Made by a program: the position numbers and the translations under genes. The notes beneath the pieces are model-generated. The model made no database searches. It worked only from the letters and a program-made list of their open reading frames with translations, and was not told where the DNA came from. Positions 1 through 19,362 of a DNA stretch of 19,362 nucleotides are shown here, piece after piece (positions within the stretch are counted from its first letter, which is position 1; the number at the start of each line of letters is the position of its first letter). The DNA is taken from the IMG/VR virus record IMGVR_UViG_2695420739_000013, positions 1 to 19,362 of that record; one strand, written 5' to 3'. Origin of the DNA: a virus (Duplodnaviria > Heunggongvirae > Uroviricota > Caudoviricetes).

Positions 1-24
1 CTTGCAGTTGCCAGACCGCAAGGT

Positions 25-119
25 GTTTTAACAAATCAAAAGGGGTTTTAATAACTGGCTCAAAGCTGAAAGCTTTCCGGAACCCCCAGCCTAGCTGGGG
101 GTTTTCTGTGCACAAAAAA
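25..119. repeat. Left copy of a 95-bp perfect inverted repeat; partner at 19268-19362. Contains an 8-bp-stem palindrome (83-101) followed by TTTT, and the last codons plus a tandem TAATAA stop of a plus-strand ORF entering from the left edge.
   Basis: Seen in sequence: the reverse complement of 19268-19362 is identical to 25-119; the match breaks at position 120 (C versus a 7th A). Confidence 0.85.
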
Positions 120-140
120 CGGGCGGTAATACCACCGCCC
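113..140 (-). terminator. Rho-independent terminator downstream of potD
   Basis: Seen in sequence: hairpin GGGCGGT-aatacc-ACCGCCC at 121-140, followed on the minus strand by a U-run (A-run 114-119 on plus), 11 bp after the potD stop. Confidence 0.6.
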
Positions 141-150
141 GCTTGCTGAA

Positions 151-1197
151 TTAACGTCCTGCTTTCAGCTTCTGATAATACTCTTCATAAATGCTGCTGG
201 CGGAGCCTACGTCATTCTGCCATTCACCATTTTTAATGGTTTCAGCATCCGGGTAGAGCGTTTTATCGTTCGCCACTTCCGGACTTAACAGCTTGCGCGC
301 CGCAAGGTTTGGCGTTGGATAACCGATAGTTTCAGCAACCTGTTTTGCCACATCCGGGCGCAGCAGGAAGTTGATCAATTTCAGTGCGCCTTCTTTGTTT
401 TTGGCATTTGCCGGGATCGCCAGGCTGTCCATCCAGAAAATGCCGCCTTCTTTCGGCCATACCACATCAATTGGCGTACCCGCCTGGCGTGCAACGAAAG
501 CAGAACCGTTCCAGATCATGCCGAGGTTAACTTCGCCTTCCATATACGGGTTAGCGGGGTTATCGGAGTTAAACGCCGCGACGTTTGGCATCAGTTTTTT
601 CAGCTCGTTGTATGCAGCTTCAATCTCTTTCGGATCGGTGGTGTTACCGGAGTAGCCCAGCTTACGCAGCGCCATCTGGAACACTTCTCGGGCATCGTCG
701 GTCAGCAGCAGGCTGCCTTTGTACTCAGGCTTCCACAGATCGGCCCAGCTGGTGACAGATTTCGGATCCACCGCATCACCGTTAACGCCAATCGCCGTTG
801 CACCCCAGATATACGGAATGGAATAGTCGTTATTCGGGTCAAACGGCTTGTTGAGCATGTCTGGATCGAGGTTGCTGAAATTGCTTAACTTCGACTTGTC
901 GATCTTCTGGATCATCCCTTCTTTACGCATTTTATCGACGTAATAGGTTGAAGGAACCACCAGGTCATAGGCACCGTCTTTGTACGTTTTCAGCTTCGCG
1001 TACATGGTTTCGTTCGACTCGTAAGTCGAATAGATAACCTTAATACCGGTTTCTTTGGTGAACTGTTCAAGCAGTCCTGGCGGCACGTACTCGGTCCAGT
1101 TGTAGAAATACAGCGTGTTGTTGTCATCGGCGTGAGCGGCGCTCATACCCAGTGCCAGAGCACCCGCCGCGAGCAGGTGGCGTGACCATTTTTTCAT
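151..1197 (-). CDS. potD: Spermidine/putrescine ABC transporter periplasmic substrate-binding protein PotD
   Basis: 348-aa ORF with an N-terminal signal peptide (MKKWSRHLLAAGALALGMSAAHA). I recognise the sequence as E. coli PotD (established knowledge). Its start overlaps the potC stop by 4 bp (ATGA). Confidence 0.95.
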   Translation of the reverse strand: MKKWSRHLLAAGALALGMSAAHADDNNTLYFYNWTEYVPPGLLEQFTKETGIKVIYSTYESNETMYAKLKTYKDGAYDLVVPSTYYVDKMRKEGMIQKIDKSKLSNFSNLDPDMLNKPFDPNNDYSIPYIWGATAIGVNGDAVDPKSVTSWADLWKPEYKGSLLLTDDAREVFQMALRKLGYSGNTTDPKEIEAAYNELKKLMPNVAAFNSDNPANPYMEGEVNLGMIWNGSAFVARQAGTPIDVVWPKEGGIFWMDSLAIPANAKNKEGALKLINFLLRPDVAKQVAETIGYPTPNLAARKLLSPEVANDKTLYPDAETIKNGEWQNDVGSASSIYEEYYQKLKAGR

Positions 1198-1988
1198 TTA
1201 ACGTCCCCTGTGTTACCTTTCGTTTTATCACGAGCAATAAGCTGGCTGGCAATTACCATCACCAGCGACAGCACCAGTAATATGGTTGCCAGCGCGTTAA
1301 CTTCCGGCGATACGCCGACTTTGACCATCGAATAAATTTTTAACGGCAGAATTTCATAACTCGGCCCGGTGACAAACGAAGAAACCACCACGTCGTCCAT
1401 CGACAGGGTAAAGCTTAACACCCAGCCCGCCGCTACCGCTGGCATTGCCAGAGGCAGAATGATTTTTCGCAGAATGGTAAATTCGCTGGCACCGAGATCT
1501 TTCGCCGCTTCCAGCATTCGCACGTCAAAACCTTTCAGGCGCGAATACACCGTCACCACCACAAACGGCAGGCAGAAGGTGATATGCGAGAACAGCAGCG
1601 ACCAGAAGCCAAGCTGAATACCCAGCAGCATAAACAGCACCAGCAGAGAAATCGCCATCACGATATCTGGCGACATCATCACCACAAACAGCATTCCGCT
1701 AACGAACGGCTTACCACGAAAGCGATAGCGGTACAGCGCAACTGCCGTCAGTGAACCGATAAGCGTGGCAAACGTCGCCGAAAACACCGCCATCGTCAGT
1801 GAATGCTGCGCTGCCTGTAACAGGCTGTCGTTGTTCATCAGCAGGCTATACCATTTGGTGGTAAAACCCTGCCAGTTGATGCCAAAGCGCGAGCTGTTAA
1901 AGGAGTTCACAATCAAAATAATGATTGGGATATACAGGTACGCGTAGATAGCGGTCATAAAACCGCCGCGAAGCAGTCGACCGATCAT
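1194..1988 (-). CDS. potC: Spermidine/putrescine ABC transporter permease PotC
   Basis: 264-aa hydrophobic multi-pass ORF, recognised as E. coli PotC. Translationally coupled to potD, and its ATG overlaps the stop of the upstream potB-frame ORF. Confidence 0.95.
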   Translation of the reverse strand: MIGRLLRGGFMTAIYAYLYIPIIILIVNSFNSSRFGINWQGFTTKWYSLLMNNDSLLQAAQHSLTMAVFSATFATLIGSLTAVALYRYRFRGKPFVSGMLFVVMMSPDIVMAISLLVLFMLLGIQLGFWSLLFSHITFCLPFVVVTVYSRLKGFDVRMLEAAKDLGASEFTILRKIILPLAMPAVAAGWVLSFTLSMDDVVVSSFVTGPSYEILPLKIYSMVKVGVSPEVNALATILLVLSLVMVIASQLIARDKTKGNTGDVK

Positions 1989-2149
1989 TCGAGTTCCACC
2001 TTCTTATTCATAAGGCGGGGTACTTTCAGGATTTTGAATTTATTCAATTTTTTCCTTTCTCCAAAATCTCTCCAAAACTTTTCCCCAAAACAAGGCCACG
2101 CATTTTACAACACTTTTTTCCTGAGATGGTGACGGATATTCCATATAGT
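1985..2149 (-). pseudogene. potB: Start-less 3'-terminal fragment in the potB frame (ends ...LMNKKVELE*, TGA overlapping the potC ATG); the rest of potB is absent
   Basis: Seen in sequence: an open frame of about 55 codons with no in-frame ATG runs from an upstream stop to the TGA in ATGA at 1985-1988. The integrase gene begins immediately beyond it. That this marks a phage attachment site in potB is inference. Confidence 0.35.
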
Positions 2150-2154
2150 GTTTG

Positions 2155-3273
2155 TCAAATAACCAACTTAACCCATTCCTGACCTCGGGTATCGTTATAG
2201 CGATCGGTGGTTGCCTGGACTTTATGTCCTAGTAAGGTTTTTGTATCGATACCCTGTGCACGGTACAGCCGTTCAGATAGAGAGCGTTGTTCATGAAATG
2301 TGGGCGGTGTTTTTCCTGCTGGTGGAATTATTCCAGCCAGATCCCGCGCTTTGGCAAAGTAGTCGCTCAGGTTGTCTTTACTCATCGGCTTTGGTTGTTT
2401 CTGGTGCCGACTATGGATTAGATATGGACTTAATATTCTGTCTCGGCATCCATCAATAACGTCTTTTAACGTTATCCCAATGGCATCACAGCGTAGTGTA
2501 AGCGGTAACGCCAGACGCATTCCGGTTTTTCCCTGGGTGATATGCAAGTGTTCGTTCCACACATCTGAAAAACGCATGTGGCAAATGTCATCACGGCGCT
2601 GACCAGTGACAATCGCAAGAAGCATTGCGTTACGGATAAAGTGTTTTTCCGGCGTTGCGTTGTAAATTTTTTGCCAGTCTTCCAGGGCGAGCCTGGCTCT
2701 GGTTACTTTAGGGATCGGTTTACGGGTAGCCTCCGGAGGATTCCATCCAGGAGGAACTTCCCCTGCATGTTGTGCTTCTTTATAAATATCAACCCATAAT
2801 CCGCGATTTACTCTCGCTGTGCTGACCATGTCTTTATCCAGCCATTCATCCAGTATTAATGCAAAGTCTCTTACTTCCAGGTCTTTCAATGGGTGATTTC
2901 CCAGGCGGGAAACCAGGTATGCAGCCATTCGAGTTTTTTCTTTGTGAGTTGTAGCTGCAATATCTCCATTTTTCAGTCGCGTGTCCTGTATTTTCAGATA
3001 TCGATCAACCCACGCCTTTAATCTGATACCCCGACGTTTTGTTGCTGACGGACTTTCATCAATTTTGCGCATGAAATATTCAGCTTCTGCTGCAGCTATC
3101 CGCTGATTGGCTGTGGAAGCGATTTTTTCTGCCTTACCTTTGTCTGTTCCGAGTCCGTGAAATTTTCCAGTCACAGGATTTTTATACTGGTAGTAAACTC
3201 TGCCAGTTCTGCGATCAAACTTTTCGTAAAGACCGGCTACGTCAGTGCTGTTTTTTCGTGGCCTCGGTGACAT
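2155..3273 (-). CDS. int: Lambda-family tyrosine integrase
   Basis: 372 aa. C-terminal catalytic region (..LAIVTGQRRDDICHMRFSDV.., ..PPTFHEQRSLSERLY.., ..TTDRYNDTRGQEWVKLVI) lines up with lambda Int including the catalytic Tyr context (established family knowledge). Sits next to the host junction. Confidence 0.9.
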   Translation of the reverse strand: MSPRPRKNSTDVAGLYEKFDRRTGRVYYQYKNPVTGKFHGLGTDKGKAEKIASTANQRIAAAEAEYFMRKIDESPSATKRRGIRLKAWVDRYLKIQDTRLKNGDIAATTHKEKTRMAAYLVSRLGNHPLKDLEVRDFALILDEWLDKDMVSTARVNRGLWVDIYKEAQHAGEVPPGWNPPEATRKPIPKVTRARLALEDWQKIYNATPEKHFIRNAMLLAIVTGQRRDDICHMRFSDVWNEHLHITQGKTGMRLALPLTLRCDAIGITLKDVIDGCRDRILSPYLIHSRHQKQPKPMSKDNLSDYFAKARDLAGIIPPAGKTPPTFHEQRSLSERLYRAQGIDTKTLLGHKVQATTDRYNDTRGQEWVKLVI

Positions 3274-3520
3274 GAGTTAAAATCTCCTTCAGTGCATCAT
3301 CATCGCCAGTATGAATTTCCGGCGCAATTCCCGTTTCACCAGGCCCAACAAATACTGCTCGGCGATCTATCAGCCAACGCCCACGAATTTTTTGTGGTCT
3401 TGGAACGATGTATCCTAGTTTTCCGTATTTCACCAGGGTAGTGTTTGTTATTGGGAGACTGAACCGTTTTGGTTTCCACTCGTCGAGCGTTATCAGGTAC
3501 TGTTCGCTCATGGCTATCAC
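3242..3520 (-). CDS. xis: Excisionase (Xis-like); true start probably the internal Met at 3511
   Basis: Small basic ORF directly upstream of int and overlapping its start. YLITLDEW...RGRWLIDRRAV resembles lambda Xis (YLTLQEW...VRRWVRE). Confidence 0.75.
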   Translation of the reverse strand: MIAMSEQYLITLDEWKPKRFSLPITNTTLVKYGKLGYIVPRPQKIRGRWLIDRRAVFVGPGETGIAPEIHTGDDDALKEILTHVTEATKKQH

Positions 3521-3572
3521 TCCGGAACGCGCCAGTTGCAGAATATCAACGACAACTGGCGACGGTTGAACA

Positions 3573-6047
3573 TTAAAAATCAGCCTGACTCGGGATCAGT
3601 TTTTGCCAGATAACTGAAACGTATTTTGCCTGGTAACGGGCGTCATCAAGTGCATTATGGCGCTCACCTTCGAATGGAATAGCCGTTCTGGCATCGAAGT
3701 CTATGGCTTTCCCCAGCTCAACGATTGTGCGTACATCGCGATCGTTGTAGTAACGCCACGGGGAGGGGATCCCCTGCCGTTCGTATGAACGGCGCAAAAT
3801 CGTGTTGTCGAAGTTGGCTCCATTTCCCCAGACCTGAACAAAAAATTCACCGGAGTTTTCGTCGATAAATTCCCGCAATTGTAACAGTGCATCATCTAAC
3901 GGGATTTCATCGGTCATAATGGCAGATTGCGCTTCGCGTGATTGCTTAAGCCACCATTTAATGGTGTCCCGATCAATGACTCCGCCAGCAGTTTCCAGAT
4001 CGATAGTCTTACTAAATTCCGGTCCCATATCTCCGGTTTGCGGATCGAAAAATATTGCACCTATTGAGATGATCGGGGCATCAGGATTTTTTCCCATGGT
4101 TTCAAGGTCGATCATTAGATGGTCACACGTCCTGCTGGTGGATGTGATAACGTGATGACCGTTCACCTTAATTGAGTGATCTGCCGTCTCGCCAGTTTCA
4201 CTATCGCTGGCGTGGTCCTGAGCGCTGCCAGCATTCTCCTTGTGTGGATGTTCAGCGCCTTCCATTTTCTCCGAATCGTCTTCCTGAACTTCAACCTGGT
4301 TCTTGTCATCGAATGTTTCCTGGTATGTTGCGTCGCCCATCACCGCGCCACAATCAGGGCAGTTGCCGCCGCCGGTCTGACCGCAGGCGGTGCAGATTTT
4401 TTCCGGTTCCTGTTGCGCTACTGGTTCAGGTTGTTTCGTTTCTGGCTCGTTTTGTAACGCATTTGGGCTGTTTTGTTCCGCTTTCTGGCCGTTCTGTTCC
4501 GTTTCTTGCTGGTTCTGATTCACTGAATCGCGGGTTTCAATCCCCTTCACCCATTTCGGATCATTCGGGTCGCTAATCCCTGCAACAAATTCACCACGTG
4601 ATACAGCAAGCAACTTATTGGCGTCAGGCTGGCTGATATTGGCTGCCTGCATAATTTTGTTTACTTCGTCAGCGGTAACTTTTACCGGCTCTGGTTGTGC
4701 GATCGTGTCAGATGCACCAGTATTTTGTTGTGAACCTGAGTACGTGCCGTTTTTACGTGCGAAGTATTCCTCTTTTGTGATTTCCGTAGCTCCCAGGGCC
4801 AGTGCTTTTTCCAGACCAGAAAGTTTGTTTGCGCGACCGTATTTTTCGCCGTCCTTATCAGTGAAAAGGAAGTAGAACGGTCCCTCACGCTCTACAGATG
4901 GTTCGTCTTCCACTTCGCATTCGGTTTTTTCGTTGTCCGGCATTGCCGTTTCCACTGCATCAGTTTCTGGTACTGGTGACGGGAGAGTACCAGCTGTGCC
5001 CTGATTTGTTCCTTCGTCATCTTCAAACACGCCCTTGGTAGTCAGGTATTCAGTGATGTATTTGTTCAGTGCTACGGGATCTTTGTGAATGTCGATCGGA
5101 CGCTCACGGACAAGGCCAAAAATAGTCTGACGGTCGTAGCGAACGGCATCGGGTTGTTTGCGCATTGATGCGGAAATGCGCTTCCAGTCTTCGCGATCTT
5201 TGTCGATAACTTCATTTTTTGCCCAGCGATGGATGCTGCCGTCAATGTTTCCGGTATCAATATCGCCAGGCCAGAGAGCGTAGGCCAGTTCTTCATCCAG
5301 CGTTTTCCATGTCTGCTTGTATTCGCGACAAATGGCGGCAGTGACTGGGTTGATTTTTCCTGCTGAGTTTTCAGTGTTCTGTTGATTGACTCTGGCGCTG
5401 GCGAGATCAACAACAGACGTGTATTTTCCAGTCTCTTTGCGCTCTGCGTCCTGCCGTTTTTTCCAGTTACGTAATTCAGCCTGAATTTCGGGCCATTTGG
5501 CACCCGGATTACATTTGTGTTTAACCCATCCGATAGCGAACAGTTTGCGTTCCGGATACATAGCGTTAATTTCAGGCGTTTTCATCAGTGCTTCAACGAT
5601 ATGCCCGTCAAAGGTAGCAACGTCTTCCTGCAGTAATTCCTGCGCGTCAATCGCCATATCAACGGTGATGTTTTCACATGTACCGAACTTAACCAGGACC
5701 GCGTTCTGTACTTCAAGGGACAGCTTGTCAAAATTGACGTTCATCGGATCGGATTCTGGTTCGACCGGAATAAAGGAAGCGGATTCCTCATCCCAGCGGT
5801 TTTCCTGCATATATTCAGCATCCCAGGAATCGAGGGCAGGGCGGGGTATACCGGGTTTATCCTCGCAAACAAGAAATTTATAAGCGCAGTCCTGAGCAGC
5901 CGGATAATGTTCCAGGAATTGCCAGTGAAATTTTGCGCGGGCGCGACGTTCATCACCGGCTTCAATGGCAGTGGCTACAGCGACGGCACCTTCTTCCTTT
6001 ATTGCCTGTTCATCAGGAATAGCAGCGCAAATAAAGACCTTACTCAT
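3573..6047 (-). CDS. Large phage exonuclease with a C-terminal DEDDh 3'-5' exonuclease domain (the type often annotated exodeoxyribonuclease VIII-like in E. coli prophages)
   Basis: 824 aa. The C-terminus carries DnaQ-like Exo I (MIDLETMG), Exo II (GNGANFDNTIL) and Exo III (HNALDDARYQ) motifs. A central Cys4 zinc ribbon (CTACGQ...CPDCG) and an acidic/Gln-rich linker are visible. Confidence 0.8.
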   Translation of the reverse strand: MSKVFICAAIPDEQAIKEEGAVAVATAIEAGDERRARAKFHWQFLEHYPAAQDCAYKFLVCEDKPGIPRPALDSWDAEYMQENRWDEESASFIPVEPESDPMNVNFDKLSLEVQNAVLVKFGTCENITVDMAIDAQELLQEDVATFDGHIVEALMKTPEINAMYPERKLFAIGWVKHKCNPGAKWPEIQAELRNWKKRQDAERKETGKYTSVVDLASARVNQQNTENSAGKINPVTAAICREYKQTWKTLDEELAYALWPGDIDTGNIDGSIHRWAKNEVIDKDREDWKRISASMRKQPDAVRYDRQTIFGLVRERPIDIHKDPVALNKYITEYLTTKGVFEDDEGTNQGTAGTLPSPVPETDAVETAMPDNEKTECEVEDEPSVEREGPFYFLFTDKDGEKYGRANKLSGLEKALALGATEITKEEYFARKNGTYSGSQQNTGASDTIAQPEPVKVTADEVNKIMQAANISQPDANKLLAVSRGEFVAGISDPNDPKWVKGIETRDSVNQNQQETEQNGQKAEQNSPNALQNEPETKQPEPVAQQEPEKICTACGQTGGGNCPDCGAVMGDATYQETFDDKNQVEVQEDDSEKMEGAEHPHKENAGSAQDHASDSETGETADHSIKVNGHHVITSTSRTCDHLMIDLETMGKNPDAPIISIGAIFFDPQTGDMGPEFSKTIDLETAGGVIDRDTIKWWLKQSREAQSAIMTDEIPLDDALLQLREFIDENSGEFFVQVWGNGANFDNTILRRSYERQGIPSPWRYYNDRDVRTIVELGKAIDFDARTAIPFEGERHNALDDARYQAKYVSVIWQKLIPSQADF

Positions 6048-6142
6048 TTTGTTTTAACCTCATTACAGATTTCAGGGTGAACGAATCCCTGCCATTGCTG
6101 GCATTTTTAATCCGTTGGTATGGTGTTAATATGGCTGGAGGG

Positions 6143-6331
6143 TTATCCAGCCGGTGTTTCGTTATTCAGGTACAGCGATACTTTTTTTACCGGGAGGCAT
6201 TCACCAGAAATTTTTTGCTCGTCTCTTGCCTGGAGGCAGGATTCTTTACTGGCATAAATTCTGGTAATCACATTCTGTGATTCACCCGTTATAAGAAAAA
6301 CCGTCATCATCAGTGCAAATGCTGAAGTCAT
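6143..6331 (-). CDS. Small protein translationally coupled downstream of dicB (YdfD-like by position)
   Basis: 62-aa ORF whose ATG overlaps the dicB stop (ATGA). The YdfD assignment is by synteny with the K-12 Qin dicB operon only; the sequence itself was not recognised with confidence. Confidence 0.45.
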   Translation of the reverse strand: MTSAFALMMTVFLITGESQNVITRIYASKESCLQARDEQKISGECLPVKKVSLYLNNETPAG

Positions 6332-6516
6332 TGACGTTCTCCGAAAATACCAAGTTCAAGAAGAGCAATTCGGGAAAGTATGGAATTATCATTGAGCAGA
6401 TAAGGCTCATATTTCCTCATATTAATGGCATCTTCAGTAAACTCCCGGTTACTGAGCAGAACACCAATATCAAAACAACCTTCAGACGTATTAACGTTTG
6501 GTAATAACGTTTCCAT
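6328..6516 (-). CDS. dicB: Cell division inhibitor DicB (MinC-activating)
   Basis: Internal Met of the 97-aa track ORF gives 62 aa, METLLPNVNTSEGCFDIGVLLSNREFTEDAINMRK..., matching my recollection of K-12 DicB (MKTLLPNVNTSEGCFEIGV...). GAGGA Shine-Dalgarno 7 nt upstream. Lies directly downstream of dicF. Confidence 0.75.
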   Translation of the reverse strand: METLLPNVNTSEGCFDIGVLLSNREFTEDAINMRKYEPYLLNDNSILSRIALLELGIFGERQ

Positions 6517-6534
6517 TATCGCGTCCTCAACAAT

Positions 6535-6680
6535 GAATTTTGTGATGCGGTGCCTGGTGCCTCCAGGTGACGTTAACCAGTTAACAATTAACGCCGGATA
6601 CAGAGAATCCACCCATAACACTGTTTTTGGTTTTAACTGTTCCGCGTGCGCTCAGCCGCATTCACCGCATCACAAAATTC
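6535..6680. repeat. 18-19-bp perfect inverted repeat (6535-6552 GAATTTTGTGATGCGGTG / 6663-6680 CACCGCATCACAAAATTC) enclosing ~110 bp between dicF and dicB
   Basis: Seen in sequence. In the minus-strand dicB-operon transcript the arms would form a long-range stem immediately 3' of dicF. Confidence 0.6.
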
Positions 6681-6687
6681 ACTTTAA

Positions 6688-6743
6688 AAACGGCGGCAGA
6701 GCAGTCACGGAGTAAAACTGATACCGCCAAACGTCACCAGAAA
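6688..6743 (-). ncRNA. dicF: DicF small RNA (ftsZ-repressing sRNA of the dicB operon)
   Basis: The minus-strand sequence UUUCUGGUGACGUUUGGCGGUAUCAGUUUUACUCCGUGACUGCUCUGCCGCCG followed by U-run matches the K-12 DicF sequence as I recall it, differing at about one position. Confidence 0.75.
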
Positions 6744-7019
6744 ATTGATAACAGAGGGCGTTGCAGCGGGGTTGTCACTTAAGCGTATGGTCAACCTGAC
6801 AACCCGGTGTCCTCAACGGGGGAAGGAATAACCCCGCCATACTTACCGCCGCGCCATTTCGCGGGTTGCCACAACCGGAAGCGCACGGTCGAATTAAATT
6901 TAACGACACCGTACAGTGAGACGAACTTCGCCGTGCGCTTTCGTGTTGTGTGCCTGCTTTTAACCACGTCAGGCGAGGTGGTATCCTTCTTATCCCGAAT
7001 AACCAAGAAGGAAATCTAT

Positions 7020-7220
7020 ATGACTAAAGAAGAATTTGTCTCTTATATTTTTGATAAAACGGTTGAAATGTATGCCGCTACTTACGGGTCCTGTAATCCT
7101 CTGAATAAACCAGAGGGGAAAGATGATTTCGACAAAATTTACCGCTTCTTGGAGGACCGCTATATCAAAAGGTTAGAGGACGCAGGGATCAAATCCCCAG
7201 TGAAGTCACCATTGTCCTGA
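7020..7220 (+). CDS. Hypothetical small protein (66 aa), antisense to the dicB-operon direction
   Basis: ATG preceded by AAGGAAA 8 nt upstream; protein-like composition. It is convergent with, and overlaps by 32 bp, the 3' end of the minus-strand ORF 7189-7566, so only one of the two may be real. Confidence 0.3.
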   Translation: MTKEEFVSYIFDKTVEMYAATYGSCNPLNKPEGKDDFDKIYRFLEDRYIKRLEDAGIKSPVKSPLS

Positions 7221-7566
7221 GAACTTGCAGGACGTCATGATCGTAACTTCCATCCAAACCGCGACGGCAAATTGCTTCTCGTATTACCGGAAGCAGTTCG
7301 CTGGAAATCTCGGTGCATATTTCACCTGATAATACGCTTGGCTCAAGTGAGAATATTGGTGAACTTACGGTCTTGGTCTCGACAGTTTCAGAGTCAGTGC
7401 CAACATTATAAAGCTCAACGAAAGCGGTCTTGATTTTCCGGGCCAGATCTTTTGCTGGCTCGCTTGCAATATCTTTCCCGATTTCTCGCAGCACAGAATG
7501 CAATGTATGAGCTGCTGTTTTCTGTACATCAGACGGTAAATCTTTAAATTCCATCGTCAGCCTCAT
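7189..7566 (-). CDS. Hypothetical prophage early protein (dicB-operon position)
   Basis: 125-aa ORF coupled to the upstream ORF (ATGA overlap). No motif recognised. Confidence 0.5.
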   Translation of the reverse strand: MRLTMEFKDLPSDVQKTAAHTLHSVLREIGKDIASEPAKDLARKIKTAFVELYNVGTDSETVETKTVSSPIFSLEPSVLSGEICTEISSELLPVIREAICRRGLDGSYDHDVLQVLRTMVTSLGI

Positions 7567-7811
7567 CAGTCAGTGTTTCTGGCTAACCAGCAACGCGCGC
7601 CAGATCCGGTTTTAAACGTTTTGCTTTTGGTATATGTCATCGCGGTGAACGTACCGCCCTGGTTGGGGAACACGCCGTACACCAGAGATTCGTTGTTGCC
7701 AAGATCGATAGTATCCATGTTGACCTCATTTCCCCTTAACGCCGGGGTAGCGGAACTGTTTGCTGAGAACACCGTGCGGTGTCTTGATGGATCGTAATTT
7801 AGTTTTCTCAT
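7566..7811 (-). CDS. Hypothetical prophage early protein, first gene downstream of the repressor
   Basis: 81-aa ORF. Its start lies within an operator-like inverted repeat. No motif recognised. Confidence 0.5.
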   Translation of the reverse strand: MRKLNYDPSRHRTVFSANSSATPALRGNEVNMDTIDLGNNESLVYGVFPNQGGTFTAMTYTKSKTFKTGSGARCWLARNTD

Positions 7812-7846
7812 GAATATTGGTCAAGTGCTTTTAATGAGAAAACTCA
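7802..7846. promoter_or_regulatory. Operator-like inverted repeat (AGTTTTCTCA ... TGAGAAAACTCA) in the promoter region between the repressor gene and the early operon
   Basis: Seen in sequence: 10-bp arms 7802-7811 and 7835-7846 share the TGAGAAAACTCA motif also found at 8368-8381. Confidence 0.35.
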
Positions 7847-7909
7847 ATATTTAATGCAAAATAAAGCCAATACATTGAAATGTAAGGCTTTAAAATTTGT
7901 GAAGGGGGG

Positions 7910-8317
7910 TTATTGATGTTTGTTACGTTTGCGAGCTTCTAGTAGCTCGGTGAATAGGCGATTAAAATTCTCAACGCGGGCACGGAGTTCGCTGATTTGT
8001 GCTTGCTGCTCTGATTTTGGAAGTGCGCGATACAATCGCAACATCTCCAACTCATCTTCCGATAAGTCTAAGGCGCTGTTGAGTGCAACTGGTGGATCTG
8101 GTGTTTTATCCTCGTCACCAAACAGTATCCAAGTTGGTGAACATTGCAATACCTCAGCCAGGCGATGCAAATTTTGCCCGCGCGGGGCTGTATGGTCGCT
8201 TTCCCATAGTGAAATTGATGAGCCAGATACGCCAGCAGCTTTGCTTAAATCGTTTTGACTTAAACCAACCTGTTTGCGTCTTTCTCTAATTCGTTGACCT
8301 AAAGTTTTCTCGTTCAT
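7910..8317 (-). CDS. dicA: DicA-like HTH (XRE-family) prophage repressor
   Basis: 135 aa with an N-terminal HTH (GQRIRERRKQVGLSQNDLSKAAGVS). ..LQCSPTWILFGDEDK.. and the C-terminal ..RARVENFNRLFTELL.. closely match my recollection of K-12 DicA. Confidence 0.85.
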   Translation of the reverse strand: MNEKTLGQRIRERRKQVGLSQNDLSKAAGVSGSSISLWESDHTAPRGQNLHRLAEVLQCSPTWILFGDEDKTPDPPVALNSALDLSEDELEMLRLYRALPKSEQQAQISELRARVENFNRLFTELLEARKRNKHQ

Positions 8318-8367
8318 ATTTAGATATCTTAATAACCCTTGACTTGAGATTCCTTGAGTGATTACTA

Positions 8368-8381
8368 TTGAGAAAACTCAA
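8368..8381. promoter_or_regulatory. Operator-like palindrome TTGAGAAAACTCAA in the repressor/cro divergent intergenic region
   Basis: Seen in sequence: TTGAG-N4-CTCAA. Additional TTGAG half-sites at 8344 and 8355, and a TTGACT -35-like hexamer nearby. Confidence 0.35.
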
Positions 8382-8394
8382 CTTTGGAGGGGTG

Positions 8395-8622
8395 ATGTTT
8401 AAATCAGACGTAATTAATTTTTATGGGACGAAAGCCAAAGTAGCGAAAGCTGCTGGTGTTGATCCATCTGCTGTTTCTCAATGGGGGGAACTGGTTCCTG
8501 AAGGTCGCGCGATGCGCCTGCAAGAGGCATCCGGCGGGGAACTTCAGTACGACCCCAAAGTTTATGACGAATATCGTAAGGCAAAGCGGGCGGGGCGGTT
8601 GAACAATGAAAATCACCCCTGA
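8395..8622 (+). CDS. Cro-like regulator (DicC/YdaS family), divergent from the repressor
   Basis: ATG at 8395 with a GGAGGGG Shine-Dalgarno; the track ORF starts at TTG 8368. Small protein in the Cro position relative to the DicA-like gene. The family assignment is mostly positional. Confidence 0.7.
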   Translation: MFKSDVINFYGTKAKVAKAAGVDPSAVSQWGELVPEGRAMRLQEASGGELQYDPKVYDEYRKAKRAGRLNNENHP

Positions 8623-9157
8623 ACAGGTTTGTGAGGCTCTGGATGCCTGGGTATGCCGACCAGGAATGACACAGGAGCAGGCGACGATATTAATCACGGA
8701 AGCATTCTGGGCTCTGAAAGAACGCCCGAACATCGATGTTCAACGCGTCACGTTTAATGATGGCGAGGTTGATCAACGGGCGCTGGGCGTTAACCGGGTG
8801 AAGATATTCGAACGCTGGAAAGCTATCGACACCAGGGATAAGCGGAAAAAATTCACGGCGCTGATTCCGGCAATTATGGAGGCTATCCGAATTAGTGATT
8901 TCAGGCTGTATCGTGAGATCAGTGATGGAAAAAGCATTACGTACATGATCGCCGGATTAAACAAAGAATATGGCGATGTGGTGGAGTCCGGGCTGCTTTT
9001 TGCGGATCCAGCTGTTGTGGAACGTGAGACTGACGAGCTTATAGAAAAAGCTATTGCTTTCAAGCATGCGTATCGTCAGCAATATCAATATTACTTTGCA
9101 GATAAACAAATGTCTGCCAGGGGTTCGTATGAGTATCGATGCACTACGATGGGCTAA
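8606..9157 (+). CDS. YdaT-like prophage protein
   Basis: 183 aa immediately after the Cro-like gene. ..FTALIPAIMEAIRISDFR.. resembles the Rac YdaT segment I recall (..ALLPAILAIAPNDLR..). Low-certainty family call. Confidence 0.6.
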   Translation: MKITPEQVCEALDAWVCRPGMTQEQATILITEAFWALKERPNIDVQRVTFNDGEVDQRALGVNRVKIFERWKAIDTRDKRKKFTALIPAIMEAIRISDFRLYREISDGKSITYMIAGLNKEYGDVVESGLLFADPAVVERETDELIEKAIAFKHAYRQQYQYYFADKQMSARGSYEYRCTTMG

Positions 9158-10160
9158 AAAGGTGAAAACCGGCAGTTCATCCAGTAAGTCAGTATTGACC
9201 TGGCTTGCTGATATGTGCGGTGCCGATTTGTGTGCATACCCGTCTGTATCTGCCCTGGCAGAAGTAACGGAACTGAACAAAAAGACAGTGCAGGACAGCT
9301 TACGACACCTGATGGAGATTGGGTTAATTGTTGATACCGGTGAGAGAAAAGGCAGAACAAAGCAAATTGTGGTGTACCGACTTATCGGTGTAGAAGAAAG
9401 TGTTGCCGAGCCTGAATACACCCAAAAACGGGAGTCTTTAAAGGTGGGTAAAATTGGTGCTGTTAATAAAAACAGTACCGAAAATGGTTATGTTTCAGCA
9501 CAAAACAGACCCAAAAACGGAACTCTTAGCTGCATGGAAAATAACCAAAGACACCCAAATTTTCCATCAAAGACACCCAAAAACGGATCACGGAACCCAA
9601 AGGAACCCAAAGTTCTAAACCCCACACATAACGCACGCGAGAGTGCTCTGACCAGTGAGCAGGAAGTTTTGTCGTTACAGGCAGTATTCCTGGATGGCCT
9701 GAGAGAACCCATCGGAAAATTTCTGATGACCGATAGCTGGCATCCGTCGCGGGATTTTCGACGACGGGCTGCGTTGTGGGGGATGGCTTTGCCGGAGCCG
9801 GAATTTACACCTGCTGAACTTGCCGCATTCCGGGATTACTGGAGTGATGAGGGGAAAGTGTTTACGCAGATTCAGTGGGAGCAGAAATTCGCCCGTCACG
9901 TAAATCACGTCAGGGCGCAGGTTAAACCAGTCAGCAAGGGGGTGAACCATGCAGCAGCACCAGGGGGCACCGCATCACGGGCAGTTCAGGAAATTCGGGC
10001 AGCACGTGAGCAGTGGGAACGTGAAAACGGATTTATCCGCGACGGAAACGGCGTGGAAGCTGTGGGAACTCATGGGGGAGGTTTATTCGAACCGCTGGAC
10101 CCAGAAGAACGGGGCCGCACCTTCGAAGCTCTGGATTGCACAGATTGGTGCGATGACTGA
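9129..10160 (+). CDS. Replication initiation protein (lambda O-like N-terminal HTH, DnaT-like C-terminal region)
   Basis: Likely start MSIDALRWAKK at 9129; the track ORF starts at 9054 inside the upstream gene. N-terminal winged HTH (..SVSALAEVTELNKKTVQDSLRHLMEIGLI..). Iteron-like repeats lie inside the gene. Confidence 0.75.
   Translation: MSIDALRWAKKVKTGSSSSKSVLTWLADMCGADLCAYPSVSALAEVTELNKKTVQDSLRHLMEIGLIVDTGERKGRTKQIVVYRLIGVEESVAEPEYTQKRESLKVGKIGAVNKNSTENGYVSAQNRPKNGTLSCMENNQRHPNFPSKTPKNGSRNPKEPKVLNPTHNARESALTSEQEVLSLQAVFLDGLREPIGKFLMTDSWHPSRDFRRRAALWGMALPEPEFTPAELAAFRDYWSDEGKVFTQIQWEQKFARHVNHVRAQVKPVSKGVNHAAAPGGTASRAVQEIRAAREQWERENGFIRDGNGVEAVGTHGGGLFEPLDPEERGRTFEALDCTDWCDD
9421..9615 (+). 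repeat. Iteron-like direct repeats (ACCCAAAAACGG and variants, at least 5 copies) inside the replication-initiator gene; putative phage origin
   Basis: Seen in sequence: cccaaaaacgg (9421), acccaaaaacgg (9511), gacacccaaa (9551), gacacccaaaaacgg (9572), aacccaaagg and aacccaaag (9594-9613). Confidence 0.4.
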
Positions 10161-10614
10161 GCAGCAAATCCGACAGGTCTGCCGCCAGTGCATGGACCGC
10201 TGCCGGGAGGGTGAAACATGGCCTCCGGACCTGGCTGAGTTTGTGGCACTGATTTCGGAAAGCGGAGCCAATCCATTCGGTCTGACGGTGGATGCTGTGA
10301 TGGAGGAGTACCGCCGCTGGCGCAATGAGTCCTGGCGATACGACGGAAGTGATAAGTACCCGTGGTCTCAGCCTGTGCTGTATCACATTTGCCTCGAGAT
10401 GCGTTCAAAGGGGGTTGAGCGCCAGATGACCGAAGGGGAATTAAAACGGCTTGCAGAACGGCAGCTGACGAAATGGGCAAAGCATGTTAGTAACGGCCTG
10501 AGCGTTCCGCCAGTCCGGCGACAACTGGCGGCACCCAAACGCCCGTCGGGGCCAACGCCAATTGAGTTGCTGAAACAGGAATATGAACGCCGGAAAGCGG
10601 CTGGGCTTGTTTGA
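9949..10614 (+). CDS. Replication protein P-like (helicase-loader family); start uncertain (9949 or a downstream Met such as 10153)
   Basis: The C-terminal half (..PPDLAEFVALI.., ..YDGSDKYPWSQPVLYHIC.., ..EGELKRLAERQL..) parallels lambda P (..SPGQFVAWC.., ..YPDAESYPWKS.., ..DAELRRKAADEL..). The 5' ~210 bp overlap the O-like gene in another frame. Confidence 0.65.
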   Translation: MQQHQGAPHHGQFRKFGQHVSSGNVKTDLSATETAWKLWELMGEVYSNRWTQKNGAAPSKLWIAQIGAMTEQQIRQVCRQCMDRCREGETWPPDLAEFVALISESGANPFGLTVDAVMEEYRRWRNESWRYDGSDKYPWSQPVLYHICLEMRSKGVERQMTEGELKRLAERQLTKWAKHVSNGLSVPPVRRQLAAPKRPSGPTPIELLKQEYERRKAAGLV

Positions 10615-10720
10615 GTTGAGAAGTAATTTTTACCGGGAGGAAATTTATGGAGACTGTTTTTGACGCACTGAAAGCAATGGGAAAAGCCACATCCATAGAA
10701 CTTGCTGCGCGCGTGAAGAA

Positions 10721-10921
10721 GTGCTGAACGAACTATGGGAACTGAAAAAGGCTGGTTTTGTTGATAAAAGCGCGTACACCTGGCGTGTGGCTGATAACAA
10801 CGTTCAGCAGGAACAGCCAGCGCAGGCAGAACTGCCGGAAGAAACCACCACAATGAGTGAAGTTATGCAGCGCATACTGGCATTTTATCAGGGAAATGTT
10901 CGATATTTTAGACGTTACTAG
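10721..10921 (+). CDS. Hypothetical winged-helix-like small protein; possibly the 3' part of a frameshifted gene beginning at ATG 10647
   Basis: A 26-codon ORF (10647-10727, good GGGAGG Shine-Dalgarno) and this GTG-initiated ORF lie in different frames and join into one plausible ~92-aa protein across a -1 shift at 10719-10723. Confidence 0.35.
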
Positions 10922-11289
10922 ATTAAAGAGCATTAGTTCAGATGTGAATTGACATTGTGTGGCACAGGGTTGGGCTAGCGTGGGGGTTTGCTTTGTGTAA
11001 GAAACGGATGCTCTGCAAATTACTACTAATGCTTAATGTTAGTCTGATCTGCTCCCCGATGATTAATACACCGCTATGTTAGTAATGTCTGTAGATCGCT
11101 GTGTGTTGCATCCATCGGTTGACCCCACAGTCCAAACCAGACTGTCAGCTTTGATTCGATTCTATCTACTCAACCTGTCAGGTAATGTCTGAGCTAATAC
11201 ACAGAGTACGGCTATCGCGAACTTTAAGCTAGGTATCTGATACGCACCGTTCACTTGTTTGTACTTCTTGCACTGACTAGCTATCGTGC

Positions 11290-11322
11290 GCAGTTATTTA
11301 TAGGTAATCTCCAGTGTATAAT
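11290..11322 (+). promoter_or_regulatory. Candidate sigma70 promoter for the 281-aa island gene
   Basis: TATAAT at 11317-11322 with a weak -35 about 17 bp upstream, then AGGAGG and ATG at 11361. Pattern-based only. Confidence 0.3.
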
Positions 11323-11360
11323 TTTCCAACTTATGGGAGATTGTAAAACAGGAGGAATAT

Positions 11361-12206
11361 ATGAGGAAAAAATCGTTTGGACGTTGCCCGTTTGATTTCG
11401 ACGAAGATGTAAAAAAAATAGCCGCGATAAATAAATATATCCATGCGAAATTTGAGAGGCATAAAAATAAAATAGATAACCTAAAGGGGGTGGAACAAAA
11501 ATTGATGGTTTTACATTACTTTAATGTACTGAATGAACTTAGTAATCAGGCTATATTTTCTTTGAGTACCGGAGCCTTTTCAGCATCGGAAGTATTAACT
11601 AGAGTTATAATGGAACAGGCTGCCAATCAATTTTATATAGCAATTGATGATGGAAAAAATGCACAAGCATTACTCAAGGGTAGTAAGAAATTAGTTCATA
11701 GTAATGGGAAACGGTGGCTGGAGTGTTTAAAATCCAAAGAAATGACTAATCCAGCAGCAGATGAAAGGATTCGTATCGGAAAAGAGCTAACTGATATGTT
11801 TAATAGATTGTGGCCAAATACACCTGAATATCCTGGAACCAAAAAGCTTTTCGAAGTAATTGGCTGGGAAACACACTATCATGCCTATTACGTCCCTCTT
11901 TGTGATTCAATACATACATTCTCTGATGATATGGCAAATATAGTATCTCTATATAATGCAATCCAAAGCGATAAAACTACTGCTATCGAACTCACTCTTG
12001 CAGTTAAACAAGAAAATAAACGGCTGGCAATTTATAATGTCGTAATTGCTATTGGCCTGCGGTGTGAGGCCTTAGTAAATGTATTTAACTCTTTAGGTTA
12101 TCGAGATATTATAACTGAAATGGCGCCAACAATAGATGCAGTCAACCAGATTATAATTCGATATGATGATTTCGAACATTCCAGAATTTTTATTGTCAAT
12201 AATTAA
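11361..12206 (+). CDS. Hypothetical protein (281 aa), no recognisable catalytic motif; first gene of the AT-rich accessory island
   Basis: Long ORF with a perfect AGGAGG Shine-Dalgarno 7 nt upstream. Visibly AT-rich and Lys/Asn/Ile-rich, contrasting with the flanking prophage genes. Confidence 0.75.
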   Translation: MRKKSFGRCPFDFDEDVKKIAAINKYIHAKFERHKNKIDNLKGVEQKLMVLHYFNVLNELSNQAIFSLSTGAFSASEVLTRVIMEQAANQFYIAIDDGKNAQALLKGSKKLVHSNGKRWLECLKSKEMTNPAADERIRIGKELTDMFNRLWPNTPEYPGTKKLFEVIGWETHYHAYYVPLCDSIHTFSDDMANIVSLYNAIQSDKTTAIELTLAVKQENKRLAIYNVVIAIGLRCEALVNVFNSLGYRDIITEMAPTIDAVNQIIIRYDDFEHSRIFIVNN

Positions 12207-12259
12207 TTGGCAGAATTCGTACATGCACAACAACTAGTTATAGTTGACCTATTTCGCTC

Positions 12260-12828
12260 TTGAGAGACAACCATACTCAAATCTTCCACATTGCAGGAGA
12301 TTTGAGTATGAATACGTCACCGAGGAACAAAGACAGTATCATAGGCCCAAAAAGACCACTTCAGATATCTCATATCTGGGGGCTCCAAATCCGGCTTGAA
12401 CTGGAAGGTAAAACGCGTGATTTAGCTCGGTTTCAAGCAGAGCTACGGTGCTGCAACTGAAAAACTGGCAGTCCTATCCAATTTGAGATAACCAAAGGGA
12501 CAAGAGAAGCTGTTTCTGCATTGATAAAGCTTGGCAATTTACGCAGTAAAGACTACTTGTTCCGATCTCGGGTCGGTACTAACCAACACATATCAATCCT
12601 GCAATATAACCGAATCTTTCATAGGGGGGAGAAAAGCTTGGTCTCGAAGATTCGCTTTACAGCACACATTCCATGAGAAGAACAAAACCTTGCCTTGTCT
12701 GCAAGAAAACTAAGAATCTCCGGGTGATCCAACTTCCGTTGGGCCATAAGAAAACGGAAAGCACAGTTCGTTATCTGGGTATAGAAGTTGATGATGCATT
12801 AGAGATCTCTGAATCGATCGAAGTCTAA
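12260..12828 (+). pseudogene. Decayed tyrosine recombinase/integrase: C-terminal catalytic domain only, with an in-frame TGA and a frameshift
   Basis: The stitched translation ..KTGSPIQFEITKGTREAVSAL..DYLFRSRVGTNQHISILQYNRIFHRG/GEKLGLEDSLYSTHSMRRTKP..LGHKKTESTVRYLGIEVDDAL.. carries the H-x-x-R and LLGH...Y motifs of tyrosine recombinases. Stop at 12458-12460; frame change within a G6 run at 12624-12629; no N-terminal domain. Confidence 0.6.
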
Positions 12829-13240
12829 AGCTGTCAGGGCTGCAGCAGCAGCCCTGTGCCAAGAGCGTACCAATATATGTCTCAAAAAATTGGGCACAGG
12901 TCAATATCAATACCAACAACTCTGATTGTGCTCATGTGATTTACTCCTGTAGAAAACGCAGACAGTAAAAATATTTCACTGGCTGCTTCAGACAGGGCGT
13001 CCATCATATCATTACATAACAATAGCGGGGCACGATATCTAGACATGCAGCAACGATGGACATAGAATGAGTACAATCAAAAGCATGTTTAACTACTTTA
13101 ATTTAAAAATCTTAGAATCTTAGGTGTAGAGTTCAATACTTAGTTACATACCCTTTTGAAAGCATCACAAATCATAACTATGAGCCTGTTAAAGGCATAG
13201 GTATTCTTAATTAAGAGCATTTTAATGAGAGAAAAATAAA

Positions 13241-14614
13241 ATGAAAAGACTATATTATACCCATCATGATAGTCGAACCTTAAAACTTGCTATAGAAGGT
13301 GATGTTTCTGATAATGCGAATATTTTTACAGTAATTGTAGGTAAAAATGGCGTTGGAAAAAGCAGATTGTTATCTCAGATTGCTAAAGACTGTATTCAAG
13401 ATGTTCATTTCTTGAAAACTTTTAATCCATTATTTGACAGAGAAATAACACCAAAGTTAATTGCCGTATCTACCAGCCCATTCGATAAATTCCCTCCAGG
13501 GCGTAGGTCATTAAATCACCAAAGGAAAGAAAATAATTATCGCTATGTGGGTATGCGTGGAGAAGGCCCCTTCGGCGTATCAAATGCCGTATCCCTTTTA
13601 TCTTCAGCAGCGAGAGGTTGGCTAGAGAAACTTGCTTATTCAGAAAATCCTGCAAATTTACTCGATGTTTTTCATTCTATTGATTTTGAGCCCCATATAG
13701 AGTTTGTATTTAAACCAACTTACAACGGACCGGACACTCCTGACTATAACTTCATTGGTGTATATTCAGATGAGATATTAACGGAAGTTAAGGAGTTATA
13801 TTTAAAATACAATATAAAAATTGACAGGAAGAATATTGAGAGTCTCTTAAAGTTAAACTCCGAATCACGTCATGATATTTACGAAGCACTGGTTGAAATT
13901 AATCGATTTGAACCTGAACGTAGGGCTGTAACCTTGTCAGTCGATTTTACCAATGGTGAAACATTGGTTGGCTCGACTTATGCGAATAATTATTTTTCTA
14001 GATCAATTCTTAAACTTATGAACGCTGGCTTCATGAGATTGATGGATATGCGACTCATAAAAAAAAGCTATGGTCCCATGTCACTTAAACGTGCGAGCTC
14101 GGGAGAACAATGTTTATTAGTGATGTTGCTTGGAATTGCAGGGCATATAACTGATGGTTCTATAATATTAATTGATGAACCGGAAATAAGCTTGCATCCT
14201 CGATGGCAGGAAGAGTTTATCATTATGTTAACAAAAGCATTTTTAACTTACTCAGGTTGTCAATTCATAATTGCAACTCATTCACCACAAATAATATCCA
14301 ATTTGCCGAATAAAGGTTGTTATATAACATCTTTGTCGAAAAGTTATCTTTATAAAGCAAAATACTTTAGCAACCGGTCTGCAGACTATCAACTTGCGGA
14401 ACTATTTGATGCCCCTGGCATTATGAATGAATACATTGCCAGGTTAGCTTTCAATTTACTTTCAAAAGTTAAGACTGCTAAGTTAGTAACAGATGATAAT
14501 TGGCGTGAATTAAAACAACTCCAACTTCTCCTTGAAAACGTTAATAGTAATGACCCTATTAATGAACTCGTAAATTCCGTATCTCAGGTGTGTGAAATTT
14601 ATGCCAAAAATTAA
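13241..14614 (+). CDS. ABC-type (AAA_15/AAA_21-like) ATPase, Septu PtuA-like
   Basis: 457 aa. Walker A GKNGVGKS (residues 34-41), ABC-signature-like SSGEQ, Walker B IILIDEPE, D-loop SLHP, H-loop ATHSP. AT-rich. Its 3' end overlaps the following HNH gene. Confidence 0.85.
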   Translation: MKRLYYTHHDSRTLKLAIEGDVSDNANIFTVIVGKNGVGKSRLLSQIAKDCIQDVHFLKTFNPLFDREITPKLIAVSTSPFDKFPPGRRSLNHQRKENNYRYVGMRGEGPFGVSNAVSLLSSAARGWLEKLAYSENPANLLDVFHSIDFEPHIEFVFKPTYNGPDTPDYNFIGVYSDEILTEVKELYLKYNIKIDRKNIESLLKLNSESRHDIYEALVEINRFEPERRAVTLSVDFTNGETLVGSTYANNYFSRSILKLMNAGFMRLMDMRLIKKSYGPMSLKRASSGEQCLLVMLLGIAGHITDGSIILIDEPEISLHPRWQEEFIIMLTKAFLTYSGCQFIIATHSPQIISNLPNKGCYITSLSKSYLYKAKYFSNRSADYQLAELFDAPGIMNEYIARLAFNLLSKVKTAKLVTDDNWRELKQLQLLLENVNSNDPINELVNSVSQVCEIYAKN

Positions 14615-15236
14615 AAATCCAATTAGATTCAGCGCAGAGTCATTAGATATTATTGAGAAAAAATTGTCTTCTCCAGATTTTAAGCATACCAACTGGGGAG
14701 ATGATGATTTGCAAGTTCTCCGTGCAGAAATTAGAAATCATTACAGAGAAGAACAAAAGCTAGAATGTGTATATTGTCATGAGCCTATTGGGGTAAGAGC
14801 TGCACAAGCTGCTCCTATAGAGCATATTGTGCCAAAATCTCAATATCTATGTTTTATTTTTGAACCTAAGAATCTATGTGTAGTATGTCCTGACTGCAAT
14901 GAATTCAAAGGTAAAAATGAAGTGTTATTTGAACCCGTAATAAATGGGGGGCGGCGCAAAAACTATCCAACTGCATCTGCATCATTTCGCATCGTTCATC
15001 CACATATAGATGATTATGAGATGCATATTATAAAAGCAAATCGTGTTTATGTGGACAAAACACCTAAAGGGCACTATACCATTGGAATATGTAAACTAAA
15101 TAGATTTTTTCATTATTTTGGGATGTGTGATGAATTTGTTAATGATGCAAAAATTGCTGAGACAAATGAAAATTTTTTCAAAAAAGGTAGTATTACTACT
15201 AATGAATTATTGGATGATGACATTCATTTGATTTAA
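14601..15236 (+). CDS. HNH endonuclease, Septu PtuB-like
   Basis: ATG at 14601 (track ORF from GTG 14592) overlaps the ATPase gene by 14 bp. HNH-type motifs CVYCH...EHIVPKS...CVVCPDCN (two CxxC pairs flanking the catalytic His). Confidence 0.85.
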   Translation: MPKIKNPIRFSAESLDIIEKKLSSPDFKHTNWGDDDLQVLRAEIRNHYREEQKLECVYCHEPIGVRAAQAAPIEHIVPKSQYLCFIFEPKNLCVVCPDCNEFKGKNEVLFEPVINGGRRKNYPTASASFRIVHPHIDDYEMHIIKANRVYVDKTPKGHYTIGICKLNRFFHYFGMCDEFVNDAKIAETNENFFKKGSITTNELLDDDIHLI

Positions 15237-15549
15237 CTATGAATTATTATATTGTAAAGTAATCAGGTAAGATATGTTAGACAGTGAGACTATTGCCTTA
15301 CAGAATTCATTATTCTTATGGATCGCCTTTCTGACTGATTTCATATTGGCGGGGTAACGGGAGTTAAGTAGAATGGCTGCGGGTGCTTGAGGCTATCTGT
15401 CTCAGGCATGAACACCAAAGGCAGATAGAGAAAAGCCCCAGTTAACATTACGCGTCCTGCAAGACGCTTAACATTAATCTGAGGCCAATTTCATGCTAGA
15501 CACATGTAGGTTAGCCTCTTACGTGCCGGAAGGCAAGGAGAAGCAGGCT

Positions 15550-15705
15550 ATGAAGCAGCAAAAGGCGATGTTAATCGCCCTGATCGTCATCTGTTTAACC
15601 GTCATAGTGACGACACTGGTAACGAGGAAAGACCTCTGCGAGGTACGAATCCGAACCGGCCAGACGGAGGTCGCTGTCTTCACAGCTTACGAACCTGAGG
15701 AGTAA
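15550..15705 (+). CDS. hokD: Hok/Gef-family type I toxin (HokD/RelF-like), 51 aa
   Basis: MKQQKAMLIALIVICLTVIVTTLVTRKDLCEVRIRTGQTEVAVFTAYEPEE matches K-12 HokD as I recall it, differing at about one residue. The in-frame upstream extension from 15493 is what the ORF track reports as 70 aa. Confidence 0.85.
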   Translation: MKQQKAMLIALIVICLTVIVTTLVTRKDLCEVRIRTGQTEVAVFTAYEPEE

Positions 15706-15774
15706 GAGACCCGGCGAGGGAGAAATCCCTCGCCACCTCTGATGTGGCAGGCATCCTCAACGCACCCGCACTTA

Positions 15775-15805
15775 ACCCGCTTCGGCGGGTTTTTGTTTTT
15801 ATTTT
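15775..15805 (+). terminator. Rho-independent terminator downstream of hok
   Basis: Seen in sequence: CCCGC-ttcg-GCGGG followed by TTTTTGTTTTTATTTT. Confidence 0.5.
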
Positions 15806-15921
15806 CAACGCGTTTGAAGTTCTGGACGGCGCCGGAATAGAATCAAAAATACTTAAGTAGCGCGCAGGGATAAGAGGGATGGTCCCTTAAAGGGGAGAGC
15901 TAATTATCCGGAAGGATTCTG

Positions 15922-16173
15922 ATGATGAACATCGAAGAACTGCGTAAAATTTTTTGTGAAGATGGCCTCTATGCTGTGTGCGTTGAAAATGGAAATCTTG
16001 TTAGTCATTACCGCATTATGTGTTTGCGAAAGAATGGGGCTGCGTTAATTAATTTTGTGGATGGTCGAGTGACAGACGGATTTATCTTGCGCGAAGGTGA
16101 GTTTGTCACTTCATTACAGGCACTGAAAGAGATCGGAATAAAAGCAGGCTTTTCAGCTTTTGCAGAAGAATAA
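15922..16173 (+). CDS. Small prophage protein, Rem-like by position (Qin order hokD-rem-ydfU)
   Basis: 83-aa ORF with a GGAAGGA Shine-Dalgarno. The assignment rests on size and synteny, not on confident sequence recognition. Confidence 0.55.
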   Translation: MMNIEELRKIFCEDGLYAVCVENGNLVSHYRIMCLRKNGAALINFVDGRVTDGFILREGEFVTSLQALKEIGIKAGFSAFAEE

Positions 16174-16239
16174 ACTCATCTACAATCTTGCGCGGGGCTG
16201 AACTCCCGCTGAGTAACACCGTGCCACCGGAGAAAACCG

Positions 16240-16518
16240 ATGGCACGCAACGTAAAATATTACAATTCTGATAATTCGCCCGTTCTTGCCTGCACGCACG
16301 AGCGGTATTCTCACGCATTCAAGTCTGAATGGTTCCAACACCCTCCATGTACTGAAGAGCAGGCTGAATGGATAATTCAGTGTTACCGCAGGCGCGGATA
16401 CGAGGTTAAGAAAGCCCTTAGTCTCGACTACCGTCACTGGATAATCTCCGTCAGGCTTCCTTACTCTGAACGCCCACCGCGTCCGTCTCGCACATTCCAG
16501 CAACGCATCTGGAGGTAA
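16240..16518 (+). CDS. Hypothetical prophage protein (92 aa)
   Basis: ORF with a GGAG Shine-Dalgarno, directly abutting the downstream DUF968 gene. No motif recognised. Confidence 0.45.
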   Translation: MARNVKYYNSDNSPVLACTHERYSHAFKSEWFQHPPCTEEQAEWIIQCYRRRGYEVKKALSLDYRHWIISVRLPYSERPPRPSRTFQQRIWR

Positions 16519-16519
16519 C

Positions 16520-17569
16520 GTGCGGGTATTACTTCGACCTGTTCTGGTACCGGAACTCGGGCTGGTGATCGTTAAGCCGGGCCGTGAATCCATGCCAGTA
16601 TTCCACAATACCCGGGTATTGATGGAGCCGGAACCGAAAAGCATGCGTAATCTGCCGTCCGGGGTCGTTCCTGCCGTTCGCCAGCCGCTGGAGGAAGACA
16701 AAACATTGCTGCCGTTTTTCAGTAACGCACGGGTGATTCGTGCTGCTGGTGGTGCAGGTGCATTGTCTGACTGGCTGTTGCGCCATATTAAATCCTGCCA
16801 GTGGCCACACGGCGATTATCATCACAGCGAAACTGTCATTCACCGTTATGGTACCGGCGCAATGGTGTTGTGCTGGCACTGCGACAACCAGCTGCGTGAC
16901 CAGACATCCGAATCACTCGAGCAACTTGCTCATCAAAACCTGTCAGCATGGATGATTGACGTCATCGGTCACGCAATAAGCGGTACGCAGGAGCGTGAAT
17001 TATCTTTGGCTGAATTATCCTGGTGGGCGGTCCGCAATCAGGTGGCGGACGCGCTACCGGAAGCGGTATTACGTCGTTCGCTGGGGGTGCGTGCGGAAAA
17101 AATCCGCTCAATGTACCGTGAAAGCGACATCGTGCCGGGAGAGCAGACCGCCACCAGCATACTGAAGCAGCGCACAAAAAATATTGCGTTACTGCCTGAC
17201 GTCCACCAGCAACAGAACCCACCACAGGAAAAGACGGTGGTCAGCATTGCCGTTGATCCTGAGTCTCCGGAATCTTTCATGAAACGACCTAAACGTCGCC
17301 GCTGGGTTAACGAGAAATACACACGCTGGGTGAAGACTCAGCCGTGTGCGTGTTGTGGTAAGCCAGCCGACGATCCCCATCACCTGATTGGTCATGGTCA
17401 GGGCGGAATGGGGACAAAATCTCACGATATTTTCACGCTACCGCTGTGTCGGGAGCATCACAACGAGCTTCATGCGGATCCGCTGGCGTTCGAAGAAAAG
17501 CATGGCTCTCAGGTTGATTTAATTTTTCGTTTTCTTGATCACGCCTTTGCAACTGGCGTGCTTGGGTAA
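16520..17569 (+). CDS. DUF968-family prophage protein (YdfU-like) with a C-terminal Cys/His-rich HNH-like region
   Basis: 349 aa, GTG start. C-terminus ..CACCGKPADDPHHLIGHG...LPLCREHHNELH.. Position upstream of rusA and Q matches Qin-type prophages. Confidence 0.7.
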   Translation: MRVLLRPVLVPELGLVIVKPGRESMPVFHNTRVLMEPEPKSMRNLPSGVVPAVRQPLEEDKTLLPFFSNARVIRAAGGAGALSDWLLRHIKSCQWPHGDYHHSETVIHRYGTGAMVLCWHCDNQLRDQTSESLEQLAHQNLSAWMIDVIGHAISGTQERELSLAELSWWAVRNQVADALPEAVLRRSLGVRAEKIRSMYRESDIVPGEQTATSILKQRTKNIALLPDVHQQQNPPQEKTVVSIAVDPESPESFMKRPKRRRWVNEKYTRWVKTQPCACCGKPADDPHHLIGHGQGGMGTKSHDIFTLPLCREHHNELHADPLAFEEKHGSQVDLIFRFLDHAFATGVLG

Positions 17570-17581
17570 AAGAGGTGACTG

Positions 17582-17953
17582 ATGCTCATAGATTTGGTTT
17601 TACCTTACCCGCCGACGGTGAACACTTACTGGCGACGCCGTGGCAGCACATATTTTATCTCGGAGGAGGGAAAGCGTTATCGCCGGGCTGTGGCGCTTAT
17701 TGTTCGCCAGCAGCGGCTGAAATTAAGCCTGTCCGGAAGGCTGGCGATAAAGGTGATTGCAGAGCCACCGGATAAGCGCCGTCGTGACCTGGACAATATC
17801 CTGAAAGCACCACTGGATGCGCTGACGCATGCCGAACTTCTCATAGACGACGAGCAGTTTGATGAAATCAATATTGTGCGCGGTCAGCTCGTTCCTGGTG
17901 GGCGACTGGGCGTGAAGATTTACGAAATCACAGGTGATAACGATGGCGCGTGA
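17582..17953 (+). CDS. rusA: Holliday-junction resolvase RusA
   Basis: 123 aa. ..[19 protein letters not shown].. and the overall pattern match RusA (K-12 has ..DRRRRDLDNLQKAAFDALT..). Confidence 0.85.
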
Positions 17954-18329
17954 TATTCAGCAGGTTATGGAACGGTGGGGGGCTTGGGCTGCAAACACTC
18001 ATGAAGATGTATCCTGGGCGTCGATCGCTGCTGGTTTTAAAGGGTTAATTCCGTCGAAAGTGAAATCACGTCCTCAGTGTTCTGATGATGATGCAATGAT
18101 AATTTGTGGCTGTATGGCCCGGTTAAACAAGAAAAATCAGGATTTGCACGATTTGCTGGTGGATTATTACGTATATGGAATGACTTTTATGAGTCTGGCA
18201 CGGAAACTTGGATGTTCGGATACCTGTGTTGGTAAGCGCCTGCAGAAGGCGGAAGGGGTTATCGATGGCATGTTGATGATGCTTGATATCCGGCTGGAGA
18301 TGGACAGATATGTAGAACGAATTATGTAG
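17943..18329 (+). CDS. Late-gene antiterminator Q (QuuD/phage-21-type)
   Basis: Start at ATG 17943 overlapping the rusA stop (track ORF from GTG 17934). [35 protein letters not shown]...[18 protein letters not shown]... closely matches K-12 QuuD as I recall it. Confidence 0.8.
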
Positions 18330-18334
18330 GTGCT

Positions 18335-18364
18335 TGACCATATACATTGTCCGGGGCTATATTC
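18335..18364 (+). promoter_or_regulatory. Candidate Q-dependent late promoter (pR'-like)
   Basis: TTGACC at 18335-18340, an 18-bp spacer, then TATATT at 18359-18364, immediately downstream of Q. Confidence 0.45.
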
Positions 18365-18425
18365 CTCGCGCGTCAGCAAAATCTGGCGTCGGGATTGGAA
18401 CCCCGGATATTCAACCGCGACAGAC

Positions 18426-18450
18426 ACACGCCGCGAGCGTGTTTTTTATT
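18426..18450 (+). terminator. tR'-like intrinsic terminator ending a short leader transcript (Q antitermination target)
   Basis: Seen in sequence: ACACGC-cgcga-GCGTGT then TTTTTTATT, about 60-80 nt downstream of the candidate late promoter. Confidence 0.5.
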
Positions 18451-18611
18451 GTCGTAAGCACACGCACATCTGAATAATGGTGGGGCGTATGGGGGAGCTG
18501 AAAGGCTCGCCGGTTGGTTGATCCGGTAGTTCCAACCCTGTACGTCTCACCACCCAATGATTGGAACCTGACGGTGGTGATAGTTAAATCCATCAACCAG
18601 AGGGCGTTATC

Positions 18612-19172
18612 ATGACGACTCAAGTTTCTGTCGAAACTCTTTCCCCGATCACACACAACCAGCTCCCAGTTGTCACTACAGAGTTACTGGCCAAACTATA
18701 TGGCTGTAGCGTCGAGTGTATTCATAGAAATCACCACCGTAATAAAGAGCGATTTGCAGAAGGGAAGCACTACATAATTGCGAAAGGCGCAGACCTCCAA
18801 AATTTGAAAATCTCTTTAAGGGATTTTCAAACGATCGCCCCAAATGTCCGAAAGCTCATACTCTGGACAGAACGCGGAGCAGCCCGTCACGCCAAAATGC
18901 TCGAAACCGATCAGGCGTGGGAAGTATTCGAAAAACTGGAAGACTGTTATTTCAACCAAAAACAACCACCAGCGGCACAAAACACATCTATCGAAAATGA
19001 TGGATGCGCATTACTGATCCACTTCGATAAACATGGTCAGGTTGAGTTCACGGAAAAGGTGCCCGCCGATGCGATGGTATGCACTCTGGAACGGTTTAAA
19101 TTTTATCTGGAGCAACACGGGTGGATCGTTGCCCGTAAAGAGCAACTGGTGGAGCGGTTGATGCGGCTTTAA
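18612..19172 (+). CDS. Hypothetical protein in the Q-proximal moron position; possible ORF6N/KilA-N-like N-terminal DNA-binding domain (weak)
   Basis: 186-aa ORF with a GAGGG Shine-Dalgarno, followed by an intrinsic terminator. The family guess comes from a loose N-terminal pattern only. Confidence 0.65.
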   Translation: MTTQVSVETLSPITHNQLPVVTTELLAKLYGCSVECIHRNHHRNKERFAEGKHYIIAKGADLQNLKISLRDFQTIAPNVRKLILWTERGAARHAKMLETDQAWEVFEKLEDCYFNQKQPPAAQNTSIENDGCALLIHFDKHGQVEFTEKVPADAMVCTLERFKFYLEQHGWIVARKEQLVERLMRL

Positions 19173-19247
19173 AAATTTCCCCCGAACGCTTTACGATCGT
19201 AAAAAGTTGAATATACTGTTAAGAGTGGTTACTACGCCGCACAGCTT

Positions 19248-19273
19248 AAACCCGCCGATGAGCGGGTTTTTTT
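19248..19273 (+). terminator. Rho-independent terminator after the 186-aa gene
   Basis: Seen in sequence: AAACCCGC-cgatga-GCGGGTTT followed by a 7-T run. Confidence 0.55.
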
Positions 19274-19362
19274 GTGCACAGAAAACCCCCAGCTAGGCTG
19301 GGGGTTCCGGAAAGCTTTCAGCTTTGAGCCAGTTATTAAAACCCCTTTTGATTTGTTAAAAC
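19268..19362. repeat. Right copy of the 95-bp perfect inverted repeat (partner 25-119); truncated by the window end
   Basis: Seen in sequence: exact reverse complement of 25-119. The match reaches the final base of the window, so the repeat may be longer. Confidence 0.85.

Follow-up and report, generated by a model that had tools for sequence, protein, structure and literature searches.

The inverted repeat at the two ends of the DNA analyzed here (19,362 nt, hereafter the window) very probably stems from two separate copies of IS200C in opposite orientation, each represented by its left end and inserted just after a terminator. IS200C is a 711-bp insertion sequence of the IS200/IS605 family, and the arms correspond to its transposase-upstream left end (LE; the first ~90-113 nt). 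A repeat search of the whole window reported a single inverted pair, with arms of 95 nt at 25-119 and 19268-19362 that are 100% complementary and separated by 19148 nt. Direct reading of both ends concurred, confirming the initial annotation, in which 25-119 was described as the exact reverse complement of 19268-19362. By arithmetic, ~1e-49 perfect inverted pairs of 95 nt would be expected by chance in 19.4 kb. The outer 6 bases of each arm (114-119 and 19268-19273) lie outside the repeated element and belong to the T-tracts of two different host terminators, the coincidence of which adds 6 nt to the 95-nt repeat. IS sequence within the window is limited to 1-113 and 19274-19362.

The left copy (1..113, - strand) runs from IS nt 113 to nt 1 and the right copy (19274..19362, + strand) covers IS nt 1-89, with an ambiguity of 0-2 T at each boundary (113-115 and 19272-19274, respectively). 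Both are 100% identical to L001 and L002, two complete 711-bp IS200C copies annotated in RefSeq, which differ from each other only at nt 200 and beyond. The start codon (ATG) of tnpA is at IS nt 144, so that the window stops 30 nt (left) and 54 nt (right) before it and contains no tnpA; the gene would be on the - strand beyond the window's left edge for the left copy, and on the + strand beyond its right edge for the right copy. In finished genomes, the copies at the same sites encode a protein of 152 amino acids with a match to Pfam Y1_Tnp (PF01797; 1.7e-37). Both arms also scored above the gathering threshold (56 bits) of the Rfam model RF01405 (STnc490), the left arm with 111.1 bits (1-103, - strand) and the right arm with 82.2 bits (19284-19362, + strand), the 3' end of the match being cut by the window edge in each case. 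In a comparison with E. coli IS200C, there is 100% identity over the visible 113 and 89 nt, the same insertion sites occur in finished genomes, and the subterminal hairpin and multi-copy occurrence are shared. No difference is seen in the visible part, the window being without tnpA and the right end (RE).

Each arm contains a hairpin and T-run of its own, as noted initially, and folding gave a stem of 10 bp. This LE subterminal hairpin (AACCCCCAGC-TAG-GCTGGGGGTT, IS nt 11-33) is located at 79..103 in the left copy (- strand; DNA fold, z = -4.9) and, with the same sequence, at 19284..19306 in the right copy (+ strand; DNA fold, z = -4.3). In the IS200/IS605 family the LE hairpin is presumed to be the binding site of TnpA. 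At its 5' foot, the hairpin shares bases with the tetranucleotide AAAA (IS nt 9-12). Folding of the reference copy produced an RE hairpin, CCTCCGGC-TAT-GCCGGAGG; AAAA precedes both the LE and the RE hairpin, and the RE terminates in TTATT. The left end of IS200 comprises a bidirectional terminator at nts 12-34, a transcription start site at ~nt 40 and art200 (PMC4513863). Salmonella IS200 (707 bp, compared to 711 bp for the E. coli variant; Beuzon et al. 1999, Ellis et al. 2015, PMC4513863) shares this left-end layout with the arms, the terminator hairpin (nts 12-34, versus nt 11-33 here) being followed by the tnpA 5'UTR with the art200/STnc490 region. By this likeness, the hairpin and T-run in each arm would be the bidirectional terminator of IS200 itself, shielding tnpA from outside transcription, and the remainder of the arm may constitute the tnpA promoter and 5'UTR region, which would also encode the art200/STnc490 RNA. 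Note that the Rfam model matches the tnpA-sense strand here, whereas STnc490/art200 is described as antisense (PMC4513863). The 'convergent ORF' ending LAVARPQGVLTNQKGF* that had been proposed for the arms is not a gene. In a complete element copy (L001 3983-4051) it amounts to 22 codons, an antisense frame within the tnpA 5'UTR.

Both insertion sites are known from finished genomes in the filled and in the empty state. At the left junction the window agrees with strain 7/2 at 140/140 positions; in that strain, an annotated 'IS200/IS605-like element IS200C family transposase' lies directly beside the match, and ymfA and potD are separated by a complete IS200C copy. At the right junction it agrees at 243/243 positions with Z1322HEC0003 and Z1323HEC0108, which carry a complete IS after the prophage ORF6N gene; in Z1322HEC0003 the junction then leads into the same tnpA as at the potD site. 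We aligned filled and empty sites as pairs, strain 7/2 with E2348/69 for the left locus and Z1322HEC0003 with SCU-125 for the right. The alignments revealed a clean 711-bp insertion at both loci with the element limits GTGCAC...ATATTTATT and no target-site duplication at either locus. The element ends are unlike and without terminal inverted repeats. The empty potD site in E2348/69 reads ...CCGCCCGTTTTTT/ATTTAGC, and the empty ORF6N site in SCU-125 reads ...GAGCGGGTTTTTTT/GTGCCCGAAAAGC. Because empty sites exist for both loci, the two insertions are independent, and each is polymorphic among E. coli genomes.

The initial annotation had placed a terminator beside each arm, and both are real. 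The target of the left copy is the potD intrinsic terminator (114..145, - strand), a hairpin followed by T6, recognized by a consensus match at 136-122 on the - strand in the terminator scan, by folding and from the empty site. The target of the right copy is the intrinsic terminator of the prophage ORF6N gene (19248..19273, + strand), a hairpin followed by T7, with a consensus match at 19248-19269 on the + strand and the same additional support from folding and the empty site. The unique segment between the IS copies (120..19267), defined from the homologous regions of strain 7/2, E2348/69 and Z1322HEC0003, contains potD and potC, and then one half of a lambdoid prophage, from the integrase to ORF6N, with int/xis and the early and regulatory region. 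This prophage is integrated next to potC, and Pfam matches were obtained for the integrase and ORF6N.

We next consider the distribution of the element. Window positions 1-140 match 9806 places in 2465 of 5426 complete E. coli genomes (median 2, maximum 35 per genome), 673 of these places being on plasmids. The arms, as the IS200C left end, are thus a common interspersed multi-copy element, a possibility which the initial annotation had set against its own reading. Nor does the repeat represent the normal flank downstream of potD, as had been suggested for checking: the potD site is filled in only 6 and empty in 5419 of the 5425 matching genomes (5426 searched). This count was obtained with a junction-weighted query; a count of 2224 genomes at ≥80% coverage was dropped, since the IS by itself makes up 85% of that query. 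The ORF6N site is filled with a complete IS in two genomes, Z1322HEC0003 and Z1323HEC0108, each with one IS200C copy. Both insertions together were found in no complete genome of the collection, and no inversion isomers were seen. Strain 7/2, which has the left junction, carries no IS in its potC prophage. Note that a match in E2348/69 that reaches window position 19362 is a different IS200C copy located ~8 kb further along its prophage, and not the same insertion.

The position of both copies directly after T6 or T7 of a terminator reflects a broader preference. A hairpin with a T-run is found directly 5' of 36 of 40 distinct IS200-like LE junctions from other genera, compared to 47 of 5000 random positions and 10% of T-runs of at least 5. 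Compared with T-tracts at large, hairpins are 9-fold enriched at those used for insertion (36/40 versus 10%). The last five flanking bases at the 40 junctions are TTTTT in 26 cases, TTATT in 7 and TTGTT in 3. The target preference of the IS, and not a duplicated flank, accounts for the location of both arms beside a terminator. Terminators have already been linked statistically to IS200/IS605 elements in the literature (PMC13548323), and a guide/target mechanism has been described for the family (PMC6006769). Our literature search for an explicit statement of the target specificity of IS200 returned only the statistical terminator association (PMC13548323 and a preprint) and the general family mechanism. 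Judging from family membership (PMC6006769), each copy would have arrived by single-strand 'peel and paste' transposition, with TnpA setting the element 3' of a short target, TT[T/A/G]TT, presumably read by the guide AAAA beside the subterminal hairpin. Such a guide-read short target would account for both copies abutting a terminator T-tract.

As in IS608 and ISDra2, the architecture appears to fit guide-directed cleavage, with AAAA 5' of each subterminal hairpin, and the short target TT[T/A/G]TT that flanks the LE resembles the last bases of the RE, TTATT. In contrast to these elements, the target is a T-tract and not TTAC or TTGAT, and the near-universal hairpin just upstream of the target distinguishes the present junctions from the described IS608 model. 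It is conceivable, though doubtful, that IS200-group elements home actively to intrinsic terminators, the hairpin and T-tract mimicking their own right end (hairpin plus ...TTATT). If so, target choice would be guided by structure as well as sequence, beyond the short target sequence of IS608 and ISDra2. The preference could instead arise from selection on the surviving insertions rather than from target choice. The terminator association is useful for annotating IS200 boundaries and for thinking about target choice.

Several other readings of the inverted repeat were weighed. The inverted IS200C pair might bound a 19-kb segment whose orientation in the source genome is, or once was, reversed through homologous recombination. 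The copies are inverted relative to each other and identical across their visible part, ~711 bp of homology is sufficient for RecA recombination, and, judging from the geometry, inverting the segment would leave the junctions between LE and flank in the window unchanged. Such an inversion, which would move potDC and the prophage early region away from the genes usually next to them, is nevertheless quite improbable: the collection contains neither a genome with both insertions nor isomers, ymfA is located beside potD and ORF6N beside the prophage late region in all complete genomes examined, and the window itself gives no sign of an inverted state. There is even less reason to regard the IS pair as a composite transposon or other mobile unit bearing the 19-kb segment, despite the presence of a block of genes flanked by two copies of one IS. 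IS200/IS605 elements are asymmetric, and TnpA requires LE and RE on one strand (PMC6006769). The segment has an LE at both of its inner boundaries, facing outward-in, so that no LE...RE unit spans it, and potD and potC are core chromosomal genes in their normal place, leaving this reading a negligible probability. The pair also resembles att sites and the segments inverted by Hin, Gin or Cin in bracketing a block with prophage DNA. However, att cores are short direct repeats, and Hin/Gin/Cin-type crossover sites measure ~26 bp and are accompanied by a serine invertase gene, whereas the repeat here is the end of a transposable element with one arm in the core chromosome outside the prophage. 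A prophage attL/attR pair was rejected, as it had been initially: the repeat is inverted rather than direct, and the left arm lies beyond potD, outside the prophage, while the right arm lies inside it.

Two further readings concern the arms as such. An assembly artefact (a chimeric join or fold-back contig), the repeat then not being present at both genomic places, is suggested by the fact that the repeat reaches the last base of the window and starts within 24 nt of its first; repeats at the tips are a classic signature of this kind. However, finished genomes contain each junction of flank and IS independently and in exact form: strain 7/2 and five more have the left one, and two genomes have the right one. 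Moreover, the flanks of the two arms differ, and each is a genuine terminator whose empty site is known; we consider an artefact very unlikely. Somewhat less remote, but still improbable, is that IS200C survives in one arm or in both only as a truncated solo left end, with no complete element behind it. No more than 89 and 113 nt of the IS are visible in the window. In strain MFDS1019527 the same ORF6N terminator is followed by IS nt 1-108 only, after which unrelated phage DNA begins, and the annotation lists no tnpA there. The flank bearing this remnant, however, is only 94.9% identical to the window, and the left arm already runs beyond nt 108, the length of the MFDS1019527 remnant. The left and right junctions, in contrast, are fully identical (140/140 and 243/243) to those of strain 7/2 and of Z1322HEC0003 and Z1323HEC0108, in which the IS is complete.

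With the arms read as the left ends of two IS200C copies, a false lead is removed: the terminal inverted repeat consists of two copies of a well-known IS, with the window edges inside both. The 95-base repeat is ordinary and matters little in itself. In principle, the inverted copies could support RecA-mediated inversion, and the window by itself does not reveal the orientation and linkage of the 19-kb potDC-prophage segment. The overall reading in the initial annotation is upheld in part: the repeat is not an att pair and a contig end is plausible, but it is not a duplicated flank. The suggestion that the repeat is longer than the window shows is probably correct, as the copies at the same sites measure 711 bp; in the source genome it would probably run on for the full ~711 bp.

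Most likely, the window is a short-read contig that ends inside both copies, the multi-copy repeat having been collapsed in assembly. The contig-end explanation proposed initially is plausible. At least 20 of the 40 junctions coincide with true ends of contigs, which retain 61-227 nt of the IS, and one contig consists of the IS alone (713 nt). The ORF6N terminator of the right copy is also where two draft E. coli contigs with the filled-site haplotype end. The window may just as well be an excerpt from a finished genome. The length of IS kept differs between the window ends (113 versus 89 nt), a difference that a single fixed k-mer overlap does not predict. Polymorphism between IS copies was considered as its cause; the two reference copies differ only at nt 200 and beyond.

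A repeat search of the window returned a single inverted pair, positions 25-119 and 19268-19362 (95 nt, 100% complementary), and direct reading of both ends agreed, bearing out the exact terminal repeat reported in the initial annotation. By chance, perfectly complementary inverted arms of 95 nt would be expected ~1e-49 times in 19.4 kb. The arms do lie beside two different intrinsic terminators, as had been proposed; a consensus scan recovered both, that of potD at 136-122 (minus strand) and that of the 186-aa ORF6N gene at 19248-19269 (plus strand).

The terminal repeat is made up of IS200C, a known insertion sequence with many genomic copies, present here as an inverted pair that the window edges cut through; it is ordinary and already known. 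Of 5426 complete E. coli genomes, 2465 contain matches to window 1-140, at 9806 places in all (per genome median 2, maximum 35; 673 of the places plasmid-borne), so the sequence is an interspersed repeat. With the arms belonging to a common element present in many copies, an outcome that the initial annotation had itself named as refuting, the earlier suggestion of a special feature or duplicated flank falls. In strain 7/2, window 1-140 is identical over 140/140 positions; the match sits between ymfA and potD, and the adjoining gene is annotated 'IS200/IS605-like element IS200C family transposase'. Z1322HEC0003 and Z1323HEC0108 both carry the right junction (window 19120-19362) with 243/243 identity. 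Beyond it, Z1322HEC0003 has the same transposase gene (tnpA) and then the remainder of a lambdoid prophage, whereas Z1323HEC0108 has an IS3-type transposase gene between tnpA and the remaining prophage. The tnpA product at this junction is a Y1_Tnp protein (PF01797, 1.7e-37). Two reference IS200C elements, each 711 bp, are identical to the window arms over nt 1-113 and nt 1-89. Independent of IS annotation, the Rfam family STnc490, an IS200 left-end RNA, matches both arms (1-103, minus strand; 19284-19362, plus strand), each match having its 3' end cut by the window edge.

The IS limits were set by comparing filled and empty sites at both insertions. The empty potD site of E2348/69 reads ...ACCGCCCGTTTTTT/ATTTAGC, with the IS at the slash in strain 7/2; the empty ORF6N site of SCU-125 reads ...GAGCGGGTTTTTTT/GTGCCCGAAAAGC, with the IS at that point in Z1322HEC0003. 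The element is therefore GTGCAC...ATATTTATT, its limits ambiguous by at most 2 T. Neither locus shows a target-site duplication, and the two IS ends differ from each other, both of which are expected of an IS200/IS605 element. The IS occupies window 1-113 and 19274-19362; the outer six bases of each arm (114-119 and 19268-19273) are T-tracts of different host terminators that coincide by chance. The hairpin-plus-T-run noted inside each arm is present: folding placed it at IS nt 11-33 (CCCCCAGC-TAG-GCTGGGGG plus flanking A/T pairs). [quoted passage not shown] Subterminal hairpins are the transposase binding target in this family (PMC6006769). The supposed convergent ORF in the arms spans 22 codons, runs antisense to the tnpA 5'UTR and is hence not a gene. 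At the left end of IS200C the Rfam STnc490 model matches in the tnpA-sense direction (window 1-103, minus; 19284-19362, plus), whereas in the account of Ellis et al. 2015 (PMC4513863) STnc490/art200 lies antisense to this 5'UTR; this looks like a strand discrepancy between the paper and the Rfam seed.

The potD site is filled in 6 of the 5426 complete genomes and the ORF6N site in only 2 of the complete E. coli collection, each with one IS200C copy; no genome of the 5426 has both filled. The potC prophage of strain 7/2 has no IS inside. The arms are two independent insertions, not one duplicated flank. Since finished genomes contain each of the junctions, an assembly chimera is improbable. If the inverted copies are full-length, the 19-kb segment could be inverted by RecA-dependent recombination between them. 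Junctions of the IS left end (LE) with its flanks would be identical in either orientation, so the window cannot tell inverted from uninverted, but positive evidence for inversion was not found. The geometry rules out a composite transposon: the two copies face each other with their LEs, whereas members of this family need LE and the right end (RE) on one strand.

tnpA is absent from the window. Truncated copies have a parallel in strain MFDS1019527, which carries a 108-nt solo LE remnant (locus L005, 1589-1696), joined to unrelated phage DNA and without tnpA, at the same prophage terminator; this remnant shows decay or recombination at the ORF6N insertion. However, the window flank matches the complete-copy genomes exactly, compared with 94.9% for the remnant flank, making truncation very improbable. 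Of 40 IS200-like junctions, at least 20 fall where a contig genuinely ends, keeping 61-227 nt of the IS; in one case the IS makes up the whole contig (713 nt), and two draft E. coli contigs (227 kb) of the filled-site haplotype both end at the same ORF6N terminator. The window looks like a contig broken within the IS at both tips. We infer this rather than assert it because the retained lengths differ (113 vs 89 nt); the window may possibly have been cut out of a finished genome.

The 40 distinct junctions came from IS200-like left ends sampled at one genome per species (loci among L001-L121; Escherichia, Yersinia, Serratia, Kluyvera, Phytobacter, Kosakonia, Citrobacter, Vibrio and others). 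By a simple rule, a GC-rich hairpin and T-run lay directly 5' of the IS in 36; the remaining 4 had imperfect hairpins, seen by eye. By comparison, such a structure was present at 47 of 5000 random positions (~1%) and, across these loci, at 10% of T>=5 runs. The last five flanking bases were TTTTT in 26 junctions, TTATT in 7 and TTGTT in 3. IS200-like elements of Enterobacterales and Vibrio almost always insert directly 3' of a terminator-like hairpin and T-tract. Terminator-like sequences have been reported as statistically over-represented just upstream of IS200/IS605 elements (PMC13548323 and a preprint), so this observation is not new. In the family, a guide tetranucleotide located 5' of the hairpin foot base-pairs both with the LE-flanking target and with the final RE bases (PMC6006769). 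AAAA precedes both subterminal hairpins of IS200C and its RE terminates in TTATT; an AAAA guide, the T-rich LE flank and TTATT would fit this guide/target rule. The hairpin excess at targets could reflect target mimicry of the RE, single-strand accessibility or survival of harmless insertions.

Elsewhere in the window, the prophage early region holds a gene pair that matches the Septu defence system (13241-15236, plus strand), an AAA ATPase of 457 aa and an HNH nuclease of 214 aa (PADLOC: PtuA 1.2e-165, PtuB 1.1e-83). Rfam matches to prophage regulatory RNAs at the gathering score include DicF (6691-6742, minus), sok (15381-15555, plus; hokD-like ORF at 15493-15705) and a c4-a1b1, isrK and C4 antisense RNA cluster (18357-18557, plus) just upstream of the ORF6N gene, an arrangement resembling the P1/P7-type antirepressor immunity module. 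In the replication-gene region, a 24-nt unit (AANACACCCAAAAACGG...) occurs in three direct copies (9415-9593, plus; spacing 89 and 66 nt) that look like lambdoid origin iterons. A mosaic joint lies at 3564. To its right, the window is 99.8-99.9% identical to the Z1322HEC0003 and Z1323HEC0108 prophages, which have a different chromosomal site and integrase module; the potDC-int-xis part reaches at most ~97% full-length identity to any finished genome. The lambdoid prophage directly adjoins potC on its upstream, potB-facing side (window 1988-2155; comparison loci L003 and L133) and thus splits the potABCD operon into potAB and potCD, an arrangement also found in E2348/69 and strain 7/2.

Follow-up and report, generated by a model that had tools for sequence, protein, structure and literature searches.

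The potC-int spacer of a lambdoid prophage as a probable integrase-side attachment junction in the 3' end of potB

What lies between an intact potC gene and a phage integrase gene, and what has become of potB at such a place? The question is raised by positions 1985-2154 of a window of 19,362 nucleotides, which is the whole stretch of DNA analyzed here (IMG/VR record IMGVR_UViG_2695420739_000013). On its minus strand, the window carries potD, potC, a spacer, an integrase gene and an excisionase gene, followed by a gene for an 824-aa exonuclease (3573-6047). The interval in question consists of the 166-bp spacer between potC and int and of a 4-nt overlap, ATGA, at the start of potC. Both host genes beside it are intact. 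The 348-aa open reading frame of potD (151-1197, minus strand), which codes for the periplasmic spermidine/putrescine-binding protein, matches SBP_bac_8 and SBP_bac_6 and is annotated as potD in matching genomes. The permease gene potC (1194-1988, minus strand; 264 aa, BPD_transp_1 match) has retained its native start and Shine-Dalgarno sequence and is 99-100% identical at the nucleotide level to the uninterrupted locus, in agreement with an earlier note on this DNA that had called it intact. The same note had read the interval as the start-less tail of a potB gene interrupted by lambda-style integration. According to the present analysis, a lambdoid prophage has very probably entered potB at its 3' end, with positions 1985-2154 as the int-proximal junction of this prophage, attL (BOP' in the nomenclature of lambda). 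We are similarly confident in assigning this prophage to the type known as PhiCFT073-potB or PP_potB.

The potB sequence in the window is far shorter than the interval. Alignment to the intact potB-potC locus of APEC O2-211 revealed a sharp breakpoint at 2010/2011. From the breakpoint towards potC, in-register identity is 100% in the core described below and in the 100 nt that follow it, and the 1846 nt downstream are 99.3% identical, while the 50-144 nt upstream show 27-31% identity to intact potB, which is chance level. As identity drops to chance upstream of 2010, only the 26 nt from 2010 to 1985 (minus strand; 2 nt, the codons for NKKVELE and the TGA) derive from potB and are its only true remnant, and the other 144 of the 170 nt (0.31 identity, with an in-frame stop) are foreign. 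These 144 nt (2011-2154, minus strand) represent an AT-rich, P'-like phage arm without similarity to potB, and the GC content falls from 0.51 in potC to 0.37 in the arm. A megablast search with window positions 1-4000 against 5426 complete E. coli genomes divided the collection into two classes. In 1615 genomes the match runs on through int and xis, whereas the remaining genomes match to 2010 only and are annotated potD-potC-potB at this place. Altogether, 1615-1623 of the 5426 genomes carry the junction (about 30%). No known RNA family was found within 1985-2154.

The TGA of the remnant (1987-1985) overlaps the potC ATG (1988-1986) exactly as in the uninterrupted locus, where PotB ends in RLLNKKVELE. 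The earlier note had correctly seen a minus-strand frame ending in LMNKKVELE with this native potB-potC coupling, but had given it about 55 codons and no ATG. An in-frame TAA at 2105-2107 limits the frame to 39 codons plus stop (1985-2104, minus strand), and it does hold an ATG at 2011-2009, composed of a phage A and the TG of the core, in addition to one GTG and one TTG. Since only its last 26 nt derive from potB and upstream identity is at chance level, the frame is a chance frame over arm, core and potB tail, neither a gene nor a coding remnant of potB; the potB tail itself amounts to seven codons. It would be very surprising if the frame encoded a real small protein, be it phage-encoded or fused to the PotB tail, with translation coupled to potC. 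Such a protein could be imagined from the 39 open codons that finish in the ATGA overlap and from the ATG created at the junction, which opens an 8-codon mini-ORF (1985-2011, minus strand; ATG AAT AAG AAG GTG GAA CTC GAA TGA, MNKKVELE) that ends in a stop codon shared in part with the start of potC. Yet 39 open codons are unremarkable in DNA of 37% GC, the frame runs across tandemly repeated DNA of the kind usual in Int arm sites, and the residues next to the core are not constant between strains (VPRL, VLHL or VSRL). On reading the sequence, no ribosome-binding site was seen upstream of the junction ATG, so the mini-ORF is probably meaningless, and the stretch 1985-2104 is without annotation in the annotated lysogens inspected. 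Genome annotation should treat such a stretch as an att junction; neither small ORF nor potB pseudogene is the appropriate label, and at the other end of the prophage an intact potB is to be expected.

If the interval is an attachment junction, the sequence at its breakpoint should return at the far end of the prophage. The window ends inside the prophage and the far end was read from complete genomes that share the same junction. A 14-bp core, TGAATAAGAAGGTG, was found in attB, in attP and at both prophage junctions; in the window it occurs once (1997-2010, minus strand) and it holds the potC ribosome-binding site AAGGTGG. In the attB seen in APEC O2-211, the potB body is followed by TGAATAAGAAGGTG and then by gaactcgaATGA, which leads into potC. 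In the int-side junction of the window, the phage arm takes the place of the potB body in front of the same core and gaactcgaATGA. In the far junction of strains 7/2 and E2348/69, both of which have the same int-potC junction, the potB body runs through the core into the phage sequence agcgaattagatgattaa. This is the direct repeat that the earlier note had proposed to look for at the other prophage end, just as the suggested alignment to an uninterrupted potB had located the stop of identity. A variant far arm is present in O157:H7 FRIK804, which has only TGAATAAGAAGG, the first 12 bp of the core, in common.

From the two junctions an attP could be predicted, and the IMG/VR collection was searched with a 33-mer composed of CCTTA, the core and AGCGAATTAGATGA. 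The predicted site was found exactly in three contigs (L009, L010 and L011). In L009 and L011 it is flanked on one side by the arm, int and xis of the window (97.6-97.7% identity over 1510 nt) and on the other by the far arm of strain 7/2 (98-99.5% identity over 1.4-2.2 kb); L010 has the same site within approximately 130 bp of the contig end. In all three the arm adjoining int is that of the window, and neither a potC-potD nor a potB-body query matched any of the three loci. Together with attB and the two junctions, these contigs complete the four att sites of a conservative site-specific recombination, all of them observed, and an identical core marks the switch of identity in attB, attP, attL and attR, with 7/2 and E2348/69 supplying the far junctions. 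The contigs with attP also lend indirect support to an integration and excision that would depend on Int and Xis. A free-phage genome with this integrase was not found in INPHARED, where only two matches appeared. Both are partial genomes (ON470612.1, vB_EcoS-640R1, and ON470619.1, vB_EcoS-813R8) that contain the host genes ycfZ, ymfA, potD and potC and were set aside as over-extended prophage predictions rather than packaged phage genomes. The next phage integrases retrieved by protein search are at most 50% identical. A short patch of the arm at 2012-2021 (minus strand) differs among otherwise near-identical arms, reading gtaccccgcc in the window, gtgctccacc in 7/2, L009 and L011, and gtgtcccgcc in E2348/69 and L010.

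The enzyme that would have produced this arrangement is encoded next door and on the same strand. The int gene (2155-3273, minus strand) directly abuts the interval with its stop codon at 2155-2157, not 6 bp beyond it as the earlier note had stated, and codes for a lambda-type tyrosine integrase of 372 aa with Arm-DNA-bind_1 (E = 3.7e-21) and Phage_integrase matches. Identity of this protein to lambda Int amounts to 37% in a MAFFT alignment and 44.8% by tblastn. The six catalytic residues of lambda Int, which we take to be R212, K235, H308, R311, H333 and Y342, are conserved in this alignment in the motifs VTGQR, KTG, FHExRSL, LLGHK and RY, and a tyrosine recombinase with the complete R-K-H-R-H-Y set therefore adjoins the junction. 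The excisionase gene xis (3242-3520, minus strand) lies next to int and overlaps its 5' end; its product reaches the Exc family at the cut-off score and is annotated as an excisionase in matching genomes. The lambda-style integration into a gene end postulated by the earlier note is borne out by the sharp break of identity, the core repeat and this neighboring integrase.

A different origin of the junction has to be weighed at this point. An element already resident at potB might have taken up int and xis through homologous recombination, or the two ends might resemble each other by coincidence, so that the Int encoded here would not have made the junction. Prophages at this site are indeed highly mosaic, and strain ML35 combines an identical region of int and att with a different interior. 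Interior mosaicism does not account for a 14-bp core placed exactly at both breakpoints, nor for the exact occurrence of the predicted attP, and the chance of a 14-bp match at a fixed position is about 4e-9. We regard both variants of this explanation as highly improbable and retain the reading of the interval as an attL formed by Int.

The N-terminal arm-binding domain of Int has candidate counterparts in the att arms. Three tandem repeats, TTTTGGAGA, TTTTGGAGA and TTTTGGGGA, are located at about 2056-2090 (minus strand), 46-80 bp from the core and with spacings of 11 and 13 bp, and are putative arm-type Int-binding sites. The 9-mer recurs approximately 117 bp from the core in the far arms of both 7/2 and O157, which are otherwise diverged. 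In the whole window it is not enriched (8 found versus 7.4 expected), and it is its clustering and conserved position that suggest a function. A scan of attP for dyads of the 7-7-7 type gave one clear best solution with six of seven matches, CACCTTA and GAAGGTG around TGAATAA. The predicted 7-bp overlap for strand exchange is therefore TGAATAA (2004-2010, minus strand), which was assigned by this dyad scan rather than by a mapped crossover and falls within the 12 bp that the two variant arms share. In the window, the first 7 nt of the phage arm, CGCCTTA (2011-2017, minus strand), would be a core-type Int site. The variable patch at 2012-2021 overlaps this candidate site and extends just outside it, beside the crossover region. 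The IHF consensus WATCAANNNNTTR was not matched with up to one mismatch in the int-side arm (2011-2154). In the far arm, alignment reading identified an IHF-like motif, AATCAAnnnnTT, beside the arm-type 9-mer, which is perfect in O157 and has one mismatch in 7/2.

The course of integration can be envisaged as follows. The lambda-type Int would recombine the phage attP with attB, which occupies the very 3' terminus of potB, both sites sharing a core of 12-14 bp, TGAATAAGAAGG with or without the terminal TG. Strand exchange would probably occur in TGAATAA between the imperfect inverted core-type sites CRCCTTA and GAAGGTG. The junction represented by the window would keep the phage arm and the core, together with the 12 native nucleotides with which potB ends, stop codon included, and the intact potC and potD genes, whereas at the far junction the potB body would be joined via the core to a phage-borne look-alike of its tail. 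The potABCD operon would thereby be split by roughly 41-49 kb and potCD placed directly downstream of xis and int on the same strand.

The far ends of related lysogens fit this scheme. In strain 7/2, potA and potB are located approximately 49 kb away, and potB is annotated as intact with 287 aa ending in RLLNKKVSELDD; E2348/69 has the same PotB protein approximately 41 kb away. The prophage thus lies between the potB body and potC in the window and in these two strains and separates potAB from potCD, as the earlier note had expected. The PotB tail of 7/2 and E2348/69 reads NKKVSELDD (287 aa) compared to NKKVELE in the native protein (285 aa), and in FRIK804 it reads NKKATEIDN, again with 287 aa. 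Fusion of the potB body through the core to the phage tail hence leaves PotB at full length, with SELDD or ATEIDN instead of ELE, and in all three strains the potB ORF is completed by a phage-borne end; as a gene, potB is not reduced to a tail in the way the earlier note had put it. The substitute C-terminus that the earlier note had attributed to the phage arm is real, but it is supplied at the far junction and not in this window. The genes next to potB at the far end differ between lysogens: FRIK804 carries the type III effector gene espK there (L007, 2036-3186) and ML35 an nleB gene disrupted by IS1 (L013, 47881-49638).

The far end of this isolate lies outside the 19.4-kb window, and the restoration of its potB is inferred from other strains; presumably it resembles the far end of 7/2 and E2348/69. 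In the opposite outcome, potB would be truly destroyed. It would mean that the prophage no longer has its far end or has it in rearranged form, for instance after an IS- or prophage-mediated deletion or inversion, that the 26-nt tail is all that remains of potB and that PotABCD is non-functional. Besides the position of the far end beyond the window, the apparent bounding of the window by two IS200 ends would be compatible with such an event, and inversions and deletions with the potC prophage as a breakpoint have been documented in O157:H7 (PMC10925052). Against it stand the potB 3' body, which is kept up to the core in all 5426 complete genomes (964 of them with a far arm of the 7/2 type), and the complete potB at the far junction of every lysogen examined (7/2, E2348/69 and FRIK804). 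Destruction of potB in this isolate therefore appears improbable, and an intact potB with a phage-borne end remains the preferred reading.

The junction resembles lambda attL (BOP') in several respects: the integrase has arm-binding and catalytic domains, xis overlaps int, and three tandem putative arm-type repeats occupy the int-adjacent arm like P'1-P'3, next to a predicted 7-bp overlap with inverted core sites. It differs from lambda in that lambda inserts between gal and bio and not inside a gene, in the sequences of the arm-type and core sites, in an Int that is only 37-45% identical, and in an int-side arm without a good IHF site. Phages that insert in the 3' end of a gene carry a replacement end; examples from the insertion sites studied by A. 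Campbell are e14 and phage 21, both of which use icd. In common with these, attP mimics the end of the gene and the interrupted gene keeps a full reading frame with a slightly altered terminus. Unlike in e14 and phage 21, only three to four residues are replaced here and two are added, and the interrupted gene is internal to an operon, so that potCD is separated from its promoter. Integration of Rac in ttcA changes the N-terminus of TtcA (PMC4632033).

The potB/potC locus is an established and very common prophage site of E. coli. A passage in PMC8065619, citing Steyert et al., names potC among the insertion sites of Stx phages, O157:H7 carries a "prophage 5 (potC)" (PMC10925052), clade 8 O157:H7 has PP_potB (PMC9997748) and CFT073 harbors the 44-kb PhiCFT073-potB or PhipotB (PMC4632033, PMC3573123). 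PhiCFT073-potB, PP_potB, "prophage 5 (potC)" and the potC Stx-phage site of LEE-negative STEC all share with the window the same site and a lambdoid prophage between the end of potB and potC. The junction in the window is thus genuine, yet an ordinary case of insertion at the 3' end of potB. These published accounts name the site only; descriptions of the 14-bp core, of the repeats in the arm or of the altered PotB tails, all of them routine detail, were not found there. About a third of sequenced E. coli use the locus as a hotspot for lambdoid prophages, some of which carry Stx or effector genes.

The int-potC junction of the window recurs with 97-100% identity in approximately 1620 complete genomes of E. 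coli, those of O157:H7, E2348/69, ATCC 25922 and ML35 among them. The prophage interior is mosaic and unlike that of any complete genome of the collection. No complete E. coli genome matched the whole window; E2348/69 reached 86% coverage with 96.8% identity. Over 1960-3560, which comprises the junction, int and xis, ML35 and the window are 100% identical. Int and att move as one module among lambdoid prophages of mosaic structure. In its immunity and replication region, ML35 has a LexA-family repressor in place of the 135-aa HTH repressor of the window.

The split of the operon raises the question of how potCD is expressed and whether the separation of potAB from potCD alters polyamine uptake in lysogens. 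The only internal RpoD site reported for the potABCD operon of K-12 is at potA/potB, on the far side of the insertion (PMC3946193). A scan of the minus strand from xis to potC found no consensus promoter, and a relaxed scan requiring eight of twelve matches returned weak sites only. Neither the minus strand from int to potC nor the far arm yielded a terminator. Given the split operon and this lack of a consensus promoter or terminator between xis and potC, transcription of potCD would proceed by read-through from the leftward operon of the prophage or from weak promoters. A search of the literature found no direct measurement, for lysogens of this kind, of spermidine uptake or of the expression of potCD. 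It is conceivable, if rather doubtful, that in about 30% of E. coli strains PotC and PotD are made only at a low level or only by prophage read-through. If this were true, spermidine uptake would vary with the prophage state, and lysogeny would have a regulatory side-effect of which no description was found in the literature consulted.

Several further features of the window concern its ends and its interior. Positions 1-113 and 19284-19362 match STnc490, the RNA family of IS200 5' ends, on opposite strands, and strain 7/2 has an IS200C copy at the corresponding position beside potD. The assembly of this contig seems to have broken at two IS200 copies, one beside potD and the other inside the prophage. 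On the minus strand, a DicF antisense RNA (6691-6742, 72.5 bits) precedes short ORFs at the position of ydfD/dicB in related prophages. This region (6143-6742) is a Qin-like cell-division-inhibition operon with the same leftward orientation as xis-int-potCD.

A Septu defence pair is encoded on the plus strand at 13241-15236 and consists of overlapping genes for PtuA (457 aa, AAA_21/AAA_15, PADLOC E = 1e-165) and PtuB (214 aa, HNH, E = 1e-83); the potB prophage of E2348/69 has the same pair. Upstream of it (11361-13240) are the gene of a DUF5677 protein (281 aa) and then approximately 1 kb with short ORFs only, and E2348/69 has an annotated frameshifted tyrosine recombinase at this position. 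The arrangement at 11361-13240 suggests a small island inserted in the early region of the prophage. A hok/sok type I toxin-antitoxin system follows on the plus strand (15381-15705), with a sok RNA scoring 117 bits and an ORF of 70 aa that takes the position of the annotated hokD of related prophages. Towards the end of the window (18357-19172, plus strand), matches to c4-a1b1, isrK and C4 indicate a C4 antisense RNA module in the style of P1/P7, which is followed by a 186-aa protein with an ORF6N domain; the arrangement has the appearance of an antirepressor immunity module within the late-regulatory region.

Follow-up and report, generated by a model that had tools for sequence, protein, structure and literature searches.

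A diverged STnc100-type RNA domain in the dicF-dicB spacer of a Qin-like lambdoid prophage

Background

What is the role of a perfect inverted repeat lying between the small RNA gene dicF and the cell-division inhibitor gene dicB, and what kind of sequence do its arms enclose? The question is raised by a stretch of viral DNA of 19,362 nucleotides (the window), whose minus strand encodes, in this order, a DicA-like repressor, DUF1391, DicF, dicB, DUF1482 and an exonuclease. This operon is the early-left transcript of a Qin-like lambdoid prophage and carries the well-known dicF/dicB cell-division-inhibitor cassette. An earlier note, made from the letters alone, had read the repeat as an RNase III processing stem generating the DicF 3' end and had described some 110 nt, with a near-palindrome among them, between its arms. 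Both the cassette and RNase III processing beside DicF are textbook material, and there is nothing new in them; what we add concerns annotation and structure, as the DicF-dicB and KilS-kilR spacers, both unannotated in K-12, hold a diverged STnc100-type domain. Few sRNA families are annotated as often in enterobacteria as STnc100, and a fold of this type is now placed in a tractable and well-studied operon of E. coli K-12.

Results

The two genes that flank the spacer were recognized without difficulty (Table 1). The Rfam DicF model RF00039 matched positions 6691-6742 of the minus strand with 72.5 bits (gathering score 48), and 52 of the 53 bases are those of K-12 dicF (annotated at 1649382-1649434), the sole difference being the last base, G here and C in K-12. 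The near-exact DicF seen by the earlier note is thus confirmed, as is its limit at 6743, whereas the other limit, 6688, takes in three U of the terminator tail, the 53-nt RNA spanning 6743-6691. Its position is that of DicF in lambdoid prophages, within the early operon 5' of dicB, and it ends at an intrinsic terminator, a GGCGG...CCGCC hairpin followed by GUUUUU, which escaped a simple terminator scan owing to the length and bulging of its loop. Since the sequence upstream of this terminator is identical to K-12, the RNA may be expected to repress ftsZ and manX by the same Hfq-aided base pairing. DicB, also correctly placed beforehand, matched Pfam PF05358 over residues 1-62 of 62 with 125.5 bits (curated cut-off 27 bits); it is 63 % identical to K-12 DicB, its C-terminal half being a different allele, and in an identical E. 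coli locus PGAP annotates it as DicB.

Between 7050 and 6250, no promoter-like site was found on the minus strand, and a promoter of their own was therefore rejected for both dicB and the spacer element. The latter runs straight into the dicB Shine-Dalgarno sequence, and in the same interval no stand-alone gene with its own promoter and terminator was found at the element. A coding function of the spacer, as part of a 97-aa GTG ORF (6328-6621, minus strand) extending dicB in frame, was likewise rejected: this is not a conserved reading frame, because spacer lengths of the dicB-linked copies differ by +13, -8 and +14 nt. No tRNA or tmRNA-like gene was detected in the window by ARAGORN.

Table 1. 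Positions of genes, helices and other elements around the dicF-dicB spacer
Feature	Positions	Strand	Basis
Upstream long hairpin, probable RNase III site for the 5' end of the 190-nt DicF precursor	6871..6950	-	fold
DicF sRNA, 53-nt form with terminator hairpin GGCGG...CCGCC	6691..6743	-	Rfam RF00039 and K-12 match
P0 5' strand (last DicF base, terminator U-run and AAA)	6684..6692	-	MFE and centroid
P1 5' strand (arm 6663-6681 and two further pairs)	6663..6683	-	repeat search, fold, covariation
P2 hairpin UGCG-GCUGAG-CGCA	6647..6660	-	alignment; first hairpin of STnc100 model
P3 (6641-6644 pairs with 6595-6598)	6595..6644	-	covariation
J segment CAGUUAA, 5' strand of proposed pseudoknot with P4 loop	6633..6639	-	alignment
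P4 hairpin CGUUAA[UUGUUAACUGG]UUAACG	6571..6593	-	covariation
Pseudoknot 3' strand, in P4 loop	6578-6584	-	proposed
P5 hairpin CCUGG[AGGCA]CCAGG, directly adjoining P1 3' strand	6553..6567	-	covariation
P1 3' strand (arm 6534-6552 and two pairs)	6532..6552	-	repeat search, fold, covariation
P0 3' strand, holding the dicB Shine-Dalgarno GAGGA (6524-6528)	6522..6530	-	sequence, MFE
dicB, 62 aa (ATG 6516, stop 6328)	6328..6516	-	Pfam, K-12 comparison

The inverted repeat, previously given as 18-19 bp, proved to consist of two 19-nt arms that are 100 % complementary and 110 nt apart, an arrangement of which we calculate about 5e-7 occurrences by chance per 500 nt (approximately 1.25e5 arm placements x 4^-19). 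Folding of 6500-6760 (minus strand) gave a minimum free energy (MFE) of -99.8 kcal/mol with z = -5.7, no shuffle folding as well, and the long-range stem anticipated by the earlier note was present in both the MFE and the centroid structure with a base-pair probability of about 1.0 (ViennaRNA). This stem, here termed P1, is evidently kept by selection, as 9 of its pairs show compensatory changes and pairing reaches 84-91 % despite alignment slips; it is preserved through such changes in copies of Scandinavium, Pseudescherichia and Klebsiella type. The 19 perfect pairs extend to 29 with one bulge, long enough for RNase III, for which some 20 bp or more of near-continuous double strand are required. 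In general, P1 measures 20-29 bp in lambdoid early operons versus 9-14 bp in P1-family phages. Beyond P1, the last DicF base, the terminator U-run and AAA are predicted to pair, in read-through RNA, with the segment that includes the dicB Shine-Dalgarno sequence; this model helix, P0, is invariant in sequence among dicB-linked copies and hence without covariation signal.

Rather than forming a simple hairpin, the repeat is the closing helix of a multi-helix RNA. Among 32 non-redundant copies, 94.4 % of the cells pair, compared with 31-44 % when the partners were slid, and double changes affect 16 pairs in 61 cells; none of 500 shuffles reached the observed values. Covariation is seen in P1, P3, P4 and P5. 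P1 is followed by a conserved GGUGAAU junction and then by P2, in which 100 % of the cells pair, yet the helix is nearly invariant. P3 shows compensatory changes at two pairs (G-C to A-U and A-U to C-G) and encloses a region that differs in length and sequence between copies. In P4, four of the six pairs carry compensatory changes, and the loop (6577-6587) is invariant. The near-palindrome GTTAACCAGTTAAC already noticed between the arms is real and belongs to this helix, reading GUUAACUGGUUAAC on the transcribed strand, where 6585-6572 comprise the P4 loop and its 3' strand. P5, in which U-A is replaced by G-C in 8 sequences, bears the motif UCACCNGGAGGCACCNGGCACC, a signature common to STnc100.

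Furthermore, the J segment, invariant in the 32 type-A sequences, probably forms a 7-bp pseudoknot with the P4 loop. Both partners are invariant within the type-A subfamily, but covariation of the corresponding pairing is seen among stand-alone STnc100 copies: J and loop segments taken from one and the same copy form a duplex of -9.65 kcal/mol, those taken from different copies one of -7.54 kcal/mol (p = 1e-14). This suggests a pseudoknot that is not part of the Rfam STnc100 consensus structure.

As to the strand, a ratio of 62 G-U to 34 A-C cells over all pairs is a weak signal and not decisive; we assign the RNA to the minus strand on three other grounds, namely the substitutions seen in K-12, an Rfam match confined to one strand, and an orientation that is constant relative to the downstream ORF. 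The K-12 arms differ by one C to U change each, both giving G-U pairs, so that the arms still match each other as dicB-sense RNA, though no longer as DNA.

The kinship of this domain was indicated by the STnc100 model RF02076, which matched 6539-6679 (minus strand) with 39.8 bits and the same helix layout (E = 1.6e-7 when the region is searched, 1.1e-5 over the whole window). As the gathering score, 47, is not reached, we class the domain as a diverged relative of this prophage sRNA family that lies inside an operon, and not as a curated member; sister copies score 35.5-47.8 bits, one of them above the gathering score. With STnc100 and PasD sRNAs, likewise prophage-borne, it shares a closing helix that leads into GGUGAAU, then a first hairpin, a variable region, a hairpin with a loop of about 10 nt, and the UCACCNGGAGGCACCNGGCACC hairpin abutting the 3' strand of the closing helix, and a J-loop pseudoknot is possible in both. 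In contrast, a typical STnc100 copy reaches 50-90 bits and is closed by a stem of about 8 bp, as against 20-29 bp in the lambdoid early-operon copies, that of the window among them; in many STnc100 copies a promoter-like site immediately precedes this stem and an intrinsic terminator follows at a distance of 30-60 nt, both lacking at the window element. The first hairpin reads GCGGCU.AGCGCAC here and CCCCCU..GCGG.GGGG in STnc100, and the invariant loop UUGUUAACUGG and the intra-operonic position directly 5' of an ORF are further features of the window element. In the literature, Hfq binding and trans-acting base pairing have been reported for STnc100 and PasD, and no function has been reported for STnc100 (PMC9029176, PMC12370729, bioRxiv 10.64898/2026.05.13.724894).

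The same core occurs directly 5' of unrelated early genes, namely dicB, kilR, terB/tciA of P7 and D6, a Rha/Ash gene and genes of small membrane proteins. The orientation is identical throughout the 74 unique type-A copies, and in all but one a predicted ORF follows, its predicted start codon 34-81 nt from the core. The core is also found with a closing stem of 9-14 bp in P7, D6 and about 170 P1-like plasmids, and furthermore as stand-alone STnc100 genes that have their own promoter-like sites and terminators and are without downstream ORF. A riboswitch was rejected, given the unrelated downstream genes (for DicB, KilR, TerB, Rha/Ash and small membrane proteins) and the stand-alone copies without any.

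Discussion

Our comparison with the K-12 Qin prophage (Faubladier, Cam & Bouche 1990; Balasubramanian 2016; Ragunathan 2023) revealed the same operon order, a spacer of likewise 174 nt and near-identical sequence, the inverted repeat, and about 96 % identity through dicF, spacer and the first half of dicB. The window repeat is perfect (19/19), whereas that of K-12 has two G-U pairs, and the G that replaces C as the last DicF base adds one pair to P0. In the literature open to search, we found no earlier account of an STnc100-like domain in the dicF-dicB spacer. That RNase III acts 3' of DicF, however, is already known from this near-identical locus and is not new. According to the K-12 reports, the main 53-nt DicF has its 3' end at the intrinsic terminator (PMC5069750, PMC9438474), while RNase III cuts the full-length dicBF mRNA to give a 72-nt DicF (Faubladier 1990, cited in PMC5069750 and PMC9438474). 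A 190-nt precursor, made at an RNase III site upstream of DicF, is reported there as well. Counted from 6743 with the K-12 length, the 72-nt form would end at 6672, inside the 5' arm. The proposal that the stem is the RNase III site for the DicF 3' end thus holds in that the stem is real, stable and conserved and contains the 72-nt end, but it fails for the principal 53-nt RNA, which ends at the terminator; the stem accounts for the alternative end only. At the other side of DicF, 6860-6960 (minus strand) folds with -39.4 kcal/mol and z = -3.5, the hairpin being a probable site for the 5' end of the RNase III-dependent 190-nt precursor (PMC10448788), expected at 6880 when 190 nt are counted back from 6691.

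We consider it probable, on the helices, covariation, homology and conserved position 5' of varied early genes found here, that the spacer is a structured STnc100-related domain whose closing helix is lengthened to a size that RNase III can cut, with DicF processed as in K-12, the cleavage itself being taken from the literature on that strain. The 174-nt spacer would fold on the early-left transcript, P1 enclosing P2 to P5 and the probable 7-bp pseudoknot, and P1, lengthened as in other lambdoid early operons and extended by P0, would become an RNase III substrate. Transcripts stopping at the DicF terminator would give the 53-nt DicF, while read-through transcripts would be cut inside P1 at about 6672/6671. 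Given the 2-nt 3' overhangs that RNase III leaves, the partner of the 6672/6671 cut would be expected at about 6542/6541, leaving a dicB 5' UTR of 25 nt. These cuts would produce the alternative 72-nt DicF, detach the dicB mRNA with a short leader and release an STnc100-like core of about 130 nt.

A further-reaching version, which we offer tentatively and hold to be unlikely, sees in the core a portable pseudoknotted module that temperate phages insert between an sRNA terminator and toxic early genes (dicB, kilR, tciA, Rha/Ash), from which RNase III would generate three products: a tailed 72-nt DicF, a free structured RNA of about 130 nt that would act in its own right (perhaps by binding a host or phage protein), and a toxic-gene mRNA with its ribosome-binding site released, so that expression of the division inhibitor would be licensed only by terminator read-through plus cleavage.

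A plainer reading would be that only the long stem matters, making the DicF 3' end, with the 110 nt as incidental loop. The stem is indeed long and stable enough, and the 72-nt DicF end, as reported for K-12, maps inside it. Yet the interior between the arms is more conserved than the stem, with invariant loops and covarying helices, and the same interior occurs where the closing stem has only 9-14 bp (P7, D6 and the P1-like plasmids) or where it is a stand-alone STnc100 gene; as the main DicF 3' end is, moreover, made by the terminator, we regard this reading as quite unlikely, and the incidental loop has to be given up, being the most conserved part of a multi-helix STnc100-related RNA. Alternatively, the element could act chiefly in cis as a translational gate, the extended helix hiding the dicB ribosome-binding site in read-through RNA until cleavage or unfolding licenses translation, with the DicF 3' end as a by-product. 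This would agree with the modelled MFE, in which the U-run pairs with UUGAGGACG, holding the Shine-Dalgarno sequence, with the predicted Shine-Dalgarno and ORF that follow the core at 34-81 nt in every unique copy except one, and with the toxic or division-inhibiting products of several downstream ORFs (DicB, KilR and, by annotation, TciA). We nevertheless judge it improbable as the chief function, as pairing of the Shine-Dalgarno sequence is not conserved from one type of downstream gene to another (with kilR, the helix stops next to it), P0 is without covariation, and the stand-alone STnc100 copies have no downstream ORF to gate.

A perfect 19-bp terminal repeat around some 110 bp is also reminiscent of a DNA element, such as a miniature transposable element or a recombination site that had entered the dicF-dicB spacer, and its occurrence in several genomic contexts and at mosaic joints (for instance, dicF, element and kilR, or KilS-type terminator, element and dicB) would fit such an origin. 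However, the flanks, AAAG and TTGT, form no target-site duplication, and the orientation is always the same, with an ORF directly downstream in each of the 74 unique type-A copies save one; a miniature inverted-repeat transposable element was rejected on these two grounds. Moreover, the arms change by compensatory and G-U substitutions, pairing in K-12 is kept only as RNA, the internal helices covary, as does the pseudoknot pairing in stand-alone STnc100 copies, and the RNA family model matches one strand only, which renders a DNA element extremely improbable.

Returning to the STnc100-related domain processed by RNase III, long helices that flank a functional RNA or lie between cistrons are cut by this enzyme into separated products in the phage and rRNA processing stems of the lambda N leader, the T7 early mRNA spacers and the 16S/23S flanking regions. 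The dicF-dicB element would differ in what is excised, a pseudoknotted domain of STnc100 type, and in that cleavage would also make an alternative 3' end of an Hfq-dependent sRNA.

A rnc-dependent RNA-seq site at K-12 position 1649470, flagged as known (Gordon 2017, PMC5371410 Table S1), corresponds to about 6655 in the window and speaks for RNase III processing of the spacer. It is, however, represented by 26 reads in a long and noisy table, with no wild-type reads, which does not fit a stable excised core unless the core was lost in library preparation. The kilR-sieB site of the same table (1418510) lies just 5' of KilS, outside the element.

A close parallel is the KilS-kilR leader of the Rac prophage (KilS b4833, Bar et al. 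2021), in which an sRNA whose terminator resembles that of DicF (39 bits with the DicF model, below threshold) is likewise followed by the same element and then by a small FtsZ inhibitor gene. There, the upstream sRNA is KilS (98 nt) and the downstream gene is kilR. The element is the conserved joint at which, in lambdoid phages, the sRNA on its 5' side and the toxic gene on its 3' side are exchanged. The Rac element is about 80 % identical to that of the window and has a long P1, with a bulged A and one G-U pair in its 3' strand.

The dicF-dicB cassette and its inverted repeat

Read directly, the minus strand of 6100-7100 carries what the earlier note had described, namely a near-exact DicF sRNA, which departs from its K-12 counterpart solely in the last base, followed by dicB and, between the two, a perfect inverted repeat. 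DicB itself shares 63% identity with K-12 DicB, its N-terminal half being nearly identical and its C-terminal half representing another allele. The repeat, previously put at 18-19 bp, comprises 19 nt in each arm and is the single one recovered by a repeat search in 6300-6800, with a chance expectation by our own calculation of ~5e-7 per 500 nt. Folding of 6500-6760(-) (-99.8 kcal/mol, z = -5.7) bore out the expected long-range stem in both MFE and centroid structures, where it reaches 29 pairs by pairing of the terminator U-run with UUGAGGACG, which contains the dicB Shine-Dalgarno. An in-frame extension of dicB from a GTG runs across the spacer as well; it was rejected as a conserved coding region, since the lengths of dicB-linked spacers differ by non-multiples of three.

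Features of the dicF-dicB region and other RNA elements of the window
Feature	Position (strand)	Basis
DicF, 53-nt form	6743-6691 (-)	K-12 alignment
DicF (RF00039) match	6691-6742 (-)	Rfam, 72.5 bits (gathering threshold 48)
dicB, 62 aa	ATG 6516 to stop 6328 (-)	full-length Pfam DicB match, 125.5 bits
Extended dicB ORF, 97 aa	6328-6621 (-)	reading frame from GTG
Inverted repeat (P1 arms)	6534-6552 / 6663-6681	repeat search; 110 nt between arms
STnc100 (RF02076) match	6539-6679 (-)	Rfam, permissive thresholds
Proposed pseudoknot	6639-6633 with 6584-6578 (-)	CAGUUAA with UUAACUG
End of 72-nt DicF	6672	counted from 6743; ten bases into the 19-nt 5' arm of P1
Equivalent of K-12 site 1649470	~6655	K-12 comparison
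Predicted partner cut	6542/6541	2-nt overhang rule
Expected 5' end of 190-nt precursor	6880	counted back
Upstream imperfect hairpin	6871-6950 (-)	fold, -39.4 kcal/mol, z = -3.5
sok antitoxin RNA	15381-15555 (+)	Rfam
isrK / c4-a1b1 / C4 antisense RNA cluster	18357-18557 (+)	Rfam
STnc490 (RF01405), truncated	1-103 (-); 19284-19362 (+)

An identical 501-nt stretch resides in a lambdoid prophage adjoining yccA of E. coli Z1322HEC0003, ordered integrase, exonuclease, DUF1482, dicB, (dicF, unannotated), DUF1391, DicA-like HTH repressor, Cro-like protein, YdaT, replication genes, hokD, rem, rusA and Q, and Pfam assignments of the window's own ORFs agree with these genes. Some part of this stretch is present in 4643 of 5426 complete E. 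coli genomes. K-12 Qin is ~96% identical over dicF, the spacer and the first half of dicB, and its spacer has the same length (dicF end 1649434, dicB start 1649609), with nothing annotated in between; its repeat arms differ by one C-to-U change each, each yielding a G-U pair. The minus strand from 7050 to 6250 contained no sigma-70-like site, which fits co-transcription from an upstream dicBp-like promoter.

A conserved structured RNA closed by the repeat

Pattern scans covering viral contigs and a single genome for each species yielded 240 loci, from which 203 unique cores (the interior enclosed by the repeat) were extracted. An alignment of seven contexts displayed two nearly invariant blocks flanking a variable region, with compensatory changes visible in several helices. 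Among 32 non-redundant sequences of the subfamily with loop UUGUUAACUGG (type A), standard pairs occupied 94.4% of cells vs 31-44% when partners were slid by 1-3 columns, both-sided changes occurred at 16 pairs (61 cells), and none of 500 shuffles matched the observed values on any of five measures. Compensatory changes were found in the closing helix formed by the repeat arms (P1) and in the inner helices P3, P4 and P5, while P2 and the proposed pseudoknot are invariant in type A. The long P1 is retained despite a different sequence in Scandinavium, Pseudescherichia and Klebsiella-type phage copies, and its thermodynamic pair probabilities are ~1.0 in lambdoid copies. The spacer RNA folds into P1-P5, and P1 is under selection.

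The spacer domain is homologous to STnc100. Its match (39.8 bits, below the gathering score of 47; E = 1.6e-7 for the region and 1.1e-5 for the whole window) aligns with a helix layout identical to the structure that we had derived independently. Scores of the remaining type-A copies range from 35.5 to 47.8 bits, one of them above the cut-off, and those of typical STnc100 copies (type B) from 50 to 90 bits. In the latter, the closing stem measures only ~8 bp, several copies have a sigma-70-like site just before the stem, an intrinsic terminator follows many of them 30-60 nt past it, and some stand in tandem arrays or abut tRNA genes. Such arrays of three or four copies were seen in Pantoea (loci L042, L061, L069 and L073), and copies directly abutting or following tRNA genes in Citrobacter braakii (L072) and Salmonella diarizonae (L010); the dicB-type copies of phages P7 and D6 likewise come after tRNA genes.

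Complementarity in type B links the penultimate hairpin's loop to the segment that follows the first hairpin, and the two covary (for instance ACUGGAUA/UAUCCAGU, CUGGUGA/UCACCAG and GACUGAA/UUCAGUC), and mean duplex energy was -9.65 kcal/mol for partners from the same copy vs -7.54 for partners from different copies (Mann-Whitney p = 1e-14). Both observations support a pseudoknot across the STnc100 superfamily, which is likely to form in the window as well; it is missing from the Rfam consensus structure line. STnc100 is a prophage sRNA, as is the related PasD; in the literature searched, no link of either to dicF-dicB or kilR leaders was found. The repeat is best described as the lengthened closing helix of an STnc100-type RNA that has diverged and lies inside an operon, a structural assignment we hold with high confidence, and which is new, and modestly interesting, as an annotation.

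Distribution and genomic neighbours

Some megablast hits matched the spacer alone, among them a Rac copy directly 5' of kilR and a copy downstream of tRNA genes in a phage-like plasmid. More sensitive searches detected the 125-nt interior at 80-84% identity immediately 5' of terB/tciA in phages P7 and D6, in ~170 non-mobilizable plasmids (mostly ~90 kb) with a shared P7/D6-type partial match, 5' of kil in Stx phages, and at 70% identity in a Klebsiella phage. Of the 74 unique type-A copies, all except one have a predicted Shine-Dalgarno and ORF beginning 34-81 nt past the core, the products being DicB, KilR, TerB/TciA, a Rha/Ash fusion and several small membrane proteins.

Within lambdoid early operons, a terminator hairpin and U-run belonging to DicF or a DicF-like RNA precede the element. 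The annotated sRNA KilS ends in the Rac terminator (2951-3006 of locus L002; K-12 1418405-1418502, locus L250), a sub-threshold DicF match of 39 bits, so that KilS-element-kilR in Rac mirrors DicF-element-dicB in Qin. These modules are also shuffled, as dicF with the element and kilR, a KilS-type terminator with the element and dicB, or either terminator with the Rha/Ash gene (viral and genome contigs L167, L217, L221, L149, L025 and L131), and such mosaic joints suggest recombination within the conserved element. Moreover, P1 spans 20-29 bp in lambdoid copies vs 9-14 bp in P1-family copies; the long stem hence looks like an addition specific to operon-embedded lambdoid copies, as would be expected of a stem that serves RNase III recognition there.

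RNase III processing around DicF

Both the dicF/dicB cassette and its RNase III processing have been described before, and the earlier note's proposal of an RNase III stem generating the DicF 3' end is accordingly not new and applies to the 72-nt form only. According to passages on DicF in Balasubramanian et al. 2016 (PMC5069750) and in a review of 2022 (PMC9438474), both citing Faubladier 1990, the 3' end of the 53-nt form is a Rho-independent terminator, whereas in K-12 the 72-nt form results from RNase III cutting of read-through transcripts and extends 19 nt beyond the terminator end, to a position that falls inside P1 in the window. Table S1 of Gordon et al. 2017 (PMC5371410) contains, flagged as known, an rnc-dependent coverage site in the spacer at 1649470, an entry of 26 reads in a long list and hence weak support. 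A second, upstream RNase III event generates the 5' end of a 190-nt DicF precursor (Ragunathan et al. 2023, PMC10448788); this end would be expected within the 3' arm of the long imperfect hairpin upstream of dicF, so that DicF is flanked by two RNase III-type stems. The window allele is probably cut by RNase III as in K-12.

In our model, read-through transcripts would be cut inside P1, giving 72-nt DicF as in the K-12 literature. The predicted partner cut would leave dicB mRNA with a 25-nt leader, break the helix including its extension P0, where the U-run pairs with the Shine-Dalgarno, and free the ~130-nt core. That Gordon et al. 2017 (PMC5371410) found no wild-type reads in the spacer speaks against a free core of very high stability; the library preparation may, however, have lost small RNAs.

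Alternative explanations

Were the repeat a plain hairpin, only its stem would matter, which leaves unexplained why conservation is stronger in the interior than in the stem and why the interior is found without the long stem. A translational gate for the downstream gene, as P0 might provide, is compatible with an STnc100-type RNA, but the Shine-Dalgarno pairing is not conserved across gene types. Several observations contradict a transposable element or DNA site: no target duplication is present, the orientation is fixed, covariation is of the RNA type and the RNA family match is confined to one strand. Riboswitch and tRNA-like gene readings were also considered and rejected.

Other elements of the window

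Both window ends are inverted, truncated STnc490 copies. Just beyond the right one, the matching genome encodes an IS200-family transposase. The left end does not resemble the flank in this genome, which should there carry rlmI. Possibly the window is a contig with a copy of a repeated element at either end. A sok antitoxin RNA adjoins hokD, and the C4-type cluster, the immI-type antirepressor control of P1/P7, is located here in a lambdoid prophage.

Follow-up and report, generated by a model that had tools for sequence, protein, structure and literature searches.

A Putative Lambda-Type Iteron Origin inside the Gene of a New Phage Initiator Family (phrog_1032)

The Initiator Gene and Its Neighbors

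The stretch of viral DNA analyzed here (the window) is 19,362 bp long and contains a replication module with the following features.

8339–8368, + strand: pR-like promoter 5′ of a cro-like gene, from a consensus scan alone (9/12 matches)
9129–10160, + strand: replication initiator gene (343 aa) coding for a winged helix-turn-helix (wHTH) N-domain, a disordered linker and a DnaT-like C-domain
9129–9398, + strand: N-terminal winged-helix domain (aa 1–90), the presumed reader of the iterons (AF2 pLDDT 93–98)
9708–9923, + strand: DnaT-like ssDNA-binding domain (PF17948, with PDB matches)
10153–10614, + strand: gene for a lambda P-like helicase loader, the ATG of which overlaps the initiator stop codon (ATGACTGA)

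The initiator matches phrog_1032, annotated as "replication initiation protein", with an E value of 2e-88. AF2 predicts a confident wHTH at aa 1–90, followed by a disordered linker at aa 91–190, which encodes the repeat array described below, and a DnaT fold. The predicted N-domain consists of helices at aa 3–11, 17–29, 40–47 and 51–64 and a two-strand β-hairpin wing. Foldseek matches this domain to wHTH regulators and weakly to RepA_N initiators. Against HTH_36 (PF13730) it scores 20.8 bits, which is under the gathering threshold of 25 bits, while orthologues with 37–75% identity score 30–35 bits and pass this threshold. The window's N-domain would thus belong to HTH_36 by homology to these orthologues.

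The C-domain is recognized by the Pfam DnaT model PF17948 (E 8e-17; 61 bits, cut-off 25) and by DnaT structures in the PDB (6aep/4ou6, E 1e-18 to 1e-20). Superposition by Foldseek gives an rmsd of 1.1 Å at 55–58% identity, so that this domain shares the ssDNA-binding fold of E. coli DnaT. With 92 bits, the score for the NCBIfam DnaT equivalog is far below the cut-off of 201. DnaT acts in PriA-dependent restart and is not known to bind origins sequence-specifically. Here, in contrast, a wHTH of the origin type is joined to this domain.

The downstream gene matches PF06992 (E 7e-17) and the "P-like helicase loader" family phrog_109 (E 2e-62), and its start was set by homology with Rac-SA53 ydaV. 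The pR-like promoter is situated between a cI-like gene (7910–8317, − strand) and a P22 Cro-like gene (8368–8622). A scan for terminators found none, and a search of 8300–10700 against Rfam matched no RNA family.

An earlier sequence-only reading of this DNA had called the initiator gene O-like. Position and remote similarity support this label, as PHROG O-like families match the full-length protein at E 4e-7 to 6e-12. On the other hand, Pfam Phage_rep_O does not match the initiator, and hhalign aligns it with lambda O only weakly (E 0.006, probability 6.5%), which does not establish homology.

Layout of the Repeat Array

The codons for aa 98–162 of the initiator contain a cluster of short repeats.

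9418–9435, + strand: iteron 1, ACACCCAAAAACGGGAGT, read as TQKR
9475–9492, + strand: degenerate iteron, AGTACCGAAAATGGTTAT, with the core CCGAAAATGG, read as TENG
9507–9524, + strand: iteron 2, AGACCCAAAAACGGAACT, read as PKNG; the copy under least constraint
9551–9566, + strand: variant or half copy, ACACCCAAATTTTCCA; at the same position relatives have an inverted iteron, CCGTTTTTCC (peptide PFFP)
9573–9590, + strand: iteron 3, ACACCCAAAAACGGATCA, read as PKNG, with GATC at 9586–9589
9592–9612, + strand: tandem GGAACCCAAA × 2.1, in which the right half-site GGAAC(C) recurs once per helical turn
9433–9508, no strand assigned: lowest-GC part of the array (30–35% GC) with phased A-tracts; the sole candidate DNA-unwinding region, and a weak one

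Across the 19,362 bp, the exact 12-mer ACCCAAAAACGG occurs just three times, at 9420, 9509 and 9575, always on the + strand. At 9478–9487 lies a full but degenerate copy, CCGAAAATGG; many E. coli variants, and orthologues as well, have CCGAAAACGG in its place. Half copies (ACCCAAA, n = 3, + strand) follow at 9553, 9595 and 9605; this heptamer occurs seven times in the window, and six of the occurrences fall within 9420–9611. The sequence-only reading had counted at least five ACCCAAAAACGG-type copies. The cluster is real, but it resolves to three exact, one degenerate full and three half copies within 192 bp, all on the + strand. The placement inside a coding sequence is confirmed, with gene 9129–10160 in the initiator position, and the peptides RPKNGT and KTPKNGSRNPKEPK had been read correctly from this frame.

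Units and spacing, for which a repeat finder had been proposed, are defined by the 12-mer positions, by the 10-bp tandem that TRF reports at 9592–9612, and by an unbiased scan in which the 10-mers of the array are the sole ones in the window with at least 3 copies per 250 nt. The spacings are irregular (56, 33, 44, 22, 20 and 10 nt). The copy at 9420 is read in frame 0, those at 9553 and 9595 in frame 1, and those at 9509, 9575 and 9605 in frame 2. AAA periodicity of 11 bp is stronger at the array than anywhere else in the 19,362 bp (ranks 1, 2 and 4 of 1917 scan windows). The GC minimum (30–35%) also lies inside the array; the right flank has 50–60% GC. An ORF of 54 aa in an alternative reading frame spans the array at 9454–9618.

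Variation among E. coli Copies

Polymorphism was read from an IMG/VR protein scan that returned almost solely near-identical E. coli copies, and this sample is therefore not a measure of diversity. The core of iteron 1 is unchanged in 77 of the 80 E. coli copies examined; two copies (L041 and L047) have another base at the start of the 12-mer and one (L033) has an extra A. Iteron 2 is polymorphic at 9509, 9514, 9518 and 9519, and PPompW phages have a G>A change in it. The variant copy at 9551–9566 is unchanged in most of the 80, with the exceptions of L025 and L094, which read ACCCAAT, and L033, which reads GATCCAAA. Iteron 3 is the same in every E. coli copy that covers 9573–9590. In L020 and L022 the 10-bp unit is present three times and the gene is frameshifted, and A-runs have gained bases in some prophage copies. 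Such length variants truncate the initiator and look like decay rather than regulation.

Conservation in Related Loci

Relatives were found with an alignment of four N-domain sequences; an alignment of 13 lacked any stretch conserved enough for this purpose. In the orthologous genes the core CC(A/G)AAAACGG recurs in 3–6 copies at the same place, from Enterobacterales to a contig that encodes a protein named after Ralstonia (NCBI). Hosts with the core at this gene position include Scandinavium, Enterobacter, Kluyvera, Plesiomonas, Edwardsiella, Serratia, Reinekea and Yersinia, in addition to the Ralstonia-named contig and metagenomic prophages. The sequence-only reading had named absence of the repeats from orthologues as the outcome that counts against it. 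Instead, the core is kept in 12 of 13 diverse related loci examined singly, the exception (L014) having iterons of its own, and is also present in 97 further viral loci.

Orthologues read the core in three frames (TQKR, PKNG and a third) and at times as inverted copies (PFFP). Edwardsiella, Serratia, Kluyvera and Scandinavium keep iteron 1 at gene position nt 291, and relatives carry GTACCGTTTTTCCC at the position of window 9551–9566. The terminal iteron (iteron 3) and its right flank are conserved in 13/13 representative loci, most of which, L008 and L012 excepted, also show (G)GAACC repeats after the last iteron. The family consensus AAnAGT(C/A)CC(A/G)AAAACGG(G/T)AC places C-rich and G-rich inverted arms of 5 bp around an A-tract; the window's own copies match 3–4 of these 5 positions. 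Among four loci with inspected gene calls, a repressor or cro-like gene precedes the initiator in three, and a lambda P-like or DnaB-like gene follows it directly in three.

The association was also examined in reverse. When IMG/VR was searched with nothing but a pair of cores, 120 loci matched, and 97 of them encode such an N-domain just upstream on the same strand. These 97 domains form 45 clusters at 70% identity and are 25–82% identical to that of the window.

Exchange of N-Domain and Array

A mosaic junction divides the initiator gene into two modules.

9617–9632, + strand: mosaic junction, AAACCCCACACATAAC; upstream the N-domain and iteron module, downstream the shared DnaT-like module

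Rac-SA53 ydaU and phage pPE4 match the window only from this junction on (90–94% identity), and their N-halves are unrelated. The junction word AAACCCCACACATAAC recurs in Enterobacter and Kluyvera loci. N-domain and array are swapped as one block against DnaT-like, Phg_2220_C and other C-domains, and the DnaT-like C-half is joined to DUF1376 in Rac YdaU. The more distant homologue L014, with 37% identity over N-domain residues 1–67, has five tandem iterons of 22–23 bp at the same place but of different sequence. These patterns indicate that N-domain and array exchange jointly as one mosaic module.

Selection on the DNA Sequence

Synonymous recoding of the linker gives an expectation of 0.12–0.44 cores per gene, compared with 2–6 observed. 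For L006 this corresponds to P = 0.006; for the other ten genes, 0 of 5000 recodings reached the observed count. Synonymous codon identity between lineages is merely 36–49% in the adjoining N-domain, with the cores intact, and elsewhere in the gene synonymous sites have reached saturation. Within the array the codons CCC, AAA and AAC, and CAA and CGG, are fixed. Since the core count is far above the recoding expectation, the data indicate that selection acts on the DNA and not on the peptide.

The Array as a Candidate Replication Origin

The analogy with lambda that the sequence-only reading had drawn gains support from the position of the array after the wHTH domain and in a disordered linker, from the P-like gene next to it, and from the conserved core. 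We consider it probable that this array supplies the iterons of the prophage's replication origin, which, as in lambda, would lie within the coding sequence of the initiator itself. The N-terminal winged-helix domain would bind the repeats. The sites fall roughly on one side of the helix, their A-tracts phased at 11 bp, so that several initiators bound together would wrap or bend the DNA and form a complex like the O-some. Opening of the DNA within or beside the array would follow, and host DnaB would be recruited by the DnaT-like ssDNA-binding C-domain together with the P-like loader. The pR-like promoter, about 1.1 kb upstream, would drive transcription through the array.

A distinct AT-rich unwinding tract of the lambda kind was found neither in the window nor in 12 relatives, and the window contains no DnaA boxes. 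A deposited circular E. coli plasmid record of 8,461 bp, pZ1323HEC0067-2 of strain Z1323HEC0067, corresponds to window 7756–16206, with this initiator/P-like module as its sole replication genes. Instead of a maintained replicon, however, it could represent a product of excision or of sequence assembly. Full-text searches of the literature (motif, oriJ/Rac, ydaU/ydaV, DnaT-like phage, lambdoid iterons) found no description of this origin or initiator family; what they returned was background on lambda and Stx (PMC7466680) and passing mentions of oriJ.

The repeats could also be genuine initiator sites that serve autoregulation, copy-number control by handcuffing or titration, or a transcriptional roadblock, with the origin elsewhere. 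DNA-level selection and linkage to the N-domain fit such sites equally well, and the array has no clear AT-rich unwinding element adjoining it. Nevertheless, this explanation is unlikely: no copy of the word occurs near the pR-like promoter or elsewhere in the window, the array is about 1.1 kb downstream of that promoter, the window offers no second repeat cluster as the real origin, and the lambda precedent puts the origin exactly here.

We give much less credit to binding by a host protein (IHF, Fis, DnaA or SeqA) instead of the phage initiator. The phased, A-tract-rich DNA and the GATC sites in the terminal block are compatible with it, but the window lacks DnaA boxes, and the core is unlike the IHF or Fis consensus. 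Furthermore, the word is tied to one protein domain in hosts from Enterobacterales to the Ralstonia-named contig, and it is replaced by a different repeat where the N-domain diverges (L014).

Slightly weaker still is the case for selection on a PKNG-type low-complexity linker with the DNA repeat as by-product, even though homologues repeatedly show PKNG, TENG and QKR peptides in their linkers and 303 of 415 cores are read in one frame. Recoding of identical peptides leaves at least 10-fold fewer cores, and on this test we reject the explanation. It is also opposed by the reading of one DNA word in three frames and as inverted copies, by the fixed array codons against saturated synonymous sites elsewhere, and by the predicted disorder of the linker.

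Least credible of all is an array that arose neutrally, by recent slippage or duplication within A-rich DNA, or that consists of slippery sites for programmed frameshifting. The variable copy number of the 10-bp unit (2 or 3), the A-runs with gained bases and the alternative-frame ORF could be cited for it. Against it, the array is kept across lineages with merely 25–82% N-domain identity, and Rfam gave no match. A frameshift site is rejected because CCC AAA AAC, in the frame used, does not fit the canonical X XXY YYZ heptamer, and because the length variants do no more than truncate the protein in a decay-like manner.

Comparison with Known Systems

The lambda origin is located within gene O, where O assembles the O-some and O and P recruit DnaB. 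The annotated lambda iterons (ATCCCTCAAAACGAGGGA and relatives) occupy nt 348–433 of O and likewise follow the N-terminal domain. Both systems have several direct initiator sites, putative in the present case, in the initiator's own gene, in the linker after the N-terminal DNA-binding domain. In lambda and in the family consensus, C-rich and G-rich inverted arms enclose an A-tract followed by C(G) (TCCCTC-AAAAC-GAGGGA and GTCCC-AAAAAC-GGGAC, respectively). Phased A-tracts, a P-like loader gene in the next position, location in a pR-cro operon (predicted here) and the exchange of N-domain and iterons as one specificity module are further points of agreement. In contrast to lambda O, the initiator described here does not belong to Phage_rep_O and combines an HTH_36-type N-domain with a DnaT-like C-domain. 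Its cores measure 10–12 bp rather than 18 bp and are spaced irregularly rather than at 20–24 nt, half-site repeats follow the last iteron, and a separate 40-bp AT-rich tract on the right is absent. The origin specificities of lambda, phi80, 82 and P22 differ from each other, whereas here initiators that have diverged widely retain a single iteron word. The array is probably a phage replication origin of lambda-like build that belongs to a different, previously undescribed initiator family.

The YdaU/YdaV replication module (oriJ) of the Rac prophage shares the DnaT-like C-half with 90% nucleotide identity over window 9636–10160, alignable by eye from about 9617, as well as the following P-like gene and a dicA-dicC-ydaT-type gene order. 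The Rac N-half, however, is DUF1376 and not wHTH/HTH_36, and it lacks the CC(A/G)AAAACGG array.

Iteron plasmids, with initiators such as RepA of pPS10, RepE of F, π of R6K and TrfA of RK2, have in common with this locus that helically phased direct sites for a winged-helix initiator assemble an origin complex (in part after PMC4081077), an assembly that is putative here. Their iterons are positioned outside the rep gene, by a DUE and DnaA boxes, and their Rep proteins contain two WH domains; here the array is intragenic without a DnaA box, and a single wHTH is joined to a DnaT domain. With this single wHTH, the weak Foldseek matches and no DnaA box, the initiator falls outside Rep_3 and the WH1–WH2 class.

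Reach and Distribution

These results locate a probable replication origin for this lambdoid prophage module. They would extend the lambda design of an origin in the initiator gene to a family of HTH_36-type wHTH and DnaT-like proteins for which we found no published origin. The array also provides a clean example of a DNA site that constrains protein sequence across all three reading frames. Possible uses are the annotation of prophage origins, the construction of mini-replicons, and the prediction of replication cross-talk or incompatibility between co-resident prophages.

More tentatively, and with slightly greater doubt than confidence, we suggest that a single iteron word of deep conservation (GTCCC-AAAAAC-GGGAC type, core CC(A/G)AAAACGG) may be used by an entire superfamily of wHTH initiators, some O-like proteins and initiators of other types among them. 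The proposed superfamily would span prophages of gammaproteobacterial hosts, the Ralstonia-named contig and unassigned metagenomic contigs. If so, the DNA site, read in three frames and antisense, would dictate the PKNG, QKR and PFFP peptides of the disordered linker. Co-resident prophages, of which a single E. coli genome can have as many as 4 copies, would then share one origin specificity and could cross-activate, compete for or exclude each other's replication, in contrast to the lambda, phi80 and P22 group with its distinct ori specificities.

About 17% of complete E. coli genomes (908/5,426) carry the module, O157:H7 and O111 strains among them. It also occurs in PPompW prophages, which have been deposited in joint records with Stx2a-converting phages.

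Repeat Array and Gene Context

The sequence-only reading placed an iteron-like array inside an O-like gene as a putative phage origin. Rereading positions 9000–10200 and scanning the whole window, we found its coordinates, motif and quoted peptides correct and the array itself real. The 12-mer ACCCAAAAACGG occurs in three exact copies, starting at 9420, 9509 and 9575, all on the + strand; the 19,362 bp contain no further exact copy, making this the sole such cluster in the window. Six of the seven ACCCAAA words fall within 9420–9611, and a window-wide scan without a preset motif returned only the array's own 10-mers at three or more copies per 250 nt. Across orthologous genes the core of the repeat is CC(A/G)AAAACGG.

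Elements of the array
9418–9435, + strand, iteron 1
9478–9487, degenerate full-length copy CCGAAAATGG (CCGAAAACGG in many E. coli variants)
9507–9524, + strand, iteron 2
9551–9566, variant copy ACACCCAAATTTTCCA
9573–9590, + strand, iteron 3
9592–9612, 10-bp tandem GGAACCCAAA, 2.1 units

Within the window, the word uses all three reading frames of the initiator gene: frame 0 at 9420 (peptide TQKR), frame 1 at 9553 and 9595, and frame 2 at 9509, 9575 and 9605 (peptide PKNG). AAA periodicity of 10–11.2 bp is strongest, among all 1917 windows of 200 bp, in those starting at 9391–9421 (peak at 11.0 bp). A and C dominate the + strand of the array, where AT skew reaches +0.67 and GC skew falls to −0.52.

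The surrounding region forms a lambdoid prophage's early-right operon, in which the initiator gene takes the O position.

Genes and signals around the array
2155–3273, integrase
7910–8317, − strand, cI-like repressor, upstream of the initiator
8339–8368, pR-like promoter, ahead of the Cro-like gene
8368–8622, P22 Cro-like gene, upstream of the initiator
8606–9157, YdaT-like ORF, upstream of the initiator and overlapping its start by 29 nt
9129–10160, + strand, initiator ORF (343 aa), containing the array
10153–10614, lambda P-like helicase-loader gene, downstream of the initiator
11361–12206, DUF5677 protein
13241–15236, Septu-type defence pair immediately following the replication module (PtuA, AAA ATPase, E = 1e-165; PtuB, HNH nuclease, E = 1e-83)

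The ATG of the P-like gene (10153) overlaps the initiator stop at ATGACTGA (10153–10160), which suggests translational coupling of the two genes. The initiator matches phrog_1032, "replication initiation protein" (E = 2e-88), and "O-like" PHROGs families more weakly. In Pfam, its C-terminus is a DnaT ssDNA-binding domain (E = 8e-17), and its N-domain scores 20.8 bits against HTH_36, under the cut-off of 25. In the AlphaFold2 model, computed with 47 homologues, residues 1–90 form a winged helix (pLDDT 93–98), 91–190 are a low-confidence stretch that is presumably disordered, and a DnaT fold occupies about 195–265. Foldseek matches the N-domain to generic winged-helix DNA binders and superposes the C-domain on DnaT crystal structures at 1.1 Å, in line with the match at the sequence level. 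Since the array corresponds to residues 98–162, inside the low-confidence stretch, it would encode a disordered linker.

Comparison with Lambda

A lambdoid origin, located in the middle of gene O, consists of intrinsically bent iterons together with an AT-rich region (PMC7466680). The lambda record J02459 annotates four iterons at nt 348–433 of O (ATCCCTCAAAACGAGGGA, ATCCCCTAAAACGAGGGA, ATCCCTCAAATTGGGGGA, ATCCCTCAAAACAGGGGG), followed by an A-rich tract. In both systems the iterons directly follow the DNA-binding domain, are laid out as a C-rich arm, an A-tract with C(G) and a G-rich arm, are read in more than one frame, and precede a P gene. Unlike in lambda, the window's cores are shorter, their spacing is uneven (56, 33, 44, 22, 20, 10 nt), and half-site repeats (GGAAC), kept in most relatives, extend past the last iteron. 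The GC profile also revealed no distinct AT-rich tract at the array, because the lowest GC (30–35%) falls inside the array itself. Comparison of the initiator with lambda O did not establish homology.

We consider it probable that the array supplies the iterons of an intragenic origin of the lambda type and that the N-terminal winged helix of its own protein reads them. The lambda-type interpretation is supported by the position after this domain, the adjacent P-like gene, conservation at the DNA level and the joint exchange of N-domain and array. The initiator would bind the array, and unwinding, helicase loading and origin firing would follow. The main rival, which accepts the repeats as real initiator sites and has them serve control rather than initiation, seems unlikely to us. 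The origin design is classical; in the searchable literature, neither this family of initiators nor its iteron word, conserved very widely, appears to have been described.

Conservation of the DNA Word

Linkers of homologues from Klebsiella, Edwardsiella, Yersinia and other hosts, and of a Ralstonia-named protein at NCBI, are rich in PKNGT, TENGT, QKR(N/D/E) and PFFPS. A single DNA word, CC(A/G)AAAACGG, underlies all of these peptide types: direct copies fall in different frames, and PFFP comes from inverted copies (GTACCGTTTTTCCC = VPFFP). Orthologous genes keep the core across lineages at the same position, with 3–6 copies per gene, without exception within about nt 265–480. This holds for loci from Scandinavium, Enterobacter, Kluyvera, Plesiomonas, Edwardsiella, Serratia and Reinekea, for a Yersinia locus, for the contig encoding the Ralstonia-named protein and for two metagenomic loci. 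In 5000 synonymous recodings of each linker, with codons sampled according to local usage, the expected mean was 0.12–0.44 cores versus 2–6 observed (P = 0.006 in one locus; observed count never reached in the other ten). Synonymous codon identity between the N-domains of the window and those lineages is only 36–49%, which we take to be near saturation, and the cores are intact nonetheless. Selection thus acts on the DNA word rather than on the linker peptide. The recoding test and the use of three frames contradict a reading of the array as a peptide repeat. Explanations by a host factor, slippage or frameshifting are likewise contradicted by the data.

Exchange of N-Domain and Array

The ydaU gene of Rac-SA53 and phage vB_Apl-pPE4 share only the C-terminal half of the window gene (90–94% identity; megablast 9636/9686–10160), the alignment starting by eye at AAACCCCACACATAAC (9617–9632). 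Their N-halves are unrelated to that of the window (one is DUF1376, the other matches no family), and each has its own short repeats ahead of the junction. Conversely, relatives join the window-type N-domain and array to DnaT-like, Phg_2220_C or other C-domains, with a P-like or DnaB-like gene downstream. N-domain and array are thus a single specificity module that can be exchanged, a situation known from lambdoid O genes. Across the DnaT-like half and the P-like gene, phage vB_Apl-pPE4 (PP818812.1, 2501–2976) and this E. coli prophage are 93.7% identical in nucleotides. The phage record names Actinobacillus pleuropneumoniae as host, and for hosts so different the match is unexpectedly close; recent transfer or a mis-assigned host are possible.

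A more distant homologue from an uncultured gammaproteobacterium (locus L014) is 37% identical over N-domain residues 1–67 and scores above the HTH_36 threshold. Its gene carries five head-to-tail 22–23-bp repeats GGTAGTCTCACCATGAGACCAGA at nt 272–383 (L014 3272–3383), each with the palindrome GTCTCACCATGAGAC and together encoding GSLTMRP-type peptide repeats. By sequence, this array looks like textbook intragenic iterons of different specificity, and a different reader would be paired with a different iteron at the same gene position.

Reverse Search from the Core

We also scanned 2.9 million IMG/VR contigs, using no protein information, for pairs of cores separated by 12–42 nt, and obtained at least 120 loci. 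Among the matches listed, 97 of 120 encode on the same strand an N-domain matching the family HMM, whose end falls in a range from 217 nt ahead of the core pair's start to 8 nt past it. At 70% identity these domains fall into 45 clusters, and their identity to the domain of the window ranges from 25% to 82%. The 415 cores counted distribute over the frames as 303, 71 and 41, and 57 of the 97 loci use at least two frames. The consensus of 257 unique sites from the matches listed, AAnAGT(C/A)CC(A/G)AAAACGG(G/T)AC, has 5-bp inverted arms, GTCCC and GGGAC, flanking AAAAAC; the window's own copies match 3–4 of 5.

The remaining 23 listed loci include a frameshifted family member (L170) and three other initiator-like winged-helix proteins (L126, L137, L207) that do not match the N-domain HMM and carry the same core after their DNA-binding domain. 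This is a hint that more than one initiator family uses the iteron word. In L126 and L137 the core recurs in tandem with a 12-bp unit, giving the peptide (SQKR)n; L207, lambda O-like by appearance, reads it as TQKRV / PKNG / TQKRV. Five viral contigs (L146, L187, L189, L206, L212) share a near-identical short stretch with two cores (translated ...YIFQKRKIKRQYFPKTENIE), apparently non-coding DNA with no initiator N-domain upstream.

A Circular Relative and Variation in E. coli

The circular 8,461-bp plasmid record NZ_CP148379.1 from E. coli Z1323HEC0067 is colinear with window 7756–16206 at 99.2% identity. Its ends fall on a 17-bp near-repeat, GCTGAG(A/T)AACACCGTGC (window 7762–7778 and 16208–16224). 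It contains cI-like, cro-like, ydaT-like, initiator, P-like, DUF5677, PtuA/PtuB, hokD and rem genes; initiator and P-like gene are its only replication genes. The record resembles a lambda-dv-type circle and may be such a replicon, which would be circumstantial evidence for origin activity; it is also possible that it is an excision or assembly product.

The N-half of the initiator gene occurs in 908 of 5,426 complete E. coli genomes, in up to four copies per genome, and in PPompW prophages, some of which share a deposited record with Stx2a-converting phages. Across the 80 IMG/VR copies, iteron 3 is invariant wherever covered, iteron 2 has four variable positions, and iteron 1 and the half copies are changed in few copies only (L033, L041/L047, L025, L094, L052). 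Several copies are broken inside the array: L020 and L022 carry a third 10-bp GGAACCCAAA unit at 9592–9612 (usually two), a +10 bp frameshift leaving a 170-aa product; L033 is frameshifted by an extra A in iteron 1; and L031 is rearranged past 9536. The array is therefore prone to mutation as well, and the initiator gene is often inactivated at this hotspot, which probably explains many "partial" or 160–180-aa database proteins (P0001, P0006, P0022).

Just past the array, at 9612–9615, every other E. coli copy examined with coverage there, and most relatives, have AAAGATCT, a Dam GATC site; Dam or SeqA might control the origin. The window reads AAAGTTCT there, with T at 9613, and has therefore lost this site; a second GATC, at 9586–9589 in the right flank of iteron 3, is retained.

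Follow-up and report, generated by a model that had tools for sequence, protein, structure and literature searches.

An exchangeable AT-rich cargo carrying a type I Septu operon upstream of hok/sok in a Qin-family lambdoid prophage

Introduction

The prophage analyzed here harbors, between its replication genes and hok, a segment whose composition differs from that of the surrounding phage genes. The question it raises is whether this segment belongs to the phage backbone or is a cargo that can be exchanged and, in the latter case, what it carries and how it spread. The original prediction proposed a compositionally distinct island (10922–15492) embedded in a Qin-type backbone, occupying the variable slot used by relBE in K-12 Qin and containing a 281-aa orphan, a recombinase remnant, and an ATPase/HNH pair. 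All coordinates given below refer to the window, i.e., the whole stretch of 19,362 nucleotides that was analyzed. The data support the idea that the segment is a cargo that Qin-family lambdoid prophages exchange at a recombination-prone slot. Its composition, boundaries, and rarity, the alternative cargos, and the Septu family membership of a gene pair with intact catalytic motifs are demonstrated here.

Results

The backbone exhibits the proposed Qin-type order, that is, cro-like, YdaT, DnaT-like/O, and P genes, then hokD, rem, DUF968, RusA, and Q. Sliding-window GC ranges from 0.32 to 0.44 between ~11000 and ~15500 and from ~0.45 to ~0.58 on both sides; the mean of 500-bp windows is 0.370 ± 0.034 inside the segment vs. 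0.488 ± 0.037 outside, and the lowest-GC 4,552-bp window of the whole sequence starts at ~10851. Over 10794–15345, GC is 36.9% (left backbone, 47.9%; right backbone, 50.1%), and in the cargo proper (~11010–15308) it is 36.6% vs. 48–50% in the prophage backbone. GC3 is also low in the DUF5677 gene (0.27), ptuA (0.28), and ptuB (0.21), as compared with backbone P (0.61) and DUF968 (0.55). Thus, the compositional distinctness of the segment is borne out by both windowed GC and GC3.

Such values might simply reflect the normal variation among phage modules, with the segment being ordinary conserved backbone; indeed, other AT-rich backbone stretches exist (6001–6750, ~0.41; rem, 0.40). However, the island was found in 19 of 5,426 complete E. 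coli genomes, whereas its flanks are nearly ubiquitous: a query including them matches 5,060 of the 5,426 genomes, mostly via the flanks, which occur in about 5,000. Moreover, at the same attachment site, potC, a sister prophage harbors DUF1627-DUF977-DUF4406-Ea22-like genes in place of the island. The genes of the segment do not form a conserved backbone, and this reading, already refuted, retains a negligible probability.

The features of the segment and its flanks are the following:

10647–10921, plus strand: left-flank scar, the 5' part of a DUF1627 gene fused to the last ~70 bp of the DUF977 gene (RefSeq, homology)
10853–11009, plus strand: conserved left border, the DUF977 3' end and ~88 bp downstream (blastn)
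11010–15308, plus strand: cargo proper, 4.3 kb (blastn/junction limits, GC, rarity)
11361–12206, plus strand: DUF5677 gene, 281 aa, intact (Pfam)
12254–12865, plus strand: decayed copy of a ~710-bp short tyrosine-recombinase unit (tblastn, shared edges)
12866–13240, plus strand: AT-rich spacer preceding ptuA, in which promoter-like sites occur (consensus match)
13241–14614, plus strand: ptuA, Septu ABC-type ATPase, 457 aa (PADLOC, Pfam, motifs)
14601–15236, plus strand: ptuB, Septu HNH nuclease, 211 aa (PADLOC, Pfam, motifs)
15309–15380, plus strand: conserved right border, holding the tail of a small ORF and, after it, the hok promoter (junction alignment, 11 sequences)
15381–15705, plus strand: intact hok/sok locus (Rfam, RefSeq)

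The slot of these Qin-family lambdoid prophages is bounded on one side by the DUF977 3' terminus, where the early replication-gene block ends, and on the other side by the hok/sok promoter. On the left side, RefSeq assigns 10647–10849 to a truncated, frameshifted DUF1627 gene, whose match to intact DUF1627 genes stops at 10793 (SCU-484) or 10831 (O157), and homology to five other loci identifies 10853–10921 as the DUF977 3' end; this scar, which holds a 66-aa ORF (10721–10921), was left by the deletion of backbone genes. The left border shares 78–87% identity (blastn) with loci L007, L008, L009, L010, and L012, all the alignments ending at 10997–11009. Homology to related prophages, which stops at ~11009, restarts at ~15309–15316 in four loci (L007, L009, L010, and L012), while the main L008 match restarts at 15368. 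The small ORF at this right border is cut short by the cargo, and a hok promoter-like site follows (-35 at 15346–15351; -10, TAGAAT, at 15369–15374). The hokD coding sequence (15550–15705 in RefSeq; a 51-aa Hok ORF) is preceded by a conserved leader/sok region (15381–15555) that scores 117 bits with the Rfam sok model RF01794 (gathering score, 59); hok/sok is backbone, not cargo. The alignment to related prophages set the boundaries and disclosed alternative cargos, and the segment stood as predicted except for its limits, which had been placed ~90 bp too far left, in conserved DUF977-downstream sequence, and ~180 bp too far right, so as to take in the hok promoter as well as some of the hok leader/sok region.

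As claimed, relB-relE lies directly upstream of hokD in K-12 Qin, and the two prophages share both the downstream genes (hokD-rem-DUF968/ydfU-Q) and the presence of accessory genes (relBEF in K-12) directly upstream of hokD. An exact equivalence of the two slots does not hold, however: in K-12 Qin, the insertion stops 14 nt short of the hokD start codon, and homology resumes only at position 15536 of the window, which implies that relBE took the place of the hok promoter, leader, and sok, all intact here. In addition, K-12 Qin has lost the O/P-type replication genes that the present prophage retains.

Type I Septu, reportedly described by Doron and colleagues in 2018, consists of the ATPase PtuA and the HNH nuclease PtuB. 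The ATPase/HNH pair had been correctly recognized as genes, but its Septu identity had been missed. PADLOC assigns the ATPase to PtuA (PDLC00283, 1.2e-165; protein residues 2–455 on profile positions 3–447 of 448) and its partner to PtuB (PDLC00325, 1.1e-83); Pfam matches are AAA_21 (2.3e-20) and AAA_15 (1.4e-16) for the former and HNH (4.5e-5, above the cut-off) for the latter. PtuA possesses Walker A (G34KNGVGKS, 34–41), signature (S286SGE, 286–289), Walker B (I308ILIDE, 308–313), and H-loop (T346HS, 346–348) motifs, invariant across four aligned Pseudomonas orthologues; the invariant residues of PtuB are C56xxC59, E74-H75, N91, and C96xxC99-N100. The two genes are adjacent and co-oriented, with a 14-nt overlap, and both overlap and synteny are kept in six Pseudomonas loci at 40–66% identity, Pseudomonas being the source of the nearest relatives in other species. 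The pair is an intact type I Septu operon in which no catalytic motif is missing.

Other ATPase-nuclease systems, such as the effector of a type I-A retron, PARIS, or an OLD/Gabija-like system, might be represented by the same two genes, since the pair also matches the PADLOC models AriA (2.9e-22), ATPase_I-A (2.1e-20), and HNH_I-A (3.2e-8), and in the PDB the ATPase sequence is matched best by chains of AriA and retron PtuA. The PtuA/PtuB models, however, match over their full length and more than 100 orders of magnitude better. PARIS was rejected because the partner is an HNH nuclease and not a Toprim/DUF4435 AriB, AriA scoring 2.9e-22 vs. 1.2e-165 for PtuA. Type I-A retrons (Ec78/Eco7, composed of RT, msr-msd, PtuA, and PtuB) do have a homologous effector pair, which the NCBIfam PtuA/PtuB models match weakly; this identity was rejected as well, since no reverse transcriptase or msr-msd RNA adjoins ptuAB. 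Indeed, the ORF list contains no reverse transcriptase in or near the island, and Rfam (E <= 0.1) returned no retron RNA, only sok and a sub-threshold isrK-like match. We therefore regard any of these systems as extremely improbable.

The closest solved relatives of the pair are PtuA/PtuB and retron PtuAB, and the PtuB profile matches solved PtuB and retron HNH chains. The reach is limited: the island allele belongs to a distant sub-clade (PDLC00283, PDLC00325), its PtuA resembling solved PtuAB (8ee4) in the ABC signature region alone, and its PtuB profile matching 8ee7 with an E of no better than 0.004. As in Septu EcB88, the two reading frames overlap, the ATPase has Walker A/B, signature, and H-loop motifs, and PtuB has a zinc-binding CxxC...CxxC arrangement, with H75 and N91 at positions essential in EcB88 (PMC13096335). 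That system is reported to depend on Walker A/B and H75/N91, to act in an abortive-infection-like manner, and to cleave tRNA-Tyr (PMC13096335); a tRNA-Tyr target for the island allele would be an extrapolation, since the allele is distant from the Septu systems studied. The spacer upstream of ptuA contains a putative promoter, TAGACA-17-TAGAAT (13040–13068), matching the consensus at 10 of 12 positions, although the number of such sites does not exceed the shuffle expectation; the same spacer embeds a ~120-bp element (12902–13021) that recurs in unannotated DNA of many E. coli genomes.

The other genes predicted for the segment were also found. The 281-aa gene exists, but it is not an orphan: its product matches Pfam PF18928 (DUF5677, 3.4e-9) and, over its full length, phrog_4167, a phrog with no assigned function, while no PADLOC or NCBIfam match was obtained. 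Its dN/dS vs. the P2-prophage allele is 0.39, its AlphaFold2 model (pLDDT 95) is all-helical, and R81, E85, and H185 are invariant.

The recombinase remnant (pseudo-CDS 12308–12828) is frameshifted with an internal stop in RefSeq; a tblastn search with the intact 194-aa S88 protein revealed, besides frameshifts/stops, a ~73-bp deletion removing the first catalytic Arg. The unit has edges in common with loci L028 and L029; a 10-bp inverted repeat (12272–12310) spans the ribosome-binding site of the recombinase, and a GC-rich hairpin (12834–12855) lies directly 3' of its stop codon. Intact copies match the Pfam Phage_integrase catalytic domain. A FimB/FimE-type tyrosine invertase was rejected, as BLASTP vs. 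K-12 FimB gave no alignment and the NCBIfam DNA-invertase models reached 20–27 bits vs. a cut-off of ~222.

The cargo is composite and not the result of one acquisition: it comprises the DUF5677 gene, the inactivated recombinase unit, and the whole type I Septu operon, preceded by an AT-rich region of its own. This is indicated by the finding that DUF5677 and the recombinase are found, at ~89% identity, in P2-like prophages lacking Septu, the homology to the P2-like cargo beginning at 11044. One might alternatively suppose that DUF5677, recombinase, and PtuAB constitute one system, with DUF5677 as a Septu accessory or sensor, given that the DUF5677 module lies directly upstream, on the same strand, in all the 19 genomes with this Septu allele. 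However, the 19 copies are 99.4–100% identical, so that one recent origin, not repeated selection, accounts for the co-occurrence; DUF5677 exists without Septu not only in P2-like prophages but also as a lone gene in unrelated chromosomal contexts; none of the six Pseudomonas ptuAB loci has a DUF5677 homologue; and a pseudogene and about 1 kb separate DUF5677 from ptuA in the window. This very improbable scenario is largely refuted.

The remnant in the middle of the island might also suggest a small integrative element, site-specifically inserted by its own, now decayed, tyrosine recombinase. The unit occurs in 912 of 5,426 genomes (17%), beside variable cargo, and intact ~710-bp units have sharp edges in common and are flanked by unrelated accessory genes in several contexts, one of which is this slot in another strain. 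On the other hand, neither the island nor either of its modules is flanked by direct or inverted repeats; most alternative cargos at these borders lack the recombinase; the intact protein is just a ~195–200-aa catalytic domain, with no arm-binding or core-binding domain; and DUF5677 is kept in P2-like prophages where the recombinase is a mere 35-aa stub. An integrative element thus seems quite unlikely. Near-identical copies of the island (99.4–100%) are harbored by prophages at potC, yccA, and tRNA-Ser/mtfA; the occurrence at three attachment sites, together with the absence of bracketing att-like repeats, argues for spread by recombination via the flanks.

That the slot is variable, as predicted, was confirmed by at least eight other cargos occupying the matching place in prophages of the same frame; in all, these borders enclose at least nine types of cargo. 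The alternatives include retron I-C; Kiwa (with QueH); an FRG protein (PDC-S15); a DUF4209 protein (PDC-S39); SMEK with a methyltransferase; the paa adhesin (O157:H7); ordinary phage genes; and relBE (K-12 Qin). Five of six alternative cargos, sampled from a ranked "spread" listing that is not an unbiased census, match PADLOC models of known or candidate defence genes: retron I-C RT-Toprim (2.7e-221), KwaA (1.3e-101) and KwaB (2.8e-159), PDC-S15 (6.7e-99), PDC-S39 (8.4e-103), and, in one cargo, an Argonaute-associated N-terminal domain (1.7e-20). The four lowest GC values belong to defence-type cargos (0.33–0.38), with 0.44 for DUF4209/PDC-S39 and 0.48 for the phage-type one.

Discussion

The slot has the hallmarks of a prophage hotspot: conserved flanks enclosing many alternative cargos, a large share of which, among those sampled, is related to defence. 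Nevertheless, the slot is a general accessory slot rich in defence genes and not an exclusive defence hotspot, since some of its cargos (paa, Ea22-type phage genes, and QueH) are non-defence. A survey of Hok loci found hok near DefenseFinder systems in 12% of cases vs. 9.4% expected, with no overall enrichment (bioRxiv 10.1101/2025.08.07.668861). The organization resembles the hotspots of P2-like phages and P4-like satellites, where similar prophages differ in a short stretch enclosed by conserved phage genes and where known or candidate defence systems, Septu, Kiwa, and retrons among them, abound (Rousset et al. 2022, PMC9122126). Unlike them, the slot described here belongs to Qin/DicA-type lambdoid prophages, follows the replication-gene block and precedes hok/sok within the early-right transcription unit, and also takes virulence genes (paa) and ordinary phage genes. 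In the literature searched, we found no description of this particular hok-proximal slot.

Prophage-borne defence hotspots with a known system are a familiar type, to which the present case adds one more. Two leads are more unusual: the DUF5677 gene, also present in the tail-region slot of P2-like prophages, and the recurrent short recombinase unit. It is conceivable, albeit doubtful, that DUF5677 is an undescribed single-gene factor of anti-phage defence or inter-phage competition, possibly a HEPN-like helical enzyme using R81/E85/H185, which moves between the P2-like slot (flanked by the tail-fibre assembly and tail sheath genes) and the Qin-type hok-proximal one, the ~710-bp recombinase unit marking or driving cargo exchange in such hotspots.

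As for the whole, we consider it highly probable that the segment is a swappable composite cargo with Septu, spread by inter-prophage recombination and acting as a phage-triggered defence. The cargo was probably assembled and spread via recombination between prophages through the conserved flanks and not by site-specific insertion. In the lysogen, ptuAB would be transcribed from its own promoter while the early operon of the phage is repressed, and the ABC-type ATPase PtuA would restrain the HNH nuclease PtuB. Infection by another phage would then release PtuB, leading to the cutting of nucleic acid; the infection would be aborted, and the lysogen population might in this way be protected.

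Composition and gene content of the cargo

The prophage carried by the window is a Qin/DicA-type lambdoid element integrated beside potC/potD, and its backbone has the Qin-type order that the original prediction had recognized (repressor, cro-like, YdaT, DnaT-like/O and P genes, followed by hokD, rem, DUF968, RusA, and Q). This backbone hosts a rare, composite, low-GC cargo, made up of a predicted type I Septu system, a DUF5677 gene, and a dead recombinase. The sliding-window GC content falls from about 0.45–0.58 to 0.32–0.44 across approximately 11000–15500 and then returns to about 0.5. The segment 10794–15345, which coincides with the 4.55-kb stretch of lowest GC in the entire sequence, has a GC content of 36.9%, versus 47.9% and 50.1% in the prophage backbone on its two sides; the third-position GC is 0.21–0.28 in the three intact genes of the island versus 0.47–0.61 in the adjoining phage genes. 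Hence, the compositional distinctness proposed from the first reading is borne out by both measures, and all the genes then listed were found:

11361–12206, 281-aa ORF (DUF5677)
12308–12828, recombinase remnant
13241–14614, 457-aa ATPase
14601–15236, HNH protein

Between the recombinase unit and the ATPase gene (ptuA) lies an element of about 120 bp (12902–13021) with no match in Rfam or Pfam. Of the 837 E. coli genomes having any match to the query, many match this element in unannotated intergenic DNA at 77–87% identity; in FDAARGOS_144, for instance, the match has an AraC-family regulator on one side and an autotransporter gene on the other. At the two extremities, positions 1–119 and 19291–19362 match sequences at or beside IS200C copies in two of the compared loci (L001 and L003, the latter from E2348/69), the former stretch being inverted relative to L001; on the basis of these matches, the window ends may be IS200 copies or DNA flanking them.

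Borders of the cargo

The pairwise comparison with related prophages defined the edges more sharply than composition. On the left, the homology with the sister prophage of strain SCU-484, which occupies the same attachment site, stops at 10793, within the DUF1627 gene, while 10853–11009 is matched by five other Qin-family loci and corresponds to the 3′-terminal ~70 bp of DUF977 in those loci and the ~88 bp that follow. Because of these two sets of matches, the 66-aa ORF at 10721–10921 is read as a deletion scar in which the beginning of DUF1627 has been joined to the final part of DUF977, and the conserved left border of the slot falls at about 11009. On the right, homology restarts at 15309–15316 in four loci (L007, L009, L010, and L012), and at 15346–15368 in three (SCU-484, O157:H7, and the main match of L008); in K-12 Qin it does not restart until 15536. 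According to the junction alignment, the sequence common to all loci begins at the hok promoter −10 (TAGAAT, 15369–15374) and the hok mRNA 5′ end; most loci also have in common the 3′ portion of a small ORF lying upstream, an ORF that is truncated in the window by the cargo. The hok leader/sok region is intact (15381–15555; Rfam, 117 bits). Given these homology borders, the cargo extends from about 11010 to 15308. The interval initially suggested (10922–15492) was close to this, but it ran ~90 bp into the conserved left flank and, on the right, took in the hok promoter together with part of the sok region.

Two further observations concern the surroundings of hokD. Just after this gene, positions 15714–15795 give a sub-threshold match to the IsrK sRNA of Rfam (25.7 bits versus a gathering score of 50), which overlaps a strong terminator-like hairpin (15774–15791) and is probably just the hok terminator. 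In E2348/69 (L003, 15785–16873), an IS481-family element separates the hok leader/sok region from the hokD coding sequence, and it probably uncouples hokD from its regulatory region; the insertion corresponds to 15536–15541 of the window, and the homology of K-12 Qin after relBE also restarts at 15536.

A variable slot upstream of hok

The full 5.5-kb region is present in only 19 of the 5,426 complete E. coli genomes, while its flanks match in about 5,000. Alternative cargos were sampled down the ranked matches to the P-to-DUF968 span and their annotation was then examined. Directly upstream of hokD the frame is constant and the contents differ between the sampled loci, and this, together with the rarity of the full region, bears out the idea of a variable cargo located where Qin has relBE.

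Cargos of the slot in other Qin-family loci
L007: retron Ec67-family RT-endonuclease
L008: QueH, then Kiwa KwaA/KwaB
L009: FRG-domain protein
L010: SMEK protein, methyltransferase, hypothetical
L011 (O157:H7): DUF1627, fimbrial pseudogene, paa adhesin
L012: DUF4209 protein
L029: two hypotheticals, short integrase, hypothetical
SCU-484: DUF977, DUF4406, Ea22-like phage genes
K-12 Qin: relBE with flxA/ydfV

PADLOC recognized known or candidate defence genes, mostly as full-length matches, in five of the six alternative cargos tested. The low GC content of the window's cargo is shared by the four lowest-GC defence-type cargos (0.33–0.38), and the DUF4209/PDC-S39 one is at 0.44; that of the phage-type cargo (0.48) is at the backbone level. 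In a published survey of Hok loci, hok was not enriched overall near DefenseFinder systems (bioRxiv 10.1101/2025.08.07.668861). As judged from this sample, which is small and not a census, and in which non-defence cargos also occur, the interval is an accessory slot of variable content in Qin-family prophages, with defence genes well represented. No published description of a slot between the end of DUF977 and hok was found in the literature searched.

In L008, a second, diverged hok promoter with the first ~45 nt of the hok leader is found after QueH (3090–3183 versus 5161 onward), which suggests a trace of cargo modules stacked by successive recombination at the hok border.

A predicted stand-alone Septu system

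The ATPase matches the PADLOC PtuA model PDLC00283 end to end (E 1.2e-165) and the HNH protein matches the PtuB model PDLC00325 (E 1.1e-83). The motifs of PtuA (Walker A, ABC signature, Walker B, and H-loop) and those of PtuB (C56xxC59, E74-H75, N91, and C96xxC99-N100) are all present and invariant in the aligned Pseudomonas orthologues (four PtuA and five PtuB). The overlapping two-gene arrangement is kept in all six Pseudomonas loci, at 40–66% identity, where the GC content of ptuAB is likewise below that of the surroundings. In the E. coli Septu EcB88, H75 and N91 are essential (PMC13096335), and exactly these residues are found in the PtuB of the window; on the other hand, the allele is distant from the solved PtuAB structures.

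The possibility that ptuAB might be the effector of a type I-A retron was also considered. No reverse transcriptase is encoded in the island, nor was any retron or other structured RNA detected in it, Rfam at E ≤ 0.1 giving only sok and the sub-threshold isrK-like match after hok. For this reason, the retron reading was rejected, and the two genes are predicted to form a stand-alone type I Septu. This allele is absent from sequenced phage records, where the best match (39% identity over part of the protein) is in a Vibrio phage, and no paper on the Septu of E2348/69 was found in the literature searched.

The short recombinase and the origin of the island

Compared with the intact 194-aa protein of S88, the recombinase of the window has lost ~73 bp, including the first catalytic Arg, and carries frameshifts and stops. 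It is a decayed copy of a discrete ~710-bp unit, which encodes a 194–200-aa tyrosine recombinase with the catalytic domain only. In this unit the ribosome-binding site is covered by an inverted repeat, and the stop codon is followed by a GC-rich hairpin; the unit is present in 912 of the 5,426 E. coli genomes. Copies were located in the window (12254 to about 12865), in S88 (L005, 10233–10853), and in four other loci (L028, 5993–6700; L029, 5183–5891; L031; and L032). The intact ones encode 93%-identical proteins and are flanked by unrelated accessory genes in P2-like prophages, in lambdoid prophages, and in a CFT073/ATCC 25922 island, where the unit adjoins a dynamin-family/RdcB/patatin cluster. 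A FimB/FimE-type invertase was rejected by sequence comparison, the protein not being FimB-like.

The island occurs at 99.4–100% identity in prophages integrated at potC, yccA, and tRNA-Ser/mtfA, three different attachment sites; the last copy survives within an IS3-truncated remnant. The simplest account is that the island was assembled by illegitimate joins and might then have spread as co-resident lambdoid prophages underwent homologous recombination with one another through their conserved flanks. Insertion by the action of its own recombinase is a minority possibility, against which it can be argued that the search for att-like repeats, direct or inverted, on the two sides of the island or of its modules returned only short chance matches, and that most alternative cargos of the slot are devoid of a recombinase.

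The DUF5677 gene

The 281-aa "orphan" is a member of Pfam DUF5677 and of phrog_4167 (function unknown), and it has no match in PADLOC or NCBIfam. The gene is intact, with a dN/dS of ~0.39 relative to the nearest allele, which shares 89% nucleotide identity and is flanked, in P2-like prophages, by the genes for tail-fibre assembly and for the tail sheath, a location that we take to be where P2 carries its Z/fun moron. The more distant homologues stand alone in chromosomal contexts that are unrelated; their neighbours differ in every case examined, so that a conserved partner gene was rejected. The identification as a known defence gene was also discarded, since neither the protein of the window nor 43 relatives match PADLOC. 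In an assay with six phages (bioRxiv 10.1101/2025.10.07.681051), five ORFs gave defence, and the Enterococcus DUF5677 ORF tested was not one of them; no other experimental test was found in the literature searched.

In one chromosomal locus (L025, 5756–6004), an 82-aa ORF, not seen in the other contexts, overlaps by 4 nt the start of a 41%-identical homologue, of which it may be a small partner gene. The S88 P2-like prophage, which also carries DUF5677 in its tail-region slot, has an opposite-strand "GTP pyrophosphokinase" gene among the tail/baseplate genes (L005, 1999–3078) that might represent another moron or defence insertion, perhaps a CapRel-type one.

Conclusions

A Septu cargo in a prophage slot is a known kind of arrangement and introduces no new principle. 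What was an anonymous AT-rich block becomes a defined unit, that is, a complete (predicted) Septu system in a lambdoid prophage, and the DUF977 3′ end and the hok promoter delimit a slot in a very common prophage family. Such variable slots have been productive places to search for new defence systems; in this small sample most cargos are known or candidate defence genes, and DUF5677, the SMEK/methyltransferase set, and the hypothetical genes of strain Ec-042-T20-MAC are among the occupants still to be characterised. Further work could be worthwhile on the DUF5677 gene, on the short recombinase unit, and on the slot as a source of new defence genes. Lastly, the prophage-borne Septu is found in E. 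coli strains both pathogenic and commensal, among them the EPEC reference strain E2348/69, and this cargo may help to account for between-strain differences in phage sensitivity.

What the first reader, a model, noticed from the sequence alone, without database searches (positions are those of the whole stretch)
11361..12206. Orphan 281-aa island protein with no recognisable domain
A long ORF with a perfect AGGAGG ribosome-binding site and markedly AT-rich, Lys/Asn/Ile-rich composition. It is the first gene of the accessory island and I could not assign it to any family by eye. Genes of this kind in prophage defense islands are frequently single-gene abortive-infection or other anti-phage effectors, and it might also be an accessory partner of the downstream ATPase/HNH pair. 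I considered and rejected a reverse-transcriptase (retron) reading: there is a YDD tripeptide near the C-terminus but no other RT motifs.
Basis: inference. Interest (0 to 1): 0.6.

Follow-up and report, generated by a model that had tools for sequence, protein, structure and literature searches.

The report
DUF5677 prophage cargo gene, candidate defence
The ORF is a real, conserved gene from an already catalogued but uncharacterised protein family (DUF5677); it sits as swappable cargo beside a small recombinase in prophage slots that elsewhere hold proven anti-phage genes, so it is a reasonable but untested defence candidate and not a partner of the neighbouring Septu system.

Summary
The 281-codon ORF at 11361-12206 is real. 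It has an AGGAGG site 5 nt upstream, 35% GC, dN/dS of 0.22-0.33 against diverged alleles, and a chance expectation of 3e-5 per window. It is neither an orphan nor domain-less: it matches Pfam DUF5677 above threshold and phrog_4167 over its full length, and RefSeq already names it. It occurs in 57 of 5426 complete E. coli genomes, with relatives in Buttiauxella, Morganella and Pseudomonas. A confident AlphaFold model (pLDDT 93.6) is all-helical and has no whole-fold match. Only a sub-bundle of about 110 residues resembles HEPN domains, and the query lacks the HEPN R-x4-6-H motif. The gene is not linked to Septu, because PtuA/PtuB lie beside it only in this one island. It is a self-contained promoter-plus-gene unit (11044-~12250) to the left of a minimal 200-aa tyrosine recombinase, which is a pseudogene here. 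That recombinase occurs in 869 E. coli genomes flanked by interchangeable cargo, including PD-T7-1 (in the same prophage slot), PD-T7-5, HEC-08, DRT1 and Septu. The best reading is a stand-alone candidate defence effector. Its function is untested here, and the one published test of a distant DUF5677 gene showed no protection.

The parts
11044..11360 (+). Conserved non-coding leader that travels with the ORF. It contains a ~70-nt element (about 11131-11201) with two CTGTCAG repeats that recurs at other accessory-gene junctions.
   Evidence: The left end of the shared block is at 11044 in all three contexts that retain the whole cassette: this lambdoid prophage, the S88 P2-like prophage and the Buttiauxella Tn3 transposon. 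The leader is always in the same orientation and directly abuts the ORF in 56 genomes. Core element. There is no Rfam hit and no significant RNA fold (z = -0.11).
11316..11321 (+). Candidate -10 hexamer TATAAT of a cassette-borne promoter (inferred).
   Evidence: The block ATTTATAGGTAATCTyCAGTGTATAAT is invariant in four cassettes that otherwise differ by about 10%. The consensus scan did not call it because the -35 is weak. No transcription data are available.
11350..11355 (+). Shine-Dalgarno sequence AGGAGG, 5 nt upstream of the ATG.
   Evidence: Other alleles read AGGAGA or GGGGAA.
11361..12206 (+). DUF5677 / phrog_4167 protein gene (281 aa), encoding a soluble all-alpha protein.
   Evidence: Conserved residues: R81 (57 of 57), E85, N89, W119, P158, F164, Y173, H185, D190, N193, plus acidic E77, E170, D182, E189 and E218.
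12254..12861 (+). Recombinase unit: the block shared at 88-92% nucleotide identity with recombinase loci in E. coli whatever the flanking cargo. It includes a downstream GC hairpin at about 12833-12856.
   Evidence: One search gives the shared coordinates against L025, L026 and L027. One search finds the recombinase in 869 of 5426 genomes.
12308..12828 (+). Pseudogene of the minimal (200-aa) tyrosine recombinase. It has an internal deletion of about 80 nt, frameshifts and stop codons.
   Evidence: Three-frame translation; alignment gaps against intact copies; the RefSeq note 'frameshifted; internal stop'. The S88 copy hits Pfam Phage_integrase at 3.9e-17.
13241..15236 (+). Neighbour that is not part of the unit: Septu PtuA (13241-14614) and PtuB (14592-15236), independent cargo to the right of the recombinase.
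   Evidence: PADLOC PtuA PDLC00283 at 1.2e-165 and PtuB PDLC00325 at 1.1e-83. Both are absent from every other DUF5677 locus.

Best explanation
The ORF encodes a soluble, all-helical protein of about 32 kDa from the DUF5677 / phrog_4167 family. It is carried on a self-contained unit of leader, promoter and gene (11044-~12250). That unit is one of many interchangeable cargo modules found next to a minimal 200-aa tyrosine recombinase. Here the recombinase sits in the accessory slot of a Rac-type lambdoid prophage, between the replication genes and hok/sok, and it has decayed to a pseudogene. The most likely role is a stand-alone anti-phage or anti-mobile-element effector, expressed from its own promoter in the lysogen and acting without a partner. 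The conserved polar and acidic cluster lies on two helices (E77/R81/E85/N89 and D182/H185/E189/D190/N193, with Y173, E170 and E218). It suggests an enzyme with a metal- or substrate-binding pocket, built partly on a HEPN-like four-helix bundle. I infer that this enzyme attacks a nucleic acid or nucleotide during infection. Shown: the gene is real and under purifying selection; it belongs to the family; the fold is all-helical; it is independent of Septu; it stays intact where the recombinase has decayed; and it shares its type of position with validated defence genes. Inferred: the promoter, expression in the lysogen, defence activity, enzymatic nature and substrate.
Against: There is no experimental evidence for this protein. 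The only published test of a DUF5677 ORF (a Bacillota homologue, constitutively expressed in E. faecalis, six phages) was not among the five ORFs with antiphage activity, and the family is absent from the main text of the published version. No PADLOC or NCBIfam model matches any of the 57 family members. Two Pseudomonas loci (L007, L008) show no obvious mobile or defence neighbours. The HEPN resemblance covers only about 110 residues of a promiscuous fold. The query has Q, not H, at the R-x4-H position, and no HEPN family matches by sequence. Guilt by association cannot distinguish defence from anti-defence or other accessory functions.
Confidence: 0.45

Rival explanations
1. It is a prophage accessory ('moron') gene with a role other than defence, for example an anti-defence factor, an addiction or maintenance function, or a host-fitness or regulatory protein. 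On this view it shares hotspots with defence genes only because those slots tolerate any cargo.
For: P2 and other prophage hotspots also carry non-defence cargo such as partition systems and toxins (PMC9122126). The tested DUF5677 homologue was not among the ORFs that showed antiphage activity. There is no match to any defence model. Several recombinase-flanking genes are also unclassified.
Against: Where the neighbours of the recombinase can be classified, they are overwhelmingly defence genes. There is no DNA-binding, secretion or membrane signal. The conserved charged cluster points to catalysis, not a structural or regulatory role.
Confidence: 0.3
2. It is an accessory factor of the adjacent site-specific recombinase, controlling directionality, regulation or target choice. 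That would explain why DUF5677 genes recur next to serine recombinases in Bacillota and tyrosine recombinases in Proteobacteria.
For: It is adjacent to the minimal tyrosine recombinase in E. coli and Buttiauxella, and, at only 35% protein identity, in P. fluorescens. It is strongly enriched and predicted to be co-transcribed with small serine recombinases.
Against: The recombinase occurs in 869 E. coli genomes and the ORF in only 57, so the recombinase does not need it. Six of the eight genome loci from other species have no such recombinase nearby. The ORF remains intact under purifying selection where the recombinase is a pseudogene or a 35-aa remnant. In RADS loci many unrelated cargo types occupy the same position. 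The leader is never inverted and has no flanking inverted repeats.
Confidence: 0.08
3. It is a third component or sensor of the downstream Septu (PtuA/PtuB) system.
For: It has the same orientation and lies in the same low-GC island. The three genes co-occur in 19 E. coli genomes at >=99% identity.
Against: Those 19 genomes carry one near-identical island. A recombinase pseudogene and about 1 kb separate the ORF from PtuA. PtuA and PtuB match their profiles over the full length. Neither PtuA nor PtuB is found in any other DUF5677 locus. The left and right cargoes of the recombinase vary independently.
Confidence: 0.03
4. It is a spurious or decaying ORF in AT-rich DNA.
For: It lies in an island that contains a pseudogene. 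There is a 1-nt indel near its 3' end relative to other strains.
Against: dN/dS is 0.22-0.33. Chance expectation is 3e-5. Full-length homologues exist down to about 16% identity with conserved motifs. The structure model is very confident. The indel changes only the last 3-4 residues.
Confidence: 0.01

Closest known systems
Pfam PF18928 (DUF5677) / PHROGs phrog_4167
   Same: The ORF is a member by profile score: 37.4 bits against a cut-off of 27.1, and E = 1e-175 over the full length for the phrog. All 57 aligned relatives hit DUF5677 at E <= 5, and 56 at E <= 0.01.
   Different: Nothing differs, but both families are annotated 'unknown function', so membership tells us nothing about mechanism. 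The Pfam model covers only residues 49-195. This sub-family of 270-300 aa adds an N-terminal helix and a C-terminal helical bundle.
HEPN superfamily domains (e.g. AF0298 2hsb, sacsin HEPN 3o10, TT1696 1ufb, ST0689 1wol)
   Different: The query has Q86, so the R-x4-6-H dyad is absent. The residue after R is hydrophobic, whereas I recall it being polar in HEPN families. No HEPN family matches by sequence. Foldseek finds no significant whole-fold match. The invariant residues (E85, N89, H185, D190, N193) have no HEPN counterpart that I could test.
Recombinase-associated defence loci (RADS; small serine recombinases as markers of antiphage systems, PLoS Biol 2026, PMC13552941 and its preprint)
   Same: A small site-specific recombinase is flanked by interchangeable defence cargo. 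DUF5677 itself was found enriched at such loci. The same paper reports that tyrosine-recombinase baits also flag defence genes in Bacteroidota.
   Different: Here the marker is a 200-aa catalytic-domain-only tyrosine recombinase of Enterobacterales and Pseudomonas, not a serine recombinase. It lies inside prophage, transposon and island slots, and cargo occurs on both sides of it.
Single-gene E. coli defence systems PD-T7-1 and PD-T7-5 (Vassallo et al. 2022) and candidate HEC-08
   Same: They occupy the same kind of position beside the same recombinase. PD-T7-1 is in the same Rac-type prophage slot. All are single genes.
   Different: There is no detectable sequence or profile similarity (hhalign probability <= 0.2%). 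PD-T7-1 is experimentally validated, whereas the DUF5677 gene is not.
Accessory slot between tail-fibre assembly and tail sheath genes of P2-like prophages (the Z/fun position of P2; the P2 map is from my own knowledge)
   Same: The ~92%-identical allele of this gene sits in exactly that slot in 5 of 5 E. coli genomes examined. A defence hotspot within the P2 tail genes is described in PMC13586616.
   Different: In this window the gene is in a lambdoid prophage slot, which shows that the unit moves between phage types.

Membership tests
Pfam DUF5677 (PF18928) / phrog_4167 | Profile HMM score at or above the curated gathering threshold | tested here: met
   37.4 bits against 27.1, E = 3.4e-9, residues 49-195. 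phrog_4167 at E = 1.3e-175, residues 1-276 of 280.
Pfam DUF5677 (PF18928) / phrog_4167 | Family-wide conserved motifs present in the query (S-R-V-x-x-E-x-x-x-N and S-D-S-V-H-x-x-S-E-D-x-x-N) | tested here: met
   The query carries R81, E85, N89, D182, S183, H185, D189/D190 and N193. Column frequencies are 47-57 of 57.
HEPN superfamily | Four-helix up-and-down bundle fold | tested here: inconclusive
HEPN superfamily | Conserved R-x4-6-H catalytic motif | tested here: not met
   The query reads R81-V-I-M-E-Q86. H at position 86 occurs in only 19 of 57 relatives. The C-terminal R267-x5-H273 of the query is not conserved.
HEPN superfamily | Sequence-profile match to a HEPN-clan family or a solved HEPN protein | tested here: not met
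   No such Pfam hit for any of 57 members, even at E <= 5. A PDB profile search at E <= 10 returned no HEPN protein.
Septu system (as a third component) | Conserved genomic co-occurrence with PtuA/PtuB across lineages | tested here: not met
   PtuA/PtuB lie next to the gene only in the one island lineage. They are absent from L002-L010 and from the neighbourhoods.
Septu system (as a third component) | Match to a Septu protein profile | tested here: not met
   No PADLOC hit for the ORF at E <= 0.1.
Retron / reverse transcriptase | RT (RVT) domain | tested here: not met
   No RT family at E <= 0.1 in Pfam, and none in PADLOC or NCBIfam. The fold is all-alpha.
Catalogued anti-phage defence proteins (PADLOC-DB 2.0.0) | Match to any defence-protein model | tested here: not met
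   Zero families for the query. Only three stray single-member hits appear among 57 relatives.
Recombinase-associated defence cargo (RADS-like) | Recurrent adjacency to a small site-specific recombinase whose other neighbours are defence genes | tested here: met
   Literature enrichment with P = 2e-92.
Recombinase-associated defence cargo (RADS-like) | Demonstrated protection against phage | not testable with these tools
   The only published test, of a distant homologue, was not among the ORFs with antiphage activity.
Toxin-antitoxin pair | Conserved adjacent small partner gene | tested here: not met
   The neighbours differ in every lineage. The 38-codon leader ORF lacks an SD sequence, shows mostly non-synonymous change and is absent from L003.
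fimS-type invertible promoter switch (FimB/FimE-like recombinase plus an invertible leader) | Leader flanked by inverted repeats and found in both orientations | tested here: not met
   No inverted repeats of 8 bp or more bracket the leader. Orientation is the same in all 56 genomes.

The most novel reading that the evidence does not exclude
DUF5677 proteins are a previously unrecognised family of single-protein anti-phage effectors. On this reading they have a new all-helical two-bundle fold and a non-HEPN catalytic pocket (R81/E85/N89 with H185/D190/N193). They would be spread as plug-in cargo of a minimal 200-aa tyrosine recombinase that marks an undescribed, exchangeable defence platform. 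That platform is present in about 16% of complete E. coli genomes and spans lambdoid prophages, P2-like prophages, transposons and plasmids.
Probability: 0.3. Interest if true: 0.6.

Novelty: new member of a known kind. Interest (0 to 1): 0.4.

Why it matters
The ORF itself is an already catalogued DUF, so finding it is not new. If it proves to be a defence gene, it would give a function to DUF5677 / phrog_4167, and the all-helical fold with no solved counterpart would point to a new effector chemistry. The context may be more useful than the gene. A catalytic-domain-only tyrosine recombinase, found in 869 of 5426 complete E. coli genomes, sits between interchangeable cargo that includes Septu, PD-T7-1, PD-T7-5, HEC-08 and DRT1. 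Its many unclassified neighbours (this gene, a 326-aa, a 476-aa and a 756-aa protein, ETEC_3214, a CBS-domain protein) form a short, testable list of new defence candidates. The result also removes a false lead: this Septu system does not have a third component.

Tried and rejected
(1) Septu partnership: rejected, because there is no co-occurrence outside one island. (2) Reverse transcriptase or retron: rejected. (3) A fimS-like invertible promoter driven by the FimB/E-sized recombinase: rejected, because the leader is never inverted in 56 genomes and has no bracketing inverted repeats. (4) Structured RNA in the 317-nt leader: no Rfam match at gathering score or at E <= 1, and the fold z-score is -0.11. 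(5) Precise att-like repeats at the cassette ends: no direct or inverted 8-mers are shared between the left and right ends, and the 13-nt repeat pair 10960/12849 lies outside the block shared with other contexts. (6) A hidden small partner ORF: none is credible. (7) Homology to the alternative cargo proteins PD-T7-1, PD-T7-5 and HEC-08: none. (8) Canonical HEPN RNase: the motif is absent from the query. (9) Whole-fold matches: Foldseek against PDB and BFVD gave nothing significant. The AFDB libraries were unavailable, so no AFDB comparison was made. (10) Domain fusions or informative names in the 5.8-billion-protein collection: none were found, and the word-indexed search recovered only 6-15 relatives. 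(11) tblastn against 50,697 sequenced phage genomes gave no match, so the gene was found in integrated elements but in none of these deposited phage genomes. (12) A profile scan of genome contigs with the 57-sequence alignment failed for lack of a conserved 7-10-residue stretch, so a 6-sequence alignment was used instead. (13) I could not obtain model coordinates, so the spatial clustering of the conserved residues is inferred from helix periodicity and was not measured.

Full report
OBSERVATION. AGGAGG lies at 11350-11355, five bases before the start codon. The ORF is 34.8% G+C (27.3% at third codon positions). It opens a low-GC stretch (32-43% in 500-nt windows from about 11000 to 15500) set in a prophage of roughly 44-57% GC. 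Ile, Lys and Asn are abundant, though Ala and Leu are equally common. An open run of 281 codons at this composition has a probability of 8.5e-10 per start, or about 3e-5 for the whole window on both strands. Against three alleles that are 88-89% identical at the protein level, dN/dS is 0.33, 0.22 and 0.23. It is therefore a real gene under purifying selection. This allele lacks one T in a T-run at 12187 compared with EPEC E2348/69. That changes only the last 3-4 residues, which have low model confidence.

IT IS NOT AN ORPHAN AND NOT DOMAIN-LESS. The protein matches Pfam PF18928 (DUF5677) above the gathering score: 37.4 against 27.1 bits, E = 3.4e-9, residues 49-195. It matches PHROGs family phrog_4167 ('unknown function') over its full length at E = 1.3e-175. 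RefSeq already annotates the identical gene as 'DUF5677 domain-containing protein', for example WP_001227887.1 in E. coli O127:H6 E2348/69. The gene is present in 57 of 5426 complete E. coli genomes, 19 at >=99% identity and 38 at about 92%. An exhaustive HMMER search of 1.84 billion representative proteins found 66 clusters at E <= 1e-3, nearly all 270-300 aa. All 57 aligned members hit DUF5677 at E <= 5, and 56 at E <= 0.01. No NCBIfam or PADLOC model matches it or its relatives. tblastn against 50,697 sequenced phage genomes found nothing.

THE ISLAND IS A MOSAIC, AND THE ORF IS NOT A SEPTU COMPONENT. The downstream pair matches full-length Septu profiles: PtuA PDLC00283 at E = 1.2e-165 and PtuB PDLC00325 at 1.1e-83. 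Between the ORF and PtuA lies a broken tyrosine-recombinase gene (12308-12828). It has an internal deletion of about 80 nt, frameshifts and stops, and RefSeq marks it 'frameshifted; internal stop'. All 19 genomes with the whole island carry near-identical copies of it. In every other DUF5677 locus examined, PtuA/PtuB are absent. In E. coli S88, IHE3034, PCN033, S1-INA-02-B and an NCBI assembly (L022), the ~92% allele sits in a P2-like prophage between the tail-fibre assembly gene and the tail sheath gene, followed by the same recombinase. That slot corresponds to P2's Z/fun position; the P2 gene map is from my own knowledge. PMC13586616 describes a defence hotspot within the P2 tail genes.

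TWO SEPARABLE UNITS. Comparison across contexts resolves two blocks. The DUF5677 unit runs from 11044 to about 12250. Its left end is the same in this lambdoid prophage, the P2-like prophage and a Buttiauxella Tn3-family transposon. It carries a 317-nt leader containing an invariant ATTTATAGGTAATCTyCAGTGTATAAT block, with TATAAT at 11316-11321, which is probably its promoter (inferred). The recombinase unit runs from 12254 to 12861. It is shared at 88-92% nucleotide identity with loci that have entirely different genes on both sides. The recombinase is a 200-aa catalytic-domain-only enzyme (Pfam Phage_integrase at 3.9e-17) and occurs in 869 of 5426 E. coli genomes, fifteen times more than the ORF.

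WHAT ELSE SITS BESIDE THAT RECOMBINASE. In strain WCHEC035125 the same Rac-type prophage slot holds the recombinase flanked by PD-T7-1 (E = 7e-157) and a 326-aa unknown protein. The flanks of that slot match window 10856-11019 and 15309-16600. A third version of the slot (ydaV ... hok) has a recombinase pseudogene between a 756-aa unknown protein and an LA2681-family HEPN protein. Other loci carry HEC-08/DUF3644 (1e-173), PD-T7-5 (8e-102), Drt1b (6e-97), dynamin-family proteins with weak LeoBC similarity, DUF4145, and several unknowns. PD-T7-1 is experimentally validated, and its discoverers noted nearby integrases for several of their systems (PMC9519451). None of these cargo proteins resembles DUF5677 (hhalign probability <= 0.2%). 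So the ORF occupies a position that, where it can be classified, is typically filled by anti-phage genes.

WIDER CONTEXT OF THE FAMILY. More distant homologues appear as single genes with no conserved partner. One is the first cargo gene of a Tn7-like transposon, next to an MmeI-type restriction-modification enzyme. One lies beside a NikA/MobC mobilisation gene and a CBASS SMODS+SLATT pair. One lies beside the same type of recombinase, DUF6119 and an OLD-family ATPase. Others lie after a RES toxin pair, beside a PLD-like nuclease and a zeta-like kinase, after RhuM and DUF7079, in a prophage early region after cI/cro, and in a T4SS island. Two Pseudomonas loci have no evident mobile context. 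The small recombinase recurs next to a homologue of only 35% identity in P. fluorescens. Independently, a preprint on recombinase-associated defence systems found DUF5677 strongly enriched beside small serine recombinases in Bacillota, with 25 instances and a corrected P of 2e-92. The cloned DUF5677 ORF was not among the five ORFs that showed antiphage activity against six E. faecalis phages, and the family is not mentioned in the main text of the published version.

IS THE PROTEIN A RECOMBINASE COFACTOR? This is unlikely. The recombinase is far commoner than the ORF. Most distant homologues lack it. The ORF stays intact where the recombinase is a pseudogene (this window), a 35-aa remnant (L022) or truncated (IHE3034). 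I also tested a fimS-like invertible promoter, because the recombinase is the size of FimB/FimE and the leader is the size of fimS. The leader is never inverted in 56 genomes and has no bracketing inverted repeats.

MOST LIKELY MECHANISM. The best-supported reading (confidence about 0.45) is a stand-alone defence-type effector. On this reading it is expressed from its own promoter in the lysogen and acts through an enzymatic pocket formed by the conserved E/R/E/N and D/H/E/D/N helix faces on a partly HEPN-like scaffold, probably against a nucleic acid or nucleotide during infection. Gene reality, family membership, fold class, independence from Septu and persistence without the recombinase are shown. 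Promoter use, defence activity, catalysis and substrate are inferred. The main rival (about 0.3) is a non-defence accessory function that merely shares permissive slots.

NOVELTY AND SCORE. The gene is a new member of a known but uncharacterised family that is already annotated in RefSeq, Pfam and PHROGs, so the finding as written is ordinary. Two results add value. Septu partnership can be ruled out. The island is organised around a minimal tyrosine recombinase that marks exchangeable defence cargo in about 16% of complete E. coli genomes. The general idea that recombinases mark defence loci is already published (PMC13552941). Interest is 0.4.

Noticed in passing
window 12254-12861 (pseudogene 12308-12828); intact copies in L002 13287-13871, L025/L026/L027 4501-5103: A minimal 200-aa, catalytic-domain-only tyrosine recombinase is present in 869 of 5426 complete E. 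coli genomes. It sits between interchangeable cargo (Septu, PD-T7-1, PD-T7-5, HEC-08, DRT1, dynamin-like, an LA2681-family HEPN protein, DUF4145 and many unknowns) in lambdoid prophages, P2-like prophages, a Tn3 transposon, a plasmid and tRNA-linked islands. The same Rac-type slot (replication genes ... hok) exists in at least three cargo versions. It looks like a tyrosine-recombinase counterpart of the published serine-recombinase defence marker.
   Followed up: partly
window about 11131-11201 (inside the leader 11044-11360); copies at L011 3001-3055, L012 3001-3069, L023 4001-4064, L024 4001-4069: A non-coding core of about 70 nt (CAAAGCAGACTGTCAG...CCTGTCAGGTCAAGTCTGAGCTAATACA, with two CTGTCAG repeats) recurs at 77-90% identity at other accessory-gene junctions. 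These include a spot next to an 877-aa AAA ATPase after a prophage replication gene, a spot just downstream of a VbhA antitoxin in two islands, and a spot upstream of essD in about 800 E. coli genomes. It also occurs on 60 plasmids of Klebsiella, Pantoea, Salmonella, Yersinia and others. There is no Rfam match and no significant RNA fold. Its function is unknown; it may be a junction or regulatory element.
   Followed up: partly
window 12272-12284 / 12298-12310: A perfect 13-nt inverted repeat (CATACTCAAATCT ... AGATTTGAGTATG) with a 13-nt spacer overlaps the ribosome-binding site and ATG of the recombinase pseudogene. It could be a translational hairpin or a protein-binding site. I did not check its conservation rigorously.
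   Followed up: no
window 11076-11192 (+): A 38-codon ATG ORF in the leader stays open in the S88 and Buttiauxella cassettes. It has 4 amino-acid changes from about 6 nucleotide differences, no Shine-Dalgarno sequence, and its 5' half is missing from the L003 cassette. It is probably not a gene.
   Followed up: partly
window 13241-15236: A two-gene Septu system. PtuA (457 aa) and PtuB (214 aa, HNH) overlap by 23 nt. Both match full-length PADLOC profiles.
   Followed up: yes
window 15381-15555 and 15493-15705: A hok/sok-type type I toxin-antitoxin locus (Rfam sok at 117 bits; hokD in the E2348/69 annotation) forms the right border of the variable slot. The left border is a frameshifted DUF1627 fragment after the replication P gene (about 10648-10921).
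   Followed up: partly
window 6691-6742 (-), 18357-18557 (+), 1-103 (-), 19284-19362 (+): Other Rfam hits in the prophage are DicF, then isrK and the C4 antisense RNA with its a1/b1 targets. STnc490 matches are cut off at both window ends, in opposite orientations.
   Followed up: no
L002 4999-6078 (E. coli S88 P2-like prophage): A 'GTP pyrophosphokinase' (RelA/SpoT-homologue-like) gene is inserted on the opposite strand between the tail/virion-morphogenesis genes and the baseplate genes of the same P2-like prophage. It is another likely accessory or defence insertion.
   Followed up: no
L015 and L017 (metagenomic Tn7-like elements), genes at about 5857-7613 and 8974 onwards: The DUF5677 homologue is the first cargo gene after the TnsA/TnsB/TnsC-like genes. 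It is followed by a conserved three-gene block that includes a DUF4325 protein, and then by an MmeI-type methyltransferase-nuclease. This is a compact defence cargo array on a Tn7-like transposon.
   Followed up: no

Follow-up and report, generated by a model that had tools for sequence, protein, structure and literature searches.

The window, a stretch of 19,362 nucleotides from a Rac-like lambdoid prophage adjoining potC/potD, carries a small Xer-like tyrosine recombinase gene that is genuine but dead (12309..12828, plus strand, like the sites, cassettes, hairpins and lesions placed below). The gene lies between two cargo cassettes, and comparison with related loci reveals that such cassettes are bounded by two classes of short palindromic sites, here called A and B. 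In the explanation that fits the observations best, and which we consider reasonably probable, the recombinase would act at these sites to exchange cassettes and the cargo of the window would by now be fixed. Taken alone, the pseudogene is ordinary: the RefSeq (PGAP) annotation of E. coli E2348/69 already flags it as 'frameshifted; internal stop'. A preliminary description had read this part of the sequence as an inactivated integrase marking a formerly mobile module. Alignment to intact copies confirms an inactivated site-specific recombinase, and the mobile module survives in another form, namely as A/B cassettes and not as an integrative element of its own, for which att-like repeats are missing. 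Over the compared stretches the window is 100% identical to E. coli Z1322HEC0003, and EPEC E2348/69 is nearly identical.

The sites emerged from the flanks of about 95 recombinase copies, in which different contexts are homologous from ~55 bp before the ATG to ~45 bp past the stop codon and no further. At these ends the recombinase unit carries GTCCGCT and AGCGGAC, and across the loci the two motifs combine into complete 24-bp palindromes, GTCCGCT-N10-AGCGGAC, with inverted arms of 7-9 bp and a center that falls into two classes. Type A reads GTCCGCT yy GTGCCA rn AGCGGAC and type B reads GTCCGCT cy TCGCTC an AGCGGAC. We counted 53 such palindromes in 276 kb of enterobacterial loci, against 0.2 in dinucleotide shuffles; all except three belong to class A or B (50/53) and are co-oriented. 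They are intergenic and follow one another in the order A, cargo, B, ~18 bp, A, cargo, B. The recombinase gene always takes the same place in this pattern, between the left half of a B site and an A half-site, oriented with the array and never inside an A..B cassette. The half-sites of the recombinase unit itself are degenerate (AAGGGAC; GCAGCCCT). A candidate that was considered and rejected are terminal inverted repeats of a 0.7-kb IS-like element (AACGTCCGCT...AGCGGACGTT): the IS-like reading was dropped once the two-class 24-bp palindromes had been found throughout the loci. The gene is flanked by halves of two different sites.

The same architecture is found in places where the recombinase gene is missing. 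Rac hotspots without it (L004, L101 and L104) show A, cargo and B whichever strand the cargo is on; L104 has its cargo on the minus and L101 on the plus strand, and the order and orientation of the sites are unchanged. In phage P2, fun(Z) lies between an A site (15335-15358), which follows gene G, and a B-like site that precedes FI. Among viral sequences, at least 120 IMG/VR contigs have an exact A site; 80 of them were examined, and in most of these a B site in the same orientation lies 0.9-4 kb downstream of A. Around distant family members (~60% identical) generic palindrome patterns seldom recognise flanking palindromes, and an A-half motif follows only 20 of 77 copies. Since so few sites lie near distant homologues, the generality of the sites is established for Enterobacterales and some Pseudomonas only.

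From these patterns a mechanism can be proposed. A cassette extends from an A site over its cargo to a B site, and in intact relatives the recombinase gene is placed at the junction between cassettes. Because the A and B cores differ, only exchange of A with A and of B with B should be possible, and a cassette could be swapped between any two platforms having A and B, or be excised and inserted within arrays. Four kinds of platform were observed: genomic-island arrays, plasmids, and the hotspots at P2 G/FI and at Rac/Qin DUF977-hokD. The broader proposition is that the 200-aa family serves as the dedicated enzyme of a natural two-site exchange of defense and other accessory genes across P2-like phages, lambdoid (Rac/Qin-type) prophages, island arrays and plasmids of Gamma- and Betaproteobacteria, with the window as its fossil; we would give this about equal chances of being right or wrong.

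The recombinase family is large and uniform in size. A protein search returned at least 8000 relatives; the untruncated ones among those listed have 200-203 aa, and all homologues listed carry PF00589. Identity is 76-96% across Enterobacterales, Proteus/Providencia and marine Gammaproteobacteria (Idiomarina, Pseudoalteromonas) and ~60% in relatives from Pseudomonas and Betaproteobacteria. R51, K79, H148, R151, H174 and Y183 are invariant in a family alignment of 20 sequences. Searched against the PDB, the family profile matches Xer catalytic domains only (XerD, XerC-like, XerA and XerH), with XerD residues 131-278 at E=1.8e-7; the profile was needed, as a single recombinase sequence gave no match there. 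In NCBIfam, the best scores reach 58 bits for XerA (cut-off 220) and 50 for XerC (cut-off 335). With these scores and without the core-binding domain of the two-domain equivalogs of ~300 aa, the family is none of XerC, XerD or XerA. A weak match to the NCBIfam tyrosine-type DNA invertase (8e-6) also stays below cut-off, and no IntI model was matched in the NCBIfam search.

Is this family the enzyme that works at the sites? A/B sites lie within 8 kb at all 18 enterobacterial recombinase loci, and from this association, together with the fixed position of the gene in the arrays, we infer that it is; comparative data support the link to the A/B cassette system well. It is unlikely, though the most serious of the alternatives, that the gene is a passenger or selfish rider at cassette junctions and that host XerC/XerD, a prophage integrase or another protein acts instead. 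The gene is missing from 78 of the 80 examined viral contigs with A/B cassettes (it was found in two), any copy of it is present in only ~14% of complete E. coli genomes, and the protein has no core-binding domain. A passenger, however, would not be expected to sit always between B left half and A right half in array orientation, nor to be accompanied by sites at 18 of 18 loci. Small size is not an obstacle either, as FimB and FimE are active recombinases of roughly 200 aa, and the sub-threshold NCBIfam match points in the same direction. Moreover, the A/B sites are unlike dif (GGTGCGCATAA-TGTATA-TTATGTTAAAT, PMC10132070). As most A..B cassettes have no recombinase in cis and so small a share of complete E. 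coli genomes has a copy, the family, if it acts, would do so rarely or in trans.

Movement of cassettes as units is supported by the sequences. Among 107 A..B intervals there are 24 pairs whose interiors are 98.5-100% identical from end to end and whose 400-bp outer flanks have no homology. Examples are cassettes of 984, 1150 and 1917 bp. The 984-bp cassette occurs in P2-type (L147), Rac-type (L123, L130, L162) and array (L196) contexts, and other platforms have further copies of the 1917-bp and 1150-bp cassettes known from L003 and L109. In the A sites of these examples the left arm and the two bases that precede the core are those of the platform, and the right arm and the two bases behind the core are those of the cassette; in B sites this is reversed.

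The position of the crossover was mapped on 339 sites, of which only four columns (8-9 and 16-17) are informative. The bases in columns 8-9 go with the left flank of a site, those in columns 16-17 with its right flank. In pairs of A sites with the same left and a different right flank, columns 8-9 differ in 5-8% and columns 16-17 in 56-57%; where instead the right flank is shared and the left one differs, columns 8-9 differ in 52-76% and columns 16-17 in 0-33%. B sites show the same relation between columns and flanks. Judged from these alignments, the linkage switches inside the 6-bp core, between columns 9 and 16, and not across the arms, and therefore fits strand exchange by a tyrosine recombinase.

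This result bears on a second alternative, in which the palindromes are structural or regulatory elements (terminators or REP-like) and cassettes are swapped by short-homology recombination (RecET, Red, RecA) on the 24-bp repeats. Rac-type and lambda-type phages do encode recombinases that use short homologies, and the crossover position depends on the four columns named above. Homologous exchange would nevertheless leave unexplained why linkage switches within the core and not across the arms, why there are two discrete core classes in a fixed order and orientation regardless of the direction of the cargo genes, why the sites are built like the core site of a tyrosine recombinase and why a recombinase gene is embedded among the sites. 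The sites are also not intrinsic terminators, because they lack a T-tract. We regard this alternative as improbable and return to site-specific exchange as the favored reading.

The window itself is organised as a cargo hotspot. Related prophages share its flanks up to ~10855, where DUF977/DUF1627 end, and again from ~15310-15360 (hokD, rem), and because they differ markedly in the cargo between these shared flanks (RelA/SpoT, HEPN, Kiwa, QueH, LysE/DUF1989, Paa, RelBE) the locus can be recognised as such. The block at ~11000-15500 has a GC content of 32-43% against 49-57% in the phage backbone. At its left edge lies a decayed A site, GTTTGCTTTGTGTAAGAAACGGAT (10986..11009), identified column by column in alignment with intact A sites and differing by six substitutions, two per arm and two in the core; intact A sites, GTCCGCTTTGTGCCAAGAGCGGAC, occupy the matching position in the Rac-like L003 and L004 and in the P2-type L010. 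Cassette 1 (11044..12252; GC 35-40%) encodes a DUF5677 protein (CDS 11361-12206; Pfam DUF5677, E=3.4e-9). Its block is ~90% identical to L010, where homology begins directly after the intact A site. The cassette is followed by a degenerate B site, GTTGACCTATTTCGCTCTTGAGAGAC (12243..12268, core TCGCTC at 12254-12259), which forms the left end of the recombinase unit. Comparison with intact copies identifies GTCCACTCCTCGCTCATAAGGGAC upstream of them as its counterpart, and L010 has the same degenerate form as the window.

Behind the pseudogene, a 3' hairpin (12835-12856) runs into an A half-site with core GTGCCA at 12856-12861 and right arm AGCGTAC at 12864-12870, the feature as a whole extending over 12835..12870. 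The half-site (12856-12870) has one arm mismatch. In enterobacterial copies ...CCCTGTGCCAGAAGCGGAC is kept after the stop codon, and cross-context homology ends right behind it. Cassette 2 (12871..15310) holds a Septu type I system, with the PtuA ATPase (13241-14614) followed by the PtuB HNH nuclease (14592-15236). PADLOC assigned PtuA with 1.2e-165 over its full length and PtuB with 1.1e-83, and Pfam assigned AAA_21 and HNH. The defense-like gene pair noted downstream of the recombinase is thus Septu PtuA/PtuB, and it is part of a low-GC insert that varies among Rac-like prophages. No B site was recognisable in the window ahead of hokD, in a stretch that aligns poorly. An intact recombinase copy (WP_023147793.1) is present in the same Rac hotspot of strain DETEC-P169 (L003) with other cargo.

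The window reads as a Rac-type hotspot with two cassettes, DUF5677 and Septu PtuAB, and the recombinase unit between them, an A/B architecture that is eroded and can still be recognised. It would be a fossil of the exchange system; the recombinase has been destroyed by an 82-bp deletion, two frameshifts and seven replacements, the sites are eroded and the final B is gone. Given that the enzyme and the three sites found have eroded and the fourth is missing, the DUF5677 and Septu cargo is probably no longer exchangeable and frozen in the prophage.

In the preliminary description the pseudogene was instead what is left of an integrase, whose small integrative element had brought the Septu pair before the gene decayed. 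The position of the pseudogene directly upstream of PtuAB, inside the low-GC insert, is in accordance with this, and yet we consider it very improbable. The tightest linkage of the recombinase is to the DUF5677 gene upstream and not to the Septu genes: both are contiguous, with ~90% nucleotide identity, in the P2-type prophage hotspot L010 (the tail-fibre assembly/tail sheath interval), so that in another phage the recombinase gene was inherited together with DUF5677 and not with PtuAB. PtuAB is found beside this recombinase gene nowhere else. Its DNA occurs in only 19 complete E. coli genomes, always at this locus, and no close homologues were found off-locus in E. coli genomes or in the plasmids, phages and fetched loci.

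The protein does not resemble the integrase of a self-contained element either. The lack of an N-terminal domain had been observed correctly; since the family of 200-203 aa aligns to the catalytic domain only, it is the native state and not a truncation, and core-binding and arm-binding domains are natively absent. A phage or ICE integrase of the lambda Int, P2 Int or SXT Int type would have more than a catalytic domain and would be associated with flanking direct repeats, and the repeat scan gave neither att-like direct repeats around the gene plus PtuAB nor a tRNA target. The prophage has its own lambda-type integrase at another position (2155-3273).

The pseudogene runs from an ATG at 12309 to a TAA at 12826-12828. 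Its assignment as a tyrosine recombinase catalytic domain holds, and the motifs quoted for it are present. The stitched translation matches PF00589, the profile of the tyrosine recombinase superfamily, with E=6.8e-8 (32.9 bits, cut-off 27.1), and an intact 200-aa homologue matches the pseudogene in tblastn with E=1e-72. The search for an intact homologue, which had been suggested, led to WP_001305361.1 (L002, strain FDAARGOS_536; 200 aa) with ~91% DNA identity to the pseudogene.

Alignment to intact copies also revises the account of the lesions. The TGA at 12458-12460 and the G6 run at 12624-12629 named initially are both there; an 82-bp deletion and a +1 insertion had been missed. The deletion, the largest lesion, occurred between TAGCTCTGTT direct repeats and left one TAGCTCkGTT microhomology copy at the junction (~12423-12432). 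It removed residues ~39-66, including the catalytic Arg51, and shifted the frame. The ancestral frame is regained through an additional base within the A-run (12460-12464), as seen from CAACAGAAAACCGG in intact copies compared with CAACTGAAAAACTGG in the window (12458..12464). The TGA originates from an A-to-T change at 12458 and counts as a stop only over the 30-odd bases that are out of frame, from the deletion to the insertion, hence it is not the simple nonsense mutation it had been taken for. At the G6 run one base has been lost, most intact copies having GGGTGGG and L003 GGGGGGG, and this -1 frameshift costs the codon of Trp134. The catalytic residues His148, Arg151, His174 and Tyr183 are kept; with Arg51 deleted and the ORF split by three indels, a complete R-K-H-x-x-R-H/W-Y set in one frame is not found. 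Seven family-invariant positions are replaced (W6R, Q14P, R27Q, T124I, Y159C, L171P and L177T), so the pseudogene has drifted for some time.

A homopolymer sequencing error, which had been offered as the alternative to a frameshift, is excluded by the agreement of at least 18 complete assemblies: 17 complete assemblies from E. coli share a 701-bp region without gaps at 99.9-100% identity, an 18th has it at 98.3%, and two independent assemblies of E2348/69 are among those sharing it. An ORF that is intact or expressed in vivo, by way of a G-run assembly error, programmed frameshifting or readthrough, is already effectively refuted: two of the three frame changes do sit in homopolymer runs (G6 and A5), but the assemblies agree, the deletion removes Arg51 in any frame and the seven invariant residues are replaced.

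The GDAR2-2 island copy (L011), near-identical to the intact L002 copy in other respects, has the same 82-bp deletion, which arose there separately from that in the window. The deletion is recurrent and rare: a 102-bp probe on the deleted segment found 774 places in E. coli genomes and an adjoining control probe found 793, meaning that the segment is missing in ~19 of ~793 copies.

Parts of this system have been noticed before. Inverted repeats flanking fun(Z) in the 'TO' hotspot of P2 are attributed to Nilsson, Karlsson and Haggard-Ljungquist (2004, Mol Biol Evol 21:1) in a review that cites them (PMC8987985), and in the P2 TO region fun(Z) is flanked by exactly the A and B-like sites described above. 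Later studies of P2/P4 hotspots treat the mechanism by which defense systems are exchanged as speculative or leave it unexplained (PMC13586616, PMC9122126). In a literature search of incomplete coverage, neither the 200-aa family nor the pair of core classes turned up in any paper.

Several known systems share features with the A/B cassettes. The pdif modules of Acinetobacter also consist of cargo bounded by short sites with inverted arms and a 6-bp spacer, which is shuffled between replicons, and IS1202-family elements lie beside such sites. However, it is the host Xer system that works at pdif, an 11-6-11 site for XerC/XerD, whereas the A/B sites have another sequence, two cores and an embedded small recombinase. 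Integrons resemble the A/B arrays in their polar series of promoterless or short cassettes with imperfect palindromes between them, their defense-rich cargo and a tyrosine recombinase gene at a non-cassette position. IntI proteins have ~320-340 aa, with a core-binding domain and an IntI-specific insertion, and recombine folded single-stranded attC. Each integron cassette has one attC, in contrast to two 24-bp sites with distinct cores and a recombinase of 200 aa in the A/B system, and neither an IntI-type protein nor attC sites are found here. FimB/FimE-type and Xer catalytic domains are similar in size and in their catalytic-domain-only architecture, the R-K-H-R-H-Y residues aligning to XerD 131-278; the family differs from them by scores far below the cut-offs, by the lack of an invertible segment and by sites in direct orientation. 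A further parallel is cassette exchange with heterospecific lox or FRT sites, which likewise combines shared arms with incompatible spacers and achieves double exchange without replicon fusion. That is a laboratory design for Cre or Flp, of which the A/B system is predicted to be a natural counterpart.

For the movement of defense genes between phages, satellites, plasmids and islands the A/B data provide a concrete, testable mechanism and a candidate enzyme. If true, two-site exchange would be a mechanism for the turnover of 'defense hotspots'. In addition, A/B sites would be a useful annotation signal for cargo and defense cassettes in prophages.

The start of the recombinase gene has a structural feature of its own. 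A perfect 13-nt inverted repeat (12272..12310) forms a hairpin in which the Shine-Dalgarno sequence and the ATG pair with an upstream anti-SD arm (CATACTCAAATCT / AGATTTGAGTATG); the predicted RNA fold has -24.4 kcal/mol (z=-5.6). A scan for sigma-70 promoters near the gene gave nothing above shuffle expectation. Sequestering the Shine-Dalgarno sequence in this way possibly limits translation of the recombinase from read-through transcripts, and may be similar to some insertion sequences that mask translation against such transcripts. The Shine-Dalgarno sequence is fully paired in 57 of 80 distinct 5'UTRs of the family, and the hairpin arms covary, the sequences differing between lineages while complementarity is kept.

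In the small Xer-like tyrosine recombinase genes of this family, the start codon is sequestered together with the Shine-Dalgarno sequence in a covarying hairpin, at 12272-12310 of the window and likewise in the 5' regions of comparison loci L002-L100; this hairpin is family-wide, occurring in 57 of the 80 distinct 5'UTRs. Further into the gene, an 82-bp deletion between TAGCTCTGTT repeats is identical in the window (12423-12432) and in the island copy of strain GDAR2-2 (L011, about 7170), and the latter copy is 9% diverged from that of the window. The deletion has independent origins in the two copies, and the TAGCTCTGTT repeats are a microhomology deletion hotspot within the recombinase gene. 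Recombinase genes are also found in tandem, co-oriented and 3-4 kb apart with cargo in between, at three loci (L022 at 8001 and 11856; L029 at 1225 and 3956; L066 at 8001 and 11745), the second copy of L029 being frameshifted.

Decay in the prophage segment extends beyond the recombinase, since the DUF1627/DUF977-type gene at the left hotspot edge (window 10645-10860; L001 11447-11649) is itself annotated by RefSeq as a truncated remnant with a frameshift. The neighboring A site, one of the two 24-bp palindromes that flank cassettes, has six changes in 24 bp relative to intact A sites (10986-11009), mostly C-to-T or G-to-A, while the adjoining platform DNA is well conserved; this decay may be accidental, or a working site may have been selected against. 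Platform A sites are preceded, at a distance of about 27 nt, by TGGCACAGGG, which is the CTGTGCCA portion of the A site in inverted orientation, and this arrangement is seen in the window (10960-10972), P2, the Rac-like prophages L003 and L004, and the P2-type prophage L010. The same octamer forms the end of the recombinase unit (12849-12861). The upstream element may serve as an accessory arm or be left over from an inverted site.

Regarding cargo, a DUF5677 gene accompanies the small recombinase as it moves, in two different phage hotspots, the Rac-type of the window (11361-12206) and the P2-type of strain EC69 (L010, 7338-8180). In both, the B site separating the two genes is degenerate, and they may have turned into a single fused cassette or a functional pair. 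DUF5677 has been named in a preprint among candidate defence genes associated with recombinases. The window further holds a complete type I Septu anti-phage system (13241-15236), composed of overlapping genes for the PtuA ATPase and the PtuB HNH nuclease; among E. coli complete genomes, this Septu DNA occurs in only 19, every time at this prophage locus. The family is linked to metal-resistance cargo as well as to defence genes, because in marine Gammaproteobacteria (L012-L020) an identical 200-aa recombinase protein (189 index blocks) has arsenic-resistance genes on one side and copper/silver-resistance genes on the other, within an ICE- or plasmid-like backbone with CobT/VWA, RadC and primase.

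In a Qin-type prophage region (L102, 6232-7246) with ydfW, flxA, ydfV, relBE and hokD, the flxA-ydfV segment lies between a B and an A site in reverse orientation, so that it represents an inverted cassette. Its hotspot also carries Kiwa, QueH and a truncated ISNCY/IS1202-family transposase. The Rac hotspot contains ISEsa1/IS1202-family transposases. One ISKpn65 target, given as a poor dif-like site in PMC10132070 Table 8, has TTATGTCCGCT at its end, a match to the left arm shared by the A and B sites. By analogy, these sites may serve as targets of the ISEsa1/IS1202 family, much as pdif does for its relatives.

Follow-up and report, generated by a model that had tools for sequence, protein, structure and literature searches.

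An overlapping ptuA–ptuB gene pair in the cargo slot of a Qin-like lambdoid prophage is very probably a Septu type I anti-phage system

Two co-oriented, overlapping genes of a lambdoid E. coli prophage, one for an ABC-type ATPase and one for an HNH nuclease, raise the question of whether they form an anti-phage system and, if so, of which kind. They were analysed within a window of 19,362 nt (the whole stretch of DNA under study, from IMG/VR record IMGVR_UViG_2695420739_000013), and very probably make up a Septu type I system of two genes that forms part of the cargo of a Qin-like lambdoid prophage. The system is an already known one, recognised end to end by existing defence-finder profiles. 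The original prediction, made without database searches, had placed overlapping genes for proteins of 457 and about 211 aa at 13241–15236, and both ORFs are present, with ptuB starting at ATG 14601. The features of the gene pair are as follows.

13241–14614, + strand: ptuA, encoding an ABC/SMC-type ATPase of 457 aa (ATG-initiated ORF with a full-length match to the PADLOC PtuA1 model)
14601–15236, + strand: ptuB, encoding a zinc-finger HNH nuclease of 211 aa (ORF with ATG at 14601 and a full-length match to the PADLOC PtuB1 model)
14601–14614, + strand: 14 nt overlap of the end of ptuA with the beginning of ptuB, read from the sequence
14585–14589, + strand: AGGTG, a Shine-Dalgarno-like sequence before ptuB
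12829–13240, + strand: AT-rich intergenic stretch 5′ of ptuA, the putative native promoter region (consensus scan)

The start of ptuB at 14601 is that given by RefSeq, and Met1 is invariant among 33 homologues, each of which begins 'MP.I', so that PtuB is 211 aa long and the overlap with ptuA is 14 nt. An in-frame GTG at 14592 (214 aa) is an unlikely alternative start.

The proposed match to the Septu pair PtuA/PtuB was upheld by the PADLOC profiles. PtuA residues 2–455 align with positions 3–447 (of 448) of model PDLC00283 (E = 1.2e-165, 550 bits), and PtuB residues 7–212 with positions 2–205 (of 213) of model PDLC00325 (E = 1.1e-83, 278 bits). Matches of this strength, together with long ORFs in DNA of 35% GC, show that ptuA and ptuB are not chance ORFs. 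The Pfam searches suggested at the outset also gave matches exceeding the gathering thresholds, PtuA to AAA_21 (2.3e-20) and AAA_15 (1.4e-16), and PtuB to HNH (4.5e-5; 23.9 bits, cut-off 21.4). Septu type I in PADLOC (the family of Doron et al. 2018, as outlined in PMC8565338) is the same two-gene ATPase–HNH operon without a reverse transcriptase, and no family-level difference from the pair described here is detectable. The reservation that the genes could equally be an undescribed ATPase–nuclease variant is therefore unsupported, as they fall within a catalogued Septu type I subfamily. RefSeq labels the proteins 'AAA family ATPase' (PtuA) and 'HNH endonuclease' (PtuB), and a literature search found no publication on the PDLC00283/PDLC00325 subfamily and none citing its accessions.

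All of the ATPase and HNH motif strings originally quoted are present on translation. The motifs and structural elements of the two proteins, all on the + strand, are:

13340–13363, + strand: PtuA Walker A, GKNGVGKS (K40), checked by translation
14093–14113, + strand: PtuA signature, ASSGEQC (S286–Q290, including Gln290), checked by translation
14162–14185, + strand: PtuA Walker B, IILIDEPE (D312, E313), checked by translation
14273–14287, + strand: PtuA H-loop, ATHSP (H347), checked by translation
14414–14611, + strand: PtuA C-terminal three-helix extension
14766–14780, + strand: PtuB CVYCH (CxxC at 14766–14777), checked by translation
14820–14840, + strand: PtuB EHIVPKS (H75; E74–H75 at 14820–14825), checked by translation
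14871–14873, + strand: PtuB N91
14877–14900, + strand: PtuB CVVCPDCN (CxxCxxCN), checked by translation
14994–15011, + strand: PtuB VHPHID
15090–15104, + strand: PtuB CKLNR

Residues K40/S41, S286–Q290, D312/E313 and H347 are invariant in 35 PtuA homologues (43–90% identity). PtuA is predicted to hydrolyse ATP, since the canonical signature glutamine, the Walker B glutamate and the H-loop histidine are all kept. Among the 33 PtuB homologues, C56, C59, E74, H75, N91, C96, C99, H133, H135 and D137 are invariant, and H75, N91, N100 and the two CxxC pairs vary little or not at all. The homologues of the two proteins reach down to about 40% identity.

Fold comparisons gave strong matches to solved PtuA chains and weaker ones to PtuB chains. 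The best 37 PDB matches found by Foldseek for the AF2 model of PtuA (pLDDT 82) are exclusively PtuA chains (retron-Eco7/Ec78/Ec83 and Septu 8EEA), with E-values of 8e-9 to 1e-6 and a probability of 1.0; the TM-scores are modest (about 0.35), as expected of a flexible multi-domain protein. For the PtuB model (pLDDT 77), the top matches are the PtuB chains 9e8z_E, 8eea_G and 9n69_F, aligned over their full length with E-values of only 0.02–0.05; those to retron Ec83 PtuB and Septu 8eea_G have probabilities of 0.91–0.98 and modest TM-scores (0.41–0.49). A plain-sequence search of the PDB with PtuB gave no matches, and solved PtuB chains were reached only by the fold search and by a clade profile (9n69_F, 5e-6; 9e8z_E, 5.6e-5; 8ee7_C, 0.014), the latter lending support to the structural link.

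The PtuAB modules of retron-Eco7/Ec78 and retron-Eco4/Ec83 head both the fold matches of PtuA (E about 1e-8) and the profile matches of PtuB. Retron PtuA proteins, however, are about 550 aa long, some 90 aa longer than PtuA of the present pair, and are reported to have specific elements, an N-terminal extension and a helical flap (PMC12819146). Assignment to retron type I-A (Septu type II) was rejected. The annotation shows no reverse transcriptase in the 14 kb to either side of ptuAB, and no retron RNA family (msr/msd) is among the matches of an Rfam scan, which places the pair in Septu type I and not with the retrons. The scores against the NCBIfam equivalogs of retron Ec78 are also far below their cut-offs (NF041760 for PtuA, 65.8 bits against 500; NF041761 for PtuB, 30.6 against 150).

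Overall, sequence identity to characterised PtuA and PtuB proteins is very low, at 12–18% in structural alignments. The Septu system of E. coli ATCC 25922 (PDB 8EE4, 8EE7, 8EEA and 8SUX) likewise consists of a stand-alone PtuA and PtuB with equal domain order; fold searches with the present proteins list its PtuB (8eea_G, probability 0.98, TM 0.49) and PtuA (8eea, E = 2e-7), and the additional H-x-H and L-N motifs of 8EE7 PtuB align with those found here. In sequence, similarity to ATCC 25922 is limited to the C-terminal ABC segment for PtuA (E = 3e-7) and is slight for PtuB (E = 0.014), with identities of only 12–20% in structural alignments. The two CxxC zinc-knuckle pairs of PtuB do not align with the cysteines in 8EE7 PtuB, and PtuA carries the canonical Gln290 in its signature; PtuA of ATCC 25922 reportedly has Leu at this position and lacks ATPase activity (PMC12819146).

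The second characterised E. coli system, Septu EcB88 (E. coli JBBDAGI-19-0041, WP_000981116.1 and WP_016243072.1), is also stand-alone, and its proteins are nearly equal in size to those described here (452 and 219 aa). It cleaves tRNA-Tyr and requires its Walker A/B and HNH motifs for activity (PMC13096335). However, EcB88 falls in other PADLOC subfamilies (PDLC00271 and PDLC00344), which lie near the retron I-A effectors; on the retron I-A ATPase and HNH models it scores 356 and 78 bits, compared with 71 and 32 bits for the present pair. The two PtuA proteins share 29% identity over about 140 aa in the C-terminal part of the ABC domain, while the PtuB proteins show no BLAST similarity; hhalign of the PtuB clade against EcB88 PtuB gave a probability of just 5%, with the HNH core nonetheless aligned. 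Identity with EcB88, suggested by the shared numbering of PtuB H75 and N91, was rejected after comparison with the published sequences, the numbering being coincidental.

By analogy with the solved Septu and retron PtuAB complexes, PtuA dimers would oligomerise, and the C-terminal helical extensions of PtuA would clamp PtuB by its helical C-terminal domain, keeping the nuclease inactive in a nucleotide-bound state. The AF2 models contain suitable elements (PtuA helices 392–413, 418–433 and 439–456; PtuB helices 155–203), which may be regarded as consistent with a 6:2-type interface at the level of secondary structure only. Phage infection would free or activate PtuB, which would then cut nucleic acid, and the infected cell would cease to support the phage, by abortive infection or growth arrest; a protective phenotype would be expected. 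As the subfamily differs from both characterised E. coli systems, ATCC 25922 and EcB88, we can only infer the trigger and the substrate.

Published PtuAB substrates vary (DNA nicking, ssDNA, tRNA-Tyr), and homology therefore gives no basis for assigning one here. The ATCC 25922 system (Li et al. 2024, cited in PMC12640716) nicks DNA, and DNA nicking or cleavage of this kind is somewhat more likely for the present pair than the tRNA-Tyr cleavage of EcB88 and retron-Eco7, because the pair stands far from the clade of retron-like systems. It is possible, though not likely, that PtuB is instead a tRNA nuclease that cuts the variable loop of host tRNA-Tyr and stops translation in infected cells: of the three E. 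coli PtuAB modules studied most closely, two deplete tRNA-Tyr in vivo (PMC13096335, PMC12640716), and the HNH core and domain order are shared with PtuAB systems that cleave this tRNA. The separate PADLOC subfamilies, the low retron I-A scores and the lack of BLAST similarity between the PtuB proteins, all noted above for EcB88, argue against it, as does the in vitro behaviour of Ec78 PtuAB, where tRNA cleavage was not reconstituted and plasmid DNA was nicked instead (PMC12819146). A further proposal within the Septu assignment, also not likely, is that the pair may have a mode of activation other than that of ATCC 25922 (ATP-inhibited and ATPase-dead) and may cut neither plasmid-type DNA nor tRNA-Tyr. 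The features cited for it are the two CxxC zinc knuckles and invariant H-P-H-x-D of PtuB and the fully canonical ABC site of PtuA, which is probably competent for hydrolysis.

The two genes are adjacent on the + strand, ATPase first and HNH nuclease second, and the same order is seen in three other genera. The overlap is 14–17 nt in the Klebsiella, Dickeya and P. aeruginosa pairs as well, and its presence suggests that ptuA and ptuB are translationally coupled. Overlapping ptuAB genes recur without a third conserved gene in P. aeruginosa (on an integrase island), K. variicola (in a prophage) and Dickeya, where they adjoin a GASH/DO-GTPase conflict system.

In the window, ptuAB occupies the right part of a slot whose boundaries were set by alignment with three prophages bearing other cargo. 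The slot and its neighbours are listed below.

11020–15305, no strand: AT-rich variable cargo slot (4.3 kb) of the Qin-like lambdoid prophage, both junctions by alignment
11361–12206, + strand: DUF5677 gene, 281 aa (Pfam DUF5677, 3.4e-9; phrog_4167, full length)
12244–12828, + strand: decayed tyrosine recombinase/integrase (RefSeq 'frameshifted; internal stop')
15381–15705, + strand: hok/sok type I toxin-antitoxin locus (Rfam RF01794, 117 bits; RefSeq hokD)
15381–15555, + strand: sok RNA (Rfam 'sok' family, RF01794, 117 bits)
15550–15705, + strand: hokD CDS (RefSeq)

The slot lies between the replication genes and sok/hokD, and contains the DUF5677 gene, the recombinase pseudogene, ptuA and ptuB. 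In related prophages the same position holds relBE (K-12), an Sll1717-family ATPase, a DUF4209 protein, or an SMEK protein with a methyltransferase. This varying cargo bears out the earlier description of the locus as a prophage defence hotspot, and the decayed recombinase and hok gene reported next to the pair were both found. The recombinase reading frame (about 12244–12828) is interrupted by frameshifts and stops, and three-frame translation reveals a C-terminal LGHKKTESTVRYL motif; hok/sok is the conserved right flank directly 3′ of the slot and is separate from Septu. IS elements are scattered across these prophages, and no tRNA genes were found within the window. A discrete integrative element was considered and rejected, there being no convincing direct or inverted repeats at the flanks of the cassette.

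The DUF5677 gene is a slot-mate outside the conserved Septu unit. A three-gene system including it was rejected: it has no PADLOC match, it is not beside ptuAB in other genera, and another E. coli genome carries DUF5677 and an integrase without ptuAB. Other workers assayed a distant DUF5677 ORF, and it was not one of the genes active in defence.

Among 5,426 complete E. coli genomes, 19 carry the pair, one of them EPEC E2348/69. That it is an inactive or silenced relic of a decaying cryptic prophage, giving no protection now, is improbable. In favour of decay, the adjoining recombinase is a pseudogene, IS elements are dispersed in these prophages, and ptuA is frameshifted in one of the 19 genomes. 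Two sigma-70-like sites lie 5′ of ptuA (13040–13068, 10/12 matches; 13089–13118, 9/12), but counts from the promoter and terminator scan do not exceed shuffle expectation, so the ptuA promoter is proposed only tentatively. The AT-rich setting described originally is confirmed by a GC content of 0.32–0.37 across 13001–15500, compared with about 0.50 in the flanks (ptuA 35.2%, ptuB 33.0%), and DNA of such low GC is a typical target of H-NS silencing in E. coli. Against decay, both ORFs are intact in the other 18 genomes, at identities of at least 99.6%, and all catalytic residues are kept. Comparison of coding sequences with orthologues from Klebsiella and Dickeya shows purifying selection on ptuA (dN/dS 0.13–0.14) and on ptuB (0.15–0.23); P. 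aeruginosa was unusable for this purpose because synonymous sites are saturated.

An undescribed ATPase–nuclease system, or a relative of PARIS, OLD/Gabija or restriction-associated AAA ATPases, is hardly tenable as an alternative to Septu. The C-terminal half of PtuA has PARIS AriA as its best plain-sequence match in the PDB (E = 1.6e-12; profile 3.6e-17), and NCBIfam restrict_AAA_1 matches at 1.5e-14, though far under its cut-off. That AriA and not a PtuA heads the plain-sequence matches indicates that the ABC core alone cannot tell these families apart. AriA (PDB 8UX9, 8V45) is an ABC ATPase of the same superfamily, but the likeness is confined to residues about 270–354, and such matches span only the signature/Walker B segment (about 278–354). 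The PADLOC AriA model gives a partial match of 78 bits, compared with 550 bits over the full length for PtuA, and Foldseek places PtuA chains above AriA. The partner of AriA is the TOPRIM protein AriB; here it is an HNH protein that fits PtuB1 end to end, and with no TOPRIM match in Pfam or PADLOC, both PARIS and OLD/Gabija-type ABC–TOPRIM systems were rejected. Similarly remote is a role for ptuAB in the phage itself, for instance that of a homing or packaging-associated HNH endonuclease helped by an ATPase: HNH endonucleases are frequent in phage genomes and PtuB belongs over its full length to phrog_36683 (function unknown), but the pair is distant from the terminase, inside a variable moron slot, occurs also outside prophages (the P. 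aeruginosa and Dickeya settings above), and has no close copy among INPHARED phage genomes, where the only match, to a Vibrio phage, covers 250 nt (70% identity).

With ptuAB read as Septu type I, the main gain is one of annotation, generic RefSeq labels being replaced by a named system in 19 complete E. coli genomes, E2348/69 among them. The Qin-like prophage slot, which is the relBE position in K-12, can hold defence genes, and this could aid hotspot-guided discovery. As the subfamily is remote from all PtuAB systems tested so far, it would be a reasonable added data point for substrate choice across Septu. If its activation and substrate do prove to be different, it would represent a third Septu effector mode, in a reference EPEC strain.

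The original prediction placed a Septu-like pair, an ATPase gene followed by an HNH nuclease gene, at 13241–15236, and both open reading frames were confirmed at these positions and at the sizes claimed; all of the motifs quoted for them were recovered by translation. The description of the surroundings was also accurate. GC content falls to 0.32–0.37 over 13001–15500 against about 0.50 in the flanks, and the pair lies between a tyrosine recombinase remnant and a hok toxin gene.

Features of the window around ptuAB
11020–15305, variable cargo slot between the replication genes and sok/hokD-rem, from alignment with three related prophages
11361–12206, + strand, DUF5677 gene, 281 aa, phrog_4167 at full length
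12244–12828, + strand, tyrosine recombinase pseudogene (frameshifts, stops)
13241–14614, + strand, ptuA, ATG start, 457 aa
14601–15236, + strand, ptuB, ATG start, 211 aa (alternative GTG at 14592, 214 aa)
15381–15705, + strand, complete hok/sok module: sok Rfam match 15381–15555 (117 bits), mok-like ORF from 15493, hokD 15550–15705
16520–17569, + strand, DUF968 protein gene (YdfU-like), 349 aa

The ATG at 14601 is the ptuB start used in RefSeq, and has an AGGTG 11 nt upstream. Aligning 33 homologues showed that the start Met is conserved, as is the 'MP.I' that follows, indicating that PtuB is 211 aa long and that its gene overlaps ptuA by 14 nt.

Profile searches matched both proteins end to end to PADLOC Septu models, bearing out the proposed PtuA/PtuB identity. 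PtuA matched PtuA1 (PDLC00283; E = 1.2e-165, 550 bits; residues 2–455 to model positions 3–447 of 448) and PtuB matched PtuB1 (PDLC00325; E = 1.1e-83; residues 7–212 to 2–205 of 213), while the expected Pfam families were also found (AAA_21, 2.3e-20; AAA_15, 1.4e-16; HNH, 23.9 bits with a cut-off of 21.4). PADLOC separates Septu type II, the retron I-A type, from type I (PMC8565338). The NCBIfam retron-Ec78 equivalogs scored far under their cut-offs (PtuA 66 vs 500, PtuB 31 vs 150), the annotation within 14 kb of ptuAB includes no reverse transcriptase, and an Rfam search found no retron RNA. By this scheme ptuAB belongs to type I rather than type II. The system is already known as a kind and, because the subfamily has its own PADLOC models, any standard defence-annotation tool would label the pair Septu. 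A literature search found no paper citing the subfamily accessions, and no tested member was apparent.

AlphaFold2 models built from the homologue alignments were compared with solved structures. The top 37 PDB matches of the PtuA model (pLDDT 82, pTM 0.77) by Foldseek were all PtuA chains, from retron-Eco7, Ec78 and Ec83 and the solved E. coli Septu 8EEA (E 8e-9 to 1e-6, probability 1.0), although TM scores were only about 0.35, as expected from the flexible arms of the protein. Next came AriA, the PARIS ATPase (1e-6), which is also the best plain-sequence PDB match, in the signature/Walker B segment only; PtuA is paired here with an HNH protein, in contrast to the TOPRIM partner in PARIS. 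For PtuB, modelled at a pLDDT of 77 (pTM 0.67), the leading matches were retron Ec83 PtuB (E = 0.02), chain 8eea_G (probability 0.98, TM 0.49) and a retron I-A HNH protein, with Cas9 HNH domains next in rank. A PtuB-clade profile hit PtuB proteins of known structure at 5e-6, 5.6e-5 and 0.014; against the ATCC 25922 PtuB (8EE7), the HNH His, the H-x-H ('vHPHfD' vs 'IHCHI') and 'TI....LN' align. Both His of the clade's H-P-H-x-D (residues 133–137; 14997–15011) have counterparts in that protein, but the clade's two invariant CxxC pairs (residues 56–59 and 96–100; 14766–14777 and 14886–14900) face no cysteines there.

In the characterised E. coli system Septu EcB88, Walker A/B (K43, D316) and HNH (H75, N91) mutants are inactive (PMC13096335). 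The shared H75/N91 numbering raised the idea that the two systems are the same, which was rejected using the sequences in the published supplement (PMC13096335): PtuA is 29% identical over about 140 residues, and PtuB gives no BLAST similarity. PADLOC assigns the EcB88 proteins to PDLC00271 and PDLC00344; with the retron I-A models they score 356 and 78 bits, compared with 71 and 32 bits for the window pair. The ATCC 25922 Septu is equally remote in sequence; its PtuA reportedly carries Leu where the signature Gln would be, and lacks ATPase activity (PMC12819146). Where EcB88 PtuA reads 'LSQGEK', the window PtuA keeps a canonical 'SSGEQ' in which Gln290 is invariant, and is predicted to be an active ATPase.

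PtuA homologues with E ≤ 1e-10 numbered 1,541 among the scored candidates, and extend to Klebsiella (85% identity), Dickeya (70%), Cronobacter, many Pseudomonas species (43–66%), Vibrio, Stenotrophomonas and others, with PtuB homologues showing the same taxonomic spread. Across 35 PtuA sequences the invariant positions are those of Walker A (G34, G37, G39, K40, S41), the signature (A285–C291, 'ASSGEQC'), Walker B with the catalytic Glu (D312, E313), the H-loop (T346, H347, S348) and a 'STSPFDKF' block (residues 77–84). In 33 PtuB sequences C56, C59, E74, H75, N91, C93, C96 and C99 are invariant and N100 nearly so, a set that by its residues reads as an H-N-N-type HNH site with a zinc finger; the motifs H133-P-H135-x-D137 and L166-N167-R168 do not vary either. 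The ptuA/ptuB overlap is kept, at 14–17 nt, in three other genera: the P. aeruginosa pair lies in an integrase island, that of K. variicola in a prophage lysis/tail region, and that of Dickeya next to a GASH/DO-GTPase/GAP1 conflict system. These loci share no third conserved neighbour. Both genes are under purifying selection: dN/dS for ptuA is 0.14 against Klebsiella and 0.13 against Dickeya, and for ptuB 0.23 and 0.15, respectively. They are AT-rich in every host examined, suggesting a horizontally moving cassette.

By analogy with the solved homologues, PtuA and PtuB would be translationally coupled and would assemble into a complex in which pairs of PtuA C-terminal helices (predicted at 392–456) grip PtuB by its helical C-terminal domain (helices predicted at 155–203). 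The complex would be kept inactive while nucleotide-bound; infection would switch on the HNH nuclease, and nucleic acid cleavage would abort phage growth. Substrates vary among published PtuAB modules, from plasmid nicking to ssDNA or tRNA-Tyr (PMC12640716). Since the subfamily is distant from the retron-like, tRNA-cleaving clade, DNA is tentatively rated the leading candidate, at a little under even chances; tRNA would be a rather unlikely target, and other substrates take up the remainder.

E. coli Z1322HEC0003 carries the locus at 100% identity and EPEC E2348/69 at 99.8%; in the latter the annotation of the two proteins (WP_000827088, WP_001124204) goes no further than 'AAA family ATPase' and 'HNH endonuclease'. 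Among 5,426 complete E. coli genomes, 19 have it at ≥99.6% identity, one of which, Z1323PEC0010 (NZ_CP148282.1, 1970190–1972184), carries a copy 1 nt shorter, with a frameshift and ptuA annotated as two CDSs. In E2348/69 an IS481-family element is inserted between ptuB and hokD (L002, the locus from that strain, 16493–17581).

The host element is a lambdoid, Qin-like prophage with the order int-xis-exo-dicB/DicF, cI/cro-like, ydaT, replication genes, cargo, sok/hokD, rem, DUF968, RusA, Q. Its hok/sok module is complete. The Qin prophage of K-12-derived HB101 has no aligning counterpart of this upstream sok region, and there relBE sits immediately upstream of hokD. Small RNAs at 6691–6742 (−) and 18357–18557 (+) comprise DicF (72 bits), isrK (76 bits), and a C4 antisense RNA plus the a1/b1 target of that RNA (72 and 49 bits). 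The last two form an immunity RNA arrangement of P1/P7 type, here in a lambdoid prophage. STnc490 matches lie at both window ends in inverted orientation (1–103, −; 19284–19362, +), and in Z1322HEC0003 an IS200C transposase gene comes after the right-hand one. The DUF968 protein has a Cys/His-rich C-terminal end (CACCGKPADDPHHL...LCREHHNELH) resembling an HNH or zinc-finger motif.

Homology with the three related prophages ends at about 11020 and restarts at about 15305. Two other genes in this slot, the DUF5677 gene and the integrase pseudogene, are outside the conserved ptuAB unit; another E. coli genome (H20) has DUF5677 together with the integrase fragment but lacks ptuAB. The DUF5677 protein has no PADLOC match and no PDB sequence relative; a Bacillota DUF5677 ORF assayed for defence in published work was not among the active genes. 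The C-terminal catalytic region of the recombinase is still legible (LGHKKTESTVRYL), and no flanking repeats marking a small integrative element were found. Other occupants of the slot (L012–L015, prophages with other cargo) are a Sll1717-family P-loop ATPase, a DUF4209 protein, a SMEK protein with a SAM methyltransferase, and, in HB101, relBE with flxA/ydfV. The suggested prophage hotspot is thus supported as a variable cargo slot whose occupants differ among related prophages, and this slot of Qin-like prophages could be mined for new defence genes.

Follow-up and report, generated by a model that had tools for sequence, protein, structure and literature searches.

A Qin-like lambdoid prophage with a probable complete hok/mok/sok type I toxin-antitoxin cassette of the hokD/hokW subgroup

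Genes and features of the locus

The window (the whole 19,362-nt stretch of viral DNA that was analysed) encodes a Hok-type toxin with an overlapping mok frame, a structured mRNA leader, a hairpin and a terminator on the 3' side, and a candidate antisense Sok gene on the opposite strand, while a putative defence gene pair lies upstream on the same strand. The features are listed below in window coordinates.

13241 to 15236, plus strand: Septu pair, PtuA (13241-14614) and PtuB (14592-15236), overlapping reading frames; context, outside the cassette
15346 to 15374, plus strand: hok promoter TTGGCG-17-TAGAAT; promoter scan, 9 of 12 positions matched, -10 identical in Sp5
15381 to 15797, plus strand: full-length hok mRNA of about 417 nt, for which a closed, translationally inert form is predicted; minimum free energy (MFE) -169.7 kcal/mol, z -6.7
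15381 to 15392, plus strand: tac element GGGUGCUUGAGG at the mRNA 5' end, pairing with 15755-15767 in the MFE fold; nearly invariant in 93 loci
15393 to 15428, plus strand: 5' leader hairpin directly 3' of tac; MFE fold
15433 to 15439, plus strand: ucb or anti-Shine-Dalgarno box AAGCCCC, pairing with the GAGG region (mok Shine-Dalgarno) in the closed MFE fold
15428 to 15501, minus strand: predicted Sok antisense RNA of about 72-74 nt, with a single-stranded 5' tail, a long hairpin and the tail GGGGCUUUUCUCU; from the fold, ends inferred
15481 to 15484, plus strand: mok Shine-Dalgarno GAGG, 8 nt 5' of the mok ATG; by inspection, invariant in the alignment
15485 to 15506, no strand assigned: Sok 5'-tail and hok target segment of 22 nt covering the mok start region; hypervariable between near-identical loci
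15493 to 15705, plus strand: mok reading frame, 70 codons, in frame with hok; list of open reading frames
15508 to 15536, minus strand: Sok promoter, -35 TTGCCT (15536-15531), 17-nt spacer, -10 TAACCT (15513-15508); sequence match
15535 to 15540, plus strand: hok Shine-Dalgarno AAGGAG, overlapping the Sok -35 on the opposite strand; by inspection, invariant in the alignment
15550 to 15705, plus strand: hok toxin gene; open reading frame and Pfam, identical RefSeq copy annotated hokD
15688 to 15691, plus strand: UACG motif at Tyr47, where TadA is known to edit A to I in hokD (Tyr to Cys)
15713 to 15734, plus strand: GC-rich hairpin after the stop codon, 9 bp, GGCGAGGGA/TCCCTCGCC with GAAA loop; sequence and MFE fold
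15755 to 15767, plus strand: fbi element CCUCAACGCACCC, complementary to tac; MFE fold, 12 bp with one bulge
15774 to 15801, plus strand: intrinsic terminator of the hok mRNA; stem 15774-15791, 7 bp with 5 G-C pairs, then a T run

Toxin gene and mok frame

The hok reading frame runs on the plus strand from the ATG at 15550 to the TAA at 15703-15705 and encodes a HokD-type protein of 51 amino acids, which belongs to the Hok/Gef family of single-helix membrane toxins of about 50 residues with a TRK..LCE core. The encoded protein matches Pfam HOK_GEF (PF01848) with 82.7 bits (cut-off 22), and residues T25, R26, K27, L29, C30 and E31 are invariant in an alignment of the window Hok with HokD, HokW and the Hok of plasmid R1. 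It shares 50 of 51 residues (98%) with HokD of K-12, the sole difference being A22T, where threonine is also the residue of R1 Hok, and the original prediction of a hok-family type I toxin locus encoding a protein nearly identical to HokD/RelF is thus correct. Identity is 90% to HokW of phage Sp5 and 45% to the Hok of an R1-like plasmid.

The in-frame upstream extension from 15493, previously read as a mok-like leader frame, is confirmed as an open reading frame of 70 amino acids. This 57-nt in-frame arrangement is usual in the group, being present in 78 of 93 unique related loci and in MokW of Sp5, and cassette homologs in phages including VT2-Sakai are annotated MokW, HokD or gef. The putative mok frame overlaps hok and has its own Shine-Dalgarno sequence, and translation of hok is predicted to be coupled to that of mok. 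The heptamer TTACGAA around the Tyr47 codon, which includes the editing motif, is invariant across the 93 loci; the hokD mRNA of K-12 is reported to be edited at 6% (PMC12214031).

Promoter, fold and 3' end of the hok mRNA

The hok mRNA is predicted to start near 15381, from position 1 of the Rfam model described below and the 5' end of R1 hok, GGCGCUUGAGG. For covariation, the fold of the window was projected on an alignment of 93 unique loci from E. coli prophages, Shigella, E. albertii, Kluyvera, Erwinia, Sp5 and an R1-like plasmid. Over the whole mRNA fold 92.9% of cells are paired, compared with 35-42% when partners are slid by 1-3 columns, and 38 pairs show double-sided changes, compared with 20.8 ± 2.9 in shuffles; the structure was derived from the window itself, which favours the percent-paired figure, while the double-change counts are less affected.

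The helix between tac and fbi (helix 1) is 99.1% paired in the 93 loci and includes one compensated pair, G-C to A-U, in 5 sequences; this predicted closure of the 5' end on the 3' end would be equivalent to the tac-fbi lock of the R1 model. The leader hairpin that follows tac (helix 2) is 96.3% paired and has two compensated pairs, e.g. A-U to G-C or U-A. The AGCCCC of ucb is kept in all 93 loci, the R1-like one included, and the first 8 nt of tac are, by inspection, complementary to ucb AAGCCCC (15433-15439) with one bulged U, which refolding as in the R1 model would need. The role of ucb in sequestering the mok Shine-Dalgarno sequence is that of the R1 model (PMC9841398).

A strong hairpin had been noted right after the stop codon and is present, with 9 bp at 15713-15734 in place of the 8 bp reaching to 15737 that had been described; the terminator noted with it was also found by the terminator scan. 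The hairpin (helix 20) has 97.5% of cells paired in the 93 loci and 2 compensated pairs. By analogy with R1, where mutations in the last stem-loop of the truncated hok mRNA lead to loss of function (PMC9841398), it is predicted to be the stem protecting the 3' end of the mRNA once this has been processed to its active form. When the mRNA trimmed at its 3' end (15381-15738) was folded, the MFE structure kept the leader closed and gave no tac-ucb refolding, so that refolding is taken from the biochemistry of R1; a kinetic pathway is beyond what thermodynamic folding can decide.

Rfam family RF01794 and the leader

The Rfam search that had been proposed for the Sok family gave a full-length match to RF01794 (sok) at 15381-15555 on the plus strand, where model positions 1-157 are all matched with 117 bits (threshold 59). 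This match spans the leader from the hok mRNA 5' end (GGGUGCUUGAGG) to the hok AUG, and its orientation is hok-sense in every locus tested (window, 15381-15555; the R1-like locus L004, 232-403; locus L144, 3036-3210), the Sp5 locus being among those tested, while the truncated hokD of K-12 gives no match to RF01794. The match was therefore rejected as the antisense RNA itself: RF01794 describes the hok leader and not Sok, the strand it reports is the reverse of the one that encodes Sok, and that strand should not be taken for the antitoxin strand. The match in the window proves that the leader is intact, not that Sok is made. The leader of the window, with tac, ucb and the Sok target, is structured, as the full RF01794 match and the covarying helices demonstrate.

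Candidate antisense Sok gene

As RF01794 describes the hok-sense leader, Sok was sought directly on the minus strand. No convincing minus-strand promoter had been found by eye, and a generic sigma-70 scan of 15200-15950, with a threshold of at least 4/6 matches per hexamer, likewise found no minus-strand promoter in the leader. The promoter was located instead by homology to the validated sokW promoter of Sp5, and TTGCCT-N17-TAACCT is present at 15536-15508; the generic scan misses it because TAACCT matches only 3/6 consensus positions and falls below the threshold. The motif occurs once in the window, with 0.01 occurrences expected by chance. Both hexamers and the 8 nt after the -10 are identical to sokW of Sp5, with one spacer position differing. 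The TTGCCT/TAACCT hexamers are found in 79 of 143 related loci, the remainder having variants of the TTGACC/TAATCT type.

The predicted Sok RNA would start near 15501 and end with the hairpin and U-tail near 15428. An 84-nt minus-strand stretch, in which the long hairpin is followed by GGGGCUUUUCUCU, folds with -30.6 kcal/mol (z -4.3), and the Sok hairpin (helix 5 on the plus strand, its complement being a leader hairpin) is 96.9% paired with 5 compensated pairs. CATTAATCTGAGGCCAATTTCATGCTAGAC is a plus-strand sequence suited to detecting the predicted RNA. A cis-antisense Sok had been expected opposite the leader, and the minus strand does carry such a candidate, with its own putative promoter and terminator opposite the mok initiation region.

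Comparison with Sp5, R1 and K-12

The hokW-sokW locus of Sakai prophage 5 (Sp5, VT2-Sakai) was studied by Takada et al. 2021 (PMC8621323), who detected sokW RNA on northern blots and found that a promoter-less (-10) sokW mutant lost antitoxin activity, which sokW supplied in trans restored. The mutation changes TAGGTTA to CCGGCTC (primers YO-421/422), TAGGTTA being the complement of TAACCT, and the probe YO-597 is CCTTGCCTTTCGGCACGTAAGAGGCTAACC (PMC8621323); from the primers and the probe together, the sokW promoter is read as TTGCCT-17-TAACCT. HokW is toxic and located in the inner membrane, and sokW is complementary to the hokW 5' UTR over 71 nt (PMC8621323). After mitomycin C sokW is lost, HokW is produced in a RecA-dependent manner before the endolysin, and deletion of hokW-sokW halves the number of phages released (PMC8621323).

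Over the cassette, Sp5 and the window share 92% nucleotide identity, and they are the same in tac, ucb, the Sok promoter hexamers, the hok Shine-Dalgarno sequence, fbi, the 70-codon in-frame mok and the location in a lambdoid prophage. The two differ by 7 substitutions in about 17 nt of the Sok 5'-tail and target segment, and their Sok RNAs therefore probably do not cross-react. HokW differs from the window Hok in four C-terminal residues and at A22T, while the terminator and both flanking gene sets of Sp5 are different, with neither rem nor Septu.

The hok/sok (parB) locus of R1 has the same order as the window, namely tac, ucb, mok Shine-Dalgarno and ATG, hok, 3' hairpin and fbi, where R1 is represented by the close R1-like IncFII locus (L004) and R1 primer sequences (PMC1635323). 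In both, the antisense promoter lies in the region of mok and the hok Shine-Dalgarno, and both match RF01794. The Sok promoter of R1 is TTGCGC-17-TATCCT, unlike the TTGCCT-17-TAACCT of the window, and with a Sok hairpin shorter by about 16-19 nt the R1 RNA has 64 nt, compared with about 72 nt in the window. R1 hok/sok lies on a plasmid, where its role is post-segregational killing.

K-12 hokD (relF, Qin prophage) is 99% identical to the window in the 3' UTR, fbi and terminator and has the downstream neighbours rem and ydfU in common with it. Homology to K-12 begins only at window position 15536, where the 3' end of relE abuts the hok Shine-Dalgarno; in K-12, relE stands in place of the hok promoter, tac, ucb, the start of mok and all of Sok. 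In the window, 155 nt of leader missing from K-12 are retained, and this copy is not a remnant of the K-12 kind; it is the intact, ancestor-like form of the K-12 hokD locus and not a decayed one. The loss in K-12 agrees with the published view that its hok loci other than hokB are inactivated (PMC12214031).

A megablast search of 5426 complete E. coli genomes finds at least 80% of the region in 3926, where the gene is annotated hokD. Damaged copies occur alongside intact ones: in L091 (E. coli CP178302.1) tac is destroyed (ATGACTGCATGTGG), while L134 (also E. coli CP178302.1) and L141 (E. coli CP178306.1) are cut at the same point as K-12 hokD.

Genomic context

The genes upstream of the cassette are identified as a type I Septu defence system, consisting of adjacent genes for a PtuA ATPase and a PtuB HNH nuclease (PADLOC, 550 and 278 bits, respectively; Pfam, AAA_21 and HNH). 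Septu (PtuA/PtuB) is defined as a two-gene system. The terminator scan found no terminator between ptuB and hok, and read-through transcripts with extended 5' ends are therefore possible.

An identical copy of the cassette lies in a Qin-like lambdoid prophage of strain FORC 064, in the gene order exonuclease, dicB/DicF, cI- and cro-like regulators, ydaT, replication genes, DUF5677, AAA ATPase, HNH, hokD, rem and DUF968. The 1.5 kb upstream of loci of the hokD/W type fall into 44 unrelated clusters among 94 loci, with the Septu pair in only 5 (the window, the FORC 064 copy and three viral contigs), while the 800 nt downstream form a single cluster in 62 of 92 loci. Other cargo occupies the same place elsewhere, relBE in K-12 and unrelated small ORFs in Sp5 and a Rac-type phage. 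As the upstream side is variable and the rem/ydfU side conserved, hok/sok belongs to the phage backbone and forms the right edge of a cargo hotspot.

Where homology between the hok loci of different prophages begins varies from locus to locus over 15330-15385, within or just 5' of the hok promoter, and cargo exchange therefore seems to break repeatedly at the hok -35 region; the hok -35 itself differs between loci.

Several prophage RNAs are recognized elsewhere in the window. Two inverted copies of the STnc490 family of Hfq-binding sRNAs, at 1-103 (minus strand) and 19284-19362 (plus strand), are both cut by the window ends. Further prophage regulatory RNAs at 6691-6742 (minus strand) and 18357-18557 (plus strand) reach Rfam gathering scores: DicF with 72.5 bits, isrK with 75.6 bits, the C4 antisense RNA with 71.8 bits and a1/b1, the target of C4, with 49.3 bits. 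They suggest a P1/P7-type antirepressor immunity module near the right end.

Interpretation of the locus

Most probably the region, which lies in a Qin-like lambdoid prophage, is a canonical and complete type I toxin-antitoxin cassette, hok/mok/sok, of the subgroup formed by prophage hokD and hokW; this reading is given a probability of about 0.9 with the proposed mechanism included. All the sequence elements were found and are conserved, with covariation in the helices.

In the proposed mechanism, the weak promoter at 15346-15374 would give the hok mRNA of about 417 nt, which pairing of 5' tac with 3' fbi would lock in a closed form, with the ucb box holding the mok ribosome-binding site. Slow 3' trimming to the hairpin at 15713-15734 would remove fbi, upon which the leader would refold and expose the mok start and the Sok target. 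A constitutive, short and unstable Sok, made on the minus strand from TTGCCT-17-TAACCT (about 15501 to 15428), would pair with the exposed leader, blocking translation of mok and thereby the coupled translation of hok, and the duplex would be marked for RNase III. Once Sok synthesis stops, through prophage induction, loss of the element or shut-off of host transcription by an infecting phage, Sok would decay first and Hok would be made, insert in the inner membrane and depolarise the cell. For Sok transcription, 3' processing, refolding, toxicity and physiological role, this scheme follows R1 and Sp5.

Whether the locus is regulated or is a derepressed or decayed copy had been left open in the original prediction, which named a clear Sok-family match with an intact promoter as the mark of an ordinary regulated locus. 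The leader is complete, unlike that of K-12 hokD cut at 15536, and together with the full RF01794 match and the sokW-like promoter it makes this most probably an ordinary regulated locus. A decayed or derepressed copy, in which the toxin gene survives while antisense control or the signals for toxin expression are defective, has its model in the K-12 hokD remnant, the K-12 loci except hokB being reported as inactivated by IS elements or rearrangement (PMC12214031), and it would suit the weak consensus match of the Sok -10 and the damage seen in relatives (L091, L134 and L141). Such decay is nevertheless highly improbable for the window copy, as it keeps all elements from the hok promoter through the terminator, its Rfam match covers the whole model and its Sok promoter matches one that is functionally validated, while a derepressed intact hok would be lethal: from a chromosomal R1 hok without the Sok promoter, only loss-of-function mutants were recovered (PMC9841398). 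A functional tie to the Septu pair, with the cassette stabilising the defence island as an addiction module or serving as its abortive-infection effector, had also been suggested from adjacency. The cassette does lie on the strand of ptuB, 110-145 bp 3' of that gene, and no terminator is predicted in the gap; R1 hok/sok partially excludes T4, and transcription shut-off is plausible as a common trigger. The suggestion is very unlikely all the same, as the upstream cargo changes from locus to locus and seldom is Septu, with relBE or unrelated small ORFs in the same place, while the downstream side is common to most loci; in a genome-wide survey, hok is near defence systems in 12% of cases compared with 9.4% on random placement and is not enriched there (bioRxiv 10.1101/2025.08.07.668861). 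The adjacency to Septu looks incidental.

For the complete cassette favoured here, the closest experimental precedent for a role comes from hokW-sokW, which assists lysis and the release of phages when the prophage is induced. That the main role of the window cassette is of this phage-side kind, with Sok disappearing on induction and Hok speeding lysis and release, is compatible with the preferred reading and is held tentatively, at somewhat less than even odds. It draws on the direct Sp5 data (loss of sokW, RecA-dependent HokW and halved release on deletion; PMC8621323), on the 92% identity of two loci that both lie in lambdoid prophages, and on the enrichment of hok in prophages, 23% compared with 5% (bioRxiv 10.1101/2025.08.07.668861). 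Against it, the prophage around the identical FORC 064 copy contains many pseudogenes and has been entered by IS66, and in a cryptic element only stabilisation or exclusion would be possible. Prophage stabilisation and partial exclusion of other phages are possible roles.

Hypervariable Sok-recognition segment

The segment 15485-15506 has a nucleotide diversity of 0.295 compared with 0.015 at the third codon positions of hok (about 20 times), while the adjacent segment with the Sok promoter and hok Shine-Dalgarno sequence has 0.012; these values are for 65 close loci that are otherwise 92-100% identical. The same 65 loci carry 14 discrete alleles of the segment, and the nine commonest differ pairwise at 1-11 of the 22 positions, mostly at 5-11. 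The window and Sp5 have different Sok-tail alleles, and CCATATCTATGCTC is another. Where one genome has several copies, the alleles are all different in Shigella flexneri (3 of 3) and in E. coli ECMA0423 (2 of 2), although these are two genomes only and, at these allele frequencies, random pairs would differ in about 93% of cases, which leaves the comparison without power.

This variability looks like selection for distinct Sok-hok specificities. It is possible, if still doubtful, that the segment is under diversifying or frequency-dependent selection and that its discrete alleles are recombining specificity types. No description of hypervariability in the Sok-recognition segment was found in the searched literature.

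Significance

The system is already known and very common, and the window holds its intact form. What is of practical use concerns annotation; apart from this the locus itself adds nothing new. Annotation pipelines name the gene hokD after the truncated K-12 remnant and leave Sok unannotated, and a regulated cassette that is probably lethal if derepressed can therefore be mistaken for a relic or a component of a defence island. A dedicated study at the population level might be worthwhile for the hypervariable recognition segment alone. If the proposed selection is real, prophage hok/sok cassettes would form orthogonal 'immunity types', by which cross-repression between the several copies in an E. 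coli genome would be prevented or, alternatively, a resident prophage would neutralise only incoming phages of the same type.
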